Shown: one piece after another, positions 1 through 64,000 of the stretch
Numbering within the stretch: position 1 is the first letter of the stretch
How the letters are laid out: each line of letters begins with the position of its first letter
Origin: Bryobacterales bacterium
GTDB lineage: Bacteria > Acidobacteriota > Terriglobia > Bryobacterales > UBA6623
Length of the DNA stretch: 64,000 nucleotides
NCBI GenBank assembly: GCA_026713545.1
Contig: JAPOOG010000032.1
Coordinates: forward strand, 8,379 to 72,378
Direction: 5' to 3'
Notes under the pieces: generated by a model
Seen by the model: only the letters and a program-made list of their open reading frames with translations
Databases searched by the model: none
What the model was told of the DNA's origin: nothing
Program-made: the position numbers and the translations under genes

Positions 1-1
1 G

Positions 2-352
2 CTCGAAGGCGCTCGCTATCCCTGGGGCGACCAGAAGCCGGATCGTGACCGGGTGCGGTTCTCGACGCCTGAGGGTCCGGCTCCGGTGGCTCAGCACCCT
101 CCCAACGACTTTGGGCTGTACGACATGGCCGGCGGCGTCGCCGAGTGGTGCCAGGATTGGTTCAAGCGCGCCTACTACTCGAACAGCCCGGCCGAGAATC
201 CCAAGGGGCCGTCGGAGGGTATGTACAGGATCGTCCGCGGCGGCGCCTGGTCGGACGGCCCCAACCGCCTCACCGTGTTCTTTCGGAACTGGATTCGGCC
301 GAACCAGCGCACCCCGAACCTGGGCTTTCGCTGCGTCCAGGAGGTGCGTTGA
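2..352 (+). CDS. Formylglycine-generating enzyme (SUMF1/FGE-sulfatase) family protein, C-terminal fragment (5' end outside window)
   Basis: Open frame from the window edge. The C-terminal motifs 'GLYDMAGGVAEWCQDWF' and 'RIVRGGAW...LGFRCV' are typical of the FGE-sulfatase domain. The stop TGA overlaps the next ATG (TGATG). Confidence 0.8.
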   Translation, partial: LEGARYPWGDQKPDRDRVRFSTPEGPAPVAQHPPNDFGLYDMAGGVAEWCQDWFKRAYYSNSPAENPKGPSEGMYRIVRGGAWSDGPNRLTVFFRNWIRPNQRTPNLGFRCVQEVR

Positions 353-1656
353 TGCCGGTGGGCTCGATAGACCGCCTCGGAAGGCGGCGGTTCCTGCTGG
401 GAGCGACGGCCGCGCCCGCGTTTCTCGCTCTCAAGGAACGTCTCTTTGCGGCAGGGAACGGGCCTCTCGAAATTGAATCCGTCGAGCCGGTCGCGATTCG
501 TACTCCGCGTGGCGAGAAGCCCCCGGACTGGTACCTGGAAATGGGGCCGGTCGGCCAGGACACCGGCGGGAGCGGCCTCTGGAACCGCCTCGACCACGCC
601 TCGCCCAGCCGGTTTCGGGGAGCCACCCAGGCGACTCTCGTCAAGATCGTCACGCGGGACGGCCTGGTCGGATGGGGCGAGTGCCACGCTCCGGCCGCCC
701 CTCGCGTCCATGCGATGGTCATCAGCGACCTGCTTGCCCCGATCCTGATCGGACAGGACGCCCGGCAGGTCGAGCCGCTTTGGGAACGGCTCTATTCCAG
801 CCAGCGGCTGCGAGGCTACGCCACCGGCTTCTATACGGAGTCGATTGCCGGAGTGGACCTCGCCCTGTGGGACCTGCTGGGTAAGTACCTGGGCCAGCCG
901 CTGTACCGGATTCTCGGCGGCAAGTACAGGGACTCGATTCCGACCTACTCCGGAATCCGGGGCAGGTCCCCGCGGGAGCTGGGCGAGTCCGCAAAGCGGC
1001 AGATGGAGGCGGGCTTCCCGGCCGTCAAGATGGGGCTGAGCAAGGGGCCCGGCACATCGAATATCGAGCGGGTCATAGCCGTTTCGGAAGCCATCGGCGG
1101 CACGGGCCAGTTCCTGGTCGATTCTCTCGGGGCCTACAAGGTGCACGAGGCCCGCGCCGTCGGCGCCAGGCTGGACGAGCTTTCCAACATCGGTTGGTGG
1201 GAAGACGCCCTGTTGCCGGAGGACATTGCGGGTTACACGGAGCTCAAGGCAGCTCTCAAGACGCCGCTCTGCGCCGGCGAGACGCTCTCGAACCGCTACC
1301 AGTTCCGCGAGCTGTTCGCTGCCAGGGCCGTGGACATGGTGAATCCGGACCTCTGCCGCGCGGGCGGCGTCAGCGAGTGCCGTCGGATTGCGATTCTGGC
1401 GGACCTGCACGGAGTGCTGTTCTCCCCGCACATCAGTACCGGCACGGCCCTGTACTGGGCCGCGTCGGTCCACTTGGCCGCGCACCTGCCGAACACGGTG
1501 ATCATGGAAGGGGGGACGCTCCTCGAGCGTCCGTTTGGGAACCAGCTGCTCCGGGAACCGCTGGAGTCCCGCCCCGGCCAGGCGATCGTCCCGGAGCGCC
1601 CCGGCATCGGCGCGGAATTCGACGAGAGCGTGCTGGAGCGCTACCGGGTGGCATGA
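352..1656 (+). CDS. Enolase-superfamily (mandelate racemase/muconate lactonizing enzyme family) protein with an N-terminal twin-arginine signal
   Basis: The internal ATG at 352 gives 'MPVGSIDRLGRRRFLLGATAAPAFLA' (Tat-like RRxFL plus a hydrophobic region). The body carries MR/MLE-like motifs ('GWGEC', 'AGVDLALWDLLGK', 'WWEDAL'). Translationally coupled to both neighbours. Confidence 0.85.
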   Translation: MPVGSIDRLGRRRFLLGATAAPAFLALKERLFAAGNGPLEIESVEPVAIRTPRGEKPPDWYLEMGPVGQDTGGSGLWNRLDHASPSRFRGATQATLVKIVTRDGLVGWGECHAPAAPRVHAMVISDLLAPILIGQDARQVEPLWERLYSSQRLRGYATGFYTESIAGVDLALWDLLGKYLGQPLYRILGGKYRDSIPTYSGIRGRSPRELGESAKRQMEAGFPAVKMGLSKGPGTSNIERVIAVSEAIGGTGQFLVDSLGAYKVHEARAVGARLDELSNIGWWEDALLPEDIAGYTELKAALKTPLCAGETLSNRYQFRELFAARAVDMVNPDLCRAGGVSECRRIAILADLHGVLFSPHISTGTALYWAASVHLAAHLPNTVIMEGGTLLERPFGNQLLREPLESRPGQAIVPERPGIGAEFDESVLERYRVA

Positions 1657-2918
1657 ACATGTCCGCGAAACTATTGCCGAATGTCCGCTGGCGCATCGCG
1701 GCGCTGCTGTTCGCCGCGACCGTCATCAACTACATCGACCGGCAGACGTTGTCCGTCCTGGCTTCCGAGATCACCGCTGAGCTGGGAATCTCCGATATCG
1801 AATACTCCCAGGTGGTCCAGGCCTTCCTCATCTGCTACGCCGCCATGTACATGGTCTGGGGCCGCATCATCGATCGCTGGGGCACGCGCGTCGCCCTGGC
1901 GGTGTCGATGGTCTGGTGGTCCCTCGCAAATGCCGGGCACGCGCTTTCCCGGGGGGCATTGGGCCTGGGAGTGTTCCGGGCGTTGCTCGGACTGGGAGAA
2001 TCGGGCAACTTCCTCGCTGCGGAAAAAGCGATATCGGAATGGTTCCCTCCGCAGGAGCGCGGCTTCGCGAACGGCTTGGTGAACGCGGCGGCGTCGACCG
2101 GAGCGGTCCTGGCGCCGCCCTTGATCGTGCTGATCTTCACCCAGTGGGGTTGGCGCGTGGCCTTCGTCGTGACCGGAGCGTTCGGCTTTGTGTGGCTGGT
2201 GTTCTGGCTTCGCTGGTATTGGGTTCCGTCAAAGCACCCGCGCGTGACGAGCGGCGAGCGCGTCCTGATCGAGACGGCCCCCGGTGGTCCTCCCCGCCGA
2301 ACCGTTCGTTGGATCGAGTTGTTCGGCTTCCGGCAGACCTGGGCGCTCTTCCTGGCCAGGGTCCTGGCCGACCCCGTGTGGTGGTTCTACCTGTTCTGGC
2401 TGCCGAAGTACCTCAGCGACGAGCGGGGATTCAGCATCGTGGCGATCGGGCTGACGACATGGGTTCCGTTCCTCACGGCGGACCTCGGCGCCATCGCCGG
2501 CGGCTGGCTCTCGGGACGCTTGATCCGGCGGGGCATGGCGCCGGTTCAGGCCCGCAAATGGGTCATGCTGCCTGCCGCCGCGGTCATGCCCTTGAGCTTG
2601 ATCGTGCCGGCGAGCGATTCCTCGGTGGTCGCTGTGACGGCGATTTGTGTCGTCACGTTCGCTCACATGGCATGGAAGACGAATCTGATGACCATGACGG
2701 TCGATGTCTACCCGACCGCCGTGGTCGGCTCCGCGGCCGGAATCGTCGGGCTGGGCAGTTCGTTGGGCGGAGTGATCTTCACCGGAATCACCGGTGTGGT
2801 GGTGGAGCGGTATTCCTACGCTGCGATATTCTTTGTGATGGCCTTCCTCCATCCGATCGCATTGGCGGTGCTGCACGTCTTGGCCCGCGGCAGCGTAGGA
2901 GAGAAAACCGCGGCATGA
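1653..2918 (+). CDS. MFS transporter (anion/sugar-acid, hexuronate-type family)
   Basis: ATGA overlap with the upstream stop. 'RWRIAALLFAATVINYIDRQTLSV' and 'GLGESGNF' are typical of ACS/ExuT-like MFS proteins. Multiple hydrophobic segments. Confidence 0.85.
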   Translation: MNMSAKLLPNVRWRIAALLFAATVINYIDRQTLSVLASEITAELGISDIEYSQVVQAFLICYAAMYMVWGRIIDRWGTRVALAVSMVWWSLANAGHALSRGALGLGVFRALLGLGESGNFLAAEKAISEWFPPQERGFANGLVNAAASTGAVLAPPLIVLIFTQWGWRVAFVVTGAFGFVWLVFWLRWYWVPSKHPRVTSGERVLIETAPGGPPRRTVRWIELFGFRQTWALFLARVLADPVWWFYLFWLPKYLSDERGFSIVAIGLTTWVPFLTADLGAIAGGWLSGRLIRRGMAPVQARKWVMLPAAAVMPLSLIVPASDSSVVAVTAICVVTFAHMAWKTNLMTMTVDVYPTAVVGSAAGIVGLGSSLGGVIFTGITGVVVERYSYAAIFFVMAFLHPIALAVLHVLARGSVGEKTAA

Positions 2919-2934
2919 TGTGTGAACGAATAGT

Positions 2935-3669
2935 ATGCAGGGTAATGACAGCAAGCTGAGGACGGACTCTTTCCAGCCTCTCGAACGTCGTCGCATTTCC
3001 GACCACGTGTATGAAGCGGTGCTTCACGCGATTCTGGAGCACCGTTTCAAACCCGGCGAGCGCCTTTCCATCCCGGAGCTCTCGCAGAGCCTGGATGTCA
3101 GCCAGATGCCGGTGCGGCAGGCGATCGACCGCCTCAGCGAGGAGGGGTTTGTGGACATCCGGCCTCGCAGCGGAACGTTCGTAGCGCAGGCGAACGAGCG
3201 GGATGTCGCCGAGACCTTCGATCTCCGCCGGGCCCTTGACGGGCTGGCCGCCGAATCCGCAGTGCTGCATGTTTGCGGCCAGGACATCGCTGAACTCGGG
3301 GAATACATTCGGCAAATGGACAAGTACGCCGCTCTGGGAAGCGAAGGAATGGGAACCCATGACCGCCTCAACTGGGAGTTTCACTTGCTCATCGTCAGGC
3401 TTTCCGACAATGAGAAGCTCTACGAAATGTACAAACAACTGAACGCTCACCTCCAGATTGCCAGCGTCCACGTTTCCAGCCGCGATTGGGCTGCACGCGT
3501 GCCCCGGGCTCAAGCGGAGCACCGGGAGATGGTCGACGCGTTGGAGAATCGTTCCGCGGAAGCACTCTCGAATGTTCTGGCCAGGCATGTCGAGCGGGGC
3601 AAGGCTGCGCTGCTTTCCGACATCCGTGCCGCGCGGGAATCAGCCGCGCTCTCTGAAGAGTCCAGGTAA
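2935..3669 (+). CDS. GntR family transcriptional regulator (FadR/FCD subfamily)
   Basis: N-terminal winged HTH 'ISDHVYEAVLHAILEHRFKPGERLSIPELSQSLDVSQMPVRQAIDRLSEEGFV', followed by a helical FCD-like C-terminal domain. Confidence 0.9.
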   Translation: MQGNDSKLRTDSFQPLERRRISDHVYEAVLHAILEHRFKPGERLSIPELSQSLDVSQMPVRQAIDRLSEEGFVDIRPRSGTFVAQANERDVAETFDLRRALDGLAAESAVLHVCGQDIAELGEYIRQMDKYAALGSEGMGTHDRLNWEFHLLIVRLSDNEKLYEMYKQLNAHLQIASVHVSSRDWAARVPRAQAEHREMVDALENRSAEALSNVLARHVERGKAALLSDIRAARESAALSEESR

Positions 3670-3682
3670 GAAGACAGTAAAG

Positions 3683-4594
3683 ATGCAAGACGCTTTCCAA
3701 GGAGTAATTCCCATCCTCGTAACGCCGTTCAAGGACGACGGCAAGATCGACGTGGCCGGCCTGCTGCGGGTCGTTGACCATCTGTACGCGCACGGGTCCG
3801 TGGGCGGCTTCGGCGCCTTCGGCAACGCCGGGGAGGGCTACGCTCTCCTGCCTTCAGAGAAGCACCGGTTGCTCGATGCGATCGTGCGTCATTTGGACGG
3901 CCGGGCCCCGGTCATCGCCGGCGTGGGCGCGACCGGTACGGAAGCCGCCGTCGAAATCTGCAAGGAAGCGGAGGACCTCGGTGCGGCGGGCTTGATGGTC
4001 TTGCCGCCGTACTACTTGCGCCCCGATGCGGACGGCCTGATGTTCTTCTATTCCGCGATCAGCGATGCGGTCGGGGTTCCGATCATGGTCCAGGATGCGC
4101 CGCTGCTCACGCAGGTTGCTATGCCCCCGGCGCTCCTCGCGCGTATGGCGCGTGAAATCGAGCATGTGGACTACGCGAAGGTCGAGGCTCCGCCGACCGC
4201 CCCCAAGATCACCAGGACACTCGAAGCCGTCGACGGCACGCTGACGCTGTTCGGAGGACTGAACGGACAGTTCATGATCGAGGAGTGGCAGAGGGGATCC
4301 CGGGGAATCATGCCGGGCAGCGACTTGGTTTCGGTCTACTGCTCGATCTGGAGAGCGCTTGAGAACGGCGAGTTCGATTCGGCATGGAGCGCGTTCCAGC
4401 GGGCGCTTCCCCTGATCCGGTATGAGCTGCAGCCCGGACTGGGCGTTTCGGCGATAAAGCACAATCTCATGCATGCGGGAGTTCTCGAGAATGCCGTGGT
4501 CCGGCACCCTACCCGCTCGCTCGATGAATCCGGGTTGCGCGAGCTCGAAGTTCTGCGGTCTTTGGTTGGGACGAACAGTCAGCCGTGCCGCTAG
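3683..4594 (+). CDS. Dihydrodipicolinate synthase/N-acetylneuraminate lyase (DapA-like) family lyase
   Basis: Start chosen at 'MQDAFQGVIPILVTPFKDDGKIDV', a typical DHDPS-family N-terminus, rather than the longer ORF start at 3458. Sits among sugar-acid genes. Confidence 0.85.
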   Translation: MQDAFQGVIPILVTPFKDDGKIDVAGLLRVVDHLYAHGSVGGFGAFGNAGEGYALLPSEKHRLLDAIVRHLDGRAPVIAGVGATGTEAAVEICKEAEDLGAAGLMVLPPYYLRPDADGLMFFYSAISDAVGVPIMVQDAPLLTQVAMPPALLARMAREIEHVDYAKVEAPPTAPKITRTLEAVDGTLTLFGGLNGQFMIEEWQRGSRGIMPGSDLVSVYCSIWRALENGEFDSAWSAFQRALPLIRYELQPGLGVSAIKHNLMHAGVLENAVVRHPTRSLDESGLRELEVLRSLVGTNSQPCR

Positions 4595-5814
4595 ATCGAA
4601 TCGCGTCGATCGAGGCGTTTTCGATCAGGCTGCCTCGTGACCCGGAAGCGGTGACGGGGACTGCGGGGTCGCCGACCACGCTGGCTGCCGGCGGGTTTGA
4701 CTACCGCTGGTCCGAAACGAACAGCACGCTCTATTCGGTGAATTTCGAAGCCGCCTTGGTCAAGGTGACTTTGGAGTCAGGCCTGGCCGGATGGGGCGAG
4801 GCCCAGGCGCCTCTCGCTCCGGATGTCGCGTGCCTGATTATCGAGCAATTGCTGCGCCCGGCGGTCGAGGGCCGGGATTTTGACGGCTCTCCCGACACGG
4901 TGACGTCGCTGCGGAATCGGATGTACTCGGCCATGCGCGTTCGCGGTCAGACCGGCGGCTTCATGCTCGATGCGATTGCCGGAGTCGACATCGCCCTGTG
5001 GGACCTGGCCGGCAAGTCTCGTGGGACTTCGGTCGCGGACTTGCTGTCATCTTCCGCCCCCAAGAGCAGGATTCCGTGCTATCTCTCGGGGCTCCCGGGC
5101 GCAACGAACGCCGAGCGGGTGGCGCGGGCGCGGGAGGCCTGGGGCGCGGGCTTTCGCATCTTCAAGCTGTTCTACGACCGCACGGAAGACGAGCTCTTCG
5201 ATCTCATCGACCGCCTGCGGGAAACCTTGGGGCCGGACGTTTCCATTGCGGTGGACGCTCTCTGGCGGCTTGACGGAACCTCGGCGGGTGCCTTCGGGAA
5301 AAAACTTGACGATCGCGGAGCCCTCTGGCTCGAGTGCCCGCTGGCTCCGGAATCCCCGGCCGGCCACGCCCATTTGGCGGCCGGGATTCGCACGCCGATC
5401 GCATTGGGCGAGAGCTATCGTACGCGCTACGAGCTGGCTCCGTTCCTGGCGTCCGGCTGCGTCCGGTGGTTGCAGCCTGACATCGGCCGTATGGGCATCA
5501 CCGAAGCGGCCGGCCTTGCGCGGGAAATCGGCGTTGGCGCTCGCATCGTCCCCCACATCAGCATTGCCATGGGACCGCAGATTGCCGCGGCCTTGCAATT
5601 CGCCGCTTCGTCGAGGAATGTCGGGCTTGCCGAGTACAACCCGGTCGTCTTCACGGTTGCCAACCGCTATCTCGATCGGCCCCTCGAAATCGACGGCGCC
5701 GAGTACCTCGTGCCCGACGGTCCGGGCCTGGGCGTCGAACTCGACGAGTCGGCAGTAAGGGCGGTCGCGGGCAGAGTGAATGTCACCCCGGCTGTCGTGT
5801 CTCGTGATTCGTGA
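4585..5814 (+). CDS. Enolase-superfamily (MR/MLE, sugar-acid dehydratase-like) enzyme, cytoplasmic
   Basis: 'GWGEAQAP', 'AGVDIALWDLAGK', 'LWLECPL' motifs and no signal peptide. GTG start overlaps the upstream gene by 10 nt. Confidence 0.85.
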   Translation: MPLDRIASIEAFSIRLPRDPEAVTGTAGSPTTLAAGGFDYRWSETNSTLYSVNFEAALVKVTLESGLAGWGEAQAPLAPDVACLIIEQLLRPAVEGRDFDGSPDTVTSLRNRMYSAMRVRGQTGGFMLDAIAGVDIALWDLAGKSRGTSVADLLSSSAPKSRIPCYLSGLPGATNAERVARAREAWGAGFRIFKLFYDRTEDELFDLIDRLRETLGPDVSIAVDALWRLDGTSAGAFGKKLDDRGALWLECPLAPESPAGHAHLAAGIRTPIALGESYRTRYELAPFLASGCVRWLQPDIGRMGITEAAGLAREIGVGARIVPHISIAMGPQIAAALQFAASSRNVGLAEYNPVVFTVANRYLDRPLEIDGAEYLVPDGPGLGVELDESAVRAVAGRVNVTPAVVSRDS

Positions 5815-5856
5815 CCCGAGGAATGTACGGTTCGCCGAGCTCGCGGCAGGGAATCG

Positions 5857-7230
5857 TCAGGCGTCGTTTCCCTGCCCTCGCGACAGCCGCTCCAGCGCCA
5901 GCAGGTTCATCATCAAACGGCGGAGCGGGTGATAGTGGTCTTGGCGCACTCCGTGATAGGAGGGCTTGAAGCTGAATCGCCGGTCCTCGCCCAGGCTGTA
6001 GGTCGGGTACCCGAAGCGGCGCAATGAGAACTTCTCGTCTTGCACCTTTTGGGCGAGGTTGAAGTAGCGCGCTGCCCACTCGGCGCCGGTGTGTTCGTAG
6101 ATCTTGAGCGTCGATACGAGCACCTCCTGATTCGCCCACATGCTCTTGTAGTAGAACTTCTCGCCCTTGATCCGCAGCTCGGGCCGGTTGCCGGCCAGCT
6201 TCATCGGCGGCCACTCGTAGCCGCCTGCTCCGACGTTGATCCATTCGGGCAGCCCGCCGTAGACGTGGTCCCAGCCGATGTCGAGGTGCTGCCGGACTTG
6301 CCGCGCGGCCAGGTCGAACATGGGCTGATCGCCGCGCCGCAGCGCCTCGTCCATCACCATCCACAGGCATTGGCAGCAGTGGCCGAGCAGCGACTTGTTC
6401 CGCTCGGACGGAATCGGGCTGAAATCATGGTTGCGGTACTCGTTGGTGAGGCCGATCTCCGCGTTGTGATGCTTGTGAAGGATGGCGTCCACGCAGAAGT
6501 CAGCGATCGATTCGAGTTCCGGGTCGGGGCTGCGGTTGAGCATCTGCGTGACGGTTTGCAGTGTGACCATCCAGTTGCCTTGAATGCGGGCTCCCCGATG
6601 CGGCGCGTACTTGTCCTTGAACTCTGGTCGGTTGACGTAAGCGAACATCTTCTTGAGCAGCGCGATGCTTGCCTCGCGCGCTTCATCGTCTCCGGTCGCG
6701 GCGGCGTATTCCTGCAAACCCTCCGCAAGGAAGAACATGCCGTACACGTCCCCTTCCACTTCAGGTTCGAATGGCTTGACGATCTCGCCCTCGCGGGAGA
6801 GATCGATGGCGTAGAAGCCGTCCGCCTGCCGGGCGTGCTCGAGCCAGAACTCTTTTGCCTTGCGGGCGATTTCCAGGTGCTGCGGATCGCCTCCGAGGTG
6901 GTTGTACAGGAAGCTGTACACCCAGACGCCGCGCCCCTGATACCAGTGATATTTGTTGTCGCTGAGGCGTCTGCCCTCGTAATCGAGCGCGGTCATGAAT
7001 CCGCCGAGCCGGTGGTCGATTCCATCGGCGGACCAGAACGGGAGCTGGACGTCGAAGAGTTCGCTGCGGTAGGCGTCGCGGAGTTGTTCGAGGTTGCCGC
7101 CGCTGAGCTGATCGCTGGGTTGAGGATAGCGCTTCGAAACCGCGGCTTCACTCGGCCGGGCCGGCGTCGCCAATCCGGCCACGCCGGCGCTTGCCGCGGT
7201 GAGGAAGCGCCGTCGATTCGAGCCGGACAT
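5857..7230 (-). CDS. N-acylglucosamine 2-epimerase (AGE)-superfamily (alpha/alpha)6-barrel protein with a Tat signal
   Basis: N-terminus 'MSGSNRRRFLTAASAGVAGLA' is Tat-like. The body is W/Y-rich and resembles the AGE family ('YHWYQGRGVWVYSFLY'). Family call is moderate. Confidence 0.7.
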   Translation of the reverse strand: MSGSNRRRFLTAASAGVAGLATPARPSEAAVSKRYPQPSDQLSGGNLEQLRDAYRSELFDVQLPFWSADGIDHRLGGFMTALDYEGRRLSDNKYHWYQGRGVWVYSFLYNHLGGDPQHLEIARKAKEFWLEHARQADGFYAIDLSREGEIVKPFEPEVEGDVYGMFFLAEGLQEYAAATGDDEAREASIALLKKMFAYVNRPEFKDKYAPHRGARIQGNWMVTLQTVTQMLNRSPDPELESIADFCVDAILHKHHNAEIGLTNEYRNHDFSPIPSERNKSLLGHCCQCLWMVMDEALRRGDQPMFDLAARQVRQHLDIGWDHVYGGLPEWINVGAGGYEWPPMKLAGNRPELRIKGEKFYYKSMWANQEVLVSTLKIYEHTGAEWAARYFNLAQKVQDEKFSLRRFGYPTYSLGEDRRFSFKPSYHGVRQDHYHPLRRLMMNLLALERLSRGQGNDA

Positions 7231-7260
7231 GTCCTGAAAGCGCCAACGGGCGGCTCCGGC

Positions 7261-8682
7261 CTACGCGATCAACTCCTTGATCAGCTCTCCACCCGTCTGG
7301 CTGAGCTGTTTCTCGCGGCCTTGGGCAAAGTAGGTCAGCCTAGTGTCATCCAGGCCAAGCAGATGCAGCAGAGTGACATGCATGTTCTTGATCGGATGCA
7401 CGGCCTCGACCGCGTTCCTACCGGTCTCGTCGGTGGCTCCGACGATCTTGCCGCGCGGCGCGCCGCCTCCCGCGATCCAGAAAGCCATGGCCGGGGCGTT
7501 GTGATCGCGGCCCCAGACAGCTTGGCCGCCCCGCAGGCCATTATCTGGAGTGCGCCCGAATTCACCCGCCCATACGACAAGGGTCTCTTCCAGCAAGCCG
7601 CTGCGCTTCAAGTCCTTGAGCAGGCCTGCAATGGGCCGGTCGATGGAATCGAGCCGTTTTCCATGGGCTTTCTCGATGTAGTCGTGCGAGTCCCATCCGG
7701 AAACGATCACCTGCACGAACCGGACTCCGCGCTCCACCAACCGGCGGGCCAGCAGGCACCGGCGGCCGATCGAATCCACCTCGGAATTGTCGGAACCGAC
7801 TCCATAGAGCTCGTGCGTGGCCTTCGGCTCCAAGTCGATATTGACGGCCTCCGGCATTTCCGCTTGCATCCGGAACGCCAGCTCGTAGCTTTCGATCCGG
7901 GAAGCCAGTTCGTCATGGTGTGGATGCCGCTGCGAATGGCTGCGATTCAGTCGTCCGATGAAGTCCAGCGTCTTGCGCTGCTGGTGCTCCGTCACGTATT
8001 CCGGCGGCCTCATATCCAGCACCGGCGCGCCTTGCGATCGCAGGGGTGTCCCTTGGTAATGCGCCGGCAGGAACCCGTTCGACCAGTTCCCCGCCCCGCC
8101 CTGCGGAAAGGCCAGATCGGGCAGGACTACGAAGCCGGGCAGGTTCTGGTTCTCGGTGCCCAACCCGTAGGTCACCCAGGCGCCGATCGCCGGGTCTCCG
8201 CCGAAGCGGTTTCCCGTATTGAGGTGATAGAGCGCCGTCGGATGGTTGACGGAGGTCGCCTGCAGGCCCCGGTAAAAACAGATATCGTCCACGCAATCAG
8301 CGAATTGGGCGAGCTTGGCGTTGATCTCGATGCCCATGCGGCCGGCGCGGCGGAATTCGAACGGACTGCGGACGAAGTAGCGCTTGCCCGTGTTCATGCT
8401 GGCTTCGAACTTGTTTTTCTTCTTGACGAACTCGGTCATGTGGAGGTCGACAAGCTTGGGCTTGGGATTGAACGTGTCGATGTGGCTGGGACCGCCCTCC
8501 ATCAGCAGAAAAATGCAGTTCTTGGCCTTGGCCTCATGGTGCGCGCGTCTGGGGGCAAGCACTCCCGCCTGGGCGCGGTCTTTCTGGAGCATCGCCGACA
8601 GCGCGATCGCCCCCAGCCCCATGCCGGAGTGGTACAGGAGTTCGCGGCGGGATGGTCTTGCGGCAAGGACGGGGCGTTTCAT
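7261..8682 (-). CDS. DUF1501 domain protein (sulfatase-fold, Tat signal)
   Basis: 'RRELLYHSGMGLGAIALSAML' signal and a conserved DUF1501-like body ('MEGGPSHIDTFNPKP', 'GGWDSHD'-like 'SGWDSHDY', 'WAGEFGRTP'). Start lies 3 nt from the upstream gene's stop. Confidence 0.85.
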   Translation of the reverse strand: MKRPVLAARPSRRELLYHSGMGLGAIALSAMLQKDRAQAGVLAPRRAHHEAKAKNCIFLLMEGGPSHIDTFNPKPKLVDLHMTEFVKKKNKFEASMNTGKRYFVRSPFEFRRAGRMGIEINAKLAQFADCVDDICFYRGLQATSVNHPTALYHLNTGNRFGGDPAIGAWVTYGLGTENQNLPGFVVLPDLAFPQGGAGNWSNGFLPAHYQGTPLRSQGAPVLDMRPPEYVTEHQQRKTLDFIGRLNRSHSQRHPHHDELASRIESYELAFRMQAEMPEAVNIDLEPKATHELYGVGSDNSEVDSIGRRCLLARRLVERGVRFVQVIVSGWDSHDYIEKAHGKRLDSIDRPIAGLLKDLKRSGLLEETLVVWAGEFGRTPDNGLRGGQAVWGRDHNAPAMAFWIAGGGAPRGKIVGATDETGRNAVEAVHPIKNMHVTLLHLLGLDDTRLTYFAQGREKQLSQTGGELIKELIA

Positions 8683-8684
8683 GA

Positions 8685-11543
8685 TCAGTACACGTATAAG
8701 AATTCGTTGGAGTTGAACAGCGCCAGAGCCAGATCGGCCCAGGCGCGTATGCCGGGCGGCATCTCGCTCGGGTGCGGATTGTGCTCGTAAGGGCCGGTAT
8801 AAGCGGGCTGAACGAATTCGAAGCGTTCTCCGGTCAGCTCGCTTGTGATGGTGTGGACGATGTCCGTCGGCAATCGTCGGGCAGCAGCGGGGTTCCCCTC
8901 AAGGTGCGCCGTCATCTCCGCAACGAACTCTTCCGTCCAATCGCGCTCCTCGCTCGTGGGATCGCGGCCGAATGCCAGTCGAAATGCGCTCTCGACGCGC
9001 ATCCCCGCGGGCAAGGAATCCAGGCGCTGCGCCATGATCAGCGCCATGTCGCGCGACAGATCGGCATTGAGCAGGGCGAACGCCTGGGTCGGCACGGTGG
9101 ATGATTCCCGGCGCTCGCAGGTCAGGTCCGGATTTGCGCCGTTGAACACCTCGATCATGGGGTCCATCATGCTGCGCCGCTGGAAACTGTAAACGGAACG
9201 GCGGTTGCGTCTCCGCCGGGTCGGCTCGGCTTCGTAGACCGGCTGGAGGGTTCCCATCGCATGCCTCGGCTGGTGCGCTACTTCCGGATTGATCTGGGCG
9301 TACGTGCCGGGTCCGCCCGCGAAGTCGCTCAACTCGCCGGCAACCGCCATCATGCTGTCGCGAATTTCCTCGGCTTCCAGCCGGCGGGGTGAGAACCGCG
9401 CCAGGTAGATGTTCTCGGGGTCGAGCTTGTCCACCAACTCACGGTTCTGGTGATCGCTGGCTCGCCGGTACGCCTCCGAATACAGGATCACTCGATGGAC
9501 TGCCTTTACGCTCCAGCCCTGGTCAATGAAGAATACCGCCAGCCAATCCAACAGCTCCGGGTGCGAGGGCTTCTTTCCCATCTTTCCGAAGTTGTTCGCG
9601 TTCGAAGCCAGCCCGCGCCCGAAATGGTATTGCCAGACGCGATTGACCAGAACCCGGCTGGTCAGCGGATTGTCTGGATCCGCGATCCAGCGGGCCAGCG
9701 CGCTTCGCCGTCCGCTCAGGCGGTCCGGGATCTGCGGAGCCGGCAGATCGGAATAGCGCGCCACCGCTTCGAGCACACCTGGTGAAACCTCCTGCCCGGG
9801 CGCCTGGATGTCGCCTCCGGCCAGAACATGGGTTTTTGCTCGGGCATAGTCCCCCGGCTGCAAGTAGCTGTTCCGATACCTCAGGGCCTCCCATTCCTGG
9901 ACATAGCCGTTGCTGACCGTCATGGCCAGAGGCTCGAACCGCAACACGGACAGCTTGTGCATGATCACTCGCTTCCGCAGCAGCTTGAGCAGCTCAGCCT
10001 GCTCACTGCTCAGGTAACGCTGCAGCGTAGTGGTCCGGGCGTTGGCGGCGGCTTCGGGTCCCTTTGCCCGCGCGAGTCGCTCGCGGGCCGCTTCGTGGAG
10101 GTCGTGCATCCGGCGTTCCAGCTCTTCCAGGCGGGTCTGGATAGGCTTGCGGCCCTGGTCGAAGCCTTCCGTCGATTCTGACGGCAGGAACGGCAACGGG
10201 CGCCTCGCGAAAGCCGTCTTCGCGAAGACGGCTTGCATGCGGTAATAGTCCTTGGTGGGGATCGGGTCGAACTTGTGGTCGTGGCAGCGGGCGCAAGCCA
10301 GCGTCACCCCCAGGAACGACTGCCCCACGTGGTGCGTCACGTCGTCCAGGAAGAGCTGCCGGGTCACCGCCGCGACGGCCATGCCGGTATGCTCCCAAGG
10401 CCCCATCCTGAGAAAGCCGGTCGCAAGAATCGCCTCGGGATCGTCCGGGAACAACTCGTCGCCGGCGATCTGCTCGAGCACGAAGCGGTCGTATGGCTTG
10501 TCGCTGTTGAATGCGCGGATGACGTAGTCCCGGTAGCGCCAGGCATTGGGCCGCACGAAGTCATTGGAGTAGCCGGCGGTATCGGCGTAGCGCGTCACGT
10601 CGAGCCAATGACGCCCCCAACGCTCGCCATAGCGGGGAGAGTCCAGCAAGCGCTCGACGACTTTCTTGTAGGCCCCTTCGGATTCGTCGTCCAAAAAAGC
10701 CTGCACCTCTCCCGGAGTCGGAGGCAGGCCCGTCAGGTCGAACGTCAAACGCCGGATGAGCGTTCTCCTGTCGGCTCTCGGAGCCGGTTCGAGTCCCTTC
10801 TCTGCCAGACGGGCCAGGACAAAGCTGTCCACCGGAGTCTGCACGGCAGCCGGGTCTATCCTGCATTTCTCCCCACGCGGCGAGGTGAAGTGCGTGAGAG
10901 GGCCGTCAGGACGAGGCGCGAGCCGCTTGGCGCGCGCAGGCGTACTTGACCGTACGTCGAGCACGGCACGCAAGCGCAACGAAGTCATGGCGGTCGTATC
11001 GCGTGCTTCGGCCGTCGGGTGGGGAGAAAGGCAGGATATCCCTTCGGTTGGGGGCTCGACGCGCTTCACCGGCCGGAACGCCCAGATGTCGCCTTCCTCG
11101 AAATTCCACTTCGCCGTCGAGCGCCCATCCGCATAAGGGGCTCCCGCTGTGATCCATGCGCGGAATGCGTCCCGGGTCTCTTGGGGAAGCTGCTTCTCCG
11201 GCCCTCCGGGTGGCATGGCCAGCTCGCCGGCATGATCTATGGCCGACATCAGCAAGCTGTCGCCGGGCGATCCGCTCTCGATGGCCGGGCCTCGCTGACC
11301 GCCCTTCAGTGCGGCGTCCCGAGTGCGCAGGTCAAGATTGGCGAAGACGTTCCCTTCGCCGTGGCAGCCCAAGCATTGCTGCTTCAGCACCGGCTGGATG
11401 GTGTTGCGGAACAGTTCGGCAGGAGAATCCGCGGCGGCGGCTGAAGTCGCTCCAACCAAGCCGGAAAGGAAAATCAGGCCTGACCGCAGGAAACGAAGTC
11501 CTGACCCCGCACGGACCGCTTTCGATCGGTATCGTCGCCGCAT
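8685..11543 (-). CDS. PSCyt1 / DUF1549 (PSCyt2) / DUF1553 (PSD1) multidomain protein, carrying an in-frame repeat-element insertion
   Basis: Heme-like 'CLGCHG' near the N-terminus, then DUF1549-like 'PVDSFVLARLAEKGLEPAPRADRRTLIRRLTFDLTGLPPT', 'CARCHDHKFDP', and a DUF1553-like C-terminal part. Start set at the ATG at 11543 ('MRRRYRSK...'); the ORF is open to 11615. Confidence 0.85.
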   Translation of the reverse strand: MRRRYRSKAVRAGSGLRFLRSGLIFLSGLVGATSAAAADSPAELFRNTIQPVLKQQCLGCHGEGNVFANLDLRTRDAALKGGQRGPAIESGSPGDSLLMSAIDHAGELAMPPGGPEKQLPQETRDAFRAWITAGAPYADGRSTAKWNFEEGDIWAFRPVKRVEPPTEGISCLSPHPTAEARDTTAMTSLRLRAVLDVRSSTPARAKRLAPRPDGPLTHFTSPRGEKCRIDPAAVQTPVDSFVLARLAEKGLEPAPRADRRTLIRRLTFDLTGLPPTPGEVQAFLDDESEGAYKKVVERLLDSPRYGERWGRHWLDVTRYADTAGYSNDFVRPNAWRYRDYVIRAFNSDKPYDRFVLEQIAGDELFPDDPEAILATGFLRMGPWEHTGMAVAAVTRQLFLDDVTHHVGQSFLGVTLACARCHDHKFDPIPTKDYYRMQAVFAKTAFARRPLPFLPSESTEGFDQGRKPIQTRLEELERRMHDLHEAARERLARAKGPEAAANARTTTLQRYLSSEQAELLKLLRKRVIMHKLSVLRFEPLAMTVSNGYVQEWEALRYRNSYLQPGDYARAKTHVLAGGDIQAPGQEVSPGVLEAVARYSDLPAPQIPDRLSGRRSALARWIADPDNPLTSRVLVNRVWQYHFGRGLASNANNFGKMGKKPSHPELLDWLAVFFIDQGWSVKAVHRVILYSEAYRRASDHQNRELVDKLDPENIYLARFSPRRLEAEEIRDSMMAVAGELSDFAGGPGTYAQINPEVAHQPRHAMGTLQPVYEAEPTRRRRNRRSVYSFQRRSMMDPMIEVFNGANPDLTCERRESSTVPTQAFALLNADLSRDMALIMAQRLDSLPAGMRVESAFRLAFGRDPTSEERDWTEEFVAEMTAHLEGNPAAARRLPTDIVHTITSELTGERFEFVQPAYTGPYEHNPHPSEMPPGIRAWADLALALFNSNEFLYVY
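10860..11036. mobile_element. 177-bp TIR element, copy A, inserted in-frame in the PSCyt/DUF1553 gene
   Basis: Termini are CCTGCATTTCTCCCCAC ... GTGGGGAGAAAGGCAGG and the flanks are TAT/aTAT. Homologous to the copy at 55475-55651 and, partially, to 44489-44666, 30366-30450, 58036-58576 and 61880-61996. Confidence 0.8.
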
Positions 11544-11783
11544 GTGATCCCGAAAAGCAGGGTCAGTCGTCCGATAGCCCGTTGGAGTGCCGAACCGCAG
11601 CAGGCGGACGGCCAAGCACCCTGCAATGGTTGCTTCCCTATGGTAGCGCGAGACATCGGCCGGAAGCTCTCGATGCGGTCGGTGTGGCCCCGACTTTCAC
11701 GTACTCGGCAACCGGGCGCTGGACCGATGGGCGCTGATCGACGCTTGTCAAGCTGTCGTTACAGCATCCTTTGAATGACGCCC

Positions 11784-14279
11784 CTACGGGGCAGCTTCCC
11801 GCTGCCTCGCAACCAGGTTCGCGCGTGCCTCGCCATACTGCCGCTTGATGTCTTCCTTCTCAGCCTCGGTGTTCCAGGGGCCGGTATCCATCGCCTGCTG
11901 AAGCACTTGATCGAGGCGGTCGATGAAGTACTGCGCGTCTTCGTGCGAGCGAATCGGCTTGTCGTCGACGATCACTCTCACCGGCATCGTGGCCGCGAAC
12001 GGGAACGGCCGCCGAATCGGATGGGTCGCGTACTTCGCGCGCGTTCGCACGGCGAACCATCCGCTGCCGTCGATCGTCACCTCTTCGCTCAGGGTCGCGA
12101 TGCGCTTCTCGCCGGTCGGCTCCAGCGTCGCCACGACCTTGTTGTTGAAGAGCAGTTCGATCGATTCGATCGGCATGATCGAGCGCACTTCGGCCTTGGC
12201 TCGCATCGCGTGGGAGCCGGCCGGGAGGTTGATCGTGTCGCCGGGGTCTTTCCCGTTGATCGTGAAGTAGACCAGCGGTCCGGCGCTGACGAAGCTGCGC
12301 CCGGCCTGGAAGTCCTCGATCCACTTGTCGTAGTCAAGTTGTTTCCCGGTCTTCACGTAAACGCGGTTCGAGCCGATGATGTAGCTGCGGTAGAAGTTGC
12401 CGAAAGCGTCCTCGCCGGCTGAAGCCACCACGTCGTAGCCGCAGTTCCAGGCGCGGTAGAGCGGCTGCATCCCGCCGATGGAGTTGACCTCGACGAAGTC
12501 GACCGTCCCGAGCGCCATGTCGGCCGGGAAGTTGCGCCCGGCGCCGTGCGCGTACCCGGCCAGGGCGCCTTGTGCCCGCGCGACCATGTTCGGCACGGTG
12601 TTCGATGGATGCAGGCTCGCCACGACCGTGTTCTGGTAACCCACGTAATCGGGGATCACGTAATGCTCCTTCAGATTCAGGTAGGCGCCGTGCCCCCAGA
12701 AAGGCGGGTGATATTCCTGGTTGTGGTAGAGAATGCGCTCGCTGGTCGACACGGGATCGGGCTTGCCCGTGAAGTGGGCGATGTCGGGAATGCGCTGCTC
12801 CTTGTTGCAGATCAGGTTGTTCAGTACGTGGATGTCTTCCGCGTCCCCCTGGAACATCATCGTCTCGGACGGGTTGTAGTAGACGCCCGAATAGTTCATG
12901 TGGAAATGGTTGCCGCCGTCCCACCAGCCTTTATCGCGCGCCTTGTCGAGGCGCTTGAGGCGAATGGTGACGGACTCGGGGCGGTCCCCGCGAACCATCA
13001 CTTCCTGATCGACGGGCAGGAACTCGAACCCCTTGGCGACACCCAGCGTCGTCTTGCCCGGCGGCAGGTCGATCTCGAACTCGCCGTCCGTGTGGAAGTA
13101 GTGATACTCTTTCTCGTCCATGTGGTCGTACATGATCCAGTCGACGCGCAGCCAGCTTTCCTGGGGCGCGTAGGAACGGCCGTCCGCCGCGTTCAGATGA
13201 ACCCTCGCGGCCGTCACGCCGCCGGTGCCGTCGTCGACGATCTTCACCCGCAGCTTGCCCATCGGGCGCTTGTAGACCAGCTTGTTGGTTTCGACCGGCT
13301 CGAGCTTGCCGCCGAACCAGTGGAACAGCCACAGCGTGGTGTCGCCGGTTTCGTTCGAGATGAACGCGATGCGGTTGCCGTCCGGCGACCAGCGCGGGCT
13401 GGTGCGGTCGAAGTCGCCGTAGGTCAGCGGGAAGTAGTCGCCGCCCTTGGGGGGCATCGCCCAGAGTTGCTGCCACTGCCGCCCGAGGTACGAGCTGTAG
13501 ACCATCTTCGCCCCGTCGGGTGAGATCGTCGGCCGCGCACGCCACGTCGTTTCCTCGTAGTGAAACCGCGTCATCTCGGCGTCGGGCTCGGCCTTCATCC
13601 AATAGAACCCGCCCGAGCCGTGCTTGTTGTGCCGGTTCGTGATGAAGATCAGCTCCTTGCTGTCGGGCGTCCAGGTGGGGTGAAGGTGCACCGCCCACTC
13701 GCCGTAGTAGACCGTCCGCGGAACGAGTTGGAAGTCCTTGGTGATGGCGTACGGCTCGCCGAGCTTGCCGTCGGCGAAATCCATCATCCAGATGTTGTAG
13801 CGTCCCTGGGGCCGGCTGGAAACGAAAGCCAGGCGTTTGCCGTCGGGCGACCACTCCGGCTCGACGTTGATCGATACCCCGGAGGTCAGCGGCGTGACGT
13901 CGCCCGTTTCCAGATCGAGCAGCTTGAGGTGGATCTCTTCGTTGATCTCCGACGTGTACGCGATGTAGCGGCCGCCGGGATGCCACGAGGGCATCGATTC
14001 GTAGGCCGCTCCTTCTGTCAGCTCGTAGGCCGTCGTTTCGCCGACTTTGATCTTCCAGATCGAGCCCTTCATGCCGAAGGCGATTTCCGTGCCGTCCGGG
14101 GACCAGCTCGGGTAGTTCGGGCCGTTCGTGATCTGCGGGAGATAGCACTCGAGGATGTAGGGTTCGCCCGTCATGATCTTCGAGAAGACCCGGCGGCGCC
14201 CCTGGGCGTCGGCGTGGTCGGCGGCCGCCGCGAGAGCGAGGAGAACAAGGGGGATGCAGCGTAGGTGTGAGAGTCTCAT
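11784..14279 (-). CDS. Secreted PD40/TolB-like beta-propeller fused to a PHP/CehA-McbA-like metallohydrolase domain
   Basis: Sec signal 'LVLLALAAAADHADA'. Repeated 'WSPDG' PD40 motifs. His-rich C-terminal part ('GGNHFHMNYSG', 'YHPPFWGHG', 'GYAHG'). Paralog of 30714-33230. Confidence 0.8.
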   Translation of the reverse strand: MRLSHLRCIPLVLLALAAAADHADAQGRRRVFSKIMTGEPYILECYLPQITNGPNYPSWSPDGTEIAFGMKGSIWKIKVGETTAYELTEGAAYESMPSWHPGGRYIAYTSEINEEIHLKLLDLETGDVTPLTSGVSINVEPEWSPDGKRLAFVSSRPQGRYNIWMMDFADGKLGEPYAITKDFQLVPRTVYYGEWAVHLHPTWTPDSKELIFITNRHNKHGSGGFYWMKAEPDAEMTRFHYEETTWRARPTISPDGAKMVYSSYLGRQWQQLWAMPPKGGDYFPLTYGDFDRTSPRWSPDGNRIAFISNETGDTTLWLFHWFGGKLEPVETNKLVYKRPMGKLRVKIVDDGTGGVTAARVHLNAADGRSYAPQESWLRVDWIMYDHMDEKEYHYFHTDGEFEIDLPPGKTTLGVAKGFEFLPVDQEVMVRGDRPESVTIRLKRLDKARDKGWWDGGNHFHMNYSGVYYNPSETMMFQGDAEDIHVLNNLICNKEQRIPDIAHFTGKPDPVSTSERILYHNQEYHPPFWGHGAYLNLKEHYVIPDYVGYQNTVVASLHPSNTVPNMVARAQGALAGYAHGAGRNFPADMALGTVDFVEVNSIGGMQPLYRAWNCGYDVVASAGEDAFGNFYRSYIIGSNRVYVKTGKQLDYDKWIEDFQAGRSFVSAGPLVYFTINGKDPGDTINLPAGSHAMRAKAEVRSIMPIESIELLFNNKVVATLEPTGEKRIATLSEEVTIDGSGWFAVRTRAKYATHPIRRPFPFAATMPVRVIVDDKPIRSHEDAQYFIDRLDQVLQQAMDTGPWNTEAEKEDIKRQYGEARANLVARQREAAP

Positions 14280-14361
14280 GGCTCGGATATGGGTATAGCG
14301 TTCAGTTTTGAAACACGATCATTCAATCGAGGAATCATCTCCGCGCGGCCCCTGCATTTCT

Positions 14362-15456
14362 TCACTCGACTCCATCCTGCAGAACGTGGCATCGGGCAGG
14401 AACGTATCGTTTGGGGATCAGCGTGACGGTTGTCGTCCAATACGTGCCGATCTTGTGTTCGACAATGGAGCCCATCAACATGTGCGCTTCCCACTTGGTC
14501 AATCCGCAATCCTCCCGCAGCCAGCGGATCATGTCGGAGTTCGCTTCGCGCAGGCGCGAATCCGTATCGGCCTCCTTCGAGGGGTTGCTGACGATCGAGG
14601 CGATGTGCGTGTCGTTGACGAGCCTCGGACCGGTGAGGTTCTTGTTCTTGACGACGCGCACGGTGAACTGCACGTCCATTGACGTTTCGATGCCGGCGCC
14701 AAAACCTTCGCCGTCGCCTTGTTGCGCGTGGCCGTCCCCGAGATAGAAGTAGGCGCCCTCGTGAAAGACGGGGAAGTACATCGTGGCGCCTTCGACCACG
14801 TCGTTGTAATCCATGTTGCCGCCGTGGATGGACGTCGGACTGTATGCCCTCGTCGACTGTCCCGGCTCGCCGACGCCGATCGTGCCCAGCATCGGCCGCA
14901 CGGGTAGCTCGATCTTCCAGTCGGAGCGCATCTCGGGCTTCAGCCGGGGGCTCGTCGTGAGCTTCTCGAGATCGATGTCCCAGGGGACGAGGTCGCCGCG
15001 CTCCGGCCGCACTGCGTGCATCCCGAAAATTGGCTCGCGCGCGTTTTCGGTGTCTCCGGGCTTGATGCGGGCATCCGGGATGCCGCTCGTCGTGTAGCCA
15101 TAGTTGCGGTTCACGCGGACCTTGTCGAGATGGACTTCCAGGGCGTCGCCCGGTTCGGCGCCCTCGATATGGAACGGACCGAACAGCGGGTTGCCGCCCT
15201 CGGGTGGAACGTAGGGGTGTTTCAGGTGATGGATGCCCTTTGGGTCGCCCCCGCCCGAGTCCCACGTCTTGGTAATGACCGTGTCACCCGACTTGATGCG
15301 AAGAATCGGTTCCTTCTGGGCGGAAAGGTTGCGGGAGTGGTGATCGGGGTAGATCTCGTAGGTTTCAGCGCCGGCCAGGTGGCCAAAGAGCAGGGAAATC
15401 GCGAAGCAGAGGGGCGCGAGCACGGCTTGCCGCGCCGGCGGGCTGCCGCGGGGCAT
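14362..15456 (-). CDS. Acetamidase/formamidase (FmdA/AmdA) family protein, secreted
   Basis: Signal 'LAPLCFAISLLFGHLAGAE'. Family-like motifs 'GPFHIEGAEPGDALEVH', 'HGGNMDYNDV', 'YLGDGHAQQGDGE'. GGAGG RBS upstream. Confidence 0.85.
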   Translation of the reverse strand: MPRGSPPARQAVLAPLCFAISLLFGHLAGAETYEIYPDHHSRNLSAQKEPILRIKSGDTVITKTWDSGGGDPKGIHHLKHPYVPPEGGNPLFGPFHIEGAEPGDALEVHLDKVRVNRNYGYTTSGIPDARIKPGDTENAREPIFGMHAVRPERGDLVPWDIDLEKLTTSPRLKPEMRSDWKIELPVRPMLGTIGVGEPGQSTRAYSPTSIHGGNMDYNDVVEGATMYFPVFHEGAYFYLGDGHAQQGDGEGFGAGIETSMDVQFTVRVVKNKNLTGPRLVNDTHIASIVSNPSKEADTDSRLREANSDMIRWLREDCGLTKWEAHMLMGSIVEHKIGTYWTTTVTLIPKRYVPARCHVLQDGVE

Positions 15457-16517
15457 TCGTCACCTCCGAATTGATGACAGCGAGGGGGCAGATACTTCTT
15501 CTTCATGAGTGTGGCAATGGAGCCGTAGTAGGTGACGATCTTGTGCTCGACGACGGAGCCGAGCAGCATGTGCGCCTCGGGTGACGTAAGTCCGCATTCG
15601 TCCTGGAGCCAGTTCAGCATGTCGGAGTTCGCGGAACGGACACCGATATCCATGTTGCTGTTGAACTCGGGTTGACTCGCGATCGATACCAGGTACTCGT
15701 CATTGATGAGCCGCGGGATGCGCAGCCTCTTGCCCTTGTGCAGCTTCACCGTGAACTCGACGTCCATCGATGTTTCGACGCCCGCGCCGAAACCCTCGCC
15801 GTCGCCTTGCAGCGCGTGTCCGTCACCGACGTAGAGGTAGGCGCCGGAGGCGAATACGGGTAGCAGCACGGTTGCGCCCTCGACGATGTCGTTGTAATCG
15901 ATGTTGCCGCCGTAATCGCCTGACGGTCCCGACGTGCGCACCTGATACCCGGACGGGGCGGGCGCCACGCCGATGCAGCCCAGCATCGGGCGCGCCGACA
16001 ACTCCATGTTCCAGCCGGATTTGTCTTGCGGCCGCAGCCGCGGCGTGACGGTTTTCTTTTCGAGATCGACGTCCCAGGGAATCAGCGTGGCCCGGCCCGG
16101 CCGCACCCTGCCCATGCCGTAGTTGGGGTCATGGATCTTCTCGCCCGGATTCAGGATGCCCGGCTGCACGGCGAAGGTCGTGTAGGCGTCCTTGCGGTTC
16201 AGGCGGATCTTGTCGATGTGGACTTCCAGCGTATCGCCGTACTCGGCGCCCTCGACATGGAACGGACCCATCAGCGGATTCCCCTTTGCCGGGTACCGGT
16301 ACGGATGCTCGATGTGCCAGACGCCATCGCGGTCTTTGCCGCCCGAATCCCAGGTGCGCGTCTTGACGGTGTCGCCGGATCGAATGCGGGCTACCGGCTC
16401 CCTCTCAGCGGAAAAGACGGGAGAATGATGCTCGGGGTAGATTTCGTGGACGGCGGCGAGTGCGGGCAGAGCCGAGAGGATGAAGAAAGTGAGCGCTCCT
16501 GAGATACGTCGGGGCAT
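15222..16517 (-). CDS. Acetamidase/formamidase family protein (tandem paralog) with an apparent C-terminal read-through extension
   Basis: Start 'MPRRISGALTFFILSALPALAA'. Same motifs as the paralog ('GPFHVEGAEYGDTLEVH', 'YGGNIDYNDI', 'YVGDGHALQGDGE'). No stop at the position where the paralog ends, so the ORF runs 234 nt into the next gene. Confidence 0.75.
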   Translation of the reverse strand: MPRRISGALTFFILSALPALAAVHEIYPEHHSPVFSAEREPVARIRSGDTVKTRTWDSGGKDRDGVWHIEHPYRYPAKGNPLMGPFHVEGAEYGDTLEVHIDKIRLNRKDAYTTFAVQPGILNPGEKIHDPNYGMGRVRPGRATLIPWDVDLEKKTVTPRLRPQDKSGWNMELSARPMLGCIGVAPAPSGYQVRTSGPSGDYGGNIDYNDIVEGATVLLPVFASGAYLYVGDGHALQGDGEGFGAGVETSMDVEFTVKLHKGKRLRIPRLINDEYLVSIASQPEFNSNMDIGVRSANSDMLNWLQDECGLTSPEAHMLLGSVVEHKIVTYYGSIATLMKKKYLPPRCHQFGGDECPAAARRRGKPCSRPSASRFPCSLATWPALKPTRSTPITTPATFPPRRNRFFASSRVTRSLPRRGTRAGATQRASIT

Positions 16518-16611
16518 ATTGAGACTCCTATTCTTCAAGGGAAGATCCAGATAATATTTCCAATGCCAGCACGCATACCGGCTATGGGTTGTACGCTTTG
16601 CGGGGAACATT

Positions 16612-17874
16612 TCAGGTCGCTTTGGCGTGGCTCAACAGCGCTTCCTTGATGCCCCGTGCCGCGAAGATTTCATCGCCGTCGCGCATGCACTGTGTGGTGA
16701 GGCCGGCGCTCGGCCCGTCGCCGCCTCCGCTGATCAGGACGCGCGGCTGCCCTTCGCGGAGCTGCCGGTAGATCTCCCGCCCCGCTACGGGGATAAGGTT
16801 CTGGTCCCAGGAAAAATGCACGTTGTTGTACCCCTGCGTGTTGTCGACCAGCTCCGCCGTACAGCCGGGAACCTCGTTCAGAACATCGGCAATGTACTGC
16901 GCCTTCTTGTTCCAGCCCTCCAGGACCGCGTCATGGTCGAGAGACGCATACCGCCGAACGGCGGCGACGATACCCATGATCTCCTCTTTTCCGACCTTCA
17001 TGCCGCGGCCGATGGACTTGTACGGAGAGTGGTTGAGAGTGGCGGCTTCGATGAGATCCTTGCGGCCGGCCAGGATCCCGGAGGACTGCGGTCCGCGCAG
17101 GCCCTTGCCTCCGCTGATGACCACCAGGTCGGCGCCCGCTTCGGTATAGCGCGTCATGATGTCGGGCGGCGGCAATTCCGATGCGGCGTCGACCAGGACC
17201 GGCACCCCGTGCTGCTTGCCGATCTCGATGAACTCTTCGGGCATCAATGTCCCCGGCGGATTGTTTTTTTGTCGATAGACCCTGGCCAGGACGGCGATCA
17301 TGGCGGTCTTGTCGCTGATCTTGTCGATCATGCCCTGCTTGGTGTCGGCGTCGACGATCTTCATGCCGGCCGCGCGATAGGCCCGGTCGTAGTTGAAGCG
17401 ATGCTGGGTCTGCGTGAGACACTCGACTTTGTCCCAGGTCGGATGCGGCAGGGCTTCGATCTTTTCCTGGTCCGTGCCCGTCAGGCAAGCCGCCGCCCCG
17501 AGCAGCATCGCCGAGAACGAACCGGCGCTCACTACCGCGGCTTCAGCGCCCATGACCCCGGCGATGTAGTCCCCGGCTGCTTTGTTGAGGGCGTTCATGT
17601 CGATGAAGTAGTCGTTGGCTTCCTCCATCGCGCGCATGACTTCGTCCGGCATGCGGGACCCGCCGATGACGGTGTTGTGGCCCTGGCAGCTCAGAAACGG
17701 ACGCAGGCCGAGCCAGCGGTTGTAGATGCTGTCCTGACCCCAGGACATGGGTTCCTTGAGCCGGGAAGCGGCCGTGCCGCAGGCGGCGGCCAGACCGCTC
17801 AGCGCGGCGACCAGCCCGCGGCGGGTGATTTGCAAAGGCGAGAGACTGCTCAATTCCTTGGTGTGAGTGTCCAT
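16612..17874 (-). CDS. SelA-like (L-seryl-tRNA(Sec) selenium transferase / DgaE-like fold) PLP-dependent enzyme with Tat-lipoprotein-type signal
   Basis: 'ITRRGLVAALSGLAAACGT' (RR motif plus lipobox-like AAC). 'VISGGKGLRGPQSSGIL' resembles the SelA PLP-lysine motif. AGGAGG RBS. Confidence 0.75.
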   Translation of the reverse strand: MDTHTKELSSLSPLQITRRGLVAALSGLAAACGTAASRLKEPMSWGQDSIYNRWLGLRPFLSCQGHNTVIGGSRMPDEVMRAMEEANDYFIDMNALNKAAGDYIAGVMGAEAAVVSAGSFSAMLLGAAACLTGTDQEKIEALPHPTWDKVECLTQTQHRFNYDRAYRAAGMKIVDADTKQGMIDKISDKTAMIAVLARVYRQKNNPPGTLMPEEFIEIGKQHGVPVLVDAASELPPPDIMTRYTEAGADLVVISGGKGLRGPQSSGILAGRKDLIEAATLNHSPYKSIGRGMKVGKEEIMGIVAAVRRYASLDHDAVLEGWNKKAQYIADVLNEVPGCTAELVDNTQGYNNVHFSWDQNLIPVAGREIYRQLREGQPRVLISGGGDGPSAGLTTQCMRDGDEIFAARGIKEALLSHAKAT

Positions 17875-17973
17875 GGTGACCTCCTGGTTTCAGTGCCGCC
17901 TGGGCGGCTCGCGCCGCGGCGGCATGCCGTGCCCCTGCATGATGAATGCCGGGATTCGCCTCCGCGGGGGCGT

Positions 17974-19242
17974 TTACGTTGTCCGGCCCTCGGCAATAAA
18001 GAACTCCCGCAACCGGCGCGCGGCGAAGATTTCTTCTCCGTCCCACTGGCACCGCGTGGTCATTCTGCCGCCCTCGTCATCGTTGTAATAGACGATGCGC
18101 GGCTCGCCGGCCTTGAGCTTTTCAGCGGCCTCTTTTCCCGTCAGTGGGATGACCTCGCGGTCCCAGCTCAGGCTGATGTCCTCGAAGCCGTGCGCGTTCA
18201 TGATCTTTTCCGCGTTTAGGCCGGGTACGTCGGCCAACTGATCGATGATGTAGCGCGATTTCTTGTTCCATCCCTCGATCACCGCTTCGTGGTCGAGCGA
18301 AACGTACCGATTCAGTGCCACGACAAAGCCGACGATCTCTTCCTTGCCCACCTTCATGCCGCGTCCGAGAGCGGTGTTCGGGGAGTGGTTGAGAGCGGCG
18401 GCTTCGATGAGGTCCTGGCGGCCCGCCAGGATCCCCGTGGATTGGGGGCCGCGAATCCCCTTGCCGCCGCTGATGACAACCAGGTCGAAGCCCGCCGTGG
18501 TGTAACGGGTCAGCGTATCGACGGGGGGAAGCTCCGACGCCGCGTCGACCACGACCGGCACGCCGGCCTTCTTGCCGAGCTCGAGGAAGTCGTTGGGCAT
18601 CATGACGCCGGGTTTCGGGTTGGGATTGTTATCCCGGCTCGCCAGGCAGGCGAGAAAAGCCGTCTTGCCGCTGATGGCGTTCGCGACCTGCTCTTTGGTC
18701 TCGAAGTCCACCAGCGTGGCCCCGCCGGCCCGGTAGGCGTGGTCGTATCCGAAGCGGTGGGACGTTTGCGTCAGGCACTCGACCCGGTCCCACGTCGGGT
18801 GAGGCAGGGCCTTGACCTTCTCCGGGTCGGTTCCCGAGAGGCATGCCGCCGAAGCCAGCACCATCGCCGAATACGAACCGGCCGTCACCAGCCCCGCCTC
18901 CGCGCCGGTGACCTCGGCGATGCGCCGGCCGGCGGCATCGTTCAACTCGTACATGTCGACGAAGTAGTCGTTCGCCTCGGCGATGGCCCGGATCACTTCG
19001 GGAGGCATGCGCGAGCCGCCGACGATCGTGGTGTGCCCGCGGCAGGTCAGGAACGGGCGGATGCCCAGCAGACGCGTGTAGATGCTGTCGTGTCCCCAGG
19101 CCTTCGAACCTTCCTGCAGCTTCGAGGCGGCCGTGCCGCAGGCCGACGCAAGGCCGGTGAGTGCGGCGATCAGTCCGCGGCGCGTCATTTCCAGAGCCCC
19201 AACTCGGGGCGCATCCGGGTCGGAAATGGTCTTGTTCTTCAC
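17974..19242 (-). CDS. SelA-like PLP-dependent enzyme, tandem paralog (Tat-lipoprotein-type signal)
   Basis: 'MTRRGLIAALTGLASACGT' and 'VISGGKGIRGPQSTGIL'. Start uncertain: GTG at 19242 follows GGAGGAG, with alternatives at 19296 and 19188. Confidence 0.75.
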   Translation of the reverse strand: MKNKTISDPDAPRVGALEMTRRGLIAALTGLASACGTAASKLQEGSKAWGHDSIYTRLLGIRPFLTCRGHTTIVGGSRMPPEVIRAIAEANDYFVDMYELNDAAGRRIAEVTGAEAGLVTAGSYSAMVLASAACLSGTDPEKVKALPHPTWDRVECLTQTSHRFGYDHAYRAGGATLVDFETKEQVANAISGKTAFLACLASRDNNPNPKPGVMMPNDFLELGKKAGVPVVVDAASELPPVDTLTRYTTAGFDLVVISGGKGIRGPQSTGILAGRQDLIEAAALNHSPNTALGRGMKVGKEEIVGFVVALNRYVSLDHEAVIEGWNKKSRYIIDQLADVPGLNAEKIMNAHGFEDISLSWDREVIPLTGKEAAEKLKAGEPRIVYYNDDEGGRMTTRCQWDGEEIFAARRLREFFIAEGRTT

Positions 19243-19357
19243 TCTCTCCTCCTGCGGGCGGCTCCATCGGTGCCCGCGAAGATCATACCAAAACAAACGC
19301 CGGGCGCCCGCGAATTCTCGCGGAACGCCCGGCGAAGTGAAACCGTTATCGAACGCG

Positions 19358-22300
19358 CTAGAAGTTCCAGCGCAGGCCCATCTGCATCTCGCGGCTTTCC
19401 AGCGCGCTCGTGATCCTCCCGAAGTTACCTGACAGGATGTACATCTGCGGGGTCAGGAAGGGCGGCGTGTTCGTCGCGTTGTACATCTCCCACCGCACCT
19501 GGATCGAGTGACGTTCCGAAATGTCGATGTTCTTGAAGATCGAGAAGTCGAAGCCCGTGCGTCCCGGCTCTTCGAGGATGCTGCGCCCCGTGTCGCCGTA
19601 GAGGCCCTTGCCCAGCAGGATCCGGCTCTCGGGAGTGGCGAGCATGAAGGCGCTCGTGTCGAACCAGCGGTCCAGAGTGCGCGCGCCGCCCGAAAGGTTG
19701 CCGTCACCGATTCGGAAGGGGCGCCGGGTGCAGTTCGGGCACCCGTCTCCGGGCGTCGGGTCGACTCTCGACTGGTGCGGGTGAACGGGCAGCCCCGTGG
19801 CCAGCAGGAGAGTGCCATTGACCTGCCATCCGTCGAGGATGTGCTTGGCGGGGCCGGTCAGGTTCTTGGCGAAGGGCAGCTCCCACAGGAACGCGGTCGT
19901 CGCGCGGTGGGTGATGTCGAAATCGCCCCGGCCGCGCTCGGCCGTTCGGCGGTCGTGCGGGTTGTTCGGCCGCTGCGCCCCGCAGCAGGCGCGGAAATCG
20001 AACATCGCCTTCGCCCAGGTGTAGGTCTGCAGGAAGGTGAGTCCGCCGCTGAAGCGCCTCTCCAGCTTGGTCAGCAGGCCATGGTAGCTGCCCGAGGCCG
20101 AGCTGTCGTGAACCTCGATGCTCCCGAACCCGGCCCAGCGCCGAGTCGGGTTGGCGGTGCCGATCGTGTTCGGCAGATACGCGTTGTACTCCGCCGGGAG
20201 GTCGAAGTGGTCCGACTTCGAACCGCTGTAGCCGATTTCGGCAACGAGGTCCCACGGCAGGGACTTCTGGATGTTGATGTTCCACTGATGGACGACACCC
20301 ACCGTTTCTTCGACTTGCGCAGCTCGGATGCGGGCGAGAAAGTTCTCGCTGCTGGCCCGGTCGGCGGTCCCCATCGTGATGATCGGTCTGCGCGGCAGGG
20401 CGGCCTCCTGGATGTTCGCCGTCCCCGGCGGGTTGGCCGCCAGGTGCGGGACGAAGTTGTTGATCATGTTGACGTTGTAGAAGATCCCGTAGCCGGTGCG
20501 GATCACGAAGTCCGTCCCGCCGGTGGGCCTCCAGGCGATCCCGAAACGCGGCGCCCAGTTGTTCTTGCTCACCACGTTCAGGGGAACCCGCGCCGCGCCC
20601 GGCGCCGGGAACAACTGGCCCGAAGCCATGTCGAAGTTCCGCGACTCGCCGCGGTCATCCACGAACGGGGAGTTGTACTCCCAGCGGAGGCCGAGGTTCA
20701 GGGTCAGGTTCGGCGTGACCTTCCACTCGTCCTGGATGTAGGGGTGCAGGCGCCAGTACTCGAAGTCCGGGTACGTGCCGGCGTTGGGCTTGCCCGGAAT
20801 GTTGCCCAGCGTTACCCGTTGCGGATGGTCGAGCAGGAAGTCCGACCAGCCGTGGCCCGAGTGGATGCCGTTGAAGCTGAAGCTGCCGTTGGCGAACTGG
20901 ATCGTGCGCCGGGAGGTTCGGACGAGATTGTATTCCAGGCCGGCCTTGATGCTGTGGTCTCCCTTGATGAACGAGACGCTCTGGAAAATGGAGCGCGACT
21001 CGTCCCAGATCTGGTTGACGTCGGAGGCGCCGATGCCGCAGCAACCGGTCACGCTGATGCTGACGATGCGTGCGTCGTGCGGGTCCTCGGTCTGGCCCGG
21101 GATGCCCAACTCCGTCAGGTTGTTCCATCCGCTGTCGGTGAAACCCGTCCGGCGGAAGTAGAGGTCGCGGTTGTACGAAGCCCGGATTTCGTAGAGCGAC
21201 GTGTTGGAGAGGAAGTGGGTCCATGTCATCGTGGCGTTCTGCTGCTTCTTCGGGTTGAAGAACGTGAAGCGCGGGTCGACGGAAGCCAGGACATTGATGC
21301 TGGCCGGTTGAATCCTCTGGATGCCGTAGCGGCCGAAGATCTTGTTCTTGTCGTTGACGTTCCAGTCGCTCCTCAGGTAGAACTGGTCGTCGTCCAGGTC
21401 GTTCTTCGTGGTGCCCGAGAAGTTGTTCCTGCCGTCGAACTGCGGGTTGCCGAAGTTCGGCTGCGGCCAGAAGGGAATCACCCTTTTCGAGACGGACGAG
21501 ATTCGGCTTGATGGAATGACGTGGTTCGGGAAGGCCCCGCAAGTCGCTGCATCCGCCGGATCCGTGCAGGTGGCGATATCCAGGACCGGACTGCTGGCGA
21601 AGAAAGGCTCGCTCAGATCGCCGTTGCGCATGAGCTGCGTCGGATACGTGCCGAAGCCCTGATTGCTGCGCCGTTCGCTGAGGCTCTCCAGGTTGGCCGT
21701 GAAGAACAGCCGGTTCGTGATGATCGGGCCGCTGATCACGCCGCCGTAGGTGTTGCGCGTCAGTGGCCGCTTCGGAAGATTGGGATTCTCGAAGAAGTTG
21801 CGGGCGTCGAGCTCCTCGGCGCGGAAGAAGTGGAACAGCGTGCCGTGGAATTCGTTCGTGCCGGGCCGGATCGAGGTGATGATCTGCGCGCCCGACTGGG
21901 TCCCGTACTCGGCGTTGTACCAGCCCGCTTCGACGCGGAACTCCTGAATCGCCTCGACCGAGGGCCGCATCCGGACCATGCCGTGGATGCCGGTGCGGAG
22001 CGGAGCGCCGTCGAGAATGATGTTGTTGTTGTGCATCTTCTGGCCTAGCGCCGCGATGCCGTAGCCCGGCCCGAAGCCCGACGTCGTCACGCTGCTGCGC
22101 GGCCCGCGGCTCATGCCGGGTGCGAGCAGCGCCAGCCGGAACAGATTGCGGTCGCCCGGAATCGGCAGCTCGCGAATCTTGGATTCGTCGATGACCGTGC
22201 TGATCGTCGTGTCGTCCGTCTGGACCGACACCGCGTCGGCCTGCACCGTGATCTGCTCGGTGACGGCGCCGATCTGCAGCGTCAGGTTCTGGCGGCGGAC

Positions 22301-22660
22301 CAGGTCGACCTCGAGCCGCACGTCGGTCGCGACGGCGCGGCTGAAGCCTTCCATCGTGGCCGCCACTTCGTAGAGGCCGATGTCCAGCGCAGTGACCGCA
22401 TAGTCGCCGCGCTCGTTGGTCTCGACCGTCCGCTCCTCCTGCGTGCCTACGTTCGTGACGGCAACGCTGGCGCCGGGAATCGCGGCGCCGGATTCGTCGG
22501 TTACCGTTCCAATGATGCTGGAACTGGTGCTTTGCGCAAATGCGGTGCCCGCGCCAAGGGACATCGCCAGAGCCAAGGTAATAACGACAAAGGCGTCATT
22601 CAGCCTCCCCGCTTTCGAAAAAGCCGGGGTATGCCAACAAGAACTTCTCTTCTCGTACAT
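19358..22660 (-). CDS. TonB-dependent outer-membrane receptor with N-terminal carboxypeptidase-regulatory-like domain (1100 aa)
   Basis: 'GTVTDESGAAIPGASVAVTNVGTQEERTVETNERGDYAV' (CarbopepD_reg-like). Long beta-barrel-type sequence ending in '...MQMGLRWNF' (aromatic C-terminus). Confidence 0.9.
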   Translation of the reverse strand: MYEKRSSCWHTPAFSKAGRLNDAFVVITLALAMSLGAGTAFAQSTSSSIIGTVTDESGAAIPGASVAVTNVGTQEERTVETNERGDYAVTALDIGLYEVAATMEGFSRAVATDVRLEVDLVRRQNLTLQIGAVTEQITVQADAVSVQTDDTTISTVIDESKIRELPIPGDRNLFRLALLAPGMSRGPRSSVTTSGFGPGYGIAALGQKMHNNNIILDGAPLRTGIHGMVRMRPSVEAIQEFRVEAGWYNAEYGTQSGAQIITSIRPGTNEFHGTLFHFFRAEELDARNFFENPNLPKRPLTRNTYGGVISGPIITNRLFFTANLESLSERRSNQGFGTYPTQLMRNGDLSEPFFASSPVLDIATCTDPADAATCGAFPNHVIPSSRISSVSKRVIPFWPQPNFGNPQFDGRNNFSGTTKNDLDDDQFYLRSDWNVNDKNKIFGRYGIQRIQPASINVLASVDPRFTFFNPKKQQNATMTWTHFLSNTSLYEIRASYNRDLYFRRTGFTDSGWNNLTELGIPGQTEDPHDARIVSISVTGCCGIGASDVNQIWDESRSIFQSVSFIKGDHSIKAGLEYNLVRTSRRTIQFANGSFSFNGIHSGHGWSDFLLDHPQRVTLGNIPGKPNAGTYPDFEYWRLHPYIQDEWKVTPNLTLNLGLRWEYNSPFVDDRGESRNFDMASGQLFPAPGAARVPLNVVSKNNWAPRFGIAWRPTGGTDFVIRTGYGIFYNVNMINNFVPHLAANPPGTANIQEAALPRRPIITMGTADRASSENFLARIRAAQVEETVGVVHQWNINIQKSLPWDLVAEIGYSGSKSDHFDLPAEYNAYLPNTIGTANPTRRWAGFGSIEVHDSSASGSYHGLLTKLERRFSGGLTFLQTYTWAKAMFDFRACCGAQRPNNPHDRRTAERGRGDFDITHRATTAFLWELPFAKNLTGPAKHILDGWQVNGTLLLATGLPVHPHQSRVDPTPGDGCPNCTRRPFRIGDGNLSGGARTLDRWFDTSAFMLATPESRILLGKGLYGDTGRSILEEPGRTGFDFSIFKNIDISERHSIQVRWEMYNATNTPPFLTPQMYILSGNFGRITSALESREMQMGLRWNF

Positions 22661-23283
22661 TCAACTGCTCCCATGTTCGTTAAGTCAGTGCCGACGGGCC
22701 GGGCAGGTTGAAACCTGCTTCGCGCCTCCCAGGCGCTGTCGGGATCGGGGCTGCCTACACGGAGACGTGTCTGCATCGCCCAAGAGAATAGCAATTCCCA
22801 GACCGTTACAGAAGGTCTCGAAAGTCGGTTTCAAGCTTTTTCCTGGGGGGGAATCACCGCCGCAAGACGGCGGCAGGTTCCGTGCCCGCGTCATGGCCTT
22901 GCCGTAAAACCCTTGTTTGGTAGCCTTTGAGCGATCTTCGTGCTCCGTCTCGGCGGCCGGCGGCCCTTCACGGCTGATGCTGATGGGGCGGCATCCGTTC
23001 AGCATGCAGAACGAAATATGTTCGTACGGTTCGGTCGGAGCATGACACAAGTGATGAGGTCAGTGGCGAGACCGGGCACCACGAACCGGAGGTGATTCCG
23101 CCTGACGGATCGGAGCGCCTTCAAACTATGAGAAGACGGATGCCGCCAGGATTGGACGGCTCACTGGAGTCTGGAAGTGATGCCGAACATGGCGTCTCCA
23201 AGGCCACACACGCACTCCCAAAGAGTTTCTGAGAAGCCGCGTTGATCTTCGGGTCCCTACAAGACAAATCTCTTGATGTCCCG

Positions 23284-23750
23284 CTATGGTCTTCGCTTTC
23301 GATACTGAACCCCTTCGATTCCCTTGAAGTCTGCGTCCTGCGTCCACAGTTCCGCACCGTATTGGCGCGCGGTCGCGAGAATGACACTGTCGGCCAGGGG
23401 CAGCTTCAGTTCCACGCTGAGCCGCGCCGCGTTCACGGCAATCGCCGCTCCCAAGTCCACGACGGTTCCCTGCTGCAGGACCGCCGCCGCGTGAAGCGCC
23501 GCGCTCTCGTCGCGTTGCTGGAGCACTCGCTTGAAAACTTCGAAGAGAATCAGTGTGGAGACTACAAGCGTCTCGGTGTCCTCAATAAGCTTCGCAAAGA
23601 AGGAGGCGTTCGGACCATCGACGAAATATTCTGACCCGAAACATCCTCCTGATCAAGCGGCGTTGACACCGGTCCGGATGTTTCCCGCTTGTATGATCAG
23701 CAAGTGGGCGGGGGAAAAACCAGCCAGGCGCTGGAATCGACGACATTCAT
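23284..23750 (-). pseudogene. vapC: vapC (PIN-domain toxin) split by an 89-bp element
   Basis: The 5' piece 'MNVVDSSAWL' (23750-23721) runs into the element and hits a stop. The 3' piece 'EYFVDGPNASFFAKLIEDTETLVVSTLILFEVFKRV...WTQDADF' (23631-23284) has no start codon of its own. Deleting 23632-23720 gives one continuous PIN-like ORF. Confidence 0.8.
23632..23720. mobile_element. 85-89 bp hairpin element, copy 1 (inside vapC)
   Basis: Shares '...CCGAAACATCCTCCTGATCAAGCGGCGTTGACACCGGTCCGGATGTTTCC...GGGGGAAAAAC' with the copies at 23870-23957 and 27685-27775. Has a 9-bp inverted repeat GAAACATCC/GGATGTTTC. Confidence 0.8.
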
Positions 23751-24041
23751 GCCCGGTCCGCCTCTCGTTCGACGCTCGCGTCGATTCCTTTCAGGAAGCC
23801 CTTCATTTCCCGGACCGGGTGCACCGGAATCAACTCGATGCGGCCACCATAGGCGATTGCTTGGACCTTCTGGTCCGAAATATTCTCCTGATCAAGCGGC
23901 ATTGACAACGCTCAGCATATTCTCGCTCTAATGAACCGCGCACCGGCGGAGGAAAAACTGGCCCGGCAGGAGGCCGAGCCGGACACGGATCTCCTTCGGA
24001 ATCACCACCTGGCACTTGGGAGAAATCGTAACGGTTTCCAC
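23747..24041 (-). pseudogene. vapB: vapB-type (AbrB/SpoVT/MazE-fold) antitoxin split by an 88-bp element
   Basis: The 5' piece '(M)ETVTISPKCQVVIPKEIRVRLGLLPGQ' (GTG at 24041) runs into the element and stops. The 3' piece is 'KVQAIAYGGRIELIPVHPVREMKGFLKGIDASVEREADRA', and its stop overlaps the vapC ATG (ATGA). Confidence 0.75.
23870..23957. mobile_element. 85-89 bp hairpin element, copy 2 (inside vapB)
   Basis: Same family and same orientation as copy 1. The insertion is bracketed by CTGG...CTGG. The stem carries a paired change (C-G to T-A) relative to copies 1 and 3. Confidence 0.75.
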
Positions 24042-24257
24042 GCGGCTTCCATCGATATACCTGTTGTAATACCGATATTGTATCGATTAGCGATCACTCA
24101 TGTCACGCGTCCGCGGCTTGTGGATGGGACCCGTTCAAGCTGCCGGGAAACGCTGTCCGGCCGCGTTTGCTGACGGCTTGGCTTTCGACCGAAGCAATGC
24201 GGCCGCTCGTCGGGCTGTACACTAAGGTCGGAATTAGTCAGCTTCGGGAGAAGACGC

Positions 24258-25571
24258 ATGCAAGTGAATCGCAGGGAATGGCTGTCGGGCGGTTTGGGCG
24301 CGGTTTCAACGGCGGCGTGGGCAGGCTGCGGCGCCGGTTCGCAGACGCAGGGCGGCGCGCTGGCGCCCGTGGTCTCGGGGGGCGTTGTCGATTGGGAGGC
24401 GGTTCGCGCCCGTTTCCCGCGCGCGGTCAACGAGACCTACTTCAATTGCGCCGCGCAGCATCCCCTGGGAGTCCATACCGTCCGGGGCTTCGAGCGCTAC
24501 ATCGACTTCATGCACAATGGCCCTGGCGAGGGCCGCGAGGACTTTTGGGAAACCGGCTATCGCGAGATGAAGCCGGCGTTCGCGCGCCTGATCAATGCCA
24601 AGCCGGAAGAGATTGCCTTCTGTGCGGGAACCACGGTCGGCGAGAACCTCATCGTCAACGGCATGGACCTGAGCAACGCCAACGTGGTCACCAACGATCT
24701 GCACTACACGGCGTCGCTGGCGAACTATCTCGCGCGGCGCGACAAACATGGGTTGGACGTTCGCATCGTCAAGCACCGCGATTGGGAAATCGACATCGCC
24801 GACATGGAGAAGGCGGTGGACCGCAATACCCGGCTGATCTCGGTTTCGTTCGTGTCGTCGGTGAACGGCCACCTCGAGGACCTGAAGAAACTCGGCGACC
24901 TGGCTCATGCTCACGGCGCTTGGCTGTTCGCCGACATCATTCAGGGCTGTGGCGCGACGCCGCTCGACGTGCGCGCAATGGGTGTCGATTTTGCCTCGTG
25001 CGGGATGTACAAGTGGCTCCAGGGCGAACACGGCTTCGGGTTCCTGTACGTCAAGGAAGACCTGCAGGGCACGGCCGTCAAGGGGACACAGTTCACAGGC
25101 AGTCCTGGCCTCAACTACGAGCCCTGGACCGCCTCGCCCGACCCCGCCAAGCCCGAGTTCATCTCGCGTCCTCGGGAGGGCATCGGGCAGTTCGAGTGCA
25201 GCACGCCGGCGGCGATCAACTACGCCGGTCAGCTCGAATCGTTCCGCTTCATCGAAGAGATCGGCGTCGACAAGATTCGGGCGCACGCTCGCGAGGTGAC
25301 CGCCCGGCTGCAGAAGGAACTGCCTCCGCTCGGCTTCACCGCCATCACGCCCGACGGCACCGAATCCGGCATCCGAACCTTCCTGCACCCCGATACCGAT
25401 TCACTCAAGGCCAAGATCAACCGCGCCAACGAAGAGGGCCGCGCCAATATCTCGATCGGCGGCCCCAACTCGGGACTCACCGTGGGACGCGGCGGCAACC
25501 AGGTGCGATTCTCGGTTTCCGTCTACAACAACCACTCGGATGTCGACAAGGTGCTGGAAGTCTTGTCCTGA
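24258..25571 (+). CDS. Aminotransferase class-V-fold PLP-dependent enzyme, Tat signal + lipobox (paralog 1 of 4)
   Basis: 'MQVNRREWLSGGLGAVSTAAWAGCG'. PLP-lysine-type motif 'CGMYKWLQGEHGFGF'. Collinear similarity to the three following genes. Confidence 0.85.
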   Translation: MQVNRREWLSGGLGAVSTAAWAGCGAGSQTQGGALAPVVSGGVVDWEAVRARFPRAVNETYFNCAAQHPLGVHTVRGFERYIDFMHNGPGEGREDFWETGYREMKPAFARLINAKPEEIAFCAGTTVGENLIVNGMDLSNANVVTNDLHYTASLANYLARRDKHGLDVRIVKHRDWEIDIADMEKAVDRNTRLISVSFVSSVNGHLEDLKKLGDLAHAHGAWLFADIIQGCGATPLDVRAMGVDFASCGMYKWLQGEHGFGFLYVKEDLQGTAVKGTQFTGSPGLNYEPWTASPDPAKPEFISRPREGIGQFECSTPAAINYAGQLESFRFIEEIGVDKIRAHAREVTARLQKELPPLGFTAITPDGTESGIRTFLHPDTDSLKAKINRANEEGRANISIGGPNSGLTVGRGGNQVRFSVSVYNNHSDVDKVLEVLS

Positions 25572-25938
25572 CGGGGCGGGATGAAACCCCGCTCGGCGCC
25601 GAGAACGGCCCGCGCAGCACCGTGAAAGGCGTTGCGCCCGGCTGACAAGCCGCGGCCAGGGAGCCTATGGCGCCTGTTCGACCAAGGAGCAACGCAGTTC
25701 AGCCGGGATGCATCGCCGCTTGAATGCAGCAGAGCTCGTGCCGCGGGCTGTTGGCTTTCAGGTCTTCGCCAGCAGCCGCTTTGCGAAGCCGCCCTCCTGG
25801 GAGTGCTCGAGTGCCCTCTGGGCGCTTGCCCGCATCCCCAGCCCGAACGGCGGCTCCAACAAGAGCCGCCCCGAGCCCGGCAACCCGTTCTCCACGAAAC
25901 ACGAGACACGAGACACTGTTTTTTTGTTGCCTCTTGGT

Positions 25939-25963
25939 ACTGAAGCCCTTCAGTCTTTTTTTC
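25939..25963 (+). terminator. Terminator-like hairpin + T-run carried on a repeat module
   Basis: ACTGAAG-CCC-CTTCAGT followed by CTTTTTTT. The same module occurs inverted at 54541-54566. Confidence 0.45.
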
Positions 25964-26150
25964 CCGCCCCGGTCGGCATAGCATGAGCACAGAGAGGCTA
26001 ACGAACGACCTGCCGTCGGCGCGGCGCTCGCCTCTGGCGGCTGCCCCCCACGACGGCAACACGGCTTTCCCCGCCGTGGATGCGCAAGGGTCGCGCCACC
26101 GGAAACTGCCGTCCGGGCCACTGCGCCAGCCGGCAAGTCACCGTTCTTCA

Positions 26151-26206
26151 GTTCACGATTGTTCACCATTGTTCGCCATTGTTCGCCATTGTTCGCCATT
26201 GTTCAC
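26151..26206. repeat. 10-bp tandem repeat, about 5.6 units (GTTCRCSATT)
   Basis: GTTCACGATT GTTCACCATT GTTCGCCATT GTTCGCCATT GTTCGCCATT GTTCAC, read directly from the sequence. Confidence 0.9.
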
Positions 26207-26445
26207 TAAAAAAATATTGCCCCTGCGCCACTGTCGTTGCCCCGTCCGCCGTTCTCGGTCGGCCTTACGACGAGCCTCGCCACCGGGCAGCTCCCGCTGC
26301 GGCGAACACAAAATGAAGCCATGCCGAGAAAAGGGAACATTCCAGCCTGCATTGACTGGAGTCGTGGACACTTTGCACCGGGAGGCTTAGAGTAGAGGTA
26401 CGCTGGAGGGCCGTCTGTTGCGGCCTTTCCGGGAAAGGGGAGTTC

Positions 26446-27687
26446 ATGCCTATCAATCGACGCCAGTTCCTCGGTGCGGCGGGCGCCGCCGCGGCCGCGG
26501 CCCACGCGGCGTGCGAAAGCCAGGGGGGCGCTTCCCCCACGCTTTCCGATATCGCTTCGATCCGAGAGCGGTACCCGCGCGTGCTGCGGCAGGCGTACCT
26601 CGACACGGCGGCGCACTGCCCGCTGAGCACACATACCCGCGAGGGGATGCAAAAGTACATGGACTTCCACATGTACGGCGGCGGGGAAGGTCGCGGCGAG
26701 TATGCCGGTGAGGCGATGCGTGCCGTCAAGCCGCAGTTCGCGCGCATGATCGGCGCGAAGCCTTCGGAGATCGCCTTCGTCCAGAACACGAAAGCGGGTG
26801 AGGACATTGTGGTGAACGGCCTGGACATCCAGGCCGCGGGCGGCAACGTCGTCACGAACGACCTGCACTACGCCGGCTCGATCCACAGCTTCCTCGGCCG
26901 CAAGAAAGCCGGCATGGATGTTCGGATCATCAAGTCGAAGGATTGGGTCACCGACCTTGACGCCATGGAAGCCGCGATCGACAAGAAGACCAGGCTCGTC
27001 GCGATCACATTGGTCTCGAACGTCAACGGACACGTCGAAGACGCCAAGGCCCTCACCGGGATGGCGCACGCGAACGGCGGGTATGTCTACGCCGACATCA
27101 TTCAGGCAGCGGGCGCCATCCCGATCGACGTCAAGGCGCTCGGTCTCGATTTCGCTGCTTGCTCGAATTACAAGTGGCTCCAGGGTTGCCGCGGCTCAGG
27201 CTTTCTGTACGTCCGCGAAGAACTGCAAGGCACGGCGGTGAAAGACCTGCTCTTCCCCGGCTATGTCCGCTTCAACTACCCGCCGTGGGTGGACCCCGCC
27301 GACGGTAACGAAGATCCGATGCCCTTTTCCCCGCCCAGGAACGCCGGCCGCTATCAGCCGGGCAATACGGCCCGCGAGGGCTACTGCGGCCAGTATGAGT
27401 CGTTCAAGGTGATGGAAGCGATCGGCGTCGAAAACATGCTGGCCCATACGATGGCCCTGGTCGACCGCATCCGCAAGGAGCTTCCGGAGAGCAGGTATCG
27501 GTGCATCACGCCCGAGGGCGCTCGCAGTCCGATCCTCGTTTTCATCCCGGCGGACTACGAGGGAACGCAAGCCAGGCTGAAACAGGCGAACATTCAGGCG
27601 ACCACGACGGGGAACCGTTTGCGAATCTCGCCCAACATCTACAACAACCAGGAAGATGTCGACAAGCTGCTCGACGCCTTGGTCTGA
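26446..27687 (+). CDS. Aminotransferase class-V-fold PLP-dependent enzyme, Tat signal + lipobox (paralog 2 of 4)
   Basis: 'MPINRRQFLGAAGAAAAAAHAACES' and 'CSNYKWLQGCRGSGF'. Confidence 0.85.
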   Translation: MPINRRQFLGAAGAAAAAAHAACESQGGASPTLSDIASIRERYPRVLRQAYLDTAAHCPLSTHTREGMQKYMDFHMYGGGEGRGEYAGEAMRAVKPQFARMIGAKPSEIAFVQNTKAGEDIVVNGLDIQAAGGNVVTNDLHYAGSIHSFLGRKKAGMDVRIIKSKDWVTDLDAMEAAIDKKTRLVAITLVSNVNGHVEDAKALTGMAHANGGYVYADIIQAAGAIPIDVKALGLDFAACSNYKWLQGCRGSGFLYVREELQGTAVKDLLFPGYVRFNYPPWVDPADGNEDPMPFSPPRNAGRYQPGNTAREGYCGQYESFKVMEAIGVENMLAHTMALVDRIRKELPESRYRCITPEGARSPILVFIPADYEGTQARLKQANIQATTTGNRLRISPNIYNNQEDVDKLLDALV

Positions 27688-27775
27688 CCGGAAACATTCT
27701 CTTGATCAAGCGGCATTGACAGCGGTCCGGATGTTTCCTGCTGGTATGATCCGTGTGCGGGCGGAGAAAAAAATA
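27685..27775. repeat. 85-89 bp hairpin element, copy 3 (intergenic, directly upstream of paralog 3)
   Basis: 'TGACCGGAAACATTCTCTTGATCAAGCGGCATTGACAGCGGTCCGGATGTTTCCTGCTGGTATGATCC...GGCGGAGAAAAAA'. It starts at the stop codon of paralog 2 and ends about 12 nt before the AGGAG RBS of paralog 3. Confidence 0.8.
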
Positions 27776-27787
27776 AAAGGAGCGGCC

Positions 27788-29056
27788 ATGAACTTCAATC
27801 GAAGATCGTTTCTTGCGGGAAGCGTCGCGGCGTCCGTGGCGTCGCAGCTCGGGTGCGGTCAGGAAAGTGATGCCGCGCCGGTGCTCGGAGACCTCGACAG
27901 CGCGCGCCGCGACTTCCCGCGGTCCGCGAACGGCGTGTACATGAATCACGCCTCGCAGCACACCCTCAGCGTACAATCGGCTCGGGCAATCCAGCGGTAC
28001 GCCGACTACCTTGCGAACGAATGCTCGCGAGCCGGTTGGTACGAGGTGTCGGACGATGCAAAGGCGCTTGGCGGCGCATACAAGCGCGAAGTCAAGGAGA
28101 TGTTCGCCAGGCTGATCAATGCCCGGCCGTCTGAGATCGCCTTCTGCCTGAGCACGACCGTCGGCGAGAACATGGTCGTGAACGGCATGGGCATTCAGGA
28201 GTCCGGCGGCAATGTCGTAACGAACGATTTGCACTATTCGAGCTGCCTGTACAACTACAAGATGCGCCAGCAGCGTGGTCTTGACGTGCGCATCGTCAAG
28301 CACAGAGACTGGCGGCTCGACCCGGCCGACTTCGAAACCCTCATCGACGACAAGACGAAGCTTGTCGCGCTGACGCTGGTTTCGAACGTCAACGGATTGC
28401 TCGCCCCGGTGAAGGAGATCGCCGGCATCGCGCATCGCAACGGCGCTTATGTCTACGCGGACATCATCCAGGCCTGCGGAGCCGTGCCCATCGACGTACA
28501 AGCCATGGGGATCGACTTTGCCGCCTGCTCGACCTACAAGTGGCTGATGGGACTGCGCGGTTTCGCCTACCTCTACATCAAGGAGGACCTGCAGGGAACC
28601 GTCGTGCAGCCCACGCAGTTCGGAGGAGGCGTGAGCTTCAACTACGAGCCCTGGGTCGAAAATCCCGACTCCGGCAGTGGCGAGATCGTCTACCGGCCGA
28701 AGCAGATGGCTTCCCAGTACGAAGTGGGCAACGTATCGAGTGTCGGATGCGTTTGCCAACAGGAGGCTCTGAACTTCATCCACCGGGTCGGCGTGGATGA
28801 GATTCAGGCGCACGCGACTCCCCTGACCGAGTTCCTGCAAGAGGAGATGCCGAAGATCGGGTATGCTTCGATCACTCCGAGTGGCAATCGAAGCCCGATC
28901 ACGACGTTTCGCGTCCCTGATCCGAAAGAGGCCGAGCGGCGGCTCAAGGAAGCCCATATCGAGGTGACGCTGCGGTTCGGTAATCAGATGCGCGTATCGG
29001 TGTCGGTGATGAACAACCAGCAGGATGTCGAGGCTTTGGTGGCGGCGCTGGCGTAA
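27788..29056 (+). CDS. Aminotransferase class-V-fold PLP-dependent enzyme, Tat signal + lipobox (paralog 3 of 4)
   Basis: 'MNFNRRSFLAGSVAASVASQLGCGQ' and 'CSTYKWLMGLRGFAY'. AAGGAG RBS. Confidence 0.85.
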   Translation: MNFNRRSFLAGSVAASVASQLGCGQESDAAPVLGDLDSARRDFPRSANGVYMNHASQHTLSVQSARAIQRYADYLANECSRAGWYEVSDDAKALGGAYKREVKEMFARLINARPSEIAFCLSTTVGENMVVNGMGIQESGGNVVTNDLHYSSCLYNYKMRQQRGLDVRIVKHRDWRLDPADFETLIDDKTKLVALTLVSNVNGLLAPVKEIAGIAHRNGAYVYADIIQACGAVPIDVQAMGIDFAACSTYKWLMGLRGFAYLYIKEDLQGTVVQPTQFGGGVSFNYEPWVENPDSGSGEIVYRPKQMASQYEVGNVSSVGCVCQQEALNFIHRVGVDEIQAHATPLTEFLQEEMPKIGYASITPSGNRSPITTFRVPDPKEAERRLKEAHIEVTLRFGNQMRVSVSVMNNQQDVEALVAALA

Positions 29057-29092
29057 ATGAAATGCGGCCGACTCGATCGATGGAGAAACCCT

Positions 29093-30352
29093 ATGAACTT
29101 TGATCGACGCGATTTCCTGGCCGGTTCCGCCACGCTCGGCTCCGGCATGTTCTTTGGTTGCAGTGCGGCGGATTCCAAGATCGCCGACACTGCGCTCACG
29201 GCCGAAAATGCCGACTTCGCAACCGCCCGAGCTGCTTTCCCCTGGTCAACGAAGCAGGTCTGGCTGAACAACGCCGGCCGGCATCCCTGTGGTGTTCACT
29301 CCGTCAACGCGGCCCGCGGGTATCTCGACTACATCCTTGATGGTCCGGGAAACGGCGCCGGCTTCGGAGAAAAGCAGTTCCACGATGTGAAGGCGTTGTA
29401 CGGCGAGCTCATCAACGCCAAGGCGTCGGAAATCGCGCTCGTGCAAAGCACGCTGATCGGCGAGAACCTCGTCGCTCTCGGTCTGGGCCTGCACGACGGC
29501 AAGGGCAACGTCGTCACCGACGAGCTGCACTATCACGGCGGAAGCTATATCTATCGCCGCCTGCAGGACGCCGGGCTCGAATTGCGGATCATCAAGCAGA
29601 AAGACTGGCAAGTCACTCCTGAGGAGTACGAGCGGGTGATCGACAACGACACGAAGCTCGTCTCGCTAACCCTGGTTTCGAACATCAACGGGTTTCTCTA
29701 CGACTCCAAGGCCATCAGCGAGATCGCGCATGCCAACGGCGCCTACGTTTATGCCGACGTCGTCCAGGCGGCCGGCTGCGTTCCCGTGGACATGCGGGCC
29801 ATGGGGATCGACTTCTGCTCGGCTTCGACCTACAAGTGGCTGATGGGGATGCGCGGCCTGGGGTTGTTCTACGTGCGGGAAGAGCTTCAGGGCGGCGTGC
29901 TCAAGCCGGTGATGTACGGGGACAAGCAATACTCGAACTTCGAGTTCCACTACTTTCCGGGGAGCCCGCCGGGCGAGACGCCGATCAGCTATCAACCGCG
30001 CGGCGGGGCGCAAATATATGAGGTCGGCAACGTCTCGAACATCGCCGGGGCGGCGCAGCGCGAGGCGCTCAAGTACATCCTCAAGCTCGGTGTCGACAAC
30101 ATCCTCGCCCATGCCAAGCCCATGTGCGACAAGCTGATCGAGGAGTTGCCGAAACTTGGTTACCCTTGCATCACGCCGCCGGGCAGCCCCACGCCCATCA
30201 CGGCTTTTCTCGTCGAGAACCCCGAAGAAACCAGCGCCAGATTGAGAGCCGCCAAAGTCGCTGCCAAGGTCAAGTGGAAACAGATGCGTGTCTCGCCCTC
30301 CGTCTTCAACACGATGGCCGACGTGGACCAATTGCTGGATGCGTTATCCTGA
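29093..30352 (+). CDS. Aminotransferase class-V-fold PLP-dependent enzyme, Tat signal + lipobox (paralog 4 of 4)
   Basis: 'MNFDRRDFLAGSATLGSGMFFGCSA' and 'ASTYKWLMGMRGLGL'. Confidence 0.85.
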   Translation: MNFDRRDFLAGSATLGSGMFFGCSAADSKIADTALTAENADFATARAAFPWSTKQVWLNNAGRHPCGVHSVNAARGYLDYILDGPGNGAGFGEKQFHDVKALYGELINAKASEIALVQSTLIGENLVALGLGLHDGKGNVVTDELHYHGGSYIYRRLQDAGLELRIIKQKDWQVTPEEYERVIDNDTKLVSLTLVSNINGFLYDSKAISEIAHANGAYVYADVVQAAGCVPVDMRAMGIDFCSASTYKWLMGMRGLGLFYVREELQGGVLKPVMYGDKQYSNFEFHYFPGSPPGETPISYQPRGGAQIYEVGNVSNIAGAAQREALKYILKLGVDNILAHAKPMCDKLIEELPKLGYPCITPPGSPTPITAFLVENPEETSARLRAAKVAAKVKWKQMRVSPSVFNTMADVDQLLDALS

Positions 30353-30365
30353 CCGGTCGTATGAG

Positions 30366-30683
30366 CCTGTATTTCTCATCACGTGGCGAGACGAAGTGCG
30401 TGAGAGGGCCGTCAGGACGAGGCGCGAGCCGCTTGGCGCGCGCAGGCGTAGCGGCCATATTGCCTCCTTTGGCCTTCGGGTCACGAAACATGAGACACGG
30501 CCTTTACGGTTCACCGCCCGTCAGACATTTCTTTCGAGAACGAACCAGGCCCCCCGCCAGGGTTTTTCAAGAATCACGGCCTTGTACGCAAGCCGCCTTG
30601 GAGCGACAGCCGTACCGCCCGCCTGGGTTTTGGGGTCACGAATCACGCGACACGAGACACGAAACACGGCCTTTTAATGCAGG
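30366..30683. repeat. Long-form composite element B (one arm of the 177-bp element + S-core module + heptamer words)
   Basis: Starts CCTGTATTTCTCATCACGTGGCGAG...GCCGCTTGGCGCGCGCAGG (arm shared with copies A and D). Continues with the S-core 'CCGTCAGACATTTCT' at 30496-30568, then 'CACGAATCACGCGACACGAGACACGAAACACGG', and ends ...TTAATGCAGG. Fills almost the whole 361-bp intergenic gap. Confidence 0.75.
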
Positions 30684-30713
30684 TCAGGTTGTAGATACAT
30701 CCCGGGAGTCGTT

Positions 30714-33230
30714 ATGAATCGCTATCGCCGCAGTGTTGTCGCCCTTCTTTGCCTGACCGTTTGCATCACCTCCGGGTCGGCGCAGTTCCCGGCCAGGAAC
30801 CGCTATGCCGGAGGGTACATGTACAACTTCTACATGCCGCCGAGCGCCAGCACGCCCTGGCGGCCGGCGTGGTCGCCCGACGGCAAGGAGATCGCTTTCT
30901 CCATGTCGGGCTCGCTGTGGAAGATCAAGGTCGGCGACACCACTGCCTACGAGCTGACCGCGAACAAGACCTATGACTCCGCTCCGGCGTGGTCGCCCGA
31001 CGGCCGCTGGATCGTTTACACCGCCGAAGACGGCCAGGGCATCAACTTGATGCTCTACAACGTCGCCACCGGCGAAAGCACCGCCGTCACCCAGGGTGGC
31101 AAACTGCACGCCGACCCCGTCTGGTCGCCGGACGGCAAGACACTGGCCTATGTTCACAACGACCCCCGGAGCCGCTTCCACATCTACACGCGCTCGTTCG
31201 ACAACGGCTCCTTCGGCGAACAGGTCCGTATCACCGAGCCCAATGATTTCGGACGCGGGCGCCTCTACTTCGGGCGCTACGACGACCACATTCAGCCCAC
31301 GTTCTCGCCCGACGGCAAGGAGATCATCCTCGTTTCGAACCGCGGCATCACGTTGGGCTCCGGAGCGATTTGGCGTGCGCCGCTCGAACCGGACGCCATG
31401 TCGAAAGCCACTCGCATCCTGCGCGAAGAGACGCTGTACCGCACCAGGCCGAACTGGTCGCACGACGGCAAGCGCATCCTCTACGCCTCGCATCGCGGCA
31501 GCCAGTACACCAACCTCTACGTCCATCCCGTGCACGAAGGCGAGCCGCTGCAACTCACGCGCAATCCCTGGGACCACTTTGACCCGGCCTGGTCTCCCGA
31601 CGGCGAATGGATCGCCTACATCTCGAACGAGCACGGTCTCTCCGAGCTCCGCTTGCTCAAGACCTTCGGCGGGACCGACGAGAAAGTCGAGATCAAGCGC
31701 CGCGTCTGGCTCCGCCCGATGGGCCGCATCGAAGTGTTCGTAAAAGACGACACGACCGGCGAACTCACCGAATCGCGAATCTACATGAAGGCCTCCGACG
31801 GCAAGATCTACGCGCCCACGAACACCTACCAGCGGGTCGCCGCCCGCGCCGCCAAAGAGGACTTCTTCCACGCCCCCGGGCACTTTATCGTCGAGGTGCC
31901 GATCGGCGAGCTCATTCTCGAAGCCGCCAAGGGGCCTGAGTACTGGCCGTCCCAAGGCAACTTCTACGTCCACCCGAAAGGCGTCACGCGCATCGAGCTC
32001 GAACTCACGCGGATGGCCAGCATGAACGCCATGGGCTGGTGGAGCGGCTCGGACCATGTCCATATGAACTACGGCGGCAACCTCAACAACACGCCCGAGT
32101 ACATGTTGTTCGAGGCCAAGGCGGAAGACCTGGACCACATTGGCTGGAAGATCGCCAACAAGGACAATCGTGTCTTCGACACGCAGTACTACAAGGGCGA
32201 GCCCCTGCACTCGCTCTCCGACGATCAGAACCTGATCTCGTTCGGTGAGGAATACCGCCCCGCCTGGTACGGTCACATCAACTTCATCAATCTCACCAGG
32301 CACCTCATTTCGCCTTTCACGACCGCTTACCAGGACACCGGCATCGCCAGCCTCTATCCGAGCAACACCGACATGTTCGCCCTGGCTCGCAAACAGGGAG
32401 CCATCGGCGGGCACGTCCACCCGTTTTCACGCGAACCTTCGATGGACTCGGAATACCGCGTTGCCCAGACGTACGCCGTCGATGTGGCCCTCGGATCGTT
32501 CGAGTACCTCGAAGTGCTGACCAGCGCCAGGCACTACACGGCGACGTCGAAGGCCTGGCACCGCTCGCTGAACTGCGGCTTCAAGGTGACAGCCTCAGCC
32601 GGGGAAGATTCGATCCTGAACCTGCAGGCTACACCGCCGATCGGCGCCGCCCGCATGTATGCCTACCTGGGAGAAAAACTCACCTGGGATGGCTGGGTGG
32701 AAGCGGTCCGGGAGGGCCGGACGTTCGTCACCAATGGCCCGCTGATCCAGTTCACGATCAACGGCGAGATCCCTGGGTCGGAGATTCATTTGCCTGCGGG
32801 CGGCGGCGCGGTGGAGCTGAGAGCGACGCTCGAATCGATCGTTCCGCTCGAAACGTTCGAGATCATCCACAACGGCAAAGTCATCGAGACGATTCCTCTG
32901 GACTACGACAATCAGAAAGCGGTCTTCGAGAAACGGATCGAAGTCGCCGAAAGCGGCTGGTATACGCTCAAGGCCGCCGGTAGCGGCATCAAGCACCCCA
33001 TCGACGATGCCTATCCTGTCGCCGAAACGAGTCCGATCTACGTGCTTGTCGGCGACCAGCCCATCCGCTCGAAAGAAGATGCCGAATACTTCATCCAGTG
33101 GATCAACGACCTGATCACGCTCTGGGACGGCTACGAGTACTGGCGCTCGGACCGCGAGAAGGAGCACGTCCTCGGGCAGTTCCGCGAGGCCCTGGCGGTG
33201 TTCGAAAAGCGCCGGGACGAGGCACGGTAA
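30714..33230 (+). CDS. Secreted PD40/TolB-like beta-propeller fused to PHP/CehA-McbA-like metallohydrolase domain (paralog of 11784-14279)
   Basis: Signal 'VVALLCLTVCITSGSAQ', repeated 'WSPDG' motifs, 'WWSGSDHVHMNYGG', 'GGHVHPF'. Confidence 0.8.
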   Translation: MNRYRRSVVALLCLTVCITSGSAQFPARNRYAGGYMYNFYMPPSASTPWRPAWSPDGKEIAFSMSGSLWKIKVGDTTAYELTANKTYDSAPAWSPDGRWIVYTAEDGQGINLMLYNVATGESTAVTQGGKLHADPVWSPDGKTLAYVHNDPRSRFHIYTRSFDNGSFGEQVRITEPNDFGRGRLYFGRYDDHIQPTFSPDGKEIILVSNRGITLGSGAIWRAPLEPDAMSKATRILREETLYRTRPNWSHDGKRILYASHRGSQYTNLYVHPVHEGEPLQLTRNPWDHFDPAWSPDGEWIAYISNEHGLSELRLLKTFGGTDEKVEIKRRVWLRPMGRIEVFVKDDTTGELTESRIYMKASDGKIYAPTNTYQRVAARAAKEDFFHAPGHFIVEVPIGELILEAAKGPEYWPSQGNFYVHPKGVTRIELELTRMASMNAMGWWSGSDHVHMNYGGNLNNTPEYMLFEAKAEDLDHIGWKIANKDNRVFDTQYYKGEPLHSLSDDQNLISFGEEYRPAWYGHINFINLTRHLISPFTTAYQDTGIASLYPSNTDMFALARKQGAIGGHVHPFSREPSMDSEYRVAQTYAVDVALGSFEYLEVLTSARHYTATSKAWHRSLNCGFKVTASAGEDSILNLQATPPIGAARMYAYLGEKLTWDGWVEAVREGRTFVTNGPLIQFTINGEIPGSEIHLPAGGGAVELRATLESIVPLETFEIIHNGKVIETIPLDYDNQKAVFEKRIEVAESGWYTLKAAGSGIKHPIDDAYPVAETSPIYVLVGDQPIRSKEDAEYFIQWINDLITLWDGYEYWRSDREKEHVLGQFREALAVFEKRRDEAR

Positions 33231-33300
33231 AGCAGAGTGGTCGGGCCTGTCCGCGTCGGTCGTGAAGACGCGGTCGATCGGAGTGACGAAGGAGCAACCA

Positions 33301-34941
33301 ATGACTCGGCGCATGCGACGCAGAACCCTCTTGAAGCTGGCCGGGAGCGCTGCGGCGGCGCAGGCTTTTGCAGCGCAAGGCGAATCTGACGATGTCATCA
33401 TCAGCGAACTCGGCGCCATCGCCGTCGGTCGCGCGCCGACGGCCGCGCGCGCCGGGCATGACATCTTCGCTCGAGGGGGAAATGCCGTAGACGCGGCCGT
33501 CGCCGCAGCCTTGCCCGCGGCCGTCGTCGAGCCCGCCTCGTGCGGCATTGCCGGATACGGCACGCACATCACGATCGGCCGGGCTGACGGCAAGGTCGCT
33601 TGCATCGACGCCAACTCCATGGCGCCTCAGGCGGCGCGGCCTGACATGTTCAAGCACGACGGCACGGGGCAGGTCCCTGGCAAGGTCAACTACTACGGCT
33701 GGCTTGCCGCCGGCATACCCGGCGTCATGGCCGGACTCCAGGCGGCGCTTGACGGCCACGGCAAGAAGAAGCTGGGCGACGTGGCCGCATCGGCGATCCG
33801 TTACGCCCGCGACGGGTTCGCCGTGAACGAACGTGTTGCCCGATCGTTTCAAGGCTCTGCCGGCCACTTCCTCCGCGACGCGGCCTCGAAGAAGCTCTAC
33901 TTCCACGGGGATGAGCCGATCCGCGCAGGACAGAGGTATCGCAACCCGGACCTCGCCTCCATGCTCGAAACGCTGGCTGACCGCGGCACGGCCGATTCCT
34001 TCTACCGAGGCGACATCGGCCGCCAGATATCCGCTGCATTTCAAAAGCACGGCGGCATCGCTACGGCTGACGATTTCGCGGCCTACGAAGCCAGGCAGGT
34101 CGAAACCAACCGACTCTCGTGGCGCGGCTACTCGATGCACACCGCTCCGGTCAGCGCCGGCGGCCTTTCGACCTTGCAGGCGCTGGCCATCGTGAAGGCT
34201 CTGAAGTGGGAAGAGTGGACGGCACGGCACGAAAAGAACCACGCCGCGCTCGAAGCTCTGCGGCTCGTCTGGGCCGACCGGTTCCGGTATTTCGGCGACC
34301 CGGAACACGTCGATGTCCCCGTTGCGCGCCTGCTCTCTGACGATTATGTCCGCGATCTCGCGGACAAAGTCGAAAGCTCCGTGAAAGCGGGCCGCCCCAT
34401 CGAGCAGGACTTCGATTCCTACGAGCAGAGGGGGACCATTCACATCAGCTCGTCCGACCGGGAAGGCAACGTCGTGGCTGTCACCCTCACCCACGGCGGC
34501 GGTTTCGGCGCGCGCGTCACTGTGGAGGGCCTTGGGCTTACGCTCGGACACGGCGTTTCGCGGTTCGACCCCCGCCCGGGCCGTGCGAATTCGATCGCCC
34601 CGCGCAAGCGCCCGCTGAACAATATGACGCCCACCGTCGTTTTGCGCGATGGCCGTCCCATCCTCGCCCTCGGCGGGCGGGGTGGACGCCGCATTCCCAA
34701 CATGCTCTACTCGGCTCTGTTGCACTTCGTCGGCGAAGATCGTTCCATGGTTGAATCCGTCAACGGCCCCCGGATGCACACCCTCGGCAATATGAACCTT
34801 ACTCTCGACAACCCGTGGAAAGCCGAAGACGTCGGTTTTTTCAAAAAGATCGGGTATCGAGTCTCCCGCGGCGGAGTCGCTTTGCTGAGCGCCGCCTCTT
34901 TCGATCCGCGCACGGGGAAAGTTGCTGCCGCATTCCGCTAG
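33301..34941 (+). CDS. ggt: Gamma-glutamyltransferase family protein (Tat signal)
   Basis: 'MTRRMRRRTLLKLAGSAAAAQAFA', 'GGNAVDAAVAA', the autoprocessing-site-like 'RGTIHISSSD', and 'NNMTPTVV'. Confidence 0.85.
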   Translation: MTRRMRRRTLLKLAGSAAAAQAFAAQGESDDVIISELGAIAVGRAPTAARAGHDIFARGGNAVDAAVAAALPAAVVEPASCGIAGYGTHITIGRADGKVACIDANSMAPQAARPDMFKHDGTGQVPGKVNYYGWLAAGIPGVMAGLQAALDGHGKKKLGDVAASAIRYARDGFAVNERVARSFQGSAGHFLRDAASKKLYFHGDEPIRAGQRYRNPDLASMLETLADRGTADSFYRGDIGRQISAAFQKHGGIATADDFAAYEARQVETNRLSWRGYSMHTAPVSAGGLSTLQALAIVKALKWEEWTARHEKNHAALEALRLVWADRFRYFGDPEHVDVPVARLLSDDYVRDLADKVESSVKAGRPIEQDFDSYEQRGTIHISSSDREGNVVAVTLTHGGGFGARVTVEGLGLTLGHGVSRFDPRPGRANSIAPRKRPLNNMTPTVVLRDGRPILALGGRGGRRIPNMLYSALLHFVGEDRSMVESVNGPRMHTLGNMNLTLDNPWKAEDVGFFKKIGYRVSRGGVALLSAASFDPRTGKVAAAFR

Positions 34942-34953
34942 AGGACCACTGCC

Positions 34954-36423
34954 ATGACGCTCCTCGTCCGCTTCCTGCCAACGGCGGTTCTCTCAGCCGT
35001 CTTCGCCCTCCCCTCCGCACAAGCGGACCCGATCCGGATCGGTTCGCGGCTCGAATTGTTCGTCGACGACCATGTCATCGAAAACCTGACCGGCGGCGCG
35101 CGGCTGCGTCTTCACCGGCCGTCTCCTCGTGAGATTGCGATCGTCCTCGATGCTCCCTGGGAGGGCAACAACTCCAACTACGTCACGGTGTTCCGTGACG
35201 GCTCGATCTACCGCATGTACTACCGCGGCCGCCAAATGGACTTGAGCGGTGACAAGCTCAAGTTTGTCCATGGCCAGGTGTACTGCTACGCGGAAAGCAC
35301 TGACGGCATCCACTGGAACAAGCCGAACCTCGGACTCTTCGAGTTCCAGGGCTCGCGAGAAAACAACATCATCTGGAACCGCGAGGGCTCTCACAACTTC
35401 GCGCCGTTCAAAGACGCTAATCCGGACGCTGCCGCAGAGGCCCGTTACAAGGCGCTTGGCGGGATCAAGCGCGAAGGGGGTTTGTACGCCTTTCAGTCAT
35501 CGGACGGCATTCGCTGGTCGAAGATGCGGGAGGAGCCCGTTGTGACCGATGGCTACTTCGACTCGCAAAACCTCGCCTTCTGGGACGCCGAGCGCCGCGA
35601 ATACCGCGAGTACCATCGTGAGTTTCGCGAGGGTCGCGACATCATGACCTCGACCTCCTCCGACTTTCTCGACTGGTCCGAGCCCGTTTTCCTCAAATAC
35701 TCGCCCGGCCGGCTCACCCAACTCTATACGAACCAGGTCGCCCCGTACCATCGCGCACCGCACGTGCTGCTCGGTTTCCCGACCCGTTACATCGCGGGCC
35801 GCGGCCTGCTGACTCCGTTCAACGAAAGGCTCGCGCGGGTCAACAAACGCTATGGCGCCGATTACACCGACGGCGGGTTCATGGCGAGCCGTGACCGGGA
35901 AACATTCAAAGTGTGGGGTGAAGCCTTCATCCGTCCGGGTCTGATCGAAGAAGGCCGTTGGAGCTATGGCGCCAACTATCAGAACTGGGGCCTGATCGAA
36001 ACGAACTCGGCCCTCGAAGGCGCACCGAACGAGCTCTCGATGTACGCCACGGAAGGCGATGGCTGGGAGGGTCCCGGAATCAGCCTGCGGCGCTATACTC
36101 TCCGCATCGACGGGTTCGTTTCTGTCGAGGCCCCGCTGGCAGGCGGCGCGTTGCTCACGAACCCCCTTCTCTTCGATGGCAAGGAGTTGGTGATCAATTT
36201 CTCGACTTCCGCCGCCGGTAGCATCCGGGTCGAGATGCAAGACGGCAAGGGAAGACCCATCGATGGCTTTTCTCTCTCTGACTCGATCGAGATCTACGGT
36301 GACTCCATCGAGCGGCCTGTCGCTTGGAAGCTAGGAACGGATGTCGGTCCCCTCGCCGGCAAAGCCGTTCGCCTGCTCTTCGAGCTGAAAGACGCCGACC
36401 TGTTTTCGTTCCGCTTTCGCTGA
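34954..36423 (+). CDS. Secreted hypothetical protein, possibly a GH32/43-type beta-propeller fold
   Basis: Sec signal 'AVLSAVFALPSAQA'. The coding call is strong (long ORF, GC3 bias). The fold guess rests only on 'YRMYYRG...YCYAESTDGIHW'-type blade-like motifs. Confidence 0.6.
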   Translation: MTLLVRFLPTAVLSAVFALPSAQADPIRIGSRLELFVDDHVIENLTGGARLRLHRPSPREIAIVLDAPWEGNNSNYVTVFRDGSIYRMYYRGRQMDLSGDKLKFVHGQVYCYAESTDGIHWNKPNLGLFEFQGSRENNIIWNREGSHNFAPFKDANPDAAAEARYKALGGIKREGGLYAFQSSDGIRWSKMREEPVVTDGYFDSQNLAFWDAERREYREYHREFREGRDIMTSTSSDFLDWSEPVFLKYSPGRLTQLYTNQVAPYHRAPHVLLGFPTRYIAGRGLLTPFNERLARVNKRYGADYTDGGFMASRDRETFKVWGEAFIRPGLIEEGRWSYGANYQNWGLIETNSALEGAPNELSMYATEGDGWEGPGISLRRYTLRIDGFVSVEAPLAGGALLTNPLLFDGKELVINFSTSAAGSIRVEMQDGKGRPIDGFSLSDSIEIYGDSIERPVAWKLGTDVGPLAGKAVRLLFELKDADLFSFRFR

Positions 36424-36446
36424 AACGCCGGGCCTTGCGGAGCGCT

Positions 36447-37601
36447 TCAGGAGGCCGGTCGATTCGCGCTTCTCGCTTGCAATGTCGCAGCCGCGAAGGT
36501 GAGCAGGTCGCCCGTCGCCTTGGCCGTCTTCTGAAGCTCATCGAACCGCTTGCCCATTTGGCAAAGCTGGACTCGATTCGGACAACTCAGATAAGCAGGG
36601 TCGGCATCCGTGAGGAAATCATCGAAAACCCGAATGGCTTCGTCGAACCTCCCGAGACGCACCAGAAGCTTAACGAGCACCTGACCCGGTGCGCTCCCGA
36701 TGTCGTCGGGGTTGTAACTCGCTATCTTCTCGCGAAAGTAGCGGATTCCCTCGTCCACATCCTCGCCCACGAGGCAACGAAGATACACGCTGTAATCCTG
36801 GTAGAGGTCCTCGAACGGAGGCTCGCCCGGATATTGAAACAGTTCTGAAAGCCGCTTGCCGTACTCCGTGAGTTCGATCAGCAGGCGCAGGCTCTTTTGA
36901 TCATGCAAATCCGGTCCGAACTGAATGCACGAGCCCACATGCGATGTATCGACGTAATAGCTGTTGCCCTCGAAGAGCCAATCCCGTCCCTTCATCAGCT
37001 CGGGAAGAGATCCCGTGTCGGGCGCCTCACCTTCATTACGGGCGATCACCCGCTTCATGTTGTCGATGATCTCCTTGTGAAGCGTCTCGGTCAGCAGCCT
37101 TGCGCTCTCCTCGCGGCCTTCGACACTCGGGTACTGGCCGAAGCAGGTAATGGCGCGGCAGGTGCCGTGGTTTGACAAAATCAGCTCGAAACCCTTCCTG
37201 GGATGAACCCGCTCGTGAAACGCTACCTGGATTACGTCATCCAGATCGTCCGAGGGCGGGACTTCGTCAATCACCTTGCGGATCGTTTCGATGTCTCCAA
37301 CAGCCCGGTAGTAAGGCCAGGCGCGACCGATATCTCCCTTCGCGAGGAACAAGCCGCCCACCTCGCGCGCCGCCGCTATCGACCCCGCGTCGTAGGCTCG
37401 CTGCGTCTCAACGTCCAGGCCGTTGAGAGGTTCGGTGGGAATCAGCGGCAGACCGAGTTCGTGCCGCTTCTTCATCAAGTGCGTCTCGAAGACGAGCGGA
37501 AAGTTCTCTTCGGCGCGATAGCGCTCCAGCAGGAAGTCGAACACTGCCGCGGGCTCTCGCTCGGCAAGAAGCATCTCGAACTGTTGAAAGGGATTGCTCA
37601 C
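36447..37601 (-). CDS. Hypothetical cytoplasmic helical-repeat protein
   Basis: 384-aa ORF with consistent codon bias and no recognisable catalytic motif. TPR-like helical composition. Confidence 0.6.
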   Translation of the reverse strand: MSNPFQQFEMLLAEREPAAVFDFLLERYRAEENFPLVFETHLMKKRHELGLPLIPTEPLNGLDVETQRAYDAGSIAAAREVGGLFLAKGDIGRAWPYYRAVGDIETIRKVIDEVPPSDDLDDVIQVAFHERVHPRKGFELILSNHGTCRAITCFGQYPSVEGREESARLLTETLHKEIIDNMKRVIARNEGEAPDTGSLPELMKGRDWLFEGNSYYVDTSHVGSCIQFGPDLHDQKSLRLLIELTEYGKRLSELFQYPGEPPFEDLYQDYSVYLRCLVGEDVDEGIRYFREKIASYNPDDIGSAPGQVLVKLLVRLGRFDEAIRVFDDFLTDADPAYLSCPNRVQLCQMGKRFDELQKTAKATGDLLTFAAATLQARSANRPAS

Positions 37602-37925
37602 GGGAGGCGTCCCTCATCTTACCGAAGTCACGTCTGGGCAAAACGACTTCTGCATCCGAGAGACTGAGCAGGCGATGCGAATCGGGAGCCCCACGTTGTA
37701 AACTCACTAGTTTTAGCCGACACCGAAGTCTCGACACATGCTCGGTCGTGTCTGGCGGTCGTGCAACAGGCAGGGCCGCGTAAGATATTACGAGCATAAG
37801 CAGTTGCGGACCATGATCAGTCCAGGGAGCCCCCGAAACTCACACTGAAGCTATCCTGTCCCAACGAGCCGGGTCTCCTTGGGAACATCTGAAGCACTGC
37901 AAGGCATATCTCACTGAAACACTTG

Positions 37926-38426
37926 ATGCTGGCTCCACCACGACCAAGGCTCTCATGGAGCCGCCTGCTGGAAGTCTCGCTTTCTGTTGTGGCCGGCGGG
38001 CTGCTTTGGGGCCAACAGCAGCCAATCGAGTTCCCGCACGATAAACACGTGGCCGCCGGTGTCGACTGCATTGACTGCCACAGCGGAGCTGACATACGTT
38101 CCGCGGCGACGATCCCGTCGATCAACAAGTGCATGCTGTGCCACGGGCGGGTCGCCAACGAAGGCCCCGGAGTAAAGCTGCTGCTCGAGTATTGGAACCA
38201 GAAGCGTGAAGTGCCCTGGCAGCGGGTGTACGGCTTCGAACGCGCTGCAAACGTCAGGTTCCGGCATGCCCCGCACATCCGCGCCAAGATCGAGTGCTCC
38301 GCCTGCCACGGCAATGTGGCGGCGATGACGGTCGCTCAAAAGGCGGTCGTGCACACCATGGGAACGTGCGTCCGTTGCCACCGCCAGACGCAGGCGAGTG
38401 ATGATTGCGCCGTGTGTCATTTCTAG
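37926..38426 (+). CDS. actA: Pentaheme c-type cytochrome, Alternative Complex III ActA-like
   Basis: Five CxxCH motifs (CIDCH, CMLCH, CSACH, CVRCH, CAVCH) and an N-terminal membrane/signal segment. Confidence 0.85.
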   Translation: MLAPPRPRLSWSRLLEVSLSVVAGGLLWGQQQPIEFPHDKHVAAGVDCIDCHSGADIRSAATIPSINKCMLCHGRVANEGPGVKLLLEYWNQKREVPWQRVYGFERAANVRFRHAPHIRAKIECSACHGNVAAMTVAQKAVVHTMGTCVRCHRQTQASDDCAVCHF

Positions 38427-38444
38427 AAGCCCGGATCTCAAACC

Positions 38445-40598
38445 ATGGACCGCCGCAATTTCTTCAAACTGGTCGGGACCGCATCGGGTGGAGCGCTCAC
38501 CGGGGCGTGCGGCAAGCAGGCGCAGGAGCTGATCCCCTTGCTGGTGCCCGCAACGGAGATTGTCCCCGGCGCAGAGGAATGGCATCCAAGCGTGTGCAGC
38601 AGTTGCGCAGCCGGTTGCGGAACGATCGTCCGCGTGATGCAGGCCGAGCGCAAGATTGAAGTCGATGGCGAGACCGTCCGCCAGCCGATCGCGGCCATCA
38701 AGAAGATCGAGGGCAACCCGCTCGATCCGGTTTCAGGAGGGCGTCTGTGCGCACGCGGCCAGGCTGCCGTGCAGGGCCTTTACCATCCCGATCGGATGAC
38801 GGGGCCGCGTCGGCAGGCTGGCGCTCGCGGCTCCGGGGATTTCGAACTCGTCGATTGGGAAACCGCTTTGTCGGAAGTGGCGGCTGCGCTCGCGGGCTTC
38901 GATCGCAGGCGGATCGTCTACCTGACGTCGGCCGGGATGGGTACAGGAAGCGCCACCGCCGCGCGTTTCCTGGATTCGATCGGGGCGCCCCCTGCCAGCA
39001 CCATCGGCGTGAGCGACTTCGCCGTTGAGCGGCGCGCGAGTCAACTCGCGTTCGGTTGGGACGGGCTACCGGTTTACGAGATCCAGGATGCGACCTATGC
39101 CCTGAGTATCGGTGCCGACTTTCTGGGTGGCTGGGCTTCGCCCGTCTTCTACAGCCGGCGATTCGGACATATGCGCCGCGGCCGTCCGGGCATTCGAGGC
39201 AAGCTTGTTCACGCCGAGTCCCGCTTTTCACAAACGGCCTGGAGCGCCGACCGCTGGTTGCCCGTCGCTCCAGGCGGTGAACACGCCCTCGCCATGGCGA
39301 TCGGCCACGTTATCGCCAGCGACAACCTGCGTGAAAGCGATCAAGCCGACGAGTCGTTGCGGCAGGCATTCGTGGCTACCGATTTCTCGGGGGCGTGCAA
39401 GGCCTCGGGCCTTGAAGAAATGCGTGTTCGTGACGTAGCCCGTGAGTTGGCAGCCTCCACGTCCCCTCTGGTTTTGGGCGGGGCGAGTATTGTGCGTCCC
39501 GGCTCATCGAGGGCCGTGACCGCCGCGAATGAGCTCAATCTCTTGCTCGGAAACATCGGCGCCAAGGGTGGCGTCATGCCACCCGCCCCCCTGCCAGGCG
39601 GCCTGGCGGCTGAAAGGCCTGCGTACCGACCCTTGGAGGAACAGATCGGCAAGGCTGAAGTCGTGATGATTGACGGCGTCAACCCGCTCTACGCCGCGCC
39701 ATGGCTCGCCGGCTCTCTCGCCAAGGTTAAGTTGGTGATCAGCTTCGCCGACTTCCTTGACGACAGCGCCGCGCATGCGGACTGGATTCTGCCGGATCAC
39801 CACGAGCTTGAAGCTTCCGCGGGTGTCATCCCGCTCATATCACCAACGCCGGCCCTCGCTGGGGCACCGGAGTTCGTGAAGCCGCTCCACGAGACACGCG
39901 CAACCCCTGACGTTCTCGTCGACCTTGCCCGGCGACTCGACGCAGCCATCGAGCCGGTCACCCTCGACAGCGCCTACGCGTCGATCCACGGGCAGGCCGC
40001 TGACGAGGAATCCGCTCCCGCCGACTTCATTGACCAAGCACGGCGGCAGGGAGGATGGTGGGGGCGGGAGCGGCCTGCCGATGCCCCCCGCACACGAACA
40101 GAACCTCTGGGGGATTGGGATCCGCCCGTCTCCGACCCGGCCTATCCCTTCGCCTTTCAGCCCTATCCAACACTGCAGTTCGGCTTTGGTGGGCAGTCGC
40201 ATCTCCCTTGGCTGCAACAGTTGCCTGATCCAGCTTCGAGCGCCGTTTGGAATCTGCCCGTCGAGATTGATCCGGCAACAGCGGAGCAACTCGACGTCAG
40301 AAACGGCGACACACTCAGAGTCATTTCTCCGAGCGGAGAGCTCGAAGCGCCCGTCTACGTCAACCCCACCGCGATTCCCGGTGTCGTGAGCATGCCGATC
40401 GGACAGGGTCACGGAACCTTTGGGCGCTATGCCTCGGGCCAGGGTGCAAACCCGCTATCGATCGTCGATCCCGTCCCGGAGCAAGAGACGGGCGCGCCCG
40501 CGTTCGGCGCTACTCGCGTTCGACTTGAAAAGGGAACGACGAAACAGCGCCTGGTGCAATATGCGGCGGTGGACCGTCAGCCGCGCCCGCATCGCTAG
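38445..40598 (+). CDS. actB1: Molybdopterin-oxidoreductase-like subunit with Tat signal, ActB1-like
   Basis: 'MDRRNFFKLVGTASGGAL', an N-terminal Cys cluster 'CSSCAAGCG...C', and the size and order expected for the ACIII B subunit N-half. Confidence 0.8.
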   Translation: MDRRNFFKLVGTASGGALTGACGKQAQELIPLLVPATEIVPGAEEWHPSVCSSCAAGCGTIVRVMQAERKIEVDGETVRQPIAAIKKIEGNPLDPVSGGRLCARGQAAVQGLYHPDRMTGPRRQAGARGSGDFELVDWETALSEVAAALAGFDRRRIVYLTSAGMGTGSATAARFLDSIGAPPASTIGVSDFAVERRASQLAFGWDGLPVYEIQDATYALSIGADFLGGWASPVFYSRRFGHMRRGRPGIRGKLVHAESRFSQTAWSADRWLPVAPGGEHALAMAIGHVIASDNLRESDQADESLRQAFVATDFSGACKASGLEEMRVRDVARELAASTSPLVLGGASIVRPGSSRAVTAANELNLLLGNIGAKGGVMPPAPLPGGLAAERPAYRPLEEQIGKAEVVMIDGVNPLYAAPWLAGSLAKVKLVISFADFLDDSAAHADWILPDHHELEASAGVIPLISPTPALAGAPEFVKPLHETRATPDVLVDLARRLDAAIEPVTLDSAYASIHGQAADEESAPADFIDQARRQGGWWGRERPADAPRTRTEPLGDWDPPVSDPAYPFAFQPYPTLQFGFGGQSHLPWLQQLPDPASSAVWNLPVEIDPATAEQLDVRNGDTLRVISPSGELEAPVYVNPTAIPGVVSMPIGQGHGTFGRYASGQGANPLSIVDPVPEQETGAPAFGATRVRLEKGTTKQRLVQYAAVDRQPRPHR

Positions 40599-40609
40599 AG
40601 GAGGAGAGA

Positions 40610-41344
40610 GTGTCAGATCAACTGGTCCCGGTCAGCGAGATCCAGAGCGCCGATGACAACGTACCCCGCTGGGGCATGGCGATCGACCTCGATCGCTGCA
40701 CCGGCTGCGAGGCCTGCGTCGTCGCCTGCCATGTCGAGAACAACATCCCTATCGCGACCGAAGATGACGCCGCGATGGGCCGCTCCTCGCACTGGATTCG
40801 CATCGATCGTTATTACGAGGGTACGTTCCCCGACATCAAGGTCAAGTACCGCCCGGTCTTATGCCAGCAGTGCGACGATGCGCCATGCGAACCCGTCTGT
40901 CCGGTATACGCGACGTATCAGAACGCCGAGGGCTTGAACGTACAGGTATATAACCGCTGTGTGGGAACGCGCTATTGCGCCAACAACTGTCCGTATCAGG
41001 TGCGTGTCTTCAACTGGTTCGATCCGGAATGGCCCGAACCTCTCGATCTGCAGTTGAACCCCGACGTTTCGATTCGTCCCGGCGGCGTCATGGAAAAGTG
41101 CACCTTCTGCGTACAGCGAATCCAGCGCGGCAAGCTCGATGCCCAAGCCGAGGGCAGGAAAGTCGAAGACGGCGATATCCAACCCGCTTGCGTTCAGGGA
41201 TGCCCCGCCGAGGCCATGGCCTTTGGCGACTTGACCGACCCCGAGAGCAAAGTCTCTCAGTGGGCCGGAGTTGGGCGCTCGACACAGCTTCTCGGCGAGT
41301 TGGGCACGAAACCGAAAGTCTTCTATTTGGAAAAGTCTGACTGA
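40610..41344 (+). CDS. actB2: 4Fe-4S ferredoxin-type iron-sulfur subunit, ActB2-like
   Basis: 'CTGCEACVVACHVEN', 'CQQCDDAPCEPVCP', 'CVGTRYCANNCPY', 'CTFCVQR...CVQGCP' cluster motifs. Confidence 0.85.
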   Translation: MSDQLVPVSEIQSADDNVPRWGMAIDLDRCTGCEACVVACHVENNIPIATEDDAAMGRSSHWIRIDRYYEGTFPDIKVKYRPVLCQQCDDAPCEPVCPVYATYQNAEGLNVQVYNRCVGTRYCANNCPYQVRVFNWFDPEWPEPLDLQLNPDVSIRPGGVMEKCTFCVQRIQRGKLDAQAEGRKVEDGDIQPACVQGCPAEAMAFGDLTDPESKVSQWAGVGRSTQLLGELGTKPKVFYLEKSD

Positions 41345-41372
41345 TCGGGTCCTCCCCAGTGCAACAGAAGGA

Positions 41373-42692
41373 ATGACTACGCTTGCCAAGGCATTGAACG
41401 GTCCGCACCGTAGAGTGCGCGAAGATGTCCTCCACCCACTCGAAGGCCTCAGTTTCTGGTACTTGGCGTCGGCAGCGTTTTTCAGTGCTCTTGTGGTTGG
41501 GGCGTTGTTCTCCTGGGGCTGTCAAATTTTTTGGGGTATCGGCGTCGCGGGCATTCGTCGGCCCGTATTCTGGGGCCTCTACATCGTCAATTTCGTTTTT
41601 TGGATCGGCATCTCACACGCCGGTACCTTGATCTCCGCAATTCTTCGCCTTACGGACGCCGGATGGCGCAAGCCCGTGACCCGCGCCGCCGAAGCGATCA
41701 CCGTGTTCGCGCTCATGATCGGCGGCATGTTCCCCTTGATTCACTTGGGGCGTGTCTGGCTTTTTTATTGGCTGATCCCGTACCCGAATGATCGATTGTT
41801 GTGGCCCAATTTCCGATCGCCGCTGGTCTGGGACATGACCGCCATCTTCACCTACATCACAGGCAGCGTCCTGTATCTCTATCTGCCTCTCATCCCTGAC
41901 CTCGCGGAAATGGCCTCTCGCAGCCAGGGCTGGAAGAGCAGGGTTTACCGGCTCCTGTCGATCGGTTGGACCGGCAGCGACCGCCAGTGGCACGCCCTGG
42001 AGCGCGCAATGAAACTGATGGCCGCCATGATTCTCGCGGTCGCAGTGTCGGTTCATTCCGTAGTGTCATACGATTTCTCGATGTCCATTGCACCGATGTG
42101 GCACAGCACCATCTTTGCTCCCTACTTCGTAGCGGGAGCGATCTTCAGCGGCATCGCCGCGCTCATCCTGGTGATGTTCGCTCTGCGGAAGTTCCTGAAC
42201 TTGGGCCGCTACCTCCGCCCTCTGCACTTCCACAATCTGTCGAAGCTTCTGTTGCTGATGTGCCTCGTCTGGCTCTACTTCTCGGCTTCAGAGCACCTGA
42301 CCGTCTGGTACGGCAACGAGCACATCGAGATGGCCGTTTTCAACGCCCGTGTCTATGGCGAATACGCGCCTTACTTCTGGTTGATGGTGGCCTGTAACTT
42401 CCTGATTCCCTTCATATTGCTGGGCATTCGCCGGCTACGGACTCTCGGCGCCATCGCTGTTTCCGCCGTGGCGGTGTTGATCGGGATGTGGCTGGAGCGT
42501 TTTCTGATCGTCATCCCGACGTTGAGCTATTCGGCCCTGCCGGCCGCATGGGGGCCTTACGAAGCGAGTTGGGTGGAGCTGTCGATCACGGCCGGCACCT
42601 TTGCGGCAATGGCTCTGTTCTACATGATCTTCGTGAAGATCTTTCCGATCATCGCCATCTGGGAATACGACGAAGATGTATCTGCGAGCTGA
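41373..42692 (+). CDS. actC: NrfD/PsrC-like polytopic quinol-interacting membrane subunit, ActC-like
   Basis: About 10 hydrophobic segments. 'WGIGVAGIRRPVFWGLYIVNFVFWIGISHAGTLISA' is typical of the NrfD family. Confidence 0.85.
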   Translation: MTTLAKALNGPHRRVREDVLHPLEGLSFWYLASAAFFSALVVGALFSWGCQIFWGIGVAGIRRPVFWGLYIVNFVFWIGISHAGTLISAILRLTDAGWRKPVTRAAEAITVFALMIGGMFPLIHLGRVWLFYWLIPYPNDRLLWPNFRSPLVWDMTAIFTYITGSVLYLYLPLIPDLAEMASRSQGWKSRVYRLLSIGWTGSDRQWHALERAMKLMAAMILAVAVSVHSVVSYDFSMSIAPMWHSTIFAPYFVAGAIFSGIAALILVMFALRKFLNLGRYLRPLHFHNLSKLLLLMCLVWLYFSASEHLTVWYGNEHIEMAVFNARVYGEYAPYFWLMVACNFLIPFILLGIRRLRTLGAIAVSAVAVLIGMWLERFLIVIPTLSYSALPAAWGPYEASWVELSITAGTFAAMALFYMIFVKIFPIIAIWEYDEDVSAS

Positions 42693-43179
42693 ATTCTCCG
42701 ACGTCGAAGCGACCGCTGCCGCCGTTCAAATGATGTCCGGCACCGGCGTGGACAAGCGTGACATCGAGGTCTTCTCGGCGCGCCCGGTCGCATTCGAGCG
42801 CGGCATTCTCGACAGGTCCAGCCGCATGTCATTGTTGGCAGTCGTTTCCGCCATTGTCGTTGGAAGCGGCTCTACCGCCCTGATGTTCTACACGCAACTC
42901 GACTACCCGCTCGTCACCGGAGGCATGCCCCTCAATTCCGGCTGGGCTACAGGCGTGATTACTTTCGAACTTACGATGTTGGGCGCCATCCTCGGCACCG
43001 TCGGGGTCTTCCTTTGGGAATCGGGACTTCTTCGTAAAAACCGTTCCCCTGCCCCCGCGATTCGCGACGACGTGCTCACGCTGCAAGTCCGTTGCGACCC
43101 GGAAAGGGCCGAGCGACTCGTCCGGCTGCTCGCCGACTCGGGCGCCATCCAAAGCACGCGTGTCGAGGATGCCTCATGA
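42676..43179 (+). CDS. actD: DUF3341 / ActD-like membrane subunit
   Basis: Position after actC, two central TM helices, 167 aa. Overlaps both neighbours. Confidence 0.7.
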   Translation: MYLRAEFSDVEATAAAVQMMSGTGVDKRDIEVFSARPVAFERGILDRSSRMSLLAVVSAIVVGSGSTALMFYTQLDYPLVTGGMPLNSGWATGVITFELTMLGAILGTVGVFLWESGLLRKNRSPAPAIRDDVLTLQVRCDPERAERLVRLLADSGAIQSTRVEDAS

Positions 43180-43526
43180 CGGCGCGCCTGCTGCTCGCGC
43201 TAGCGGCGATCACGATCTCCCTTGCCTCGTCCGCCACCGAACGTAAGCCTCCGCCTTGGGAGAAGCCCCTTGCCAAAGGCCGAGACCTCTATCGCGAAAA
43301 CTGCATCGTCTGCCACGATATCGACAAAGCCGAAACCAGGAAGATCGGGCCCTCGCTGTTCCGCCTCTTTCAGAACGAGAAGCTGCCGTTCTCCGGAGGC
43401 ACGCCCAGCGAAGAATACGTGAACTTCAAAATCCAATTAGGCGGCGACGTCATGCCCGCCTTCACGGGCAGACTAACTCCGCAGCAGATCGACCTGATCG
43501 TCGACTACATCAAGTCGGCCAAGTAA
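43176..43526 (+). CDS. actE: Monoheme c-type cytochrome, ActE-like
   Basis: Signal 'MTARLLLALAAITISLASSA', a single 'CIVCHD' heme motif, and a distal 'GDVMPAF' Met ligand region. Confidence 0.8.
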   Translation: MTARLLLALAAITISLASSATERKPPPWEKPLAKGRDLYRENCIVCHDIDKAETRKIGPSLFRLFQNEKLPFSGGTPSEEYVNFKIQLGGDVMPAFTGRLTPQQIDLIVDYIKSAK

Positions 43527-43598
43527 CCACGAACTCTCGCTATTCACGGCAGGCCGCAGACCGCCCGCTCGTTCAACGCCAAGCGCCACGGAGGCTAA

Positions 43599-44495
43599 CT
43601 ACGTTTTGCGGATGTCTCTGTGAGAGACCTTCACTTCGCATCCAGCGCCCGTGAGGTTGCGGCCGACCGCATCCGCGATCATCACCGAGCGATGCCGGCC
43701 CCCCGTGCAACCGAATGCAATCGTCAGGTAGCTCTTGCCCTCACGCACGTAATGGGGGACGAGATACAGCAGCAGGTCGGAAATCCGGCCGATGAACTCC
43801 CCGGTCTGCGGAAACGACCGTACGTACCGAATGACCTTCGGATGCTTGCCGGAAAGATTCTTGCAACCCGGCACATAGTGCGGGTTCGGCAGGAACCGAA
43901 CATCGAAAACCAAGTCGCTGTCGCTTGGCAAGCCGTGTTTGAAACCGAAGCTGTTCACCGTGACGAGCAGTTGCGGTCTGTCTTGAGCGCTCTGGAATCG
44001 CGTTACGATCAGACGCCTCAGATCGTGAATGTTGAACTGCGACGTATCGAGAATCAGATCCGCAAGCTTTTGAATGGATCGTAGCGCCTGCCTCTCCGCC
44101 CGGATGCTGTTGAGGACGGACGTACCCGTGCCCAGCGGGTGTGGTCGACGTGTCTCACTGAAGCGCCTTTGTAGAACGTCGTCCGCGGCTTCAAGAAACA
44201 GCAGAAACACACGATTCTGCCTCCTCAGTTCCTGAAAGATTCCGGGAAACTTCTTGAGGGCCCGGCCTTCACGAATATCGACCACCAGAGCGGCCCGGGA
44301 GATTTCCGGAGAGTGTCTACAGAGCTCGGCGAAGGTCGGGATCAAGTCAATCGGCAGATTGTCGACGGCATAGAAACCCATATCCTCAAAGACCTTCAGC
44401 ACAGAGACTTTGCCCGAGCCGCTAAGTCCGGTCAGGATGACGAGTTCGTATGCCCCGCCCGGCGCTTCCCCCGCGCTGCTTGTCTCAGCCGTCAT
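43599..44495 (-). CDS. rapZ: RNase adapter protein RapZ (P-loop NTPase, YhbJ family)
   Basis: Walker A 'GLSGSGKVSVLKVFEDMGFYAVDNLP' and C-terminal 'IAFGCTGGRHRSV'. Confidence 0.9.
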   Translation of the reverse strand: MTAETSSAGEAPGGAYELVILTGLSGSGKVSVLKVFEDMGFYAVDNLPIDLIPTFAELCRHSPEISRAALVVDIREGRALKKFPGIFQELRRQNRVFLLFLEAADDVLQRRFSETRRPHPLGTGTSVLNSIRAERQALRSIQKLADLILDTSQFNIHDLRRLIVTRFQSAQDRPQLLVTVNSFGFKHGLPSDSDLVFDVRFLPNPHYVPGCKNLSGKHPKVIRYVRSFPQTGEFIGRISDLLLYLVPHYVREGKSYLTIAFGCTGGRHRSVMIADAVGRNLTGAGCEVKVSHRDIRKT

Positions 44496-44666
44496 TTCTC
44501 ACCCACCTGACGGCAGAAGCACGCGATACGACGTTCATGACTTCGTTGCGCACGCTTACTGTGCTCAATGTTAAGGGCAAGTACACCTGCGCGTGCCAAG
44601 CCGCTCGCGCCACGTCCTGACGGCCCTTTCAGGCACCTCACCTCCCCACGTGATGAGAAAGGTCGG
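44489..44666. repeat. Degenerate copy C of the 177-bp TIR element, between hpf and rapZ, overlapping the rapZ start codon
   Basis: 'CCGTCATTTCTCACCCACCTGACGGC...GCCAAGCCGCTCGCGCCACGTCCTGACGGCCCTTTCAGGCACCTCACCTCCCCACGTGATGAGAAAGGTCGG' aligns along its length with copy D. The CAT (ATG of rapZ) at 44493-44495 lies in the left terminus. Confidence 0.7.
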
Positions 44667-44719
44667 CTAGCCGGCTCCGTCTTGCGACGATAAGCGCTCA
44701 TAATGGCTGCGAAGAGTGC

Positions 44720-45271
44720 TCAACTTGCTTCGATGAGTTCGAGTTTGCCGTCCCGTCGTCGCACCAGCACGCGCAACTCTCCACTTTCCATGTCCCGATA
44801 CGTCAGATGATCCTTGCCCAGTTCGTCGATCTGCATCATGGCCTCTTCGATAGTCAGCGGCTTGGGAGCTACGCTGTTCGACCGCACGAGCTGCCCCCGG
44901 AAAGGTGCTTCCGAAGCGGTCACGACGTCCCGAGGCACAGGCGCTTCCGCCTGAGCAGCCCTCTGGCTCTGGTGCCGCCGCACGTCGATCAGCTTGTGCT
45001 TGTTGCGGATCACCTGTCGCGCGAGTTTCTCCACTGCCGACTGCACGGCGAGGAAGGCATCCATGCTCGAGCCGCTCACAACCAGCGTATGACTCAGAGC
45101 CCGCAACGTAATCTCCGCGTCAAAGAGATGTCTTTGCCGAGACATCTTGACGTGAGCCTCAAGATCCCTCTTTCGCCCGAGAATCTTGTGGCACTTTTGG
45201 AATTTCGCATCGAGCTTGCGCTCTTGCGCCGCCGAGAAACGAGCAGGGCGACCTGTGTAGTGAACCCTCAT
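44720..45271 (-). CDS. hpf: Ribosome hibernation promoting factor (long HPF)
   Basis: 'AHVKMSRQRHLFDAEITL' S30AE-type N-domain plus a C-terminal dimerisation domain '...YRDMESGELRVLVRRRDGKLELIE'. Sits downstream of rpoN. Confidence 0.9.
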   Translation of the reverse strand: MRVHYTGRPARFSAAQERKLDAKFQKCHKILGRKRDLEAHVKMSRQRHLFDAEITLRALSHTLVVSGSSMDAFLAVQSAVEKLARQVIRNKHKLIDVRRHQSQRAAQAEAPVPRDVVTASEAPFRGQLVRSNSVAPKPLTIEEAMMQIDELGKDHLTYRDMESGELRVLVRRRDGKLELIEAS

Positions 45272-45289
45272 GCAAAAATCTGACCTCCG

Positions 45290-46735
45290 TCAAGAAACAA
45301 CTCTCTTCTTCCTCCTGTGGTGAGTAGAAGGAATGTTCATATCCCCTCGGTACTTCGCTACCGTCCTGCGCGTCACCGAGATACCATTCTGGCTGAGAAC
45401 CTTGCTGATGCAATCGTCAGTAAGAGGATGAGTCAAGTCTTCCTGCTCGATCATCTTCTTCACCTTGAGCTTCAACAGCATCAGTGGCATCGAGGCGCCC
45501 GCGGGACCTTGCACCGCCTCGGAGAAAAAGAAACGAAGTTCGTAAATGCCATGTTCCGTGTGCCCGTATTTATTGGCGACCGCTCGACTAACTGTCGACG
45601 GGTGAACGCCGATTTCCTCCGCGACATCCTTGATCATCATCGGGCGCAAATACTCCATGCCATTTGAAAGGAAATCTCGCTGGCGTCGAACGATCGATTC
45701 ACACACTGAGCGAATTGTCTGTCGCCTCTGCTCTATGTTTCGGAGCAATTGAAGCGCTGAATGGTAGCGCTCACGCACGTAGTTGCGTACTTCCTTGCTT
45801 GCATTTCTTCGGTCGAGAAGCCTGCGATAGCTGCGGTTGAGCCTCAACTCAGGCAGGTCTTCTTCGTCGAGCACAACGCGAAAACCATTCGCCGACTTGA
45901 CGAAATAGACGTCAGGCTCGACCAGACGACTCTCCGATGCTGCGTATCGCTGTCCGGGGCGTGGATCGAGCGTCCGGATCAACTCCACTCCTCGCTCAAC
46001 CTCGTCCAGGGACCTGCCGGTCTTGTGTGCAATGGCCTCGAATTCCTTGTTCTCGAGTTCGTTTAAGAAATCCTTGACGATCGTGGTCGCCATGCCGTCC
46101 TCGGTCTCACATTCGCGAAGCTGAATCAACAGGCACTCCTGGAGATCACGCGCCGCTACGCCGAGAGGATCGAAGGTCTGTACCAACTCCACAGCCTTCT
46201 GCACGTCTTCGGCAGATACGCCGGCCGTTTCCCGAATCTCTTCCAGACTCGCCGTCAAATAGCCATCTTCGTTGAGGTTGCCCAGCACGGCTTCCGCCGC
46301 CGCCAGCACGGTTTCCGATCCGTGTGACATGCTGAGCTGCCACTCCAGGTGGTTGACCAACGTCAAGGGTTCAGCCAGGAAGGTTTCAAATGAAGGCCGT
46401 TCCACTATTTCGTCCGCCGGGGCCCTTGGTCCAGAGTCGAGATAGTCATCGAAGAACGAGCCCAGATCGATCTCTCTGAAGGGGTCTTCGCTGACCTCCC
46501 CGCTCAACTTGTCATCCGTCTCGTCAGAGCCCGTCTCCGAGGATTCGTCATATTCCTCGGGGTCGTCCCCAGACTCCTCGCTGATTTCGAGAATCGGATT
46601 CTCGGACAACTCCTGGTTGATTTCCGTCTTGAGATCCAGCTTGTTGAGCGCCAGCAGTTTGACCAACTGACGCAGGCTTTGAGTTAGGACCGGCCTTTGG
46701 GAGAGTCTAAGGCCGAGCCTTTGCTGCATCAACAT
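45290..46735 (-). CDS. rpoN: RNA polymerase sigma-54 factor
   Basis: N-terminal 'LRLSQRPVLTQSLRQLVKLLAL', an acidic linker, and the RpoN box 'ARRTVAKYR' ('TRRTVAKYRGDM'). Confidence 0.95.
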   Translation of the reverse strand: MLMQQRLGLRLSQRPVLTQSLRQLVKLLALNKLDLKTEINQELSENPILEISEESGDDPEEYDESSETGSDETDDKLSGEVSEDPFREIDLGSFFDDYLDSGPRAPADEIVERPSFETFLAEPLTLVNHLEWQLSMSHGSETVLAAAEAVLGNLNEDGYLTASLEEIRETAGVSAEDVQKAVELVQTFDPLGVAARDLQECLLIQLRECETEDGMATTIVKDFLNELENKEFEAIAHKTGRSLDEVERGVELIRTLDPRPGQRYAASESRLVEPDVYFVKSANGFRVVLDEEDLPELRLNRSYRRLLDRRNASKEVRNYVRERYHSALQLLRNIEQRRQTIRSVCESIVRRQRDFLSNGMEYLRPMMIKDVAEEIGVHPSTVSRAVANKYGHTEHGIYELRFFFSEAVQGPAGASMPLMLLKLKVKKMIEQEDLTHPLTDDCISKVLSQNGISVTRRTVAKYRGDMNIPSTHHRRKKRVVS

Positions 46736-46996
46736 GAGAGGGCTGGTCGCGCACGGTGAGTGGCAATTAGTATACCAATCACCTCAGAACGAACCGGAGG
46801 GCACAGAGCCGCAGGCAAGAGGCCGCACTACACAAAGAAAATACAGCGGAGCGCCACGGCGTCAAGTCTTACGAAATCGCTTGCTGTGACCGCATGAGAG
46901 GCACAGTGGAAGCAGGAGGCGCCGGCCAGCCTGCCCGAAGACGAAAACCCGCCGCGCGACCTCGAACCTGAGGTCCGCGGCCCTGCCGCTGTCCAT

Positions 46997-47800
46997 TCAT
47001 GGGCCTCTTCGGGCCGGCGTTTCCTGGCTCCAGGACGCCTCGTCTTCGGCCTGATCTTGATCCATCATCGGACGAATGCCGAAACGGAACGATTCCCCCA
47101 GGTAGACGCGGCGCACTTCCGGATCGGACTCCAGGTTCTCGGGAGTGCCCGAGCGGAAGACTTCACCATTGTGGATGATGTATGCCCGATCCGTTACGCT
47201 GAGCGTCTCTCGGACGTTGTGATCGGTGACCAGAATGCCGATCCCGGACGCTCTGAGTCTCGATATGATTTTTTGCAGTTCCAGAACCTGCTTGGGGTCG
47301 ATGCCGGAGAAAGGTTCGTCCAGCAACAGAAAACGGGGAGAGATCACCAGCGAACGCGCAATCTCGACGCGTCGCCGCTCGCCACCGGAGAGTTGATACC
47401 CGCGGTTGCGCCGAACCGTCTCCAAACCGAGTTCGTCAATGAGGCCGTCGAGACGCAGCCGCCGTTCACGACGGCTTATCTTGAGCGTTTGCAGGATAGC
47501 CAGGATGTTTTCTTCGACGGTAAGCTTGCGAAAAATCGACGGCTCCTGCGGCAGGTAGCTGATTCCGAGTCGGGCCCGCTCGTACATCGGCGCATCCGCG
47601 ATGTCATTGCCGTCATAGATGACCCGGCCCGAATCGGGGCTGATGAGCCCCACAATCATGTGGAACGAGGTGGTCTTTCCGGCGCCGTTCGGCCCCAGCA
47701 GGCCGACTACTTCCCCCGGATGGACGCTGAGAGAAACCTCTCGCACCACGCGGCGGCCGCGATAGCTCTTGGATACTCTTTCCGTACCGAGGCGGCTCAT
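46997..47800 (-). CDS. lptB: LPS export ABC transporter ATP-binding protein LptB
   Basis: Walker A 'GPNGAGKTT', signature '[13 protein letters not shown]', Walker B 'LLLDEPF'. Sits next to rpoN. Confidence 0.9.
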
Positions 47801-47819
47801 CCGAAGGAGCAGTAGAAAC

Positions 47820-50096
47820 CTAGGGCGCTTTGCGCCTCAAGGTGCGGGCGCGCTCCTGTGAGCTGCCCTGAACGAGCAGCCTATCATCGTCGAGATAGTA
47901 GGTCAATCGCGTACCCTCGGTCCGCCCACGGCGTCCATCCTGAACGGAGGCCGGCTCCCCGATGAGGATCACCTTTGATTCCCTGGGGTAGTATTCCGCA
48001 TTCCGACCGGCGCCTTGACGGGCATCGGAGGCACCGCTCCGGACGATCCGAACGTTTCCCGTCGCGAACGCTTTCTCGAGCCGGTTCCGGGAGCCGGTTT
48101 CTTCGTCGGAGCCCAGATGCCCCTCCAGTCGATCCGAAGAGACGGTCAGGTCGGCGCGCCGCAACTCCGCCGAACCGACGTAGACCATCAGCTTCTCCGA
48201 CTCGTCGTAGTCGAGGGAAGCCGAACGAACACAGACCTGTTCCGCAGCGGGTCTGTCATTCGCAGCCGGCCTGCTGCCGTTCGCCGGTTCGGTCAGATAG
48301 TTGACTACATTCCCTTCCGCCCGCAGAATCTTTGCCGGTCTGTCAATCCGAATCATGTCGGCCTCGAGCCGATTCCGTTCCTGCCAAAGGCGTGCTTGTC
48401 CACTGAGGATGAGAACGCCGGAATCCCGCAGGGAGGTGATCTCTTCGGCGCTCGAGAAAACGGGTTGGCCAGGAGCGAAGAAACCGTTCGCCTCCTCTCG
48501 GGACGCCGTTTCAGTCGAGACTTCGGTGAAGCTCGATGAGGCTCGGCCGCGAGCCGTGTAATCACCCGTATTCTCGTCGAACAGGATGCGGTCGGCCCGA
48601 ATCGCGCCCGAAAGATCCCAAACATGCGCATCAGCGCTCAACGCGATTTCATTGCCGGCCGGATCAAATACCGCCTCGCCCGCACGGCCCTGGCGGTGAC
48701 CCCGCTGGAAGCCGAATCCGTTCCACTGCTTCAGGAGCCGCGCCTCACCGGTTCCAGGATCGAAACTGCTCTCGAACGCCTCACTCCAGGTCTTTAACGG
48801 CGGACGTTCGGCGTTCAGCTCATCAGCACCGGGGATGCTCTCTACCATGACCTTGCCGTTTGCCTTCAGATACTCGAGGCGGTTGCCTTCACCGTAGATG
48901 CCCTGAATGCGGTCCGCTTCCAGTTGCCGCCGAACGCCTGTCTCATCGGCCGGCTCCAAATCGAGACGGCCGCGAGTGAGGGCAGAGAGCGTTTGCAGGT
49001 CTTCACCGTTGTCTGCCATGCGCAACTCGATCGAATCGGCCTGCAAGCTGCGAAGACCGATTCCCGTGGAAGCCGCAGGGTGTTCCTCCACCCGCGCTTG
49101 ATTGCGCAAATTAACCCTTCGCAGCAGGCTTTCCATCGATCCAGGACGGGTTTCGTAGTAAAGGTCAATGCGATCTCCCCAAGCCCGCATCCGCGAAGAC
49201 CCGCTCCGGGACTCCAACGTGGCCGCTCCCGTGGCACTGACCTTATCAAGCATCTGGTCTTCCGTCAGAGCCACGTAGAGCCGCCGCGAGGAGTACTGCA
49301 CCGTCCGGTTCCCTTGACGGTCCGAGCCCTTCACCTGCCAGGCCTCCACCCATCGTGTCCGGCCCTGGTCAAGGTGCACGAAGGCTCGTTCGGCGTTGAG
49401 CCGCTCAGAGCCTCGCTCAACGGAGACGACACCATTCAGCTCAACGATCTGAGCATCCTCACGGAAGATCATCGTCCCGGCTCGCACTCGGGCCGGCGGA
49501 CGCCCGTCCTCGCTGAAGCGCTCGAGAAACACGTCCGATTCCATACGAAAGAAGCGCTGCGCCGGATCATAGAACGCTCCCGTCGAATGTCCCCGTCCTC
49601 CGCCGAACTCATACTCGGCGTACCTCTCCGTAACGCAGATGCCCGTCTTGCTCTCGAATGTCACTCCGGACGTGTGGATGCGCGTCGGTACGTTGCCGGC
49701 CTGCCGGGATTGAGAAGGGATCGCCAGCGTGATCGACACCTCGCCTTCGCTATAGAGCTGCTCCTTACGGGTATCGAACAGGGCCGCGGGAGTCTCCACA
49801 AGATCGTATGTGCCGCGGTCGCCGTGCAGAATCCTGAGCTCTACGTCCTCCAGGTCCAACACAAGGCTGTCGTTCGATTGACGCAGCCCCCCCGCAGTGA
49901 TCTCGATCGCCCGTTCGCTGCCCGACGACTGTGACCAACTCCATCGGCCCGACTGCGTGTTGAGGTCCGACGGAATCGTATCCGGTTCTGCGACACGGAT
50001 CCTGAGGTTCGTTTCTCGAGTATCGATGTAATCAGAGATGACCGCGGCGACCATCACCCCGACACCGAGCAGCAGAAGGAATCGGAGGGTCTTCAT
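47820..50096 (-). CDS. Large LptC/LptA (OstA)-like periplasmic protein with N-terminal membrane anchor
   Basis: Immediately upstream of lptB. N-terminal TM '[15 protein letters not shown]'. Repeated beta-rich segments of the OstA type. Assignment is mainly by position. Confidence 0.6.
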
Positions 50097-50341
50097 GGCC
50101 GGCCGAAGAGCCGGGGAGACAGCTCAGACTGAAGTGTCTTCGGGGTTGGGATGCTTCCCTGTTGCCGCAGGCTCGTTCGCTGGTCTAAGAATAACAGAGC
50201 GGCGGTCTCCAACCGCGACAGTCGATCTGGGGGAACCACAGGCATGGCCCCCGCCTGCGGGGTCCACGGGTTTCCCTGGGGCTTGCTCCATCGGCTGAGC
50301 CTCGGCTCGGCTCGAAACCGGCAGGTAAGCTGCGGCTGCGT

Positions 50342-51568
50342 TTACCAGTTCGTCACCGACCCATCCGGCCGAAAGTACATCGGAATCGGCCGCGCGTACT
50401 CGGTTATCTCAGACACCAGGTCCAGCCGCTCCGCATCGAACTCCACCCCAAGCCCCGGCCGGTCGTTCGGCCACATCTTGCCGTCACGGAAGTCGTAGCA
50501 CCGCGGCAAGTGAGGCAGTTCGGACTTGCCGTCGCCGGTCATCTCCATCATCGCCGGCCCCGAGAAGGCCCCGCAACAATGCACAAGCGCCGCCTCGCCA
50601 ATCGGTCCGGTGAAGTGGGGGATCAGCCCCACATAGTGTGTCTCGCACAATGCCGCGATCTTCATGAACTCCGTGATGCCTCCCGAGTTCGGGATGCTCA
50701 CGCGCGAGTAGTCCATCCAGTTGTTTTCGATCAGCTCGTTCACGTCCCAGCGGTCACCAAAATGCTCGCCCACGGCGATCGGCACGTTGACCTTCTCGCG
50801 GATCGTCTCATACACGGCGACGTTTTCCGAGCGAATCAGGTCCTCCACGAAGTAGGGCGCCAGATCCTCGATCAGCGAGCTCAACCGTACCGCGTCCGCC
50901 ACGTCCAAGCGCGTGTGATAGTCAATCGCCCAGTCGCCGTCGGCCCCAACACCTTCGCGAATCTCCTGGCAGCGCCGGTACGTCTCGTCCACCATGCGTT
51001 GGGAAATGAACCCCTCGTTGGAATCGACAGCGGGCCCGGCCACGCTGGTACGGAAGGCTCGGAAGCCTACTTCCATGCAGGCGCGAGCCGTTTCCCCGAG
51101 GCTCCCCTGGCTCGGGTATCCGGTCGAGTAGCACTCGATATGGTCGCGCGTCAAACCGCCCAATAGTTCGTAGACCGGGACGCCGAGCGCCTTGCCCTTG
51201 ATGTCCCACAGGGCCATGTCGAGACCGCCCAGCGCATGAACCTTCTCGCGGCCGGGCGGATAGAAGTAGCCGCGATACATGACTTGCCAGAGGTGCTCGA
51301 TGCGCGTCGCATCCTCACCGATGATCATGGCCCCGAGCTGCTCGACCGTATCCTTCGAGCCGCCCTCACCGATCCCGATGATACCCTGATCGGTCTCCAC
51401 CGTGATCACGTTGCTGCTCTGATTGAAGATCGGCCGGCCCCGAGGGTCGTAGTAATAGCGGATGCGCGTGATCTTCATCTTCGGCGGCGCGCCCCGCGCC
51501 GGCTCCTCCCCGCCCAGAAGCGCTCCTGCCGCCAAGGCAGATGATTTCAACAGCGACCGACGTTGCAT
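50342..51568 (-). CDS. Enolase-superfamily (D-galactonate/mannonate dehydratase-like) enzyme with Tat signal
   Basis: 'MQRRSLLKSSALAAGALLG', 'GIGEGGSKD', 'LGGLDMALWDIKGKALGVPVYELLGG', 'YFVEDL'. Confidence 0.85.
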   Translation of the reverse strand: MQRRSLLKSSALAAGALLGGEEPARGAPPKMKITRIRYYYDPRGRPIFNQSSNVITVETDQGIIGIGEGGSKDTVEQLGAMIIGEDATRIEHLWQVMYRGYFYPPGREKVHALGGLDMALWDIKGKALGVPVYELLGGLTRDHIECYSTGYPSQGSLGETARACMEVGFRAFRTSVAGPAVDSNEGFISQRMVDETYRRCQEIREGVGADGDWAIDYHTRLDVADAVRLSSLIEDLAPYFVEDLIRSENVAVYETIREKVNVPIAVGEHFGDRWDVNELIENNWMDYSRVSIPNSGGITEFMKIAALCETHYVGLIPHFTGPIGEAALVHCCGAFSGPAMMEMTGDGKSELPHLPRCYDFRDGKMWPNDRPGLGVEFDAERLDLVSEITEYARPIPMYFRPDGSVTNW

Positions 51569-52032
51569 GTGAGGAATTGTATCGCTGCAAACGCCGGTCT
51601 GGCCAACCGGTTGATTCTTTGTCTTCAGGGCCGGAATCGCCTCACTTCATCGATGTCCGAGGAACTTCCTGCCGACTCCATAGAGAGACTCAGGGCCAGG
51701 AATCAATCTCTCCCGGACCCTCACAACAAGCTGCCGCTAGAGACCAACCCGCGCCTTCAAGCCGCCGAGATCGGCGACGATGGCGCTCTAACCACCGACC
51801 TCGACGCGGGTCTTGCGAATTTCCGTGGAACGGCCCTCGGAAAAAGTCACGGCAGAATCGTATCTCCGGTTTCTGCAGGGCGGCGCACGAAAGTTTTCTC
51901 TCCGCCTGCGAACCAAGGCTACGTTACCAAGACGAGCCAGGCATCCCGTTCATGCACATGACGAACTGCACGGCCTTTCGCGAGCTGGCGATTCAATAGG
52001 CAGCACACCTCCGCCCGAGCCACAGGGGCTTG

Positions 52033-53985
52033 TCACGCTTCCGATTCCAACTTTTCGGTGAGTTGCGTCCACTCCTGCTCATGGTCCTCCGCCTCCGCGC
52101 GCAGATTTTCCATCCGCGTCACGATTCCTGCCGATCGCTGGTGGTTCTTCGAGTTCGCCACGAGGCTTTCCTGCAGCTCGCCGACCTCGCTCTCGATACG
52201 GCTGATCTCGGTTTCCAGGTCGGCCACGCGCGCCCGAAGCTTCTCCGCCTGAATCGGGTTCATCCGCCGCTTTTTCTGTGCGGCGCCGTTCCGGCGGGCC
52301 TGCTCATCCTCGGTGAACCGCAGCGCGGCCTTGAGCGACTCACTGACGTCTTCGCCGGGGGTCCGTTCGCCTGGACCCGCCGCGCGCCCGGCCTGCCACA
52401 GGTAGTCCTCGTAGTTGCCCAGATAGGCGACCACCTCGCCGCTACCGATCGCGAACACTTTTGTCGCCAGCTTATCGATGAAGTAGCGGTCGTGGGAAAC
52501 AAACGCCACTGTTCCGGTAAAGTCAAGCAGTGCCTTGAGCAGAACGTCCTTGGCGCGCATGTCGAGATGGTTCGTCGGCTCGTCAAGAAGCAGGAAGTTG
52601 CTCGGCTTGACCAGCACCCGCGCCAGGGCATAGCGATTCCGTTCGCCGCCCGACAACACTCCGATCGGCTTGTAGACGTCATCTCCCGAAAACAGAAAGC
52701 ATCCCAGCAGCCCCCGCAACTCGCTGTCACTCGAGCGCGGAACGAGGCGCGTCAGATCGTCGAGAATACTCGCCTCCGGGTCGAGCACCTTGTACTGGTC
52801 CTGCGCGAAGTAATCGATCCCGACCTTGTGACCGATCGTTGGTACTCCCGCCGTCAAGGGCTCCTCGCCAGCAAGCATCCGTATCAAGGTGGATTTCCCC
52901 GCACCGTTTTCTCCCACCAAGGCGATCCGGTCGCCTCGTTCGATCGTGAAGTTCACGTCCTTCAGCACTTCCAGCGAACCGTAGCTTTTCGCCACGCCGC
53001 GAAACTGCGCCACGACCCGGCCGCTGCCCGCCGGCTGCGGAAACTTGAAGTGAATCGTCTGCGTTTCCCGCGGGACCTCGATGCGCTCGATCTTCTCCAG
53101 TTCCTTGACCCGGCTCTGCACCTGCGCCGCCTTCGTCGCCTGGTACCGGAAGCGGTTGATAAACGTTTCGAGGTGGTGAATCCGGTCCTGCTGATTCCTG
53201 TACGCAGCCTTGATCTGCTCGAGCCGCTCGCGCTTCTGGGTCTGATACTTCGAGTAGTTGCCCGTATAGAAGTTGACCTTCCTGTTCCACACCTCGATGA
53301 TCTTCCTGACCGTGACATCGAGAAAGTAACGGTCGTGCGAGACCACCAGAAACGCGTAAGGGTAACTCCCCAGGTACTCTTCCAGCCAGTTCCGCGCTTC
53401 GAGATCAAGGTGGTTCGTCGGCTCGTCGAGCAGCAGCAGGTTGGGCTTCTCGAGCAGCAGCTTGGCCAGAGCGATGCGCATCTGCCAACCGCCGGAAAAC
53501 TCCTCGATCGGCCGCTCCCAGTCATGCTTGGGAAACGTCAACCCGTCGAGGACAGTCCCCACCTGCGCTTCCTTCGTGTAGCCGTCGAGCGCCTGATAGC
53601 GGTCGATCACCCACTGGAACCGATCCGTCACGGCGCCGTATTCGGCGCCGTCCGGGTCCAGTTCACTCATCTTGCGGGCCAGGTCTTCCTGCTCTTTCTC
53701 AAGCGCAATGGCCTCGTCAAACACGCTCAGGCACTCGTCGAACAGCTTTCGCCCGGCCAGGCTCAGCCCGTCTTGCGGCAGATAGCCGATCTGCAAGCCC
53801 CTCTGCCGCGTCATCCCGCCTGCATCGAGGTGCTCGATCCCGGCCAGGATTTTCAGCAGCGTCGTCTTGCCGCTGCCGTTCTCCCCGACGATGCCAATGC
53901 GGTCTTGCGGTCCGACGAGCCAATCCAGCCCCTCGAACAAAGCCTGCCCGCCGTAGCGCATCGCCCCGCCGGAAATCTGAATCAT
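52033..53985 (-). CDS. ABC-F family ATPase (two ABC domains, C-terminal coiled coil)
   Basis: Two Walker A motifs ('GENGSGKTT', 'GENGAGKST'), two signature motifs ('FSGGWQMR', 'LSGGERNR'), no TM segments, and a helical Arg/Glu-rich tail. Confidence 0.9.
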   Translation of the reverse strand: MIQISGGAMRYGGQALFEGLDWLVGPQDRIGIVGENGSGKTTLLKILAGIEHLDAGGMTRQRGLQIGYLPQDGLSLAGRKLFDECLSVFDEAIALEKEQEDLARKMSELDPDGAEYGAVTDRFQWVIDRYQALDGYTKEAQVGTVLDGLTFPKHDWERPIEEFSGGWQMRIALAKLLLEKPNLLLLDEPTNHLDLEARNWLEEYLGSYPYAFLVVSHDRYFLDVTVRKIIEVWNRKVNFYTGNYSKYQTQKRERLEQIKAAYRNQQDRIHHLETFINRFRYQATKAAQVQSRVKELEKIERIEVPRETQTIHFKFPQPAGSGRVVAQFRGVAKSYGSLEVLKDVNFTIERGDRIALVGENGAGKSTLIRMLAGEEPLTAGVPTIGHKVGIDYFAQDQYKVLDPEASILDDLTRLVPRSSDSELRGLLGCFLFSGDDVYKPIGVLSGGERNRYALARVLVKPSNFLLLDEPTNHLDMRAKDVLLKALLDFTGTVAFVSHDRYFIDKLATKVFAIGSGEVVAYLGNYEDYLWQAGRAAGPGERTPGEDVSESLKAALRFTEDEQARRNGAAQKKRRMNPIQAEKLRARVADLETEISRIESEVGELQESLVANSKNHQRSAGIVTRMENLRAEAEDHEQEWTQLTEKLESEA

Positions 53986-54924
53986 GCCTCCAGTTTATCG
54001 TCGAAGCTGCTGAATTCCGTCTCCTCAGACATGGATGTCAACTCCCAGCATGGTTCATTCACCGCGAATGGACACGAACCAACACGAATGAGGGGCGTTT
54101 TCGCCGCGGAGGCGGGAGCTGTGCGCCAATTCGCGTCCACAGTAGCGGGTCCAGCCCGGAGGTCGACGGGAGCGGCGGTGAACGGCGCTCGTCGTGAGGC
54201 CGACCGCGAGCGGCGGACGGCGCGCCGGCACTGGCACAGATGCAATATTTTTTGCCGGGAAATAGTGGGCAATACCGGGAAATAGTGGGCAGGCAAGCAG
54301 TGGCTGGGCTGCGGGCGTGGCAGCCTGACCTGCATCTCTACCCGCCCGGCGTCCGAAGCACGCGAGGTAAAGGCCGTGATTCGTGTTTCGTGATTCGTGA
54401 AAAGCATAAAAGCCGTGATTCGTGTCTCGTGAAAAACCTTAAAAGCAGTGGCTAGTGAAAGCCTTGAAAGCTCTGATTCGTGACCCGCACCGACTGTGCC
54501 TCGTTGCCTCCCTGTCCTCATGCTATGCAGGCCGGGGAAGAAAAAAAAGACTGAAGGGCTTCAGTACCTAGAGGTATTAAAAAAACCGTGATTCGTGTTT
54601 CGTGATTCGTGAAAAACACTGGTGAGGCCTCGTTCGCTCCAGAAGAAATGTCTGACGGCCGTTGAACCGTAAAGGCCGTGTTGCCGTCGTGGGGGGCAGC
54701 CTCTACAGCGAGCGCCTCGCCGTTCACGGTGCTACGCGGGCCGTTCTCGGCGCCAAGCAGGATTTCACCACGGACTGCCAGCTCACCGGGGAACTTCCTA
54801 CATTGCGCCGACACTCCGCAGACATGAAGCTCGTTACCTCACCGCAGACTTCCAGCCGCGCCTGACGAAAATACCAAGCAGCTTTCACCTCGCCTGCCCT
54901 CTCGCAGCACCTATCTGCTAACTT
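53986..54924. repeat. Mosaic intergenic repeat zone 4 (inverted relative to zone 1; includes a 20-bp x2 repeat, heptamer words, the hairpin module and an S-core)
   Basis: Components are 54170-54250 (reverse complement of roughly 26200-26290), 54255-54294 (CCGGGAAATAGTGGGCA x2), 54371-54480 (GTGATTC/GTGTTTC words), 54518-54625 (reverse complement of roughly 25891-25985), the S-core at 54611-54680, and 54700-54790 (reverse complement of roughly 25585-25640). Confidence 0.8.
54541..54566 (-). terminator. Terminator-like hairpin + T-run (minus strand) on a repeat module
   Basis: The plus strand reads AAAAAAAAGACTGAAGGGCTTCAGTAC, which on the minus strand is a hairpin followed by T8. Confidence 0.4.
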
Positions 54925-55368
54925 GTGCATAAGGACATGGGCTCCGGACTCGAAAGCAGGCTCACGCGTGTGATCGCCCTCATCGTGATCGGGGCGCTTC
55001 TTCCGTGGCCGGGAGTCCTCAGCGCCACCGCTTCCGACGACGACCGCTGCGCCCGCCACGGCCGCAGTTGCGAATGCGTCGAGATGTGCCGGCGCGAAGA
55101 GAAAGAGCACCACACGAAAGCCGAGGCGCCTAGCTGTCATCGCGAATCCAAACAGCGCGCAGCACCACCCAAGCCGGAAACGGGTTGCCGCATGACAAGT
55201 TGCGGCTCTGACGACCCGGCCCGGGCTCAAAGCTCCGACCCCTCGACACCACCGCTTCCGCAGCACGAGCTCGCCGCCCCCAGGGCTTCCGAACGAGCCC
55301 GGCCCGCCGACGCCGAAACAGAGGCTCCGGCGTTTGCGGCTCCGCCTCACCCTCCCCCCAGAGCCTGA
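54925..55368 (+). CDS. Small exported Cys/His-rich hypothetical protein upstream of a TonB-dependent receptor
   Basis: GTG at 54925 or ATG at 54937. TM/signal 'VIALIVIGALLPWPGVLSA', then 'CARHGRSCECVEMCRREEKEHH...SCH...GCRMTSCG', then a Pro/Ala-rich tail. GC3-rich in the first half. Coding status is moderate. Confidence 0.5.
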   Translation: MHKDMGSGLESRLTRVIALIVIGALLPWPGVLSATASDDDRCARHGRSCECVEMCRREEKEHHTKAEAPSCHRESKQRAAPPKPETGCRMTSCGSDDPARAQSSDPSTPPLPQHELAAPRASERARPADAETEAPAFAAPPHPPPRA

Positions 55369-55461
55369 CCTGATTCCGCCGCATCGTCAACGGACGGCCC
55401 GCTAACGGCGGGCCCGGTTTCGGCTATTCGCAAGCCGTTCAGTTTGGGGAGGTTTCCATTC

Positions 55462-57930
55462 ATGAAGCCCTTAGCCTGCATGTCTCACCACCCGACGGCC
55501 GCAGCACGCGATAAGACCGCCATGACTTCGTTGCGCTTGCTTGCCGTGCTCGACGTACTGTCAAGTACACTTGCGCGCGCCAAGCGGCTCGCGCCTCGTC
55601 CTGACGGCCCTCTCACGCACTTCACCTCGCCGCGTGGTGAGACATGCAGGCTAGCCGGGTTCGTATTGCATTTGCTGTTTTGCACCGTTGCCGCGGCAAG
55701 CGTGACCGTTGTCGTGGAAGATCCCGGCGGTGACCGCATCGCGGGCGCGCGAGTCGCCCTGCAAACTTCTGTGGGGCGTGAGATCGAAACGCGCCGTACG
55801 TCCGACGCCGGTGAAGCCTCCTTCGAGGGAAATCAAGCCGGCCGCATCGTCGAGGTCGCCGCCGACGGTTTCGAGCCCCAGCTCGTTCTCGTCCCCGACG
55901 ACGAAACGCTCGTTGTCCGCCTGGCGATCGCGACGGTGGCCACCACGATCGAAGTCGAAGCCGAAGCGGAGCCCACCGTCGCCGTCCAGGAAACCGACGC
56001 CTCCGAGCTGGCAGCGATCCCCTCGACCGATCTCATCGAAAATCTGCGCGCCACCCCGGGAGTGAGCGTGCTGCGCCGAGGCGCCACCAACATCGAACCG
56101 GTCGTCGAAGGCCTGCGCGAAACCCAGCTCGCCATGGTCGTCGACGGCACCCGCACCTTCGCCGCCGGCCCTGCCCGCATGGACTCCGAGCTGAGTCACG
56201 TCGAGCCGGGCCACATCAGCAGCGTCGAAGTCGTCACCGGTCCCTACGCCCTGACCAAGGCCGCCGGCGCATTCGGCGCCATTCTGGTGACTTCGCCACA
56301 GGTTCCCCGCTTTGACCGCTGGCAGTTCGGAGGCGGAACCGGCAGCGGCTATCGCAGCAACGGCTCCGGCCGCTACGGACGAGCTCGCCTGTTCGCGGGA
56401 GACAACCGCTTCGGATTCAGCTTGCGCGCCGCGGGCAACCAGGGCAATGACTACCGGGCCGGCGACCGTGGACCGATCAAGGACATCACCATCCCCGGCG
56501 ACTTCAGCAATCACCAGTTCGGCGGCAAGCTGCGCTTCAACCCGGCCAGCAAGCAGGAGATCGCGCTTGGCGGTTTCTACGACGAGCAGACCGGAGTCGA
56601 CTACCCCGGCCGGCTGCTCACCGCCGAGCACTTCATTCTGCGATCGTTCTCCGGCAACTACTACGCCGCCAACCCGGCAGACGGCATCACCGCCATCAAG
56701 GGCAACCTCTACCTCAACAAGAAAAGCCACCGCATGAGCAACCGCGAAAAGCCAACAGCGCTCCCGATGATGGGCCGAAAACCTCCCTTCGCACTCGACG
56801 TAGCACTCCCCACGGAAGCCGATACGCTGGGCGGCTCCGGCAGTGTCGAGTTCGCCCTCACGGAGACGTGGCGGCTGCAGACGGGCTTCGACTTCTACCA
56901 CCTCAGCCAAGACGCGCAACGCTTCGTCGCCCGTCAAGACGACGGCCGGCTGCTCTTCAGCGATGCCGTATGGCCCGACGCCACCATCAACGACCAGGGC
57001 GTTTACGTGCAGACCGTGGGCGCGTTCGAGCGCGGCGAGGTTGCCGCCGGCGCGCGCGCCGATTTCGTGCAGGCCGACGCCGGACGCCCTTCGGACTTCT
57101 TTCTCGCCAACGCCGGCCACGGGATCGACCGTAACGAAACGAATTTCAACGCCAGCCTCGCGGGCCGCTACCGCCTCATCGACGGCGTCTCTCTCTCCGC
57201 CGGAGTGGGCAACGTGCGGCGCACGGCGAACGCGCTGGAGCGCTTCTCCGACCGCTTTCCGAGCACCCGTTTCCAGATCGCAGCCGAGTTCATGGGCCTA
57301 CCGACGATCCAGCCGGAATCCAGCACGCAAGGCAACCTGAACGTCGACGTTACGGTCCGCGACTTCCGGTTCAGCGCCGGCGGTTTCCTCCGCCGCATCA
57401 ACGACTACATCACGGTCCGCCCCGACCCCGACCTGCCGAAACGCCTGCCGCTCAGCCCTGCCGTCGTCTTCCGGTACATCAACGGCGACCACGCGACGTT
57501 CCGCGGCTACCAGTTGGGCGCGGAATACCGCGGTTCGCGCTGGTTCCAGTTCCGCAGCCGGGCCGCCAAGGTCATCGCCGATGACCGCGAGCTCAACGAG
57601 CCCGTCCTCGGCATCGCGCCCTTCGAGCTCTACTCCAGCGTACGCATCCTCGAACCGTCAGGGCGATTCTGGAGCGAGTATTCCGTCCGCAATGTCTGGG
57701 ACCAGCAGCGGGTTTCGATCAGACGCCTCGAAACCCCGTCACCCGGCTTCAGCACGCACGACCTGCGTATTGGAGTGGAAGTACATAAAAAGATCAAGCT
57801 GCACTTCGGACTCGAGAACCTGGGCGACAAGCACTATTTCGAGCACCTGAACTCGCCCAACCCATTCACTCGCCAACGGATCCCCGAGCCCGGCCGCACG
57901 GTTTACCTCAGCCTGACCACCGACTGGTGA
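55462..57930 (+). CDS. TonB-dependent receptor (CarbopepD_reg-like domain + plug + barrel) with the 177-bp element inserted in-frame in its signal-peptide region
   Basis: GGGGAGG RBS then ATG at 55462. 'VTVVVEDPGGDRIAGARVAL', plug 'VSVLRRGATNIEPVVEGLRETQLAMVVDG', and a C-terminal '...VYLSLTTDW'. Confidence 0.85.
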   Translation: MKPLACMSHHPTAAARDKTAMTSLRLLAVLDVLSSTLARAKRLAPRPDGPLTHFTSPRGETCRLAGFVLHLLFCTVAAASVTVVVEDPGGDRIAGARVALQTSVGREIETRRTSDAGEASFEGNQAGRIVEVAADGFEPQLVLVPDDETLVVRLAIATVATTIEVEAEAEPTVAVQETDASELAAIPSTDLIENLRATPGVSVLRRGATNIEPVVEGLRETQLAMVVDGTRTFAAGPARMDSELSHVEPGHISSVEVVTGPYALTKAAGAFGAILVTSPQVPRFDRWQFGGGTGSGYRSNGSGRYGRARLFAGDNRFGFSLRAAGNQGNDYRAGDRGPIKDITIPGDFSNHQFGGKLRFNPASKQEIALGGFYDEQTGVDYPGRLLTAEHFILRSFSGNYYAANPADGITAIKGNLYLNKKSHRMSNREKPTALPMMGRKPPFALDVALPTEADTLGGSGSVEFALTETWRLQTGFDFYHLSQDAQRFVARQDDGRLLFSDAVWPDATINDQGVYVQTVGAFERGEVAAGARADFVQADAGRPSDFFLANAGHGIDRNETNFNASLAGRYRLIDGVSLSAGVGNVRRTANALERFSDRFPSTRFQIAAEFMGLPTIQPESSTQGNLNVDVTVRDFRFSAGGFLRRINDYITVRPDPDLPKRLPLSPAVVFRYINGDHATFRGYQLGAEYRGSRWFQFRSRAAKVIADDRELNEPVLGIAPFELYSSVRILEPSGRFWSEYSVRNVWDQQRVSIRRLETPSPGFSTHDLRIGVEVHKKIKLHFGLENLGDKHYFEHLNSPNPFTRQRIPEPGRTVYLSLTTDW
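55475..55651. mobile_element. 177-bp TIR element, copy D (in-frame in the TonB receptor 5' end)
   Basis: CCTGCATGTCTCACCAC ... GTGGTGAGACATGCAGG, with flanks TTAG / cTAG. Removing 180 bp gives 'MKPLAGFVLHLLFCTVAAASV', a normal signal peptide. Confidence 0.8.
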
Positions 57931-58035
57931 GACTCATCACGGAGCCCCATCGCCGGGTCTTCACTCCGGGAGCGCCGCTTTTCACGCTTCGGCGGAATCG
58001 GCAACCTCGCGAGACAGTCGCGAGAAAGGGATCAT

Positions 58036-58576
58036 CCTGCATTTCTCACCACCGACGGCCGAAGCACACGAGGAAAAGGCCGTGGTTAGTGGTTAGTGGT
58101 TAGTTATTAGTGAAAAACCTTTGGCGGGGGCTTGGTCCGCTCCAGAAGAAATGTCTGACGGCCAGCGAACCGTAAGGCCATGATTCGTGCTTCATGACCC
58201 GAGGGCCGAAAGAGGCGAGATGGCCGCTAGCAGCCCGTGGTGAAAGTCACGCGGGCGGCGTTACGCGCCTTGGGGTCGATTGCGCAACGTGTGGCTGCTC
58301 CAGTAACGCAGCACCGCGCTCTCCGAGCAACCGAGCGGAAGGGGCGCGTGACCCGTTGGGCGACGGACATTTGCAGTCGTCGGCTTTGTCGTTCGTCGGA
58401 GGAGATCACCCGGACCGCCATGCTCCTCACTCCGCGCCGAGCAACCGCAGGAGCCCGCCGCGCCTTCCACGGGACTTCCACCACGGACTGCTAGGCCTGC
58501 GCGCGCCCAGCGGCTCGCTCCTCGCCCTGACGGCCCTCTCACACACTTCACCTCGCCGCGTGGTGAGAAATGCAGG
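58036..58576. repeat. 541-bp composite element E bounded by both TIRs of the 177-bp family and flanked by ATCAT direct repeats
   Basis: Left end CCTGCATTTCTCACCAC (58036). Right end GTGGTGAGAAATGCAGG (ends 58576). ATCAT lies immediately outside both ends. The interior carries GTGGTTA heptamers (58081-58112), an S-core (58112-58182) and extra modules. Confidence 0.75.
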
Positions 58577-58705
58577 ATCATCACAGGAACCGCAACGGCT
58601 CTTCGTGCTTTCGCCTGGCTGTGGCGCTCTGCCGCTCTCTTCTGCAAGGCCACAGAAGAGCTCGACGATCTATAGGAATCTGCGACTCGCCTTGCCAAGC
58701 AGGCT

Positions 58706-60418
58706 TCAACCGCCCGCTGACGGCTTCCAGCCCGGCCCACGCACGAAGCGTCCCGGAGTGGCGCCGGTGTGTTCGCCGTCTTTGAGAACGTGGCCGCCAT
58801 TGACGAAGACGTGGATCACGCCGGTCGAGAACTGGTGCGGCTCGGTATAGGTGGCGCGATCCTGAATGGTCTCGGGGTCGAAGGCGACGATGTCGGCGTA
58901 ATACCCCTCCTTGAGCATTCCCCGGCGGTCAATCTTCAAGACCTGGGCCGGAAGCGCAGACATCCTGTGCAGCGCCTGCTCAAGGCTCAGCACTTTTTCC
59001 TCACGAACGTACTTGGCCAGGATGCGCGGGTAGCTGCCGTAGGCGCGGGGGTGGATGTGGGTCTTGAGAAAGATGCCTTCGGGCGCTACCGCAGGCGAGT
59101 CCGTACAGAAGCTCATCCAGGGCAGCGGGATCTTCTTGCGGATGTTTTCTTCGGCCATCGAGAAACCGACCGACATGACGCGGCTGTCGTCTTTGATGAT
59201 CAGGTCCATCGCCGCTTCTTCGGGTGAGACGCCCCATAGCTCGGCGATCTCCGCGACGGTCTTGCCGTTCAAGTGCTTGAGTTCGGGTTTCTGCAGCCCC
59301 ACGACCAAGTAGCCGGTAGGACCTCCGACGCCGAGATAGAGGTTTTCCCAGTCATCGGCCGGGGTCAGCATCTCACGGGCGATCCGTTTGCGGAACGCGG
59401 GATCTTTCAGCCGTCGGACTCGCTCCTGCTGTCCGCCCTCGCCGACCCACGGCGGCATCGCAGCGGTCAGGCCGCCGGAACCGGCGTTGTAAGGATAGGT
59501 GTCGGCCGTGATCCGGAGGCCGTCGGCACGGGCCTGCTCGATCATGGCGACCGCCTTGTCGAGATTCCCCACGTTCTCTCGGCCTACGGCCTTCAAGTGA
59601 TAAACCTCGGCTCGGATGCCCGCCTCCTTAGCGATGGTGATCACCTCCGCGATGCCGTCGAGCAACCGCGGCCCGGAGAAGCGCATGTGGGAGGCGTAGA
59701 GGCCATCGTACTCCGCAGCTATCGAGGCGAGCGCGACCAACTCATCCGTCTTGGCATAAGGGCCGGGCACTTGCATCAGAGCCGACGCGACTCCCATCGC
59801 GCCTTCCTCCATGGCGGTCCGAGTAAGCGCCTGCATACGGGCCAGTTCCTCGGGCGCGGGCGGACGGTTCTCCTGACCCAACTCGTGAATGCGGGCGGTG
59901 GTAGCGCCGATGAACGAGGCCACGTTGGGGGATACACCTCGCGTCTCCAAGTGTTGGAGGTATTCGGCCAACGTGGTCCAAGCGATGTCGTACGGCAGGT
60001 CATCGCCTCGCTCCTGCATGTCCTGCTTGACCGCCTCGTTCACGGGTCCCATCGAACGGCCCTCGCCCATGACTTCGAGCGTGATGCCCTGATAGATGTC
60101 GCTCTGGGCGCGTCCATCGACCACGATGGTCTCCTGAGAGTGGCTCATCATGTTGATGAAACCGGGAGCGACGGCCAGTCCGCTCACATCGATTTCCGTC
60201 TTGGCTCCGTGATCTGCGAGTTGACCAATGGCCGCTATCGTATCGCCGCAGATAGCGACATCAGCCTGAACCGGCGCGTCGCCGCTTCCGTCGTAGACCA
60301 GGCCGTTACGGAGGATGACATCGTACTCCGCCGGAGCAGAACAAGAGGCGCCGAGGACCAGTCCCGCAACAGCCCCCGACAGCAGGCATCCATGGGTAAA
60401 GGAACGTTTATTCAGCAT
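58706..60418 (-). CDS. D-aminoacylase / N-acyl-D-amino-acid deacylase family amidohydrolase (secreted or lipoprotein)
   Basis: Start at 'MLNKRSFTHGCLLSGAVAGLVLGASCSA'. Also 'YDVILRNGLVYDGSG', 'IDVSGLAVAPGFINMMSHS', 'VFVNGGHVLKDGEHTG'. The upstream part of the ORF (60419-60703) is repeat DNA. Confidence 0.85.
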   Translation of the reverse strand: MLNKRSFTHGCLLSGAVAGLVLGASCSAPAEYDVILRNGLVYDGSGDAPVQADVAICGDTIAAIGQLADHGAKTEIDVSGLAVAPGFINMMSHSQETIVVDGRAQSDIYQGITLEVMGEGRSMGPVNEAVKQDMQERGDDLPYDIAWTTLAEYLQHLETRGVSPNVASFIGATTARIHELGQENRPPAPEELARMQALTRTAMEEGAMGVASALMQVPGPYAKTDELVALASIAAEYDGLYASHMRFSGPRLLDGIAEVITIAKEAGIRAEVYHLKAVGRENVGNLDKAVAMIEQARADGLRITADTYPYNAGSGGLTAAMPPWVGEGGQQERVRRLKDPAFRKRIAREMLTPADDWENLYLGVGGPTGYLVVGLQKPELKHLNGKTVAEIAELWGVSPEEAAMDLIIKDDSRVMSVGFSMAEENIRKKIPLPWMSFCTDSPAVAPEGIFLKTHIHPRAYGSYPRILAKYVREEKVLSLEQALHRMSALPAQVLKIDRRGMLKEGYYADIVAFDPETIQDRATYTEPHQFSTGVIHVFVNGGHVLKDGEHTGATPGRFVRGPGWKPSAGG

Positions 60419-60834
60419 TGCGGAGAAGTGTATCACGCGGGGGGTCGCAGACAGCGAATAAAGGCCGTGATTCGTGATTCGTGTCTCGTGAAAAACATTG
60501 GTGGGGGCCTGGTTCGCTCCAGAAGAAATGTCTGACGGCAGATGAACCGGAAAGGCCGTGTGTCGTGTCAAAAACCCGTGTTTCGTTTCTCTTGTCTCGT
60601 GTTTCGTGAAGCGAAAGGCGGAAAGGACGTGATGCGTGATGCGAAAAACCTTTGGGTGACGGACGTTTTTGTTCCGAGACCACGAATGGACACGAATCAA
60701 CACGAAGGGAGGGGTGTTTTATTGCGCCGGCGGTGATGCGGGCAAGCGCCCAGAGGGCACCCGCGCGCTACCAGGGCTCCACGCCTTCCACGGGATTTTT
60801 TACCACCACCACGGGCTGTTATGTCTTTGGGATA
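60419..60834. repeat. Mosaic intergenic repeat zone 6 (heptamer words, S-core, 'CACGAATGGACACGAA' module, 'ATGCGGGCAAGCGCCCAGAGGGCAC' module)
   Basis: S-core at 60490-60560. Word tracts at 60466-60490 and 60556-60660. The 60681-60790 stretch shares modules with 54060-54100 and, inverted, with 25790-25850. Confidence 0.75.
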
Positions 60835-61734
60835 TCACATCTGTCCGTCAGGAGGGTCCACGACCACATCTTCGCAAGCGTGCCGGAGCCTGACGGCGCC
60901 GCCTTGAAGAAAGACAGCGAGGGCCTGCTCGTAGAGGGCGCGTTGAATCCGGATTTGACCGCTCCAGCAGCCGAGTTGCTGATAGCGCCGGATCGCACGG
61001 ACCAGGCTCTCGCGCCCGACTCCCTCGAAACAGGAAGCTTCCTTTTCCGCTATCTCTTCCGGGGCGCTCTGTTGAACCCAGCGGCGTGCCTGGCGATACA
61101 CCTGCATGAAGGTCTTTGCGAGAGGGCGTCTGAGGAACTCGCGCGTCGCCATAAGAGAACTGAACGCCACCTCAGGCATGGCCTCCCCCACAGAGGCGAC
61201 AACGCGGGCGATGCCGTCGTGCTCAAGTTGCTGCGGAGCCGGTCCCTGTTGATGGATGAAGTCACCTTGTCCGGATCGAAACGCTTGATCCATTGCTTCC
61301 GCATCGCCGGCGTCGACCAAGTTTACCTTGTCCCAATCGACACCTTGCACCTGGGCGGCGTACCGCAGCATGAGAAGCGGTTGACGGCCATGATCGGCGA
61401 GAAGGGTCAATCCCTCCAGCTTTTTCCAGTTGAAGTCCCTGTCACGCCGCCTGCCTGCAAGGAAGAACCCGTCCCGGCGATTAATCAGAGCAAAATGCAC
61501 CGGCAGACCGCTCTCGCCACGCTCCATGGGACCGAAGTTCGATCCGGGAGCTGACTGCATGATGTCCACAGACCCGTTTTGCAACAAGGCGTGTGAGCGC
61601 ACTCCGGGCGGCAGGACATCGTATCGCGATTCAATGCCCTCCTTGCGCAGAAAACCCGCGGCGATCGTCGAGATCAGCGGGCTGTAGAATGCCGAGTGGC
61701 GGGCAACCATGAGGCGGATCCGGGGTCGAGGCAT
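60835..61734 (-). CDS. NMT1/THI5-like (SsuA/TauA-type periplasmic-binding-fold) protein, no signal peptide
   Basis: 'IRLMVARHSAFYSPLISTIAAGFLRKEGIE' resembles the N-terminus of the NMT1/ABC substrate-binding fold. GGAG RBS. Family call is moderate. Confidence 0.65.
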   Translation of the reverse strand: MPRPRIRLMVARHSAFYSPLISTIAAGFLRKEGIESRYDVLPPGVRSHALLQNGSVDIMQSAPGSNFGPMERGESGLPVHFALINRRDGFFLAGRRRDRDFNWKKLEGLTLLADHGRQPLLMLRYAAQVQGVDWDKVNLVDAGDAEAMDQAFRSGQGDFIHQQGPAPQQLEHDGIARVVASVGEAMPEVAFSSLMATREFLRRPLAKTFMQVYRQARRWVQQSAPEEIAEKEASCFEGVGRESLVRAIRRYQQLGCWSGQIRIQRALYEQALAVFLQGGAVRLRHACEDVVVDPPDGQM

Positions 61735-61749
61735 GGGCAGGGCTCCTAA

Positions 61750-61996
61750 CCTGCATTAAAGGCCGTGTTTCGTGACTCGTGACTCGTGTCTCGTGTCTCG
61801 TGAAAACCGTTGGCGGGGGTCTAGTTCGCTCTCGAAAGAAATGTCTGACGGTCGGTGAACCGTAAAGGGCGTGTTTCGTGAACCGAGGGGTGAAGGAGGC
61901 GATATGGCCACTACATCTGCGCGCGCCCAGCGGGGCTCACCTCGCCCCGACGGCCCTCTCACGAACTTCGCCTCGCCACGCGGCGAGAAATACAGG
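61750..61996. repeat. Long-form composite element F (heptamer words + S-core + one arm of the 177-bp element)
   Basis: Starts CCTGCATTAAAGGCCGTG. Words GTGTTTC/GTGACTC/GTGTCTC at 61764-61802. S-core at 61802-61873. Arm '...GCGCGCGCCCAGCGGGGCTCACCTCGCCCCGACGGCCCTCTCACGAACTTCGCCTCGCCACGCGGCGAGAAATACAGG'. Begins 15 nt upstream of the ATG at 61734. Confidence 0.75.
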
Positions 61997-62146
61997 CCCA
62001 ATGTCATGGGAATTTCCCGGCAGCCGGGCCTTTGCCAAGCAGCGCTTTCCATCCACGAGACTAACATGCGCGGCGCTGAGAAAAACGGCAGTTGTCTATC
62101 CGGTTCGGGGGCCGGTCTGAAACAATAAAGTCTGCCCGCCGGACTC

Positions 62147-62860
62147 ATGGATCGAGATGCCACACCTCACACGGGTCGAGCAAAGCTCTTGCGCTTGCAC
62201 AGGCCGGTCGCCCGCTACTTCCGAACGAAACGGCTGCGTTGGTTCACATCCGTGTTTGACGTCAAATCGACAACACGAGTTCTTGACTTGGGAGGATTGG
62301 CCTATTATTGGGATTTCCTGGATGAGCCTCCGGCGGTGACCATCATCAACCTCGAGCCCCCTGTCGAGGGCACCGGTTCTTCGAGATGGGTAGTGGCGGA
62401 TGCAACCCGGCTGCCTTTCCGAAACGAGGCATTCGACGTCGTCTTCTCAAACTCTCTCATCGAGCACATCATCGGGGACTCCGACCGCAAAGCCTTCGCG
62501 GACGAGGTACGGCGCGTTGGCCGTCGTTTTTGCGTGCAGACCCCCAATCGCCGGTTTCCCATCGAGCCGCACCTGATGACGCCGCTGATTCATTTCCTCC
62601 CGCGCCGGCTGCAGAAGAAGCTCGTTCGCAACTTCACGCTGTGGGGCTGGATTGCGCGGCCGACACTGGCGGAAGCGTCCGGTTTCCTGGGGCTGACCAA
62701 GCTGATCGACCGGCGTGAGTTCGAGCTATTGTTTCCCGGAGCAACGATCATCTGCGAGAGGTTTCTCGGCCTCACGAAATCGTTCACGGCGGTGGGGTTA
62801 GCGGACAAAGCCGGCATGTACCCTCGTCAGAGCCAAGCGCCGCAGGCGAGCACCGTATAA
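62147..62860 (+). CDS. Class I SAM-dependent methyltransferase
   Basis: 'VLDLGG' (motif I-like), 'ADATRLPFRNEAFDVVFSNSLIEH' (Methyltransf_11-like), and a conserved 'PNRRFPIEPH' tail. Confidence 0.8.
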   Translation: MDRDATPHTGRAKLLRLHRPVARYFRTKRLRWFTSVFDVKSTTRVLDLGGLAYYWDFLDEPPAVTIINLEPPVEGTGSSRWVVADATRLPFRNEAFDVVFSNSLIEHIIGDSDRKAFADEVRRVGRRFCVQTPNRRFPIEPHLMTPLIHFLPRRLQKKLVRNFTLWGWIARPTLAEASGFLGLTKLIDRREFELLFPGATIICERFLGLTKSFTAVGLADKAGMYPRQSQAPQASTV

Positions 62861-62907
62861 CGATGGGCACCCAGTCACCTGCTGCCGCCTGGGCAGGGGA
62901 AACACAT

Positions 62908-64000
62908 ATGCCACAAGGGGGCCGGGCTCGTCGGCGCTGCGGATATCCCGCCGTGCTCCTGGTATTTCTGAAGATCGTAATCGTAACCATCCAACCATCA
63001 CACGGACTGGCAGCCCAGCCCTTGCGGCTCGAAGACATTTTCTCGGAGCACGGACTGGAAGGCCCCACGCCAACCCAGTTCCAGTGGAGTCCCGACGGGC
63101 ACTGGCTCAGCTACATCCTGGCCGAGGAAGAGAGTGATCGGCGAAATCTCTGGGCGGCTTCGGCCGAGAGCGGCGAGAAGAAGGTTCTTGTCAGTTACGA
63201 ACAACTCCGGAATTTGGCAGAGCGGGCAACTTCGACGCAGGACGAACGCGAGAAAGAGCGTTTGCTGCGTTACGCGGTGGCTTCGTATCTTTGGTCTCCC
63301 GACTCGAAGTCCCTGCTGTTCACGAATGACGGCCGTCTCTATCTCTATCATCCGGACACGCAAAAGGCGCGGCCCATCGCCCCGGAGAAGCAAGGAGTCC
63401 GCGATGCCAAGTTTTCACCGAACGGGCGCTGGATCTCGTTTCTCTACAAGCACGACATCTGGCTCGCGCCAGCCGACGGAGGCGACGAGCGACCGCTTAC
63501 GAGCGGGGCATCCGAGAAGTTGCTTCACGGCGATCTCGATTGGATCTACCCCGAGGAATTCGGGTTACGCACGGGGTATCACTGGTCTCCGGATTCCGCT
63601 CGGATCGCCTTTCTCGAACTGAATCAGGAGCATGTTCCCGAGTTCCCGATCACTTACCTCACGCCGGCCGCGCCGCGGCTCGAACTTCAGCACTACCCCA
63701 AGCCCGGCGACCCGAACCCGATCGCCCGTGTGGGCATTGTCGAGACAAAGCCGAGGACCGGCAGGCAGCCCGACCATGTCTGGGTCAAAGGGCATGCCGA
63801 ATATACGCCGCGAATCGACTGGGCGGATGCAACGACTCTCGCCATTCAGCGATTGAACCGGCGTCAGAACGAGCTTCAACTTCTGTTCGTGGATGCCCAC
63901 CGCGGCCGTCCGCGGCGGATTCTCAAAGAAACAGATCCCTATTGGATCAATGTCACCGACGACCTGACTTTTCTTCGGGCATCCCGGCGGTTTCTTTGGA
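62908..64000 (+). CDS. S9-family dipeptidyl-peptidase IV-type protein, N-terminal propeller region (3' end outside window)
   Basis: My own translation from the ATG at 62908 gives 'MPQGGRARRRCGYPAVLLVFL...FQWSPDGHWLSYI...AKFSPNGRWISFLYKHDIWLA...DWIYPEEFGLRTGYHWSPDSARIAFLELNQEHVPEFPI'. This matches the DPPIV_N hallmark pattern. The frame is open to the window end and is not listed in the ORF track. Confidence 0.8.
   Translation, partial: MPQGGRARRRCGYPAVLLVFLKIVIVTIQPSHGLAAQPLRLEDIFSEHGLEGPTPTQFQWSPDGHWLSYILAEEESDRRNLWAASAESGEKKVLVSYEQLRNLAERATSTQDEREKERLLRYAVASYLWSPDSKSLLFTNDGRLYLYHPDTQKARPIAPEKQGVRDAKFSPNGRWISFLYKHDIWLAPADGGDERPLTSGASEKLLHGDLDWIYPEEFGLRTGYHWSPDSARIAFLELNQEHVPEFPITYLTPAAPRLELQHYPKPGDPNPIARVGIVETKPRTGRQPDHVWVKGHAEYTPRIDWADATTLAIQRLNRRQNELQLLFVDAHRGRPRRILKETDPYWINVTDDLTFLRASRRFLW

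What the first reader, a model, noticed from the sequence alone, without database searches (positions are those of the whole stretch)
10856..11039. 177-bp inverted-repeat element sits in-frame inside the PSCyt/DUF1549/DUF1553 gene and adds about 60 codons
The 2.9-kb ORF stays open straight through a 177-bp element with 17-bp terminal inverted repeats (CCTGCATTTCTCCCCAC / GTGGGGAGAAAGGCAGG) and a duplicated TAT at the junctions.

Deleting element plus duplication (180 bp, exactly 60 codons) rejoins '...RPVKRVEPPTEG|IDPAAVQTPVDSFVLARLAEKGL...'. That reads as a normal DUF1549 N-terminal boundary. The inserted peptide is 'SCLSPHPTAEARDTTAMTSLRLRAVLDVRSSTPARAKRLAPRPDGPLTHFTSPRGEKCR'.

In-frame, non-disruptive MITE-like insertion in proteins is known for Rickettsia palindromic elements. 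I am not aware of it being described for this kind of organism or element.
Basis: partly seen in the sequence, partly recalled or inferred. Interest (0 to 1): 0.8.

Follow-up and report, generated by a model that had tools for sequence, protein, structure and literature searches.

The report
In-frame MITE insertion inside a gene
A 176-bp non-autonomous transposon landed inside a gene for an exported cytochrome-domain protein of a sponge-associated acidobacterium, and with its 4-bp target duplication it adds exactly 60 codons without breaking the reading frame; this is a clean new example of something already known in other bacteria.

Summary
Window 10860-11035 is a 176-bp MITE with 17-bp terminal inverted repeats. 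It is flanked by a 4-bp target duplication (CTAT/ATAT; the empty site reads ATAG). It sits in the minus-strand PSCyt1/DUF1549/DUF1553 gene, and 176+4 = 180 bp adds exactly 60 codons.

All more distant orthologs also lack the block.

The family is high-copy in Bryobacterales MAGs: 330 matches in about 0.9 Mb of fetched DNA. Its targets are YTAR, mostly CTAG. It shares its inverted repeat (15/17) and its CTAG duplication with a 1,724-bp IS1380-family element found in the same genomes.

Only this copy, out of 183 full copies tested, reads through a well-supported coding region. It is the minority 176-bp variant; the 177-bp majority would shift the frame.

The host gene stays under purifying selection (dN/dS 0.13-0.21). 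The insert lies between two folded domains and is predicted to be disordered.

A second, independent in-frame copy sits after codon 3 of the same gene in other strains. The two insertions occur in all four presence/absence combinations.

In-frame MITE fusions are already described in several bacteria, so this is a new member of a known kind.

The parts
10860..11035 (.). 176-bp MITE copy (the minority length variant), read through by the minus-strand gene
   Evidence: It is a full-length match to the family profile (192 bits) and is 93% identical to the copy at 55475-55650.
10856..10859 (.). Target-site duplication, low-coordinate copy (CTAT on +; ATAG in gene orientation, which equals the empty-site sequence)
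   Evidence: empty site GGGATAGAC in L116. The family-wide 4-bp YTAR duplication is shown.
11036..11039 (.). Target-site duplication, high-coordinate copy (ATAT on both strands). It matches the other copy at 3 of 4 positions.
10860..10876 (+). Terminal inverted repeat CCTGCATTTCTCCCCAC
11019..11035 (-). Terminal inverted repeat; its reverse complement is CCTGCCTTTCTCCCCAC
8685..11543 (-). Host gene, 952 aa from ATG (MRRRY...). The product is identical to MCY4584978.1. The ORF is open upstream as far as a TTG at 11615.
11208..11375 (-). PSCyt1 (planctomycete cytochrome c) domain, residues 81-136 of the 976-aa ORF
   Evidence: E = 1.8e-11. AlphaFold pLDDT is about 90.
10215..10835 (-). PSCyt2 / DUF1549 domain, residues 261-467. 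It begins 8 residues after the insert.
   Evidence: E = 2.4e-88.
8925..9710 (-). PSD1 / DUF1553 domain, residues 636-897
   Evidence: E = 4.8e-83.
55475..55650 (.). Second full 176-bp copy of the family, in the opposite orientation, flanked by TTAG/CTAG. Its flanks did not score as a read-through coding region.
44489..44666 (.). Third full copy, 178 bp and more diverged
30366..30450 (.). Half copy. It breaks at the element centre (...GCGCGCAGGCGTA|) and is joined to other repeat modules.
58036..58576 (.). Family inverted repeats 541 bp apart. The two half elements are separated by other repeat modules.
61904..61995 (.). Half copy joined to other repeat modules

Best explanation
The element is a non-autonomous transposon (MITE). 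It is most likely mobilised in trans by an IS1380-family transposase present in the same genomes. It inserted at an ATAG in the codons for the linker between the cytochrome c domain (PSCyt1) and the DUF1549 domain of an exported protein.

This copy is the 176-bp length variant. With the 4-bp duplication it adds 180 bp. In the orientation and frame in which it landed it contains no stop codon. The gene therefore reads through and gains a 60-residue segment that is predicted to be disordered and lies between two independently folded domains.

The insert behaves as a tolerated passenger, not as a new functional module. It shows no codon-position bias in its substitutions, and one allele carries an in-frame deletion inside it. 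The rest of the gene remains under purifying selection.

The insertion is polymorphic in a recombining population of sponge-associated Bryobacterales.

Shown: the identity of the element, the empty and filled sites, frame preservation, purifying selection on the host gene, and the rarity of coding-sequence insertions in this family. Inferred: trans-mobilisation by the IS1380 element, translation of the insert, and retained protein function.
For: Element identity:
- Inverted repeats, 4-bp YTAR duplications (73 of 164 perfect; CTAG is the commonest) and 330 profile matches in about 0.9 Mb.
- The same chromosomes carry a 1,724-bp element that encodes an IS1380-family transposase (NF033539, 388 bits; PF13701, 491 bits). 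Its inverted repeat CCCGCATTTCTCACCAG matches the MITE's at 15 of 17 positions, and it has perfect CTAG duplications in the four copies whose ends were read.

Insertion rather than ancestral sequence:
- The empty site is seen at DNA level in L116 and L002.
- The 60-aa block is missing in 29 of the 30 best orthologs.
- The filled allele is present in at least 7 independent assemblies, including complete chromosomes.

Frame and tolerance:
- 176+4 = 180 bp. The 177-bp majority variant shifts the frame and meets stop codons.
- dN/dS is 0.21 upstream and 0.13 downstream of the insert, and 0.13-0.16 across all pairs of insert-bearing alleles.
- Indels inside the two in-gene copies are 54 bp and 24 bp, both multiples of three.

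Location and passenger behaviour:
- The AlphaFold model gives pLDDT of about 30 and no secondary structure for residues 169-227, which is exactly the insert. The cytochrome domain scores about 90 and the start of DUF1549 scores 75-81.
- The 13 variable sites in the insert fall 3:6:4 over codon positions, against 63:37:193 in the host gene.
Against: - No expression or protein data exist, so translation through the insert and retained function are inferred only from sequence conservation.
- The insert is 2-5 times less diverged between alleles (2-4.5%) than host third positions (7-12%) or dS (0.10-0.19). A simple neutral passenger of the same age as the alleles would not show this. It needs either a younger insertion that spread by recombination or some constraint at the nucleotide level.
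- The target duplication is imperfect (3 of 4), and ATAG is an unusual target for the family.
- Mobilisation by the IS1380 element rests on the similarity of the inverted repeats and the shared duplication. There is no similarity beyond the repeats.
Confidence: 0.8

Rival explanations
1. Exaptation. The MITE-derived segment has been recruited as a useful part of the protein or of its mRNA and is kept by selection. For example, it could form a surface loop closed by the two cysteines that the inverted repeats encode at its ends.
For: - The insert is 2-5 times less diverged between alleles than host third positions or synonymous sites.
- It persists across lineages about 94% identical in DNA.
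- A second copy in the same orientation and frame sits at the N-terminus of the same protein in other strains.
- Both cysteines are kept in all site-A alleles.
Against: - Substitutions in the insert show no third-position excess (3:6:4).
- In the window versus L001 comparison all 5 changes are non-synonymous.
- One allele has lost 18 of the 60 residues.
- Empty-site alleles are equally well conserved and nest among the filled ones.
- The segment is predicted to be disordered.
- The site-B copy shows the same low divergence, so a younger age combined with recombination explains both cases.
Confidence: 0.12
2. The gene is a pseudogene, or is on its way to becoming one, and the open frame through the element is a coincidence.
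For: - A 3n length together with a stop-free frame has a chance probability of the order of 0.1, based on the open-frame fractions.
- One contig carries the gene split into two calls, P0139 and P0133.
Against: - dN/dS is 0.13-0.21 on both sides of the insert since the alleles diverged.
- The frame is intact in at least 7 filled alleles.
- Both indels inside the in-gene copies are multiples of three.
Confidence: 0.04
3. The 60 residues are ancestral protein sequence that most lineages lost, or they are an assembly artefact.
For: None beyond the open reading frame.
Against: - The block is homologous at the nucleotide level to hundreds of mostly intergenic copies with inverted repeats and duplications.
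- It is exactly bounded by a duplicated ATA(G/T).
- It is absent in all more distant orthologs.
- It is present in independent long-read chromosomes.
Confidence: 0.01
4. The element is removed after transcription or translation, as an intron or an intein would be, so the mature protein lacks it.
For: The insert starts with Ser-Cys and folds into a long hairpin as RNA (-78.5 kcal/mol, z = -3.8).
Against: - No Rfam family matches, including group I and II introns.
- 60 residues is, to my knowledge, shorter than known mini-inteins.
- There is no His-Asn at its C-terminal end.
- The hairpin is explained by the inverted repeats.
Confidence: 0.01

Closest known systems
Bacterial MITEs that form in-frame fusions with host genes (intragenic ERIC, large BOX elements, Coxiella QMITE1/2, Anabaena MITEb/MITEe; reviewed in PMC10969869)
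   Same: - A short non-autonomous element with terminal inverted repeats and target duplications.
- High copy number and mostly intergenic locations.
- An occasional copy lies inside an ORF with the frame preserved, adding residues to the host protein.
   Different: - This is a different family, host phylum (Acidobacteriota, Bryobacterales) and parent element (IS1380 family).
- The insertion is polymorphic in a population, with the empty site directly observable.
- A second in-frame copy lies in the same gene.
Rickettsia palindromic elements (RPE; Ogata et al. 2000 and 2002, as cited in PMC10969869)
   Same: A roughly 100-180-bp palindrome-ended repeat is read through as part of a protein without destroying it. 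The added peptide lies outside the folded core.
   Different: - Nearly half of the Rickettsia elements lie in ORFs. Here 1 of 183 copies does.
- This family has clear transposon hallmarks: a 4-bp duplication and a cognate IS.
- There is no sequence similarity; no comparison with RPE sequences was run, because none were available in the tools.
IS1380-family insertion sequences (NCBIfam NF033539; Pfam PF13701)
   Same: - The MITE's inverted repeat matches that of a 1,724-bp IS1380-family element in the same genomes at 15 of 17 positions.
- Both begin with CC.
- Both make 4-bp duplications at CTAG-type targets.
   Different: - The MITE has no transposase gene.
- It shares nothing with the IS beyond the repeats.
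- Its interior is a distinct, modular sequence that is often recombined with other repeat families.
IS5 (target CTAG, 4-bp duplication; PMC10379815)
   Same: The same duplication length and the same preferred tetranucleotide.
   Different: - No IS5-type transposase was found next to matching ends.
- The matching ends belong to an IS1380-family element.
- The resemblance therefore concerns the target only.

Membership tests
MITE (miniature inverted-repeat transposable element) | Terminal inverted repeats | tested here: met
   The repeats are 17 bp and match at 16 of 17 positions in this copy. The family consensus is CCTGCATTTCTCACCAC at both ends.
MITE (miniature inverted-repeat transposable element) | Target-site duplication of fixed length | tested here: met
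   The duplication is 4 bp. It is perfect in 73 of 164 copies and follows the pattern YTAR. In this copy it matches at 3 of 4 positions, and the empty site was seen in L116.
MITE (miniature inverted-repeat transposable element) | Small size with no transposase gene | tested here: met
   The modal lengths are 176 and 177 bp. Proteins matching the encoded peptide are only 41-117 aa ORFs without domains.
MITE (miniature inverted-repeat transposable element) | Many dispersed copies in one genome | tested here: met
   There are 134 matches in 272 kb of OZ242366.1, 108 in 224 kb of OZ241991.1, and 8 profile matches at six sites in this 64-kb window.
MITE (miniature inverted-repeat transposable element) | An autonomous element with matching ends in the same host | tested here: met
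   A 1,724-bp IS1380-family element has ends that match at 15 of 17 positions and CTAG duplications. Three identical copies lie on the chromosome that also carries a filled allele. Actual mobilisation cannot be tested with these tools.
Rickettsia-palindromic-element-like protein-coding repeats | A large fraction of copies inserted in-frame in unrelated genes | tested here: not met
   Only 1 independent copy of 183 reads through coding flanks. At most a few more lie in weakly coding-like sequence.
Rickettsia-palindromic-element-like protein-coding repeats | An encoded peptide conserved as protein | tested here: not met
   - Substitutions show no codon-position bias (3:6:4).
- An 18-residue deletion allele exists.
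- The majority 177-bp variant is frameshifted in that reading frame.
Intein | N-terminal Cys/Ser, C-terminal His-Asn followed by a Cys/Ser/Thr extein residue, and a splicing domain | tested here: not met
   The insert ends in ...GEKCR followed by Ile and is only 60 residues long. The expected motifs are recalled from general knowledge.
Self-splicing intron or other described structured RNA | Match to a curated RNA family | tested here: not met
   There were no Rfam matches at gathering score in the window. Only two chance-level hairpin matches fell below threshold.

The most novel reading that the evidence does not exclude
The MITE-derived segment is not just tolerated but selected. The same element family has been recruited twice, in the same orientation and reading frame, into one exported protein. 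The copies are kept in frame through later indels. They evolve several times more slowly than neighbouring synonymous sites. Because the palindromic TGCA in the inverted repeat is read in the same frame at both ends, each end of the insert encodes a cysteine, and the two cysteines could pinch the loop off by a disulfide bond in the periplasm. That would be RPE-style protein innovation by selfish DNA in a free-living or sponge-symbiotic acidobacterium.
Probability: 0.12. Interest if true: 0.65.

Novelty: new member of a known kind. Interest (0 to 1): 0.4.

Why it matters
This is an unusually well-documented natural case of a transposon fragment becoming part of a protein.
- The empty site, the filled site, a later in-frame deletion and a second independent in-frame insertion in the same gene are all visible in closely related uncultured strains.
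- The likely parent element has been identified.

The case shows which conditions let such an insertion survive: a 3n length variant, a stop-free frame and an inter-domain linker. It also shows how rare that outcome is for this family.

It also flags a high-copy repeat family that causes spurious small-ORF calls and N-terminal extensions in Bryobacterales MAG annotations.

Tried and rejected
1. Ancestral segment or assembly artefact. Rejected by the ortholog alignment, the empty-site DNA and the multiple independent assemblies.

2. IS5 as the parent. This was my first guess, based on the YTAR/CTAG 4-bp duplication. I dropped it when matching ends were found on an IS1380-family element.

3. The 1,618-bp units bounded by family inverted repeats as the autonomous form. 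Rejected: they are MITE copies with an IS110-family element nested at a fixed central position.

4. In-frame coding as a general, RPE-like property of the family. Rejected by a codon-usage and ORF test on 183 copies.

5. A profile search with the encoded peptide for other long host proteins. It returned only short ORFs, but the known positives were also missing from the list, so the result is uninformative.

6. Ectopic gene conversion from other copies as the reason for low insert divergence. This is unlikely, because all site-A alleles share derived differences from the family consensus.

7. A rate comparison with orthologous intergenic copies. Only one other orthologous pair was in the sample and its interior had been replaced, so there was no usable control.

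8. Known RNA families, promoter and terminator. Nothing was found.
Full report
**What is at the coordinates.**
- Window 10860-11035 is a 176-bp element. It starts with CCTGCATTTCTCCCCAC and ends with GTGGGGAGAAAGGCAGG, and these two ends are inverted repeats that match at 16 of 17 positions.
- It is flanked by CTAT (10856-10859) and ATAT (11036-11039).
- It lies inside the minus-strand ORF 8685-11615. The product of that ORF from the ATG at 11543 is identical to the 952-aa protein MCY4584978.1 from a Bryobacterales MAG.
- Pfam places PSCyt1 at residues 81-136, PSCyt2/DUF1549 at 261-467 and PSD1/DUF1553 at 636-897 of the 976-aa ORF. The insert (residues 193-252) therefore lies in the linker and ends 8 residues before DUF1549.
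- The inverted-repeat motif occurs 6 times in the window against 0.01 expected from shuffles.
- The window holds two more full copies (55475-55650, 93% identical; 44489-44666) and three half or split copies.

**It is an insertion, not ancestral sequence.**
- Among the 30 best orthologs, the 60 residues are present only in the 95%-identical protein. The other 29 have a clean 60-column gap, including one at 89% identity.
- Within the two 90%-identity clusters, alleles of 952 aa carry the block.
- At the DNA level the empty allele reads GAAGGGATAGACC. The filled alleles read GAAGGGATAT[176 bp]ATAGACC. The net gain is therefore 180 bp, with a 4-bp duplication that now matches at 3 of 4 positions.
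- Filled alleles occur in at least seven independent assemblies, including complete chromosomes. An assembly artefact is therefore excluded.

**What the element is.**
The true matches were almost all in Bryobacterales MAGs, some named after sponge samples. Streptomyces and a few other hits did not match the profile.
- A profile built from the three full window copies found 330 matches, 189 of them full length, in about 0.93 Mb.
- Lengths are 177 bp (105 copies) and 176 bp (39 copies), with rarer longer variants.
- In the 164 copies with canonical ends, the flanks are 4-bp duplications of the form YTAR. CTAG is the commonest and 73 duplications are perfect.
- Because the target is near-palindromic, the duplication looks like an extension of the inverted repeat.
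- There was no match to any Rfam family, and no promoter-like or terminator-like site.
- As RNA the element folds into a hairpin closed by its ends (-78.5 kcal/mol, z = -3.8), as expected for inverted repeats.

**Likely parent element.**
- Relaxed searches for inverted-repeat pairs found a 1,724-bp unit on L003 (356-2079) bounded by CTAG. Its ends are CCCGCATTTCTCACCAG and CCCGGATATCTCACCAG, and it has a 487-aa ORF.
- The ORF is an IS1380-family transposase (NCBIfam NF033539, 388 bits against a cut-off of 180; Pfam PF13701, 491 bits).
- Proteins 88-93% identical to it are encoded on the same chromosomes that carry the MITE and the filled alleles.
- Three identical copies on CBDEVC010000004.1 are each 1,724 bp with perfect CTAG duplications.
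- One end matches the MITE repeat at 15 of 17 positions. There is no similarity beyond the repeats.
- The MITE is thus best placed with the IS1380 family. Mobilisation in trans is an inference.

**How special the in-frame position is.**
- I trained a codon log-odds score on long ORFs of these loci. It separates the true frame of the host gene (+0.14 to +0.34 per codon) from shifted frames (-0.28 to -0.72).
- Of 183 full copies with enough flank, only the window copy and its ortholog in L001 are open through the element with coding-like flanks in the same frame.
- Restoring the empty site revealed at most a few further, weak candidates.
- The family therefore almost never survives in coding sequence.
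- The surviving copy is the 176-bp variant. In the 177-bp consensus an extra central base shifts the frame into stop codons.

**Is the gene still working?**
- Between the window and L001, dN/dS is 0.21 upstream and 0.13 downstream of the insert.
- Over all pairs of insert-bearing alleles it is 0.13-0.16.
- One allele pair (P0129 and P0131; L118) has a 54-bp deletion inside the insert, which is in-frame.
- An AlphaFold model of residues 25-480 with a 91-sequence alignment gives pLDDT of about 30 and no secondary structure for model residues 169-227, which is exactly the insert. The cytochrome domain scores about 90 and the start of DUF1549 scores 75-81.
- The simplest reading is a disordered extension of an inter-domain linker that the protein tolerates. 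Translation and function are inferred, not shown.

**A second in-frame copy and a recombining population.**
- In L002, L117 and L118 another copy of the family sits right after codon 3 (ATG CGG SGA | CTAR...). It is flanked by CTAA or CTAG/CTAA.
- It has the same orientation and reading frame as the first copy and is open from the ATG into the signal peptide.
- It adds 180 bp in two alleles and 204 bp in one; the extra 24 bp is again a multiple of three.
- The two insertions occur in all four presence/absence combinations. Trees from different gene segments disagree, and an empty allele nests among filled ones. This indicates recombination.

**An observation not fully explained.**
- The site-A insert differs by only 2-4.5% between alleles, while host third positions differ by 7-12% and dS is 0.10-0.19.
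- The 13 variable sites of the insert are spread 3:6:4 over codon positions, against 63:37:193 in the host. The pattern is therefore neutral but the amount is low.
- The site-B copy shows the same low divergence (3.3-4.4%).
- I favour insertions that are younger than the average allelic divergence and that spread by recombination. Constraint at the nucleotide level cannot be excluded.
- The only other orthologous pair of copies in the sample had a replaced interior, so it gave no control.

**Comparison with what is known.**
- A 2024 review states that in-frame fusions of intragenic MITEs with host ORFs are 'not unusual'. It lists BOX, ERIC, QMITE1 and Anabaena MITEs, with Rickettsia palindromic elements as the extreme case (PMC10969869). 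Coxiella QMITE2 gives further in-frame examples (PMC5896051).
- I found no paper describing MITEs in Acidobacteriota or in sponge symbionts of that phylum.
- The finding is therefore a new family and a new host, with unusually complete population evidence, but the phenomenon itself is established.

**Verdict.** It is a new member of a known kind, of moderate interest.

Noticed in passing
L002 9942-10149; L117 and L118 at the homologous site (window equivalent: between 11534 and 11535, after codon 3 of the gene): A second, independent copy of the same MITE family sits immediately after ATG-CGG-SGA of the orthologous gene in other strains. It has the same orientation and frame and is open from the ATG into the signal peptide. 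It adds 180 or 204 bp. Gene callers start these proteins inside the MITE (P0002, P0129, P0132).
   Followed up: partly
L102 2511-4128 and 4847-6464; L078 64-1681; L088 and L049 (junction ...GGCGTACTTA|TGGGATGG...); L055 6554-7978: IS110-family RNA-guided transposase genes (NF033542) are nested inside MITE copies. At least five copies share the same central junction, which suggests an IS110 element that targets the MITE sequence itself.
   Followed up: partly
window 30450-30700, 54300-54800, 58060-58480, 60460-60780, 61740-61900: Other short repeat families are present: runs of CGTGAWTCGTG-like units and a module GGCCTGGTTCGCTCCAGAAGAAATGTCTGACGG. They are joined to half MITE copies to form composite, modular repeats. 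The interior of an orthologous MITE copy differs between two genomes in the same way.
   Followed up: no
L003 (JAPOWV010000036.1, 2,335 bp): This contig is binned as Gammaproteobacteria but carries a near-consensus Bryobacterales MITE and the IS1380-family element. It is probably mis-binned; otherwise the elements are shared across hosts.
   Followed up: no
L121 1432-1443 and 3168-3179; L123 and L003 junctions: The IS1380-family element itself is often inserted at CTAG sites inside or at the edge of MITE copies (flanks ...GTCAGGACTAG| and ...AATGCAGGCTAG|). The repeats therefore nest within one another.
   Followed up: no
window 10860-10865 and 11030-11035 (codons TGC at both ends of the insert): The palindromic TGCA of the inverted repeat is read in the same frame at both ends, so the insert begins S-C and ends K-C-R. 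Both cysteines are kept in all site-A alleles seen. Whether they pair is unknown.
   Followed up: no
window 10836-10859 and 11036-11060 (linker codons flanking the insert): The few codons on either side of the insertion are much more variable between alleles (TEG/SEK/TEE; DPAAV/DPSGV/NPSVV) than the insert itself.
   Followed up: partly
P0139 and P0133, both on one 12,117-bp contig: In one assembly the gene is called as two ORFs, and the second call starts inside the insert (MEKCRIDPSG...). This is either a frameshifted allele or a sequencing error; the DNA was not fetched.
   Followed up: no
window 24560-30360: Four tandem paralogous segments are spaced 2161, 1366 and 1296 bp apart (repeat families D1, D2, D6, D8 and D11). 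This looks like a tandem gene family, and a half MITE lies directly after the last copy.
   Followed up: no
P0144-P0263: More than 300 database 'hypothetical proteins' of 41-117 aa from Bryobacterales MAGs are translations of this MITE. They are likely annotation artefacts.
   Followed up: no

Follow-up and report, generated by a model that had tools for sequence, protein, structure and literature searches.

The window analysed here, a 64-kb stretch of DNA from a Bryobacterales-type acidobacterium, contains between positions 11,784 and 36,423 a block of exported enzymes and a receptor, arranged on two divergent strands around a short gene remnant. The features of the block and of the region directly upstream are as follows.

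5857..11615, minus strand: three genes for exported proteins, adjoining the block on its upstream side (a Tat GlcNAc-2-epimerase-like protein, DUF1501 and PSCyt1/PSCyt2/PSD1)
11784..14279, minus strand: PD40PHP_a, 831 aa, Sec signal, TolB-like propeller plus CehA/McbA PHP metallohydrolase; last gene of the type-A operon
14362..15456, minus strand: Fmd_a, 364 aa, Sec signal, amidase of the acetamidase/formamidase family (FmdA_AmdA)
15222..16517, minus strand: Fmd_b, second FmdA_AmdA-family amidase, 57% identical to Fmd_a
16612..17874, minus strand: DgaE_a, 420 aa, Tat signal (RRGL) and lipobox, DgaE/SelA-like PLP enzyme
17974..19239, minus strand: DgaE_b, Tat signal and lipobox, paralog of DgaE_a (61% identical)
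19358..22660, minus strand: TonB-dependent-type outer-membrane receptor, 1100 aa, CarboxypepD_reg domain, divergent plug, OMP_b-brl_4 barrel, C-terminal Phe
23284..23526, minus strand: vapC remnant, truncated PIN-domain ORF between the two divergent halves, with copies of a ~100-nt repeat on either side
24258..25571, plus strand: cV_1, 437 aa, Tat signal and lipobox, class-V-fold PLP enzyme (PF00266, Aminotran_5, 138 bits)
26446..27687, plus strand: cV_2, 413 aa, Tat signal and lipobox, class-V-fold PLP enzyme (PF00266, with a PF10518 TAT_signal match)
27788..29056, plus strand: cV_3, 422 aa, Tat signal and lipobox, class-V-fold PLP enzyme of the Aminotran_5 family, starting at an internal MNFNRRSFL
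29093..30352, plus strand: cV_4, 419 aa, Tat signal and lipobox, class-V-fold PLP enzyme of the Aminotran_5 family, starting at MNFDRRDFL
30714..33230, plus strand: PD40PHP_b, 838 aa, Sec signal, propeller plus CehA/McbA PHP hydrolase, 40% identical to PD40PHP_a
33301..34941, plus strand: GGT, gamma-glutamyltransferase-family Ntn hydrolase (G_glu_transpept), RRR-type signal
34954..36423, plus strand: 489-aa protein, Sec signal, 5-bladed propeller plus beta-sandwich

Family calls were made with Pfam and NCBIfam profiles; no characterised close homolog was found for any member, and all equivalog models scored far under their cut-offs. Fmd_a matches PF03069 at 90 bits and the formamidase equivalog NF045496 at 54 bits against a cut-off of 500, its nearest PDB entries being structural-genomics "putative acetamidase/formamidase" proteins. 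Fmd_b starts at the internal M of MPRRISG and has lost its stop codon, the ORF continuing from the orthologous end at 15456 to 15222. DgaE_a matches PDB 8t7j (E=2.8e-40) and DgaE 7lc0 (E=3e-26), and scores 162 bits with TIGR01437; the scores of the DgaE-like proteins range over 147-162 bits, under both the subfamily (385) and the equivalog (600) cut-off. The start of DgaE_b was placed at the GTG of VKNKT, in line with 422-aa homologs. The names "formamidase" and "SelA-like", used in the preliminary description, are to be taken as labels at family level only. The receptor gives 661 bits with PF25183 and 66 bits with PF13620, its plug domain being weakly detected (E=0.0073, 17.2 bits, under the cut-off). 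The vapC ORF aligns to positions 58-117 of the 120 of the PIN profile, the C-terminal half only, and is thus a remnant, which agrees with the earlier reading as far as vapC is concerned.

Both PD40PHP proteins pass the CehA/McbA model NF038032 (148 and 192 bits for PD40PHP_a and PD40PHP_b, cut-off 80); PD40PHP_a also matches Pfam PD40, and the AF2 model of PD40PHP_b (pLDDT 85) has a TolB/S9-peptidase-like propeller. GGT scores 376 bits with PF01019 and 327 bits with TIGR00066, under the cut-off of 357.85. The 489-aa protein had no match in the Pfam search. The preliminary description had listed a beta-propeller protein in a set whose shared chemistry was C-N bond cleavage and amino-group removal; the AF2 model (pLDDT 94) bears out the 5-bladed propeller, but its fold is GH130/GH43/GH32-like, that is glycoside-hydrolase-like, and does not belong to C-N chemistry. 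The enzymes of the block look intact: the PLP Lys is retained in the class-V proteins, R18/R19 and K257 (the Lys within a GGKG motif) are invariant in the DgaE-like alignment, and so is the His/Glu/Asp set, including H448/H450, in the PD40PHP alignment. The class-V proteins lack the catalytic Cys of SufS and are not read as cysteine desulfurases.

PLP (vitamin-B6) enzymes like these six normally act in the cytoplasm. In the block, twin-arginine (Tat) motifs of the RRxFL/RRGL type are present in all six PLP enzymes, followed by a lipobox Cys in five of them (the four class-V proteins and DgaE_a), and DgaE_b in the window also carries one; the RR motif recurs in 116 of 120 and, in a second set, 65 of 69 DgaE-like homologs from several phyla. 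The Fmd and PD40PHP hydrolases, the receptor and the 489-aa protein have a Sec-type hydrophobic core followed by an AxA-like site, and GGT, a non-PLP enzyme, bears an RRRTLLK motif. PvdN and PtaA are PLP proteins that leave the cytoplasm folded with their cofactor via Tat and are active in the periplasm (PMC6206403), and the division seen here, with all PLP enzymes Tat-type and the non-PLP hydrolases and receptor Sec-type, matches this rule of folded-with-cofactor export.

That every intact gene of the block is predicted to be exported, as previously claimed, holds: signals read from the sequence are found on 13 of 13 and are kept in orthologs for 11, among them PD40PHP_a, Fmd_a, the receptor and cV_1 (the latter in loci L008, L091 and L093), those of GGT and the 489-aa protein being judged from their own sequence alone. 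In orthologs at 76-89% identity the mature part is almost unchanged and the signal region has drifted, yet the hydrophobic core, cleavage motif, RR pair and lipobox Cys are kept; since the signals persist despite this drift, start-codon artefacts are ruled out as their source for these 11 genes. The exported run alone is nevertheless weak evidence of a functional unit, because about 11 of the approximately 24 other genes of the window (~46%, our own count) are also exported and the run begins three genes upstream of the block, at 5,857. The 13 genes moreover represent just 2-3 transcription units and 7 families, so that the statistics are not strong.

Synteny, unlike the exported run, is strong evidence for the block. 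Five families repeatedly co-cluster in Bryobacterales-like Acidobacteriota, namely the CarboxypepD_reg-type TonB-dependent receptor, the DgaE/SelA-like enzymes, the class-V enzymes, the TolB-propeller plus CehA/McbA PHP proteins and the acetamidases/formamidases, so that, against the refuting outcome named earlier (no synteny in any relative), these five do prove syntenic in many relatives. A type-A operon (receptor-DgaE-DgaE-Fmd-Fmd-PD40PHP_a) is conserved in L001/L008, L009, L152, L153 and L156, and the Fmd to PD40PHP_a adjacency in L152, L153, L156-158, L160 and L170; in L001/L008 the epimerase-like gene is found close to this operon as well. A type-B operon (PD40PHP_b-classV-(RraA-like aldolase)-receptor-DgaE) occurs in L012, L103, L106 and L111, in L119 without an adjacent DgaE gene, and as truncated copies in L107, L137 and L148. 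All of PD40PHP, class V, DgaE and receptor lie together in L003 (DgaE 55% identical), and both PD40PHP subtypes accompany class-V, receptor and DgaE genes in the distant contigs L103, L111, L119 and L124, which allows the two divergent halves to be treated as one neighbourhood. At least 7 contigs, some only 7.5-18 kb long, appear both among the best 120 DgaE-family matches and among the best 120 of the PD40PHP family. Against the receptor of the window, type-B receptors score 1165-1200 bits and the remaining receptors of the fetched loci about 30-520 bits; the link to a TonB-dependent receptor is specific.

Among 55 metagenome loci anchored on PD40PHP_b, a class-V gene stands immediately beside it in 18, an adjacency that persists across lineages whose PD40PHP proteins are just 59-70% identical; where at least 5 kb was available on both sides (14 loci), class V was present in 6, DgaE in 5 and a receptor in 4. 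GGT and the 489-aa protein follow PD40PHP_b only in L173, a 97%-identical relative, and were found neither at 88%, 86%, 80% and 77% identity (L091-93, L172, L088, L171) nor in any of the 55 loci. They are recent lineage-specific add-ons and not part of the conserved core, so conserved linkage is supported for the five core families, receptor included, but not for these two genes.

These recent neighbours, the exported genes outside the block and the size of the families (thousands of members each, many in unrelated contexts, as in L004-6, most of L013-L087, L089, L090 and L171) would also suit an opportunistic clustering, by which paralog-rich exported families lie side by side by chance and each gene or pair serves its own substrate. 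Large paralog families in genomes exporting many enzymes do mean that the co-location is possibly in part opportunistic. As a full account we consider it unlikely, given that the PD40PHP-classV adjacency is far beyond chance for any family and that whole operons in the same gene order, their receptors orthologous at 1165-2071 bits, are seen in three or more clades.

Our search of a paper library found no description of this set of a receptor plus exported enzymes. As in polysaccharide-utilisation and other TonB-dependent utilisation loci (SusC/SusD of Bacteroidota; Proteobacteria), the receptor gene adjoins exported or lipoprotein enzymes and the gene sets are recurrent and modular. Unlike those loci, the block lacks a SusD-like partner and a hybrid two-component or ECF/anti-sigma regulator, the enzymes it encodes are of the PLP, amidase and PHP hydrolase types instead of CAZymes, and its single glycosidase-like protein stands outside the conserved set. 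The gap pointed out earlier also persists, as no inner-membrane transporter, regulator or TonB-ExbBD was found in the block (11,784-36,423), nor consistently in the related loci inspected.

The pyoverdine enzymes suggest another role, in which the block would tailor, mature or recycle a secreted metabolite, for instance a siderophore, in the periplasm and the receptor would re-import the product. PvdQ of pyoverdine maturation is an Ntn hydrolase, the same class as GGT. PvdN and PtaA, of class-V fold or transaminases, are characterised Tat-exported periplasmic precedents (PMC6206403), and the class-V proteins of the block have Tat motifs and weak PvdN-model matches. We regard this role as quite improbable: those matches reach 35-52 bits where the cut-off is 650, the class-V proteins are lipoproteins in four paralogs that lack a biosynthetic context and are linked to hydrolases and a receptor, NRPS/PKS, exporter and iron-regulation genes were not found in the window or the related loci inspected, GGT is itself no conserved member of the neighbourhood, and the receptor has an N-terminal CarboxypepD_reg domain with no signalling domain detected by Pfam.

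The PD40PHP proteins resemble the CehA/McbA carbaryl hydrolases in their C-terminal domains and their export, but are fused to an N-terminal propeller and have no carbamate-pathway genes near them. L003 carries an MlrC (microcystinase C-like) gene beside DgaE and a DMFA2_C protein nearby. Periplasmic degradation of xenobiotics or toxins (carbamates, amide pesticides, cyclic peptide toxins), for which the passing CehA/McbA scores, the amidases and these L003 genes might speak, is very improbable, as the latter occur in one locus only, aromatic-ring catabolic genes are not adjacent, and the module is widespread among metagenome contigs from soil, freshwater and marine sites and strongly conserved full-length at 59-97% identity in more than 120 clusters, which better fits a common natural substrate.

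The reading we lean towards is that an organic substrate with amino groups is taken up in a TonB-dependent manner, hydrolysed in the periplasm and deaminated there by the PLP enzymes. The earlier interpretation, with organic-nitrogen scavenging as a putative role, is thereby partly supported. We infer a catabolic direction, an order of steps and a class of substrate as follows. The receptor would bring an organic substrate bearing amino groups into the periplasm, where the Sec-exported hydrolases, two propeller-gated PHP metallohydrolases and two amidases, would open or trim it. Folded, cofactor-loaded PLP enzymes delivered by Tat, namely the two DgaE-like proteins as putative ammonia-lyases and the four enzymes of class-V fold, most of them probably tethered as lipoproteins, would then remove or transfer amino groups. 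Ammonium and small keto acids would result and could enter the cell through general transporters, which would account for the lack of a dedicated inner-membrane transporter. Against this mechanism, periplasmic transaminases would require an amino acceptor and cofactor recycling, and the scheme accounts for neither; the plus-strand genes of the block, whose co-transcription is putative, are also interrupted by gaps that reach 875 bp and contain repeats, which count against the proposal.

The best characterised homolog of the DgaE-like proteins is DgaE itself, the D-glucosaminate-6-phosphate ammonia-lyase of the Salmonella dga operon, with a SelA-like fold. The sister (type-B) operons of relatives include genes for an RraA-like aldolase that is exported and for an aldo/keto reductase with a Tat signal, and enolase-superfamily and DHDPS-family genes are frequent neighbours in related loci; the aldolases recall the lyase-plus-aldolase logic of DgaE and DgaF. 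Unlike cytoplasmic DgaE, the block's proteins are Tat-exported, which makes a PTS-phosphorylated substrate unlikely, and PTS genes were not found. The DgaE homology and these neighbours together point to a 2-amino (sugar) acid or a hydroxy-amino acid as a possible substrate. On balance we slightly favour the view that the block, two adjacent divergent gene clusters, represents one recurrent uncharacterised neighbourhood through which a Bryobacterales-type acidobacterium would take up, hydrolyse and deaminate an organic substrate bearing amino groups.

Thirteen intact genes make up the block at 11,784-36,423, in two arms that diverge from a 1.6-kb spacer; the window has about 63% G+C, and its nearest protein relatives belong to Bryobacterales/Bryobacteraceae MAGs of the Acidobacteriota.

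11784-14279, minus strand: PD40PHP_a, PD40 propeller with CehA/McbA PHP metallohydrolase
14362-15456, minus strand: Fmd_a, FmdA_AmdA-family amidase
15222-16517, minus strand: Fmd_b, FmdA_AmdA-family amidase
16612-17874, minus strand: DgaE_a, DgaE/SelA-like PLP enzyme
17974-19239, minus strand: DgaE_b, DgaE/SelA-like PLP enzyme
19358-22660, minus strand: TonB-dependent-type receptor (CarboxypepD_reg and OMP_b-brl_4, 661 bits)
24258-25571, plus strand: cV_1, class-V-fold PLP enzyme
26446-27687, plus strand: cV_2, class-V-fold PLP enzyme
27788-29056, plus strand: cV_3, class-V-fold PLP enzyme
29093-30352, plus strand: cV_4, class-V-fold PLP enzyme
30714-33230, plus strand: PD40PHP_b, second PD40-PHP hydrolase
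33301-34941, plus strand: GGT-family protein
34954-36423, plus strand: 489-aa protein with no Pfam match

Paralog identities are 61% for the DgaE-like pair, 57% for the Fmd pair, 37-49% for the class V enzymes and 40% for the PD40-PHP hydrolases, so that the paralogs of the block are old duplicates and not recent copies. A preliminary description had named an inactivated vapBC remnant in the block; the PIN (vapC) ORF, which lies in the spacer, indeed aligns with no more than the C-terminal half of the PIN profile, and the adjoining vapB ORF is putative. Its statement that no regulator lies inside the block agrees with Pfam, since neither Pfam nor sequence reading gives a regulator domain in any block ORF. 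No RNA family was matched in the window by Rfam, and scans for promoters and terminators between 5 and 38 kb returned counts at or below shuffle expectation and were uninformative on operon structure.

Two local irregularities were observed in this layout. The stop codon of Fmd_b is lost (15222-15456, minus strand; GACGAA TGC in the window against GACGAG TAA in the ortholog of the related locus L001) and the Fmd_b-Fmd_a intergenic spacer is absent, the Fmd_b ORF reading on through 234 nt of Fmd_a in a different frame and gaining 78 aa; either a genuine deletion or a fault in the assembly may be responsible. Moreover, two short intergenic repeat families, one of about 100 nt and the other containing 'CACGAAACACGAGACAC', lie between the class V genes, around the vapBC remnant and 5' of PD40PHP_b (23618-23719, 23868-23921, 27671-27772; also 25893-25924, 30475-30506, 30644-30675). 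Given that the gaps at the same junctions are much shorter in L173, a 97%-identical relative, these repeats look like a recently inserted small mobile or REP-like element.

Export signals, read directly from sequence, were found in all 13 genes, as had been claimed. All six PLP enzymes carry a twin-arginine motif (TRRGL, NRREWL, NRRQFL, NRRSFL, DRRDFL) followed by a lipobox Cys, while the hydrolases, the receptor and the 489-aa protein have a Sec-type hydrophobic core and an AxA-like site. The split thus follows the cofactor, with PLP enzymes 6/6 Tat-type and the non-PLP hydrolases and receptor Sec-type, the one exception being GGT (RRRTLLK). In orthologs at 76-89% identity (L008, L009, L152, L153, L156, L091-93), the mature parts align almost residue-for-residue and the signal regions have diverged, yet the hydrophobic core, cleavage motif, RR pair and lipobox Cys are kept. 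Such drift with retained features is expected of a working signal peptide, and on sequence grounds we take the predicted signals of the block genes to be real. This comparison backs 11 of the 13 genes and excludes for them an artefact of start-codon choice, which had been named as a possible refutation; for Fmd_b, DgaE_b, cV_3 and cV_4 it also sets the correct start at an internal start codon. The receptor signal is kept in five orthologs, cV_2 matches the TAT_signal model PF10518, and 116/120 DgaE-like homologs carry the RR motif, as do 65 of the 69 DgaE-like genes scored in species-representative genomes of Acidobacteriota, Gemmatimonadota, Planctomycetota, Bacteroidota and others. With an RR motif and hydrophobic core conserved in homologs, the PLP enzymes are predicted Tat substrates. 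Two periplasmic PLP enzymes, PvdN and PtaA, are exported folded with PLP bound (PMC6206403), and Tat motifs on all six PLP enzymes of the block would fit this established route.

The unbroken run of exported genes has less weight than the preliminary description gave it. All 13 genes stand as predicted exports, but the proposed limits do not, as the run already begins at 5857 with three further exported genes:

5857-7260, minus strand: GlcNAc-2-epimerase-like protein with Tat signal
7261-8898: DUF1501 protein
8685-11615: PSCyt/PSD1 protein

By our count, about 11 of the roughly 24 window genes outside the block (about 46%) are exported or periplasmic, among them two enolase-superfamily proteins with Tat signals and an ACIII-like operon. 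Against this background, 13 genes from seven families in two to three transcription units do not make compelling statistics, and the exported run is ruled out as statistical proof.

Several features of the surroundings are worth recording. Clear twin-arginine signals (RRRFLLGATAAP, QRRSLLKSSALAAG, NRRRFLTAASAG) occur in the two MR_MLE enolase-superfamily proteins (73-1656, plus strand; 50342-51646, minus strand) and in the GlcNAc-2-epimerase-like protein (5857-7260, minus strand). Enzymes of both types are normally cytoplasmic, and this organism seems to export many normally cytoplasmic enzyme types. Directly downstream of the block, the ACIII-like operon (37893-43526, plus strand) encodes a multihaem cytochrome c, a Tat-signal molybdopterin-family subunit, a 4Fe-4S subunit, NrfD, ActD and a cytochrome c. 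It is followed by a conserved housekeeping cluster (43599-50123, minus strand) with rapZ, rpoN (sigma-54) and an LptA/LptD_N-like gene, together with a probable hibernation-factor gene and a probable lptB, both called from translation only; this cluster marks the region as chromosomal core and not a mobile island. A further exported C-N hydrolase lies outside the block, an Amidohydro_3-family amidohydrolase with a lipoprotein-type signal (…GLVLGASC…; 58706-60418, minus strand), 5' of which lie copies of the 'HETR…' repeat.

Unlike the exported run, synteny gives strong evidence. With the DgaE-like protein as anchor in species-representative genomes and PD40-PHP as anchor in metagenomes, the window's proteins were used to score every ORF of 170 loci, and two operon types were found to recur. 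Type A, receptor-DgaE-DgaE-Fmd(-Fmd)-PD40PHP_a, corresponds to the window's minus strand and is present in L001/L008, L009, L152, L153 and L156, with Fmd-to-PD40PHP_a pairs additionally in L157, L158, L160 and L170. Type B, PD40PHP_b-class V-(Sec-signal RraA-like aldolase)-receptor-DgaE, often with a divergent Amidohydro_2 gene, is present in L012, L103, L106 and L111, in L119 with no adjacent DgaE, and in truncated form in L107, L137 and L148; L106 has in addition a Tat-signal aldo/keto reductase. Type B receptors score 1165-1200 bits against the window receptor versus about 30-520 for other receptors in the fetched loci, and type B DgaE proteins 474-497 bits versus about 250 for a distant subfamily, which assigns both to the same subfamilies as the window's. 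Furthermore, both PD40PHP subtypes and class V enzymes meet in one supercluster in L103, L111, L119 and L124 (in L111 the a-type position holds a PD40 fragment only); a receptor joins them in three of these (L103, L111, L119) and DgaE in two (L103, L111). These superclusters mirror the window's two arms. In L003, a different Bryobacterales genome whose DgaE is 55% identical, a PD40PHP-class V pair is divergent from DgaE-MlrC with a receptor alongside.

The arm of four class V genes and PD40PHP_b is kept at 88% identity in L091 and L093. A class V gene lies directly beside PD40PHP_b in 18 of 55 metagenome loci, many of them short contigs; where at least 5 kb is available on both sides (14 loci), class V occurs in 6/14, DgaE in 5/14 and the receptor in 4/14. 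The PD40PHP_b-class V adjacency holds even between lineages that share only 59-70% identity in PD40PHP. An absence of synteny in any relative, which had been named as refuting the system, is thus contradicted by the recurring type A and type B operons. The same orthologous operons speak against an opportunistic clustering of paralog-rich exported families, an explanation we consider unlikely.

In type B the Sec-signal RraA-like aldolase (PF03737) sits between class V and receptor in L012, L103, L106, L111 and L119, and in L106 the Tat-signal aldo/keto reductase follows DgaE (L106:13695-14603 and L106:19170-20333 are examples of the two genes). Export is in itself unusual for a class II aldolase, and is a hint of a periplasmic lyase-plus-aldolase route.

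The preliminary description had counted GGT and the 489-aa protein as part of the system, which the related loci do not bear out. Both follow PD40PHP_b only in the 97%-identical L173; they do not in relatives at 88% (L091-93), 86% (L172), 80% (L088) and 77% (L171), nor in any of the 55 PD40PHP_b-anchored loci, and are ruled out as core members. The GGT-family protein matches PF01019 at 376 bits and scores 327 bits with TIGR00066, whose higher cut-off of 357.85 it misses. The 489-aa protein is one of a very large family (10,366 cluster representatives) that lacks a Pfam model and in other proteins is fused to BNR, dockerin and LamG domains. A sequence search of the PDB with the 489-aa protein gave noise only, and the structure model of this protein (pLDDT 94) has a 5-bladed propeller and a beta-sandwich whose best fold matches are GH130 phosphorylases and GH43/GH32 hydrolases. 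The modelled fold points to a carbohydrate-active-like and not a C-N-cleaving protein, against the C-N chemistry that had been described as shared by the exported genes. In L091 a probable transposase fragment, called from translation only, lies right after PD40PHP_b at the position of the window's GGT (L091:8164-8876), and the junction downstream of PD40PHP_b appears to be a rearrangement hotspot.

The PLP enzymes of the block stand apart from their named relatives. The best characterised relative of the DgaE-like proteins is Salmonella DgaE (7lc0, E=3e-26), and a closer match is an uncharacterised 'putative selenocysteine synthase' (8t7j, E=2.8e-40). Assignment as DgaE (D-glucosaminate-6-phosphate ammonia-lyase) was rejected at 125 and 140 bits against the NF047797 cut-off of 600 and 162 and 147 bits against the TIGR01437 cut-off of 385, and SelA at 24-28 bits against 267.9 (TIGR00474); the family-wide Tat signal and the lack of detected PTS genes speak against a cytoplasmic enzyme acting on a PTS-phosphorylated substrate. 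The Lys of the GGKG motif is invariant in the alignment. The nearest structures of the class V enzymes are SufS-type desulfurases, and all NCBIfam cut-offs were missed. In cV_1 the 'GHHCAQP' of SufS (8d8s) aligns with 'ISIGGPN', which lacks the catalytic Cys and excludes a cysteine desulfurase (SufS/IscS), with the PLP Lys kept; cV_2 also has no Cys at that site, read by eye from its own sequence and not from an alignment. Class V shares a Tat motif with PvdN, but orthology is ruled out (NF051467, 35-52 bits against 650). A pyoverdine-like periplasmic tailoring system, to which that likeness might point, is slightly less probable still than chance clustering, since the loci inspected hold no biosynthetic, export or iron-regulation genes.

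For the hydrolases, the Fmd proteins pass PF03069 (90 and 79 bits, cut-off 27) and miss the FmdA equivalog NF045496 (54 and 45 bits, cut-off 500), placing them in the acetamidase/formamidase family at family level only. The PD40-PHP proteins pass the CehA/McbA domain model NF038032 (148 and 192 bits, cut-off 80) with invariant His/Glu/Asp columns, in a family of more than 120 clusters at 59-97% full-length identity. Their propeller is similar to TolB and to the propellers that gate S9 peptidases, and the same matches (TolB, S9 peptidases) dominate a Foldseek search with the full PD40PHP_b model, which was uninformative on the PHP half. The receptor matches OMP_b-brl_4 (PF25183, 661 bits, E=3.6e-198) and PF00593 (29.8 bits) and has an aromatic C-terminus (...GLRWNF); its plug gives a weak PF07715 match at the expected position (E=0.0073, 17.2 bits against a cut-off of 23.9, profile 8-103/107). 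No tonB or exbBD genes were found in the window.

By analogy, the block would act as a TonB-dependent utilisation locus, one that lacks the features by which a Bacteroidota-type PUL is defined. Such a PUL has a SusC/SusD pair and an HTCS or ECF/anti-sigma regulator, whereas the block gives no SusD/RagB match in Pfam and no regulator domain in its ORFs; PUL enzymes are CAZymes, and here PLP enzymes and PHP hydrolases take their place. Most likely, judging from the encoded families, the receptor would take in an amino-bearing organic substrate in a TonB-dependent manner, propeller-gated PHP hydrolases and amidases would hydrolyse it in the periplasm, Tat-exported and mostly lipid-anchored PLP enzymes would take off amino groups by lyase or transaminase chemistry, and ammonium and small keto acids would enter via general transporters, which would explain the missing dedicated inner-membrane transporter. 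Xenobiotic degradation is improbable, as the wide environmental spread and strong conservation favour a common natural substrate.

As for that substrate, 2-amino (sugar) acids or hydroxy-amino acids are suggested by the DgaE homology, the exported RraA-like aldolase and Tat aldo/keto reductase of type B, the enolase-superfamily and DHDPS-family genes that often neighbour DgaE-like genes (L021, L056, L062, L064, L074, L119 and upstream in the window) and sugar-modifying neighbours (GlcNAc-2-epimerase-like in the window and L001; GFO/IDH/MocA and PGM/PMM in L003). Peptide-like substrates are possible in view of MlrC in L003, DAO in L088 and the S9-like propeller.

Our literature search returned no description of this gene combination, of PDB 8T7J or of a periplasmic DgaE, which does not prove absence. 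Periplasmic PLP enzymes are regarded as unusual, PtaA having been called so for being active in the periplasm (review PMC6206403), and the main interest here is a single locus with six that are predicted to be Tat-exported, along with a Tat-signal DgaE/SelA-like family that spans phyla; the family has at least 584 matches among 185,579 species-representative genomes, and no characterised member was found. Tentatively, and with rather less than even confidence, we propose that Acidobacteriota have unrecognised TonB-receptor-linked 'periplasmic deamination' loci, extending via the DgaE-like family to Bacteroidota, Planctomycetota and Gemmatimonadota, in which amino compounds, once imported, would lose their nitrogen outside the cytoplasm to Tat-exported PLP lyases or transaminases and propeller-gated PHP hydrolases. 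If true, DgaE/SelA-like proteins with Tat signals would add a large, new family to the periplasmic PLP enzymes, types A and B would be defined operons with candidate enzymes for biochemistry, the 'utilisation locus' concept would widen from glycans to organic nitrogen, and the loci would help explain the nitrogen and carbon supply of abundant, hard-to-culture soil and aquatic Acidobacteriota.

What the first reader, a model, noticed from the sequence alone, without database searches (positions are those of the whole stretch)
14362..19296. Duplicated secreted formamidases next to duplicated Tat-lipoprotein SelA-like PLP enzymes
Two Sec-signal FmdA/AmdA-family amidases are followed by two SelA/DgaE-fold PLP enzymes. 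The PLP enzymes have 'TRRGL(V/I)AAL(S/T)GLA(A/S)ACGTAAS' signals and a SelA-like 'SGGKG(L/I)RGPQS(S/T)G' lysine motif. All four lie directly downstream of a 1100-aa TonB-dependent receptor.

SelA-fold enzymes are known as cytoplasmic tRNA-dependent or sugar-phosphate ammonia-lyase enzymes. An exported version has no obvious known substrate. The pairing of gene duplicates (2 + 2) suggests the two families work together.
Basis: partly seen in the sequence, partly recalled or inferred. Interest (0 to 1): 0.7.

Follow-up and report, generated by a model that had tools for sequence, protein, structure and literature searches.

The report
Exported amidases paired with exported PLP lyases
Downstream of an outer-membrane import channel, an acidobacterium encodes two secreted amide-cleaving enzymes and two vitamin-B6 enzymes that are exported already folded. 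This pairing recurs across several bacterial phyla and probably strips acyl and amino groups from imported amino-sugar acids outside the cytoplasm, a pathway nobody has yet characterised.

Summary
On the minus strand lie a 1100-aa TonB-dependent receptor, two paralogous DgaE/SelA-like PLP enzymes with twin-arginine plus lipobox signals, two Sec-signal FmdA_AmdA amidases, and a PD40-propeller/CehA metallohydrolase.

The idea that the two families work together is supported:
- A SelA-like gene lies within 3 kb of the amidase gene in 13 of 24 well-flanked metagenome loci.
- The linkage occurs in two SelA-like clades only 34-37% identical to each other. The soil clade has the order RidA(Tat)-FmdA(Sec)-SelA-like(Tat).
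- Elsewhere the amidase slot is taken by a PRK09237 amidohydrolase. One genome has a 2+2 arrangement of this kind, and one protein is an amidohydrolase–SelA-like fusion.

The exported clade keeps the PLP lysine in 106 of 106 sequences. It lacks DgaE's His162/His163 and two to three of its three phosphate-binding arginines. So these are neither SelA nor DgaE orthologues.

Best reading: periplasmic deacylation followed by PLP-dependent α,β-elimination and deamination of a non-phosphorylated β-hydroxy-α-amino acid. The likeliest substrate is a D-glucosaminate-type amino-sugar acid. The known Dga and Ong pathways do this chemistry in the cytoplasm.

The substrate is inferred, not shown. I rate this a new variant of a known kind, with interest about 0.6.

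The parts
19358..22660 (-). TonB-dependent-receptor-type outer-membrane barrel (1100 aa) with an N-terminal CarboxypepD_reg domain. Presumed importer of the substrate.
   Evidence: PF25183 OMP_b-brl_4 661 bits, PF13620 66 bits, PF00593 30 bits. Orthologue in the same position in L001, L002, L088, L090, L091 and L156. A receptor of this type lies near SelA-like genes in 14 of 58 loci.
17974..19242 (-). SelA-like 1: Tat-signal, lipobox-bearing DgaE-family-like PLP enzyme (422 aa from the GTG at 19242).
   Evidence: AGGAGG lies 5 nt upstream of the GTG. TIGR01437 147 bits, below the 385 cutoff. Signal TRRGLIAALTGLASAC. PLP lysine within SGGKGIRGPQS. Orthologues 68-91% identical in syntenic loci.
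16612..17874 (-). SelA-like 2: paralogue (59% identical, 420 aa), Tat-signal plus lipobox PLP enzyme.
   Evidence: AGGAGG upstream of the ATG. TIGR01437 162 bits. PDB 8t7j 2.8e-40 and 7lc0 (DgaE) 3e-26. K257 aligns with DgaE K213. DgaE H162/H163 align with V/Y, and R301/R332/R346 with N/S/Q.
15222..16517 (-). Fmd1: Sec-signal FmdA_AmdA-family amidase. The conserved domain ends near 15460, and the frame then reads about 78 more codons into Fmd2.
   Evidence: PF03069 79 bits. AGGAG-ATG start and signal ...ALAA|VHEIY. No stop codon at the family's normal C-terminus. The extended frame is also present in L001, L002, L092, L093 and L154.
14362..15456 (-). Fmd2: Sec-signal FmdA_AmdA-family amidase (364 aa), a divergent paralogue (55% identical to Fmd1).
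   Evidence: PF03069 90 bits. GGAGG-ATG start. The GDGHAxQGDGE motif is shared with PDB 3tkk and 5ubu. A 100%-identical metagenome contig exists, L087.
11784..14279 (-). Secreted PD40 β-propeller plus CehA/McbA-family metallohydrolase (831 aa). It is a conserved downstream partner of the FmdA-like genes.
   Evidence: PF07676 115 bits; NF038032 148 bits against a cutoff of 80. Directly follows FmdA in L001, L002, L083, L088-L093, L109, L125 and L137.
5857..11615 (-). Possible continuation of the same transcription unit: PSCyt/DUF1549/DUF1553 (8685-11615), DUF1501 (7261-8682), and a Tat-signal N-acylglucosamine-2-epimerase-family protein (5857-7230).
   Evidence: Pfam and NCBIfam hits. Tat-type N-termini. 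Short intergenic gaps can be read from the coordinates. Membership of the operon is inferred, not tested.

Best explanation
The four genes form the enzymatic core of a periplasmic breakdown operon fed by a TonB-dependent receptor in a marine Bryobacterales (Acidobacteriota) bacterium.

Proposed steps:
1. The receptor imports an N-acylated or amidated amino compound.
2. The two Sec-exported FmdA_AmdA-type amidases remove the acyl or amide group. The PD40/CehA hydrolase possibly helps.
3. This exposes an α-amino acid with a leaving group on the β-carbon.
4. The two SelA-like enzymes bind PLP in the cytoplasm, are exported folded through Tat, and are tethered by a lipid anchor. They carry out a DgaE-type α,β-elimination, releasing ammonia and a 2-keto-3-deoxy acid.
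5. A lyase regenerates its own PLP each turnover, so it can work without an amino acceptor in the periplasm.

The most probable substrate class is non-phosphorylated 2-amino-2-deoxy-aldonates (D-glucosaminate or galactosaminate type) and their N-acetyl forms. The two paralogue pairs would then serve two stereo- or acyl-variants.

Shown: the folds, the signals, the catalytic lysine and the conserved linkage. Inferred: the order of steps, the elimination chemistry and the substrate.
For: Fold and catalytic lysine:
- Full-length profile matches to PDB 8t7j (1.6e-56) and to DgaE 7lc0 (7e-45).
- The PLP lysine is invariant in 106 of 106 sequences.

Export:
- The RR motif is present in 103 of 106 homologues.
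- The lipobox is conserved in the window's clade.
- All aligned FmdA-like proteins have Sec signals.

Loss of DgaE-specific residues:
- The phosphate-binding Arg301/332/346 are arginine in only 9, 11 and 14 of 106 exported homologues. The cytoplasmic 8t7j keeps all three (residue roles from PMC9529869).
- His163 prevents enamine release in DgaE (PMC9529869). It is not conserved here, and an exported RidA enamine/imine deaminase sits next to the gene in 17 of 58 loci.

Hydrolase–lyase coupling:
- FmdA and SelA-like genes are linked in 13 of 24 well-flanked loci and in two divergent clades.
- FmdA is replaced by a PRK09237 amidohydrolase in 16 of 58 loci. L067 has a 2+2 arrangement, and P0332 is a fusion protein.
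- A Tat-signal PIG-L de-N-acetylase is also linked.

Sugar-acid context:
- The Bacteroidota module is PQQ sugar dehydrogenase-cytochrome c, CBM9, SMP30 lactonase, amidohydrolase, SBF transporter, RraA-like aldolase, RidA, SelA-like, YjgF. Signal-type N-termini are visible on six of these nine: the amidohydrolase, the lactonase, the RraA-like aldolase, RidA, the SelA-like protein and YjgF.
- A Tat-signal enolase-superfamily dehydratase lies beside the SelA-like gene in L055.
- The window itself has an AGE-like epimerase, an aldonate-dehydratase-like gene and a DHDPS-family gene nearby.

Known analogue: the Ong pathway uses TonB receptors, a deacetylase, a PLP deaminase and an essential RidA to convert GlcNAc1A to KDG (PMC9537276).
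Against: - No enzyme of this clade has been assayed.
- The window has no RidA, no RraA-type aldolase, no sugar dehydrogenase or lactonase, and no PIG-L gene.
- Characterised FmdA_AmdA enzymes act on small amides and lactams. One FmdA-linked transporter binds L-amino-acid amides (bioRxiv 10.1101/2024.02.22.581678).
- The neighbouring plus-strand operon points as much to peptides or thiol conjugates as to sugars. It has four cysteine-desulfurase-like PLP genes, and a γ-glutamyltranspeptidase with a Tat signal.
- The DgaE catalytic His pair is absent, so the chemistry may differ.
- Only 3 of 58 SelA-like-centred loci carry FmdA.
- The AlphaFold model was too poor (pLDDT 57.5) to inspect the active site.
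Confidence: 0.55

Rival explanations
1. The logic is the same (amide hydrolysis, then PLP-dependent deamination in the periplasm), but the substrates are amino-acid amides or peptide-derived hydroxy or D-amino acids. FmdA-like would convert, for example, serinamide or threoninamide to the amino acid plus NH3. SelA-like would then act as a Ser/Thr-dehydratase-type enzyme giving 2-aminoacrylate or 2-aminocrotonate, which RidA quenches. The pathway would be nitrogen scavenging from dissolved organic nitrogen.
For: - FmdA_AmdA operons are linked to a binding protein specific for L-amino-acid amides (bioRxiv 10.1101/2024.02.22.581678).
- RidA is the classical partner of Ser/Thr dehydratases (PMC5636819 abstract).
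- Peptidase-type neighbours occur: M20, S9, M19 and DUF885, plus a GGT in the window.
Against: - The only characterised relative of the PLP enzyme acts on an amino-sugar acid.
- In Bacteroidota the gene sits among a sugar dehydrogenase, a lactonase, CBM9 and an aldolase.
- PIG-L and PRK09237 deacetylase-type partners remove N-acyl groups, not C-terminal amides.
Confidence: 0.2
2. The SelA-like proteins are not ammonia-lyases. They perform another PLP reaction in the periplasm, such as C-S/C-Se β-lyase or desulfurase chemistry, transamination or decarboxylation. They would belong to a larger set of exported PLP enzymes in this genome island, and the amidases would be only loosely related to them.
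For: - The DgaE catalytic His pair and its substrate-binding arginines are not conserved.
- There are weak hits to cysteine desulfurase, EgtE and SepCysS models.
- Four Tat/lipobox class-V (SufS/PvdN-like) genes lie 2-10 kb away.
- The known exported PLP enzymes PvdN and PtaA are a decarboxylase-type enzyme and a transaminase.
Against: - The tight, recurrent RidA adjacency fits enamine-releasing eliminations, not transamination.
- The best full-length similarity is to the DgaE family.
- A transaminase would need an amino acceptor in the periplasm.
- C-S β-lyase chemistry would, however, also release an enamine, so this rival is not strongly excluded.
Confidence: 0.15
3. The adjacency is incidental and the signals are artefacts of start-codon choice. 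These would be ordinary cytoplasmic enzymes with unrelated roles.
For: - About two thirds of the top 150 family representatives are ~375-aa proteins without a signal, so cytoplasmic relatives exist.
- SelA-like 2 has an internal Met43 just before the conserved domain.
Against: - The RR motif is conserved at protein level in 103 of 106 homologues and between the 59%-identical paralogues.
- Ribosome-binding sites precede the long starts.
- SelA-like 1 has no Met at the equivalent position.
- The linkage recurs in divergent clades and as a fusion protein.
Confidence: 0.03

Closest known systems
[quoted passage not shown]
   Same: Same fold over the full length (7e-45). Same PLP-lysine position. 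H112 and Y116 are largely conserved. An aldolase commonly follows in the pathway: DgaF in Salmonella, RraA-like in the Bacteroidota loci.
   Different: The window proteins are exported (Tat plus lipobox), whereas DgaE is cytoplasmic and PTS-linked. HMM scores are less than half the cutoff. The His162/His163 pair and the Arg301/332/346 phosphate cluster are not conserved. The partners are amide hydrolases and RidA, not a PTS.
Ong oxidised-chitin pathway of Pseudoalteromonas (OngOT receptors, OngB deacetylase, OngC PLP deaminase, OngD RidA; PMC9537276)
   Same: Same logic: TonB-dependent import, N-deacetylation, PLP-dependent deamination to a 2-keto-3-deoxy acid, and a RidA protein that is genetically required.
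   Different: The enzymes are not homologous. OngB is a D-aminoacylase-type amidohydrolase and OngC is annotated as a putative D-amino acid deaminase, a different kind of PLP enzyme from the SelA-like proteins. Deacetylation and deamination take place in the cytoplasm after SSS-type uptake. Here all steps are predicted to be periplasmic.
PvdN and PtaA, Tat-exported periplasmic PLP enzymes of pseudomonads (PMC6206403)
   Same: PLP enzymes that load their cofactor in the cytoplasm and cross the membrane folded via Tat.
   Different: They have a class-V/transaminase fold, not the SelA/DgaE type. They tailor a siderophore during biosynthesis rather than feeding a catabolic operon. They are not linked to amidases, RidA or TonB receptors.
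SelA, L-seryl-tRNA(Sec) selenium transferase (PF03841, TIGR00474)
   Same: Shared core PLP fold around the lysine. Partial Pfam hit of about 100 residues, 19-25 bits.
   Different: No tRNA-binding N-terminal domain. TIGR00474 scores 24-28 bits against a cutoff of 268. An exported protein cannot meet tRNA. The JGI name 'seryl-tRNA selenium transferase' is a mis-annotation.
FmdA/AmdA formamidase/acetamidase family (PF03069; PDB 3tkk, 5ubu, 2ii1, 2f4l, 3b9t, 2wkn)
   Same: Pfam membership and the conserved GDGHAxQGDGE motif. An exported member already exists in the PDB: 3b9t, deposited under the name 'Twin-arginine translocation pathway signal protein'.
   Different: Far below the formamidase equivalog cutoff. 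A distinct Sec-exported subfamily of about 340 aa, linked to TonB receptors, PD40/CehA hydrolases, RidA and SelA-like genes. Its substrate is unknown.
cog3964 / PRK09237 / EF_0837 amidohydrolases paired with selA-related genes
   Same: The hydrolase–SelA-like pairing is general. PRK09237 members score 448 bits against a cutoff of 371, lie next to the exported SelA-like genes, and occur as a fusion. From my own recollection (not checked here; the paper, PMC3542638, was not held), Ornelas et al. 2013 noted such a context for cytoplasmic cog3964 enzymes of unknown natural substrate.
   Different: In the window the hydrolase slot is filled by the unrelated FmdA_AmdA fold, and the whole set is exported.

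Membership tests
DgaE family PLP ammonia-lyase (TIGR01437 / NF047797) | HMM score at or above the curated cutoff | tested here: not met
   TIGR01437: 162 and 147 bits against 385. NF047797: 126 and 140 bits against 600.
DgaE family PLP ammonia-lyase (TIGR01437 / NF047797) | PLP-binding lysine (K213 of DgaE) | tested here: met
   K257 of SelA-like 2 aligns with K213. Invariant in 106 of 106 exported homologues.
DgaE family PLP ammonia-lyase (TIGR01437 / NF047797) | His162-His163, strictly conserved in DGL; His163 is the C3 proton donor (PMC9529869) | tested here: not met
   V/Y in SelA-like 2 and R/D in SelA-like 1. His occurs in only 12 and 6 of 106 sequences.
DgaE family PLP ammonia-lyase (TIGR01437 / NF047797) | Arg301/Arg332/Arg346 cluster that binds the 6-phosphate | tested here: not met
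   N/S/Q in SelA-like 2 and D/Y/R in SelA-like 1. Arg occurs in 9, 11 and 14 of 106 sequences. 8t7j keeps R/R/R. This rests on a sequence alignment only.
DgaE family PLP ammonia-lyase (TIGR01437 / NF047797) | α,β-elimination of water and ammonia from a 2-amino-2-deoxy-aldonate | not testable with these tools
   Needs an enzyme assay.
SelA selenocysteine synthase (TIGR00474 / PF03841) | HMM score at cutoff, the full-length decamer-forming architecture and the tRNA-binding N-terminal domain | tested here: not met
   TIGR00474: 28 and 24 bits against 268. Only about 100 residues around the lysine match PF03841. The N-terminus is a Tat signal.
Formamidase FmdA (NF045496) | Equivalog HMM score of at least 500 | tested here: not met
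   54 and 45 bits.
FmdA_AmdA superfamily (PF03069) | Pfam gathering score and the conserved D-x-H...GDGE motif | tested here: met
   90 and 79 bits against 27. The motif aligns with 3tkk and 5ubu and is invariant in A2.
Tat-exported protein | [ST]-R-R-x-Φ-Φ motif, a moderately hydrophobic h-region and a plausible start upstream | tested here: met
   TRRGLV and TRRGLI. h-region mean Kyte-Doolittle hydropathy 2.0-2.2. Ribosome-binding sites present. The motif occurs in 103 of 106 homologues. Actual Tat dependence is not testable here.
Bacterial lipoprotein (SPase II substrate) | Lipobox [LVI..][AST][AG]-C at the end of the h-region | tested here: met
   L-A-A-A-C and L-A-S-A-C. Conserved in all window-clade orthologues, but found in only about 20 of 107 family members. 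Lipid modification is not testable here.
RidA-coupled enamine-releasing PLP lyase module | A Rid-family gene adjacent to the PLP enzyme | tested here: not met
   No RidA homologue anywhere in the 64-kb window. It is present beside homologues in 17 of 58 genome loci and in the soil RidA-FmdA-SelA-like operons.
TonB-dependent receptor | Outer-membrane barrel domain, with plug and TonB box | tested here: inconclusive
   PF25183 661 bits, PF00593 30 bits and CarboxypepD_reg 66 bits. No Plug (PF07715) hit was reported at E≤0.01, and the TonB box was not examined.

The most novel reading that the evidence does not exclude
A widespread, undescribed periplasmic pathway exists in Acidobacteriota, Gemmatimonadota, Planctomycetota, Bacteroidota and Latescibacterota. 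Amino-sugar acids, for example the GlcNAc1A ends produced by oxidative chitin or glycan cleavage or by periplasmic sugar dehydrogenases, are de-N-acylated and deaminated outside the cytoplasm. The deamination is done by Tat-exported DgaE-like PLP lyases, helped by dedicated exported RidA proteins. This would be the first periplasmic RidA/PLP-lyase system, and a route that releases ammonium and keto acids from organic nitrogen before uptake.
Probability: 0.3. Interest if true: 0.75.

Novelty: new variant of a known kind. Interest (0 to 1): 0.6.

Why it matters
- Very few PLP enzymes are known to work in the periplasm. I found no described exported member of the SelA/DgaE fold and no periplasmic RidA system. 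That rests on literature searches and on the absence of any curated NCBIfam or Pfam model that these proteins pass.
- The clade is large. The broader family has at least 1243 clusters at 50% identity with E≤1e-30. About a quarter of the top 150 are of the exported type, and at least 584 species genomes carry a relative.
- It is abundant in soil and marine Acidobacteriota, whose many TonB-receptor operons are mostly unexplained.
- If the amino-sugar-acid reading is right, it links oxidative polysaccharide breakdown to extracytoplasmic release of nitrogen.
- It also corrects the common mis-annotation 'seryl-tRNA selenium transferase'.
- It yields directly testable enzymes: a deacetylase/lyase pair for non-phosphorylated glucosaminate-type acids.

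Tried and rejected
- The AlphaFold2 model of SelA-like 2, built from the 20-sequence alignment, gave pLDDT 57.5 and pTM 0.42. It was too poor for a fold search or active-site reading, so I relied on sequence-to-PDB matches instead.
- An exact-sequence look-up of the window's SelA-like 2 found no contig on record.
- Rfam gave no match in the whole window, so there is no riboswitch clue to the ligand.
- Promoter and terminator scans were at chance level.
- Literature searches for 8T7J, and for periplasmic, PLP, Tat and RidA terms together, gave nothing relevant. The cog3964 paper could not be read.
- My first neighbourhood sample, centred on the SelA-like gene, suggested the FmdA link was confined to close relatives (3 loci). 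I rejected that conclusion after the FmdA-centred metagenome scan.
- I searched the window for RidA, RraA-like, PRK09237, sugar dehydrogenase, lactonase and PIG-L genes and found none. There was only a weak amidohydrolase hit at 60137-60361.
- I considered SelA, DgaE and formamidase orthology and rejected all three on the membership tests.

Full report
**What is in the sequence**

Between 11.8 and 22.7 kb the minus strand carries a tight, co-directional gene row:
- a 1100-aa TonB-dependent-receptor-type barrel at 19358-22660 (PF25183 661 bits plus CarboxypepD_reg);
- two paralogous SelA/DgaE-like PLP enzymes at 17974-19242 and 16612-17874, 59% identical to each other;
- two paralogous FmdA_AmdA amidases at 15222-16517 and 14362-15456, 55% identical;
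- an 831-aa PD40-propeller/CehA-McbA metallohydrolase at 11784-14279.

Reading the DNA fixes the starts. SelA-like 2 begins at an ATG preceded by AGGAGG. SelA-like 1 most likely begins at the GTG at 19242, 5 nt after AGGAGG; the ATG at 19188 would also keep the signal. Fmd1 begins at the ATG at 16517 after AGGAG, and Fmd2 at an ATG after GGAGG.

Best matches to named genomes are Bryobacterales MAGs at 84-87% identity. A 100%-identical metagenome contig also exists (L087).

**Are the signals real?**

Both SelA-like proteins have an n-region of about 17-20 residues, then T-R-R-G-L-[VI], a moderately hydrophobic h-region and L-A-[AS]-A-C. That is a twin-arginine signal ending in a lipobox.

- In a 20-sequence alignment the two arginines are at least 90% conserved.
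- Across 106 homologues from the fetched loci that have an N-terminal extension, 103 carry RR-x-hydrophobic upstream of the mature domain.
- The lipobox cysteine is restricted to about 20 of 107 sequences, but it is present in every orthologue of the window's clade.
- Three of the four class-V PLP genes of the neighbouring operon have the same RR-plus-Cys design. Tat-lipoprotein targeting of PLP enzymes therefore looks like a habit of this organism.
- All 16 aligned FmdA-like proteins have short Sec-type signals ending just before a conserved E/V-T/V-H-E-I-Y-P.

The 'start-codon artefact' objection therefore fails.

**What the proteins are and are not**

The SelA-like proteins match the DgaE-family model TIGR01437 over their whole length, but at 162 and 147 bits against a cutoff of 385. 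They match SelA itself only around the lysine, at 28 and 24 bits against 268.

A profile of the clade hits two solved structures over their full length:
- 8t7j, an uncharacterised 'putative selenocysteine synthase', at 1.6e-56;

I aligned 106 exported homologues with both structures.

| DgaE residue | Role | Exported homologues | Window proteins | 8t7j |
|---|---|---|---|---|
| K213 | PLP lysine | K in 106/106 | K / K | K |
| H112, Y116 | conserved core | mostly kept | H, Y | H, Y |
| H162 / H163 | strictly conserved in DGL; H163 protonates C3 so no free enamine leaves (PMC9529869) | His in 12 / 6 of 106 | SelA-like 2 V/Y; SelA-like 1 R/D | R/T |
| R301 / R332 / R346 | bind the 6-phosphate | Arg in 9 / 11 / 14 of 106 | SelA-like 2 N/S/Q; SelA-like 1 D/Y/R | R/R/R |

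These are therefore members of the fold and the superfamily, but not DgaE orthologues and not SelA. The pattern fits a non-phosphorylated substrate. That makes sense outside the cytoplasm.

The Fmd proteins pass PF03069 at 90 and 79 bits and keep the GDGHAxQGDGE motif seen in PDB 3tkk and 5ubu. They score only 54 and 45 bits against the formamidase equivalog cutoff of 500. 'Formamidase' is thus a family label, not a function.

**Is the pairing conserved?**

A first sample of the 80 best SelA-like loci from species-representative genomes showed FmdA next to the SelA-like gene only in two close Bryobacterales MAGs, with a weak case in L039. The recurrent neighbours there were different:
- an exported RidA in 17 of 58 well-flanked loci, usually immediately upstream and co-directional;
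- a signal-bearing PRK09237 amidohydrolase/deacetylase in 16 of 58 (448 bits against a cutoff of 371);
- a TonB receptor in 14 of 58;
- an RraA-like aldolase in 7 of 58.

Approaching from the other side changed the picture. I fetched 79 metagenome loci around FmdA-like genes.
- A SelA-like gene is present in 29 of the 85 FmdA-set loci (these 79 plus the six look-up loci L081-L086).
- It lies within 3 kb in 13 of the 24 loci with at least 2 kb on both sides.

The linkage occurs in two SelA-like clades that are only 34-37% identical to each other:
- the marine window clade, with the order receptor, SelA-like 1, SelA-like 2, Fmd1, Fmd2, PD40/CehA (L001, L002, L088, L154, L156 and others);
- a soil clade with RidA(Tat)-FmdA(Sec)-SelA-like(Tat, plus an extra C-terminal domain of about 110 aa). 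This is often followed by a second, divergent SelA-like gene and two PRK09237 amidohydrolases (L100, L101, L105, L106, L114, L116, L121).

Three further observations argue that a hydrolase and a SelA-like enzyme act as a pair:
- L067 has SelA-like, SelA-like, amidohydrolase, amidohydrolase. This is the same 2+2 layout with an unrelated hydrolase fold.
- A 762-aa protein, P0332, is a fusion of a PRK09237-type amidohydrolase with a SelA-like domain.
- A Tat-signal PIG-L (GlcNAc de-N-acetylase family) gene joins the soil operons.

What is conserved is thus an amide or acyl hydrolase plus an exported PLP enzyme, often with RidA. FmdA is one of three interchangeable hydrolase families.

**Mechanism**

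The only characterised relative, DgaE, performs a PLP-dependent α,β-elimination that converts an amino-sugar acid into a 2-keto-3-deoxy acid plus ammonia. Four lines of evidence suggest the exported clade does the same kind of chemistry.

1. Loss of the His163 proton donor predicts release of an enamine/imine. That is exactly the species RidA proteins hydrolyse, and it explains a dedicated exported RidA.
2. An eliminating lyase regenerates PLP each turnover and needs no co-substrate. This suits a compartment lacking amino acceptors. Tat export of PLP-loaded enzymes has precedent in PvdN and PtaA (PMC6206403).
3. In Bacteroidota the gene is embedded in a module. It comprises a PQQ glucose/sorbosone-type dehydrogenase fused to cytochrome c, CBM9, an SMP30 lactonase, a PRK09237 amidohydrolase, an SBF transporter, an RraA-like aldolase, RidA, the SelA-like gene and YjgF. 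Signal-type N-termini are visible on six of these nine: the amidohydrolase, the lactonase, the RraA-like aldolase, RidA, the SelA-like protein and YjgF. It reads as aldose, lactone, aldonate, de-N-acylation, deamination, aldol cleavage, and finally uptake of the small acids.
4. In Bryobacteraceae locus L055 a Tat-signal enolase-superfamily dehydratase sits beside the gene.

The window itself adds a Tat-signal N-acylglucosamine-2-epimerase-family gene at 5857-7230. It also has an aldonate-dehydratase-like gene and a DHDPS-family gene at 3458-5814.

The closest worked-out analogue is the Ong pathway. There, TonB receptors import oxidised chito-oligosaccharides. GlcNAc1A is then deacetylated by OngB and deaminated by the PLP enzyme OngC to KDG, and the RidA protein OngD is genetically essential. 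That pathway uses non-homologous enzymes and runs in the cytoplasm (PMC9537276).

I therefore propose the following sequence for the window operon:
1. import through the receptor;
2. de-N-acylation or deamidation by Fmd1 and Fmd2, perhaps helped by the PD40/CehA hydrolase;
3. elimination and deamination by the membrane-tethered SelA-like 1 and 2;
4. uptake of the keto-deoxy acid.

The two ancient paralogue pairs probably serve two substrate variants. SelA-like 2 has Gln where SelA-like 1 and DgaE have Arg346.

I give the general mechanism about 0.55 and the amino-sugar-acid substrate about 0.3.

**Caveats and rivals**

- Nothing has been assayed.
- This particular operon lacks RidA, an aldolase, a sugar dehydrogenase and a lactonase.
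- Known FmdA_AmdA substrates are small amides and lactams. One FmdA-linked ABC system binds L-amino-acid amides. A Ser/Thr-type or amino-acid-amide pathway is therefore a serious rival (0.2).
- The divergent plus-strand operon has four SufS/PvdN-like PLP genes, a second PD40/CehA protein and a Tat-signal γ-glutamyltranspeptidase. This leaves room for C-S lyase or other PLP chemistry on peptide or thiol conjugates (0.15).
- The broader family also contains many signal-less proteins of about 375 aa. Only about a quarter of the top 150 representatives are of the exported type. Export defines a clade, not the family.

**Novelty and verdict**

The chemistry and logic are known from the Dga and Ong pathways, and Tat export of PLP enzymes is known from PvdN and PtaA. 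Three things are not described in any library or paper I could search:
- an exported clade of the SelA/DgaE fold, present in at least five phyla;
- its systematic coupling to exported RidA and to three alternative amide-hydrolase families;
- the FmdA_AmdA subfamily linked to TonB receptors.

I rate it a new variant of a known kind, with interest about 0.6.

Noticed in passing
window 15222-15460 (-), overlapping Fmd2 start at 15456: The Fmd1 reading frame has no stop codon at the family's usual C-terminus (…PPRCHQFGGDE). It continues for about 78 Arg/Pro/Ser-rich codons, out of frame, across the first ~235 nt of Fmd2. The same extended frame is present in orthologous loci from other samples (L001, L002, L092, L093, L154), so it is not an assembly error. 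Whether the tail is translated or functional is unknown.
   Followed up: partly
window 24258-30352 (+): Four tandem class-V aminotransferase-fold genes of the SufS/cysteine-desulfurase-like and PvdN-like type: 24258-25571, 26446-27687, 27656-29056 and 29057-30352. At least three have a twin-arginine signal ending in a lipobox Cys. Together with the two SelA-like genes this makes six PLP-fold enzymes within 14 kb, at least five of them exported. Relatives of this family also lie near SelA-like or FmdA genes in other loci (L005, L109, L126, L127, L156).
   Followed up: partly
window 30714-36423 (+): A second PD40-propeller/CehA-McbA metallohydrolase paralogue (838 aa, CehA domain 192 bits). It is followed by a Tat-signal γ-glutamyltranspeptidase (33262-34941) and a secreted 489-aa protein with no family match.
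   Followed up: partly
window 5857-7230 (-) and 3458-5814 (+): An N-acylglucosamine-2-epimerase-family protein with a Tat-type signal; AGE enzymes are normally cytoplasmic. Beside it, divergently transcribed, lie a DHDPS-family gene (KDG-aldolase / 5-dehydro-4-deoxyglucarate-dehydratase-like) and an aldonate-dehydratase-like enolase-superfamily gene. The window holds three enolase-superfamily genes in all (also 634-1644 and 50435-51358).
   Followed up: partly
P0332 (762 aa) and P0342 (1468 aa), from the representatives search: Two natural fusions. P0332 is a PRK09237-type amidohydrolase fused to a SelA-like domain, with no signal. P0342 is a SelA-like domain followed by DUF6025 and an AMP-binding adenylation domain, which suggests a biosynthetic use of the fold.
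   Followed up: partly
L101 7131-8768, L116 9055-10623, L136 6482-8035; also P0286 and P0297: The soil-clade SelA-like proteins that follow RidA-FmdA carry an extra C-terminal domain of about 110 aa (…WELTINF…GEYGNGNWSA…) that matches no Pfam model.
   Followed up: no
L090 6800-7144, L091 8001-8345: In two otherwise syntenic marine loci most of Fmd1 is missing and only a fragment matching its C-terminal part remains. The 2+2 arrangement is therefore not obligatory: these loci have 2 SelA-like genes and 1 Fmd gene.
   Followed up: partly
L055 7781-9085 and 6807-7784: An enolase-superfamily (MR_MLE) dehydratase with a twin-arginine signal, and an adjacent Tat-signal 325-aa protein with no Pfam match. 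Both lie directly upstream of a SelA-like gene in a Bryobacteraceae MAG. An exported enolase-superfamily enzyme is itself unusual.
   Followed up: no
window 7261-11615 (-); also L085, L086, L110, L131: PSCyt/DUF1549/DUF1553 plus DUF1501 gene pairs, whose function is unknown, recur next to the FmdA-like genes in several unrelated loci as well as in the window.
   Followed up: no
window 23284-23526 (-): A short ORF in the gap between the two divergent operons. By eye it resembles the C-terminal part of a PIN/VapC toxin. I did not test it against any library.
   Followed up: no
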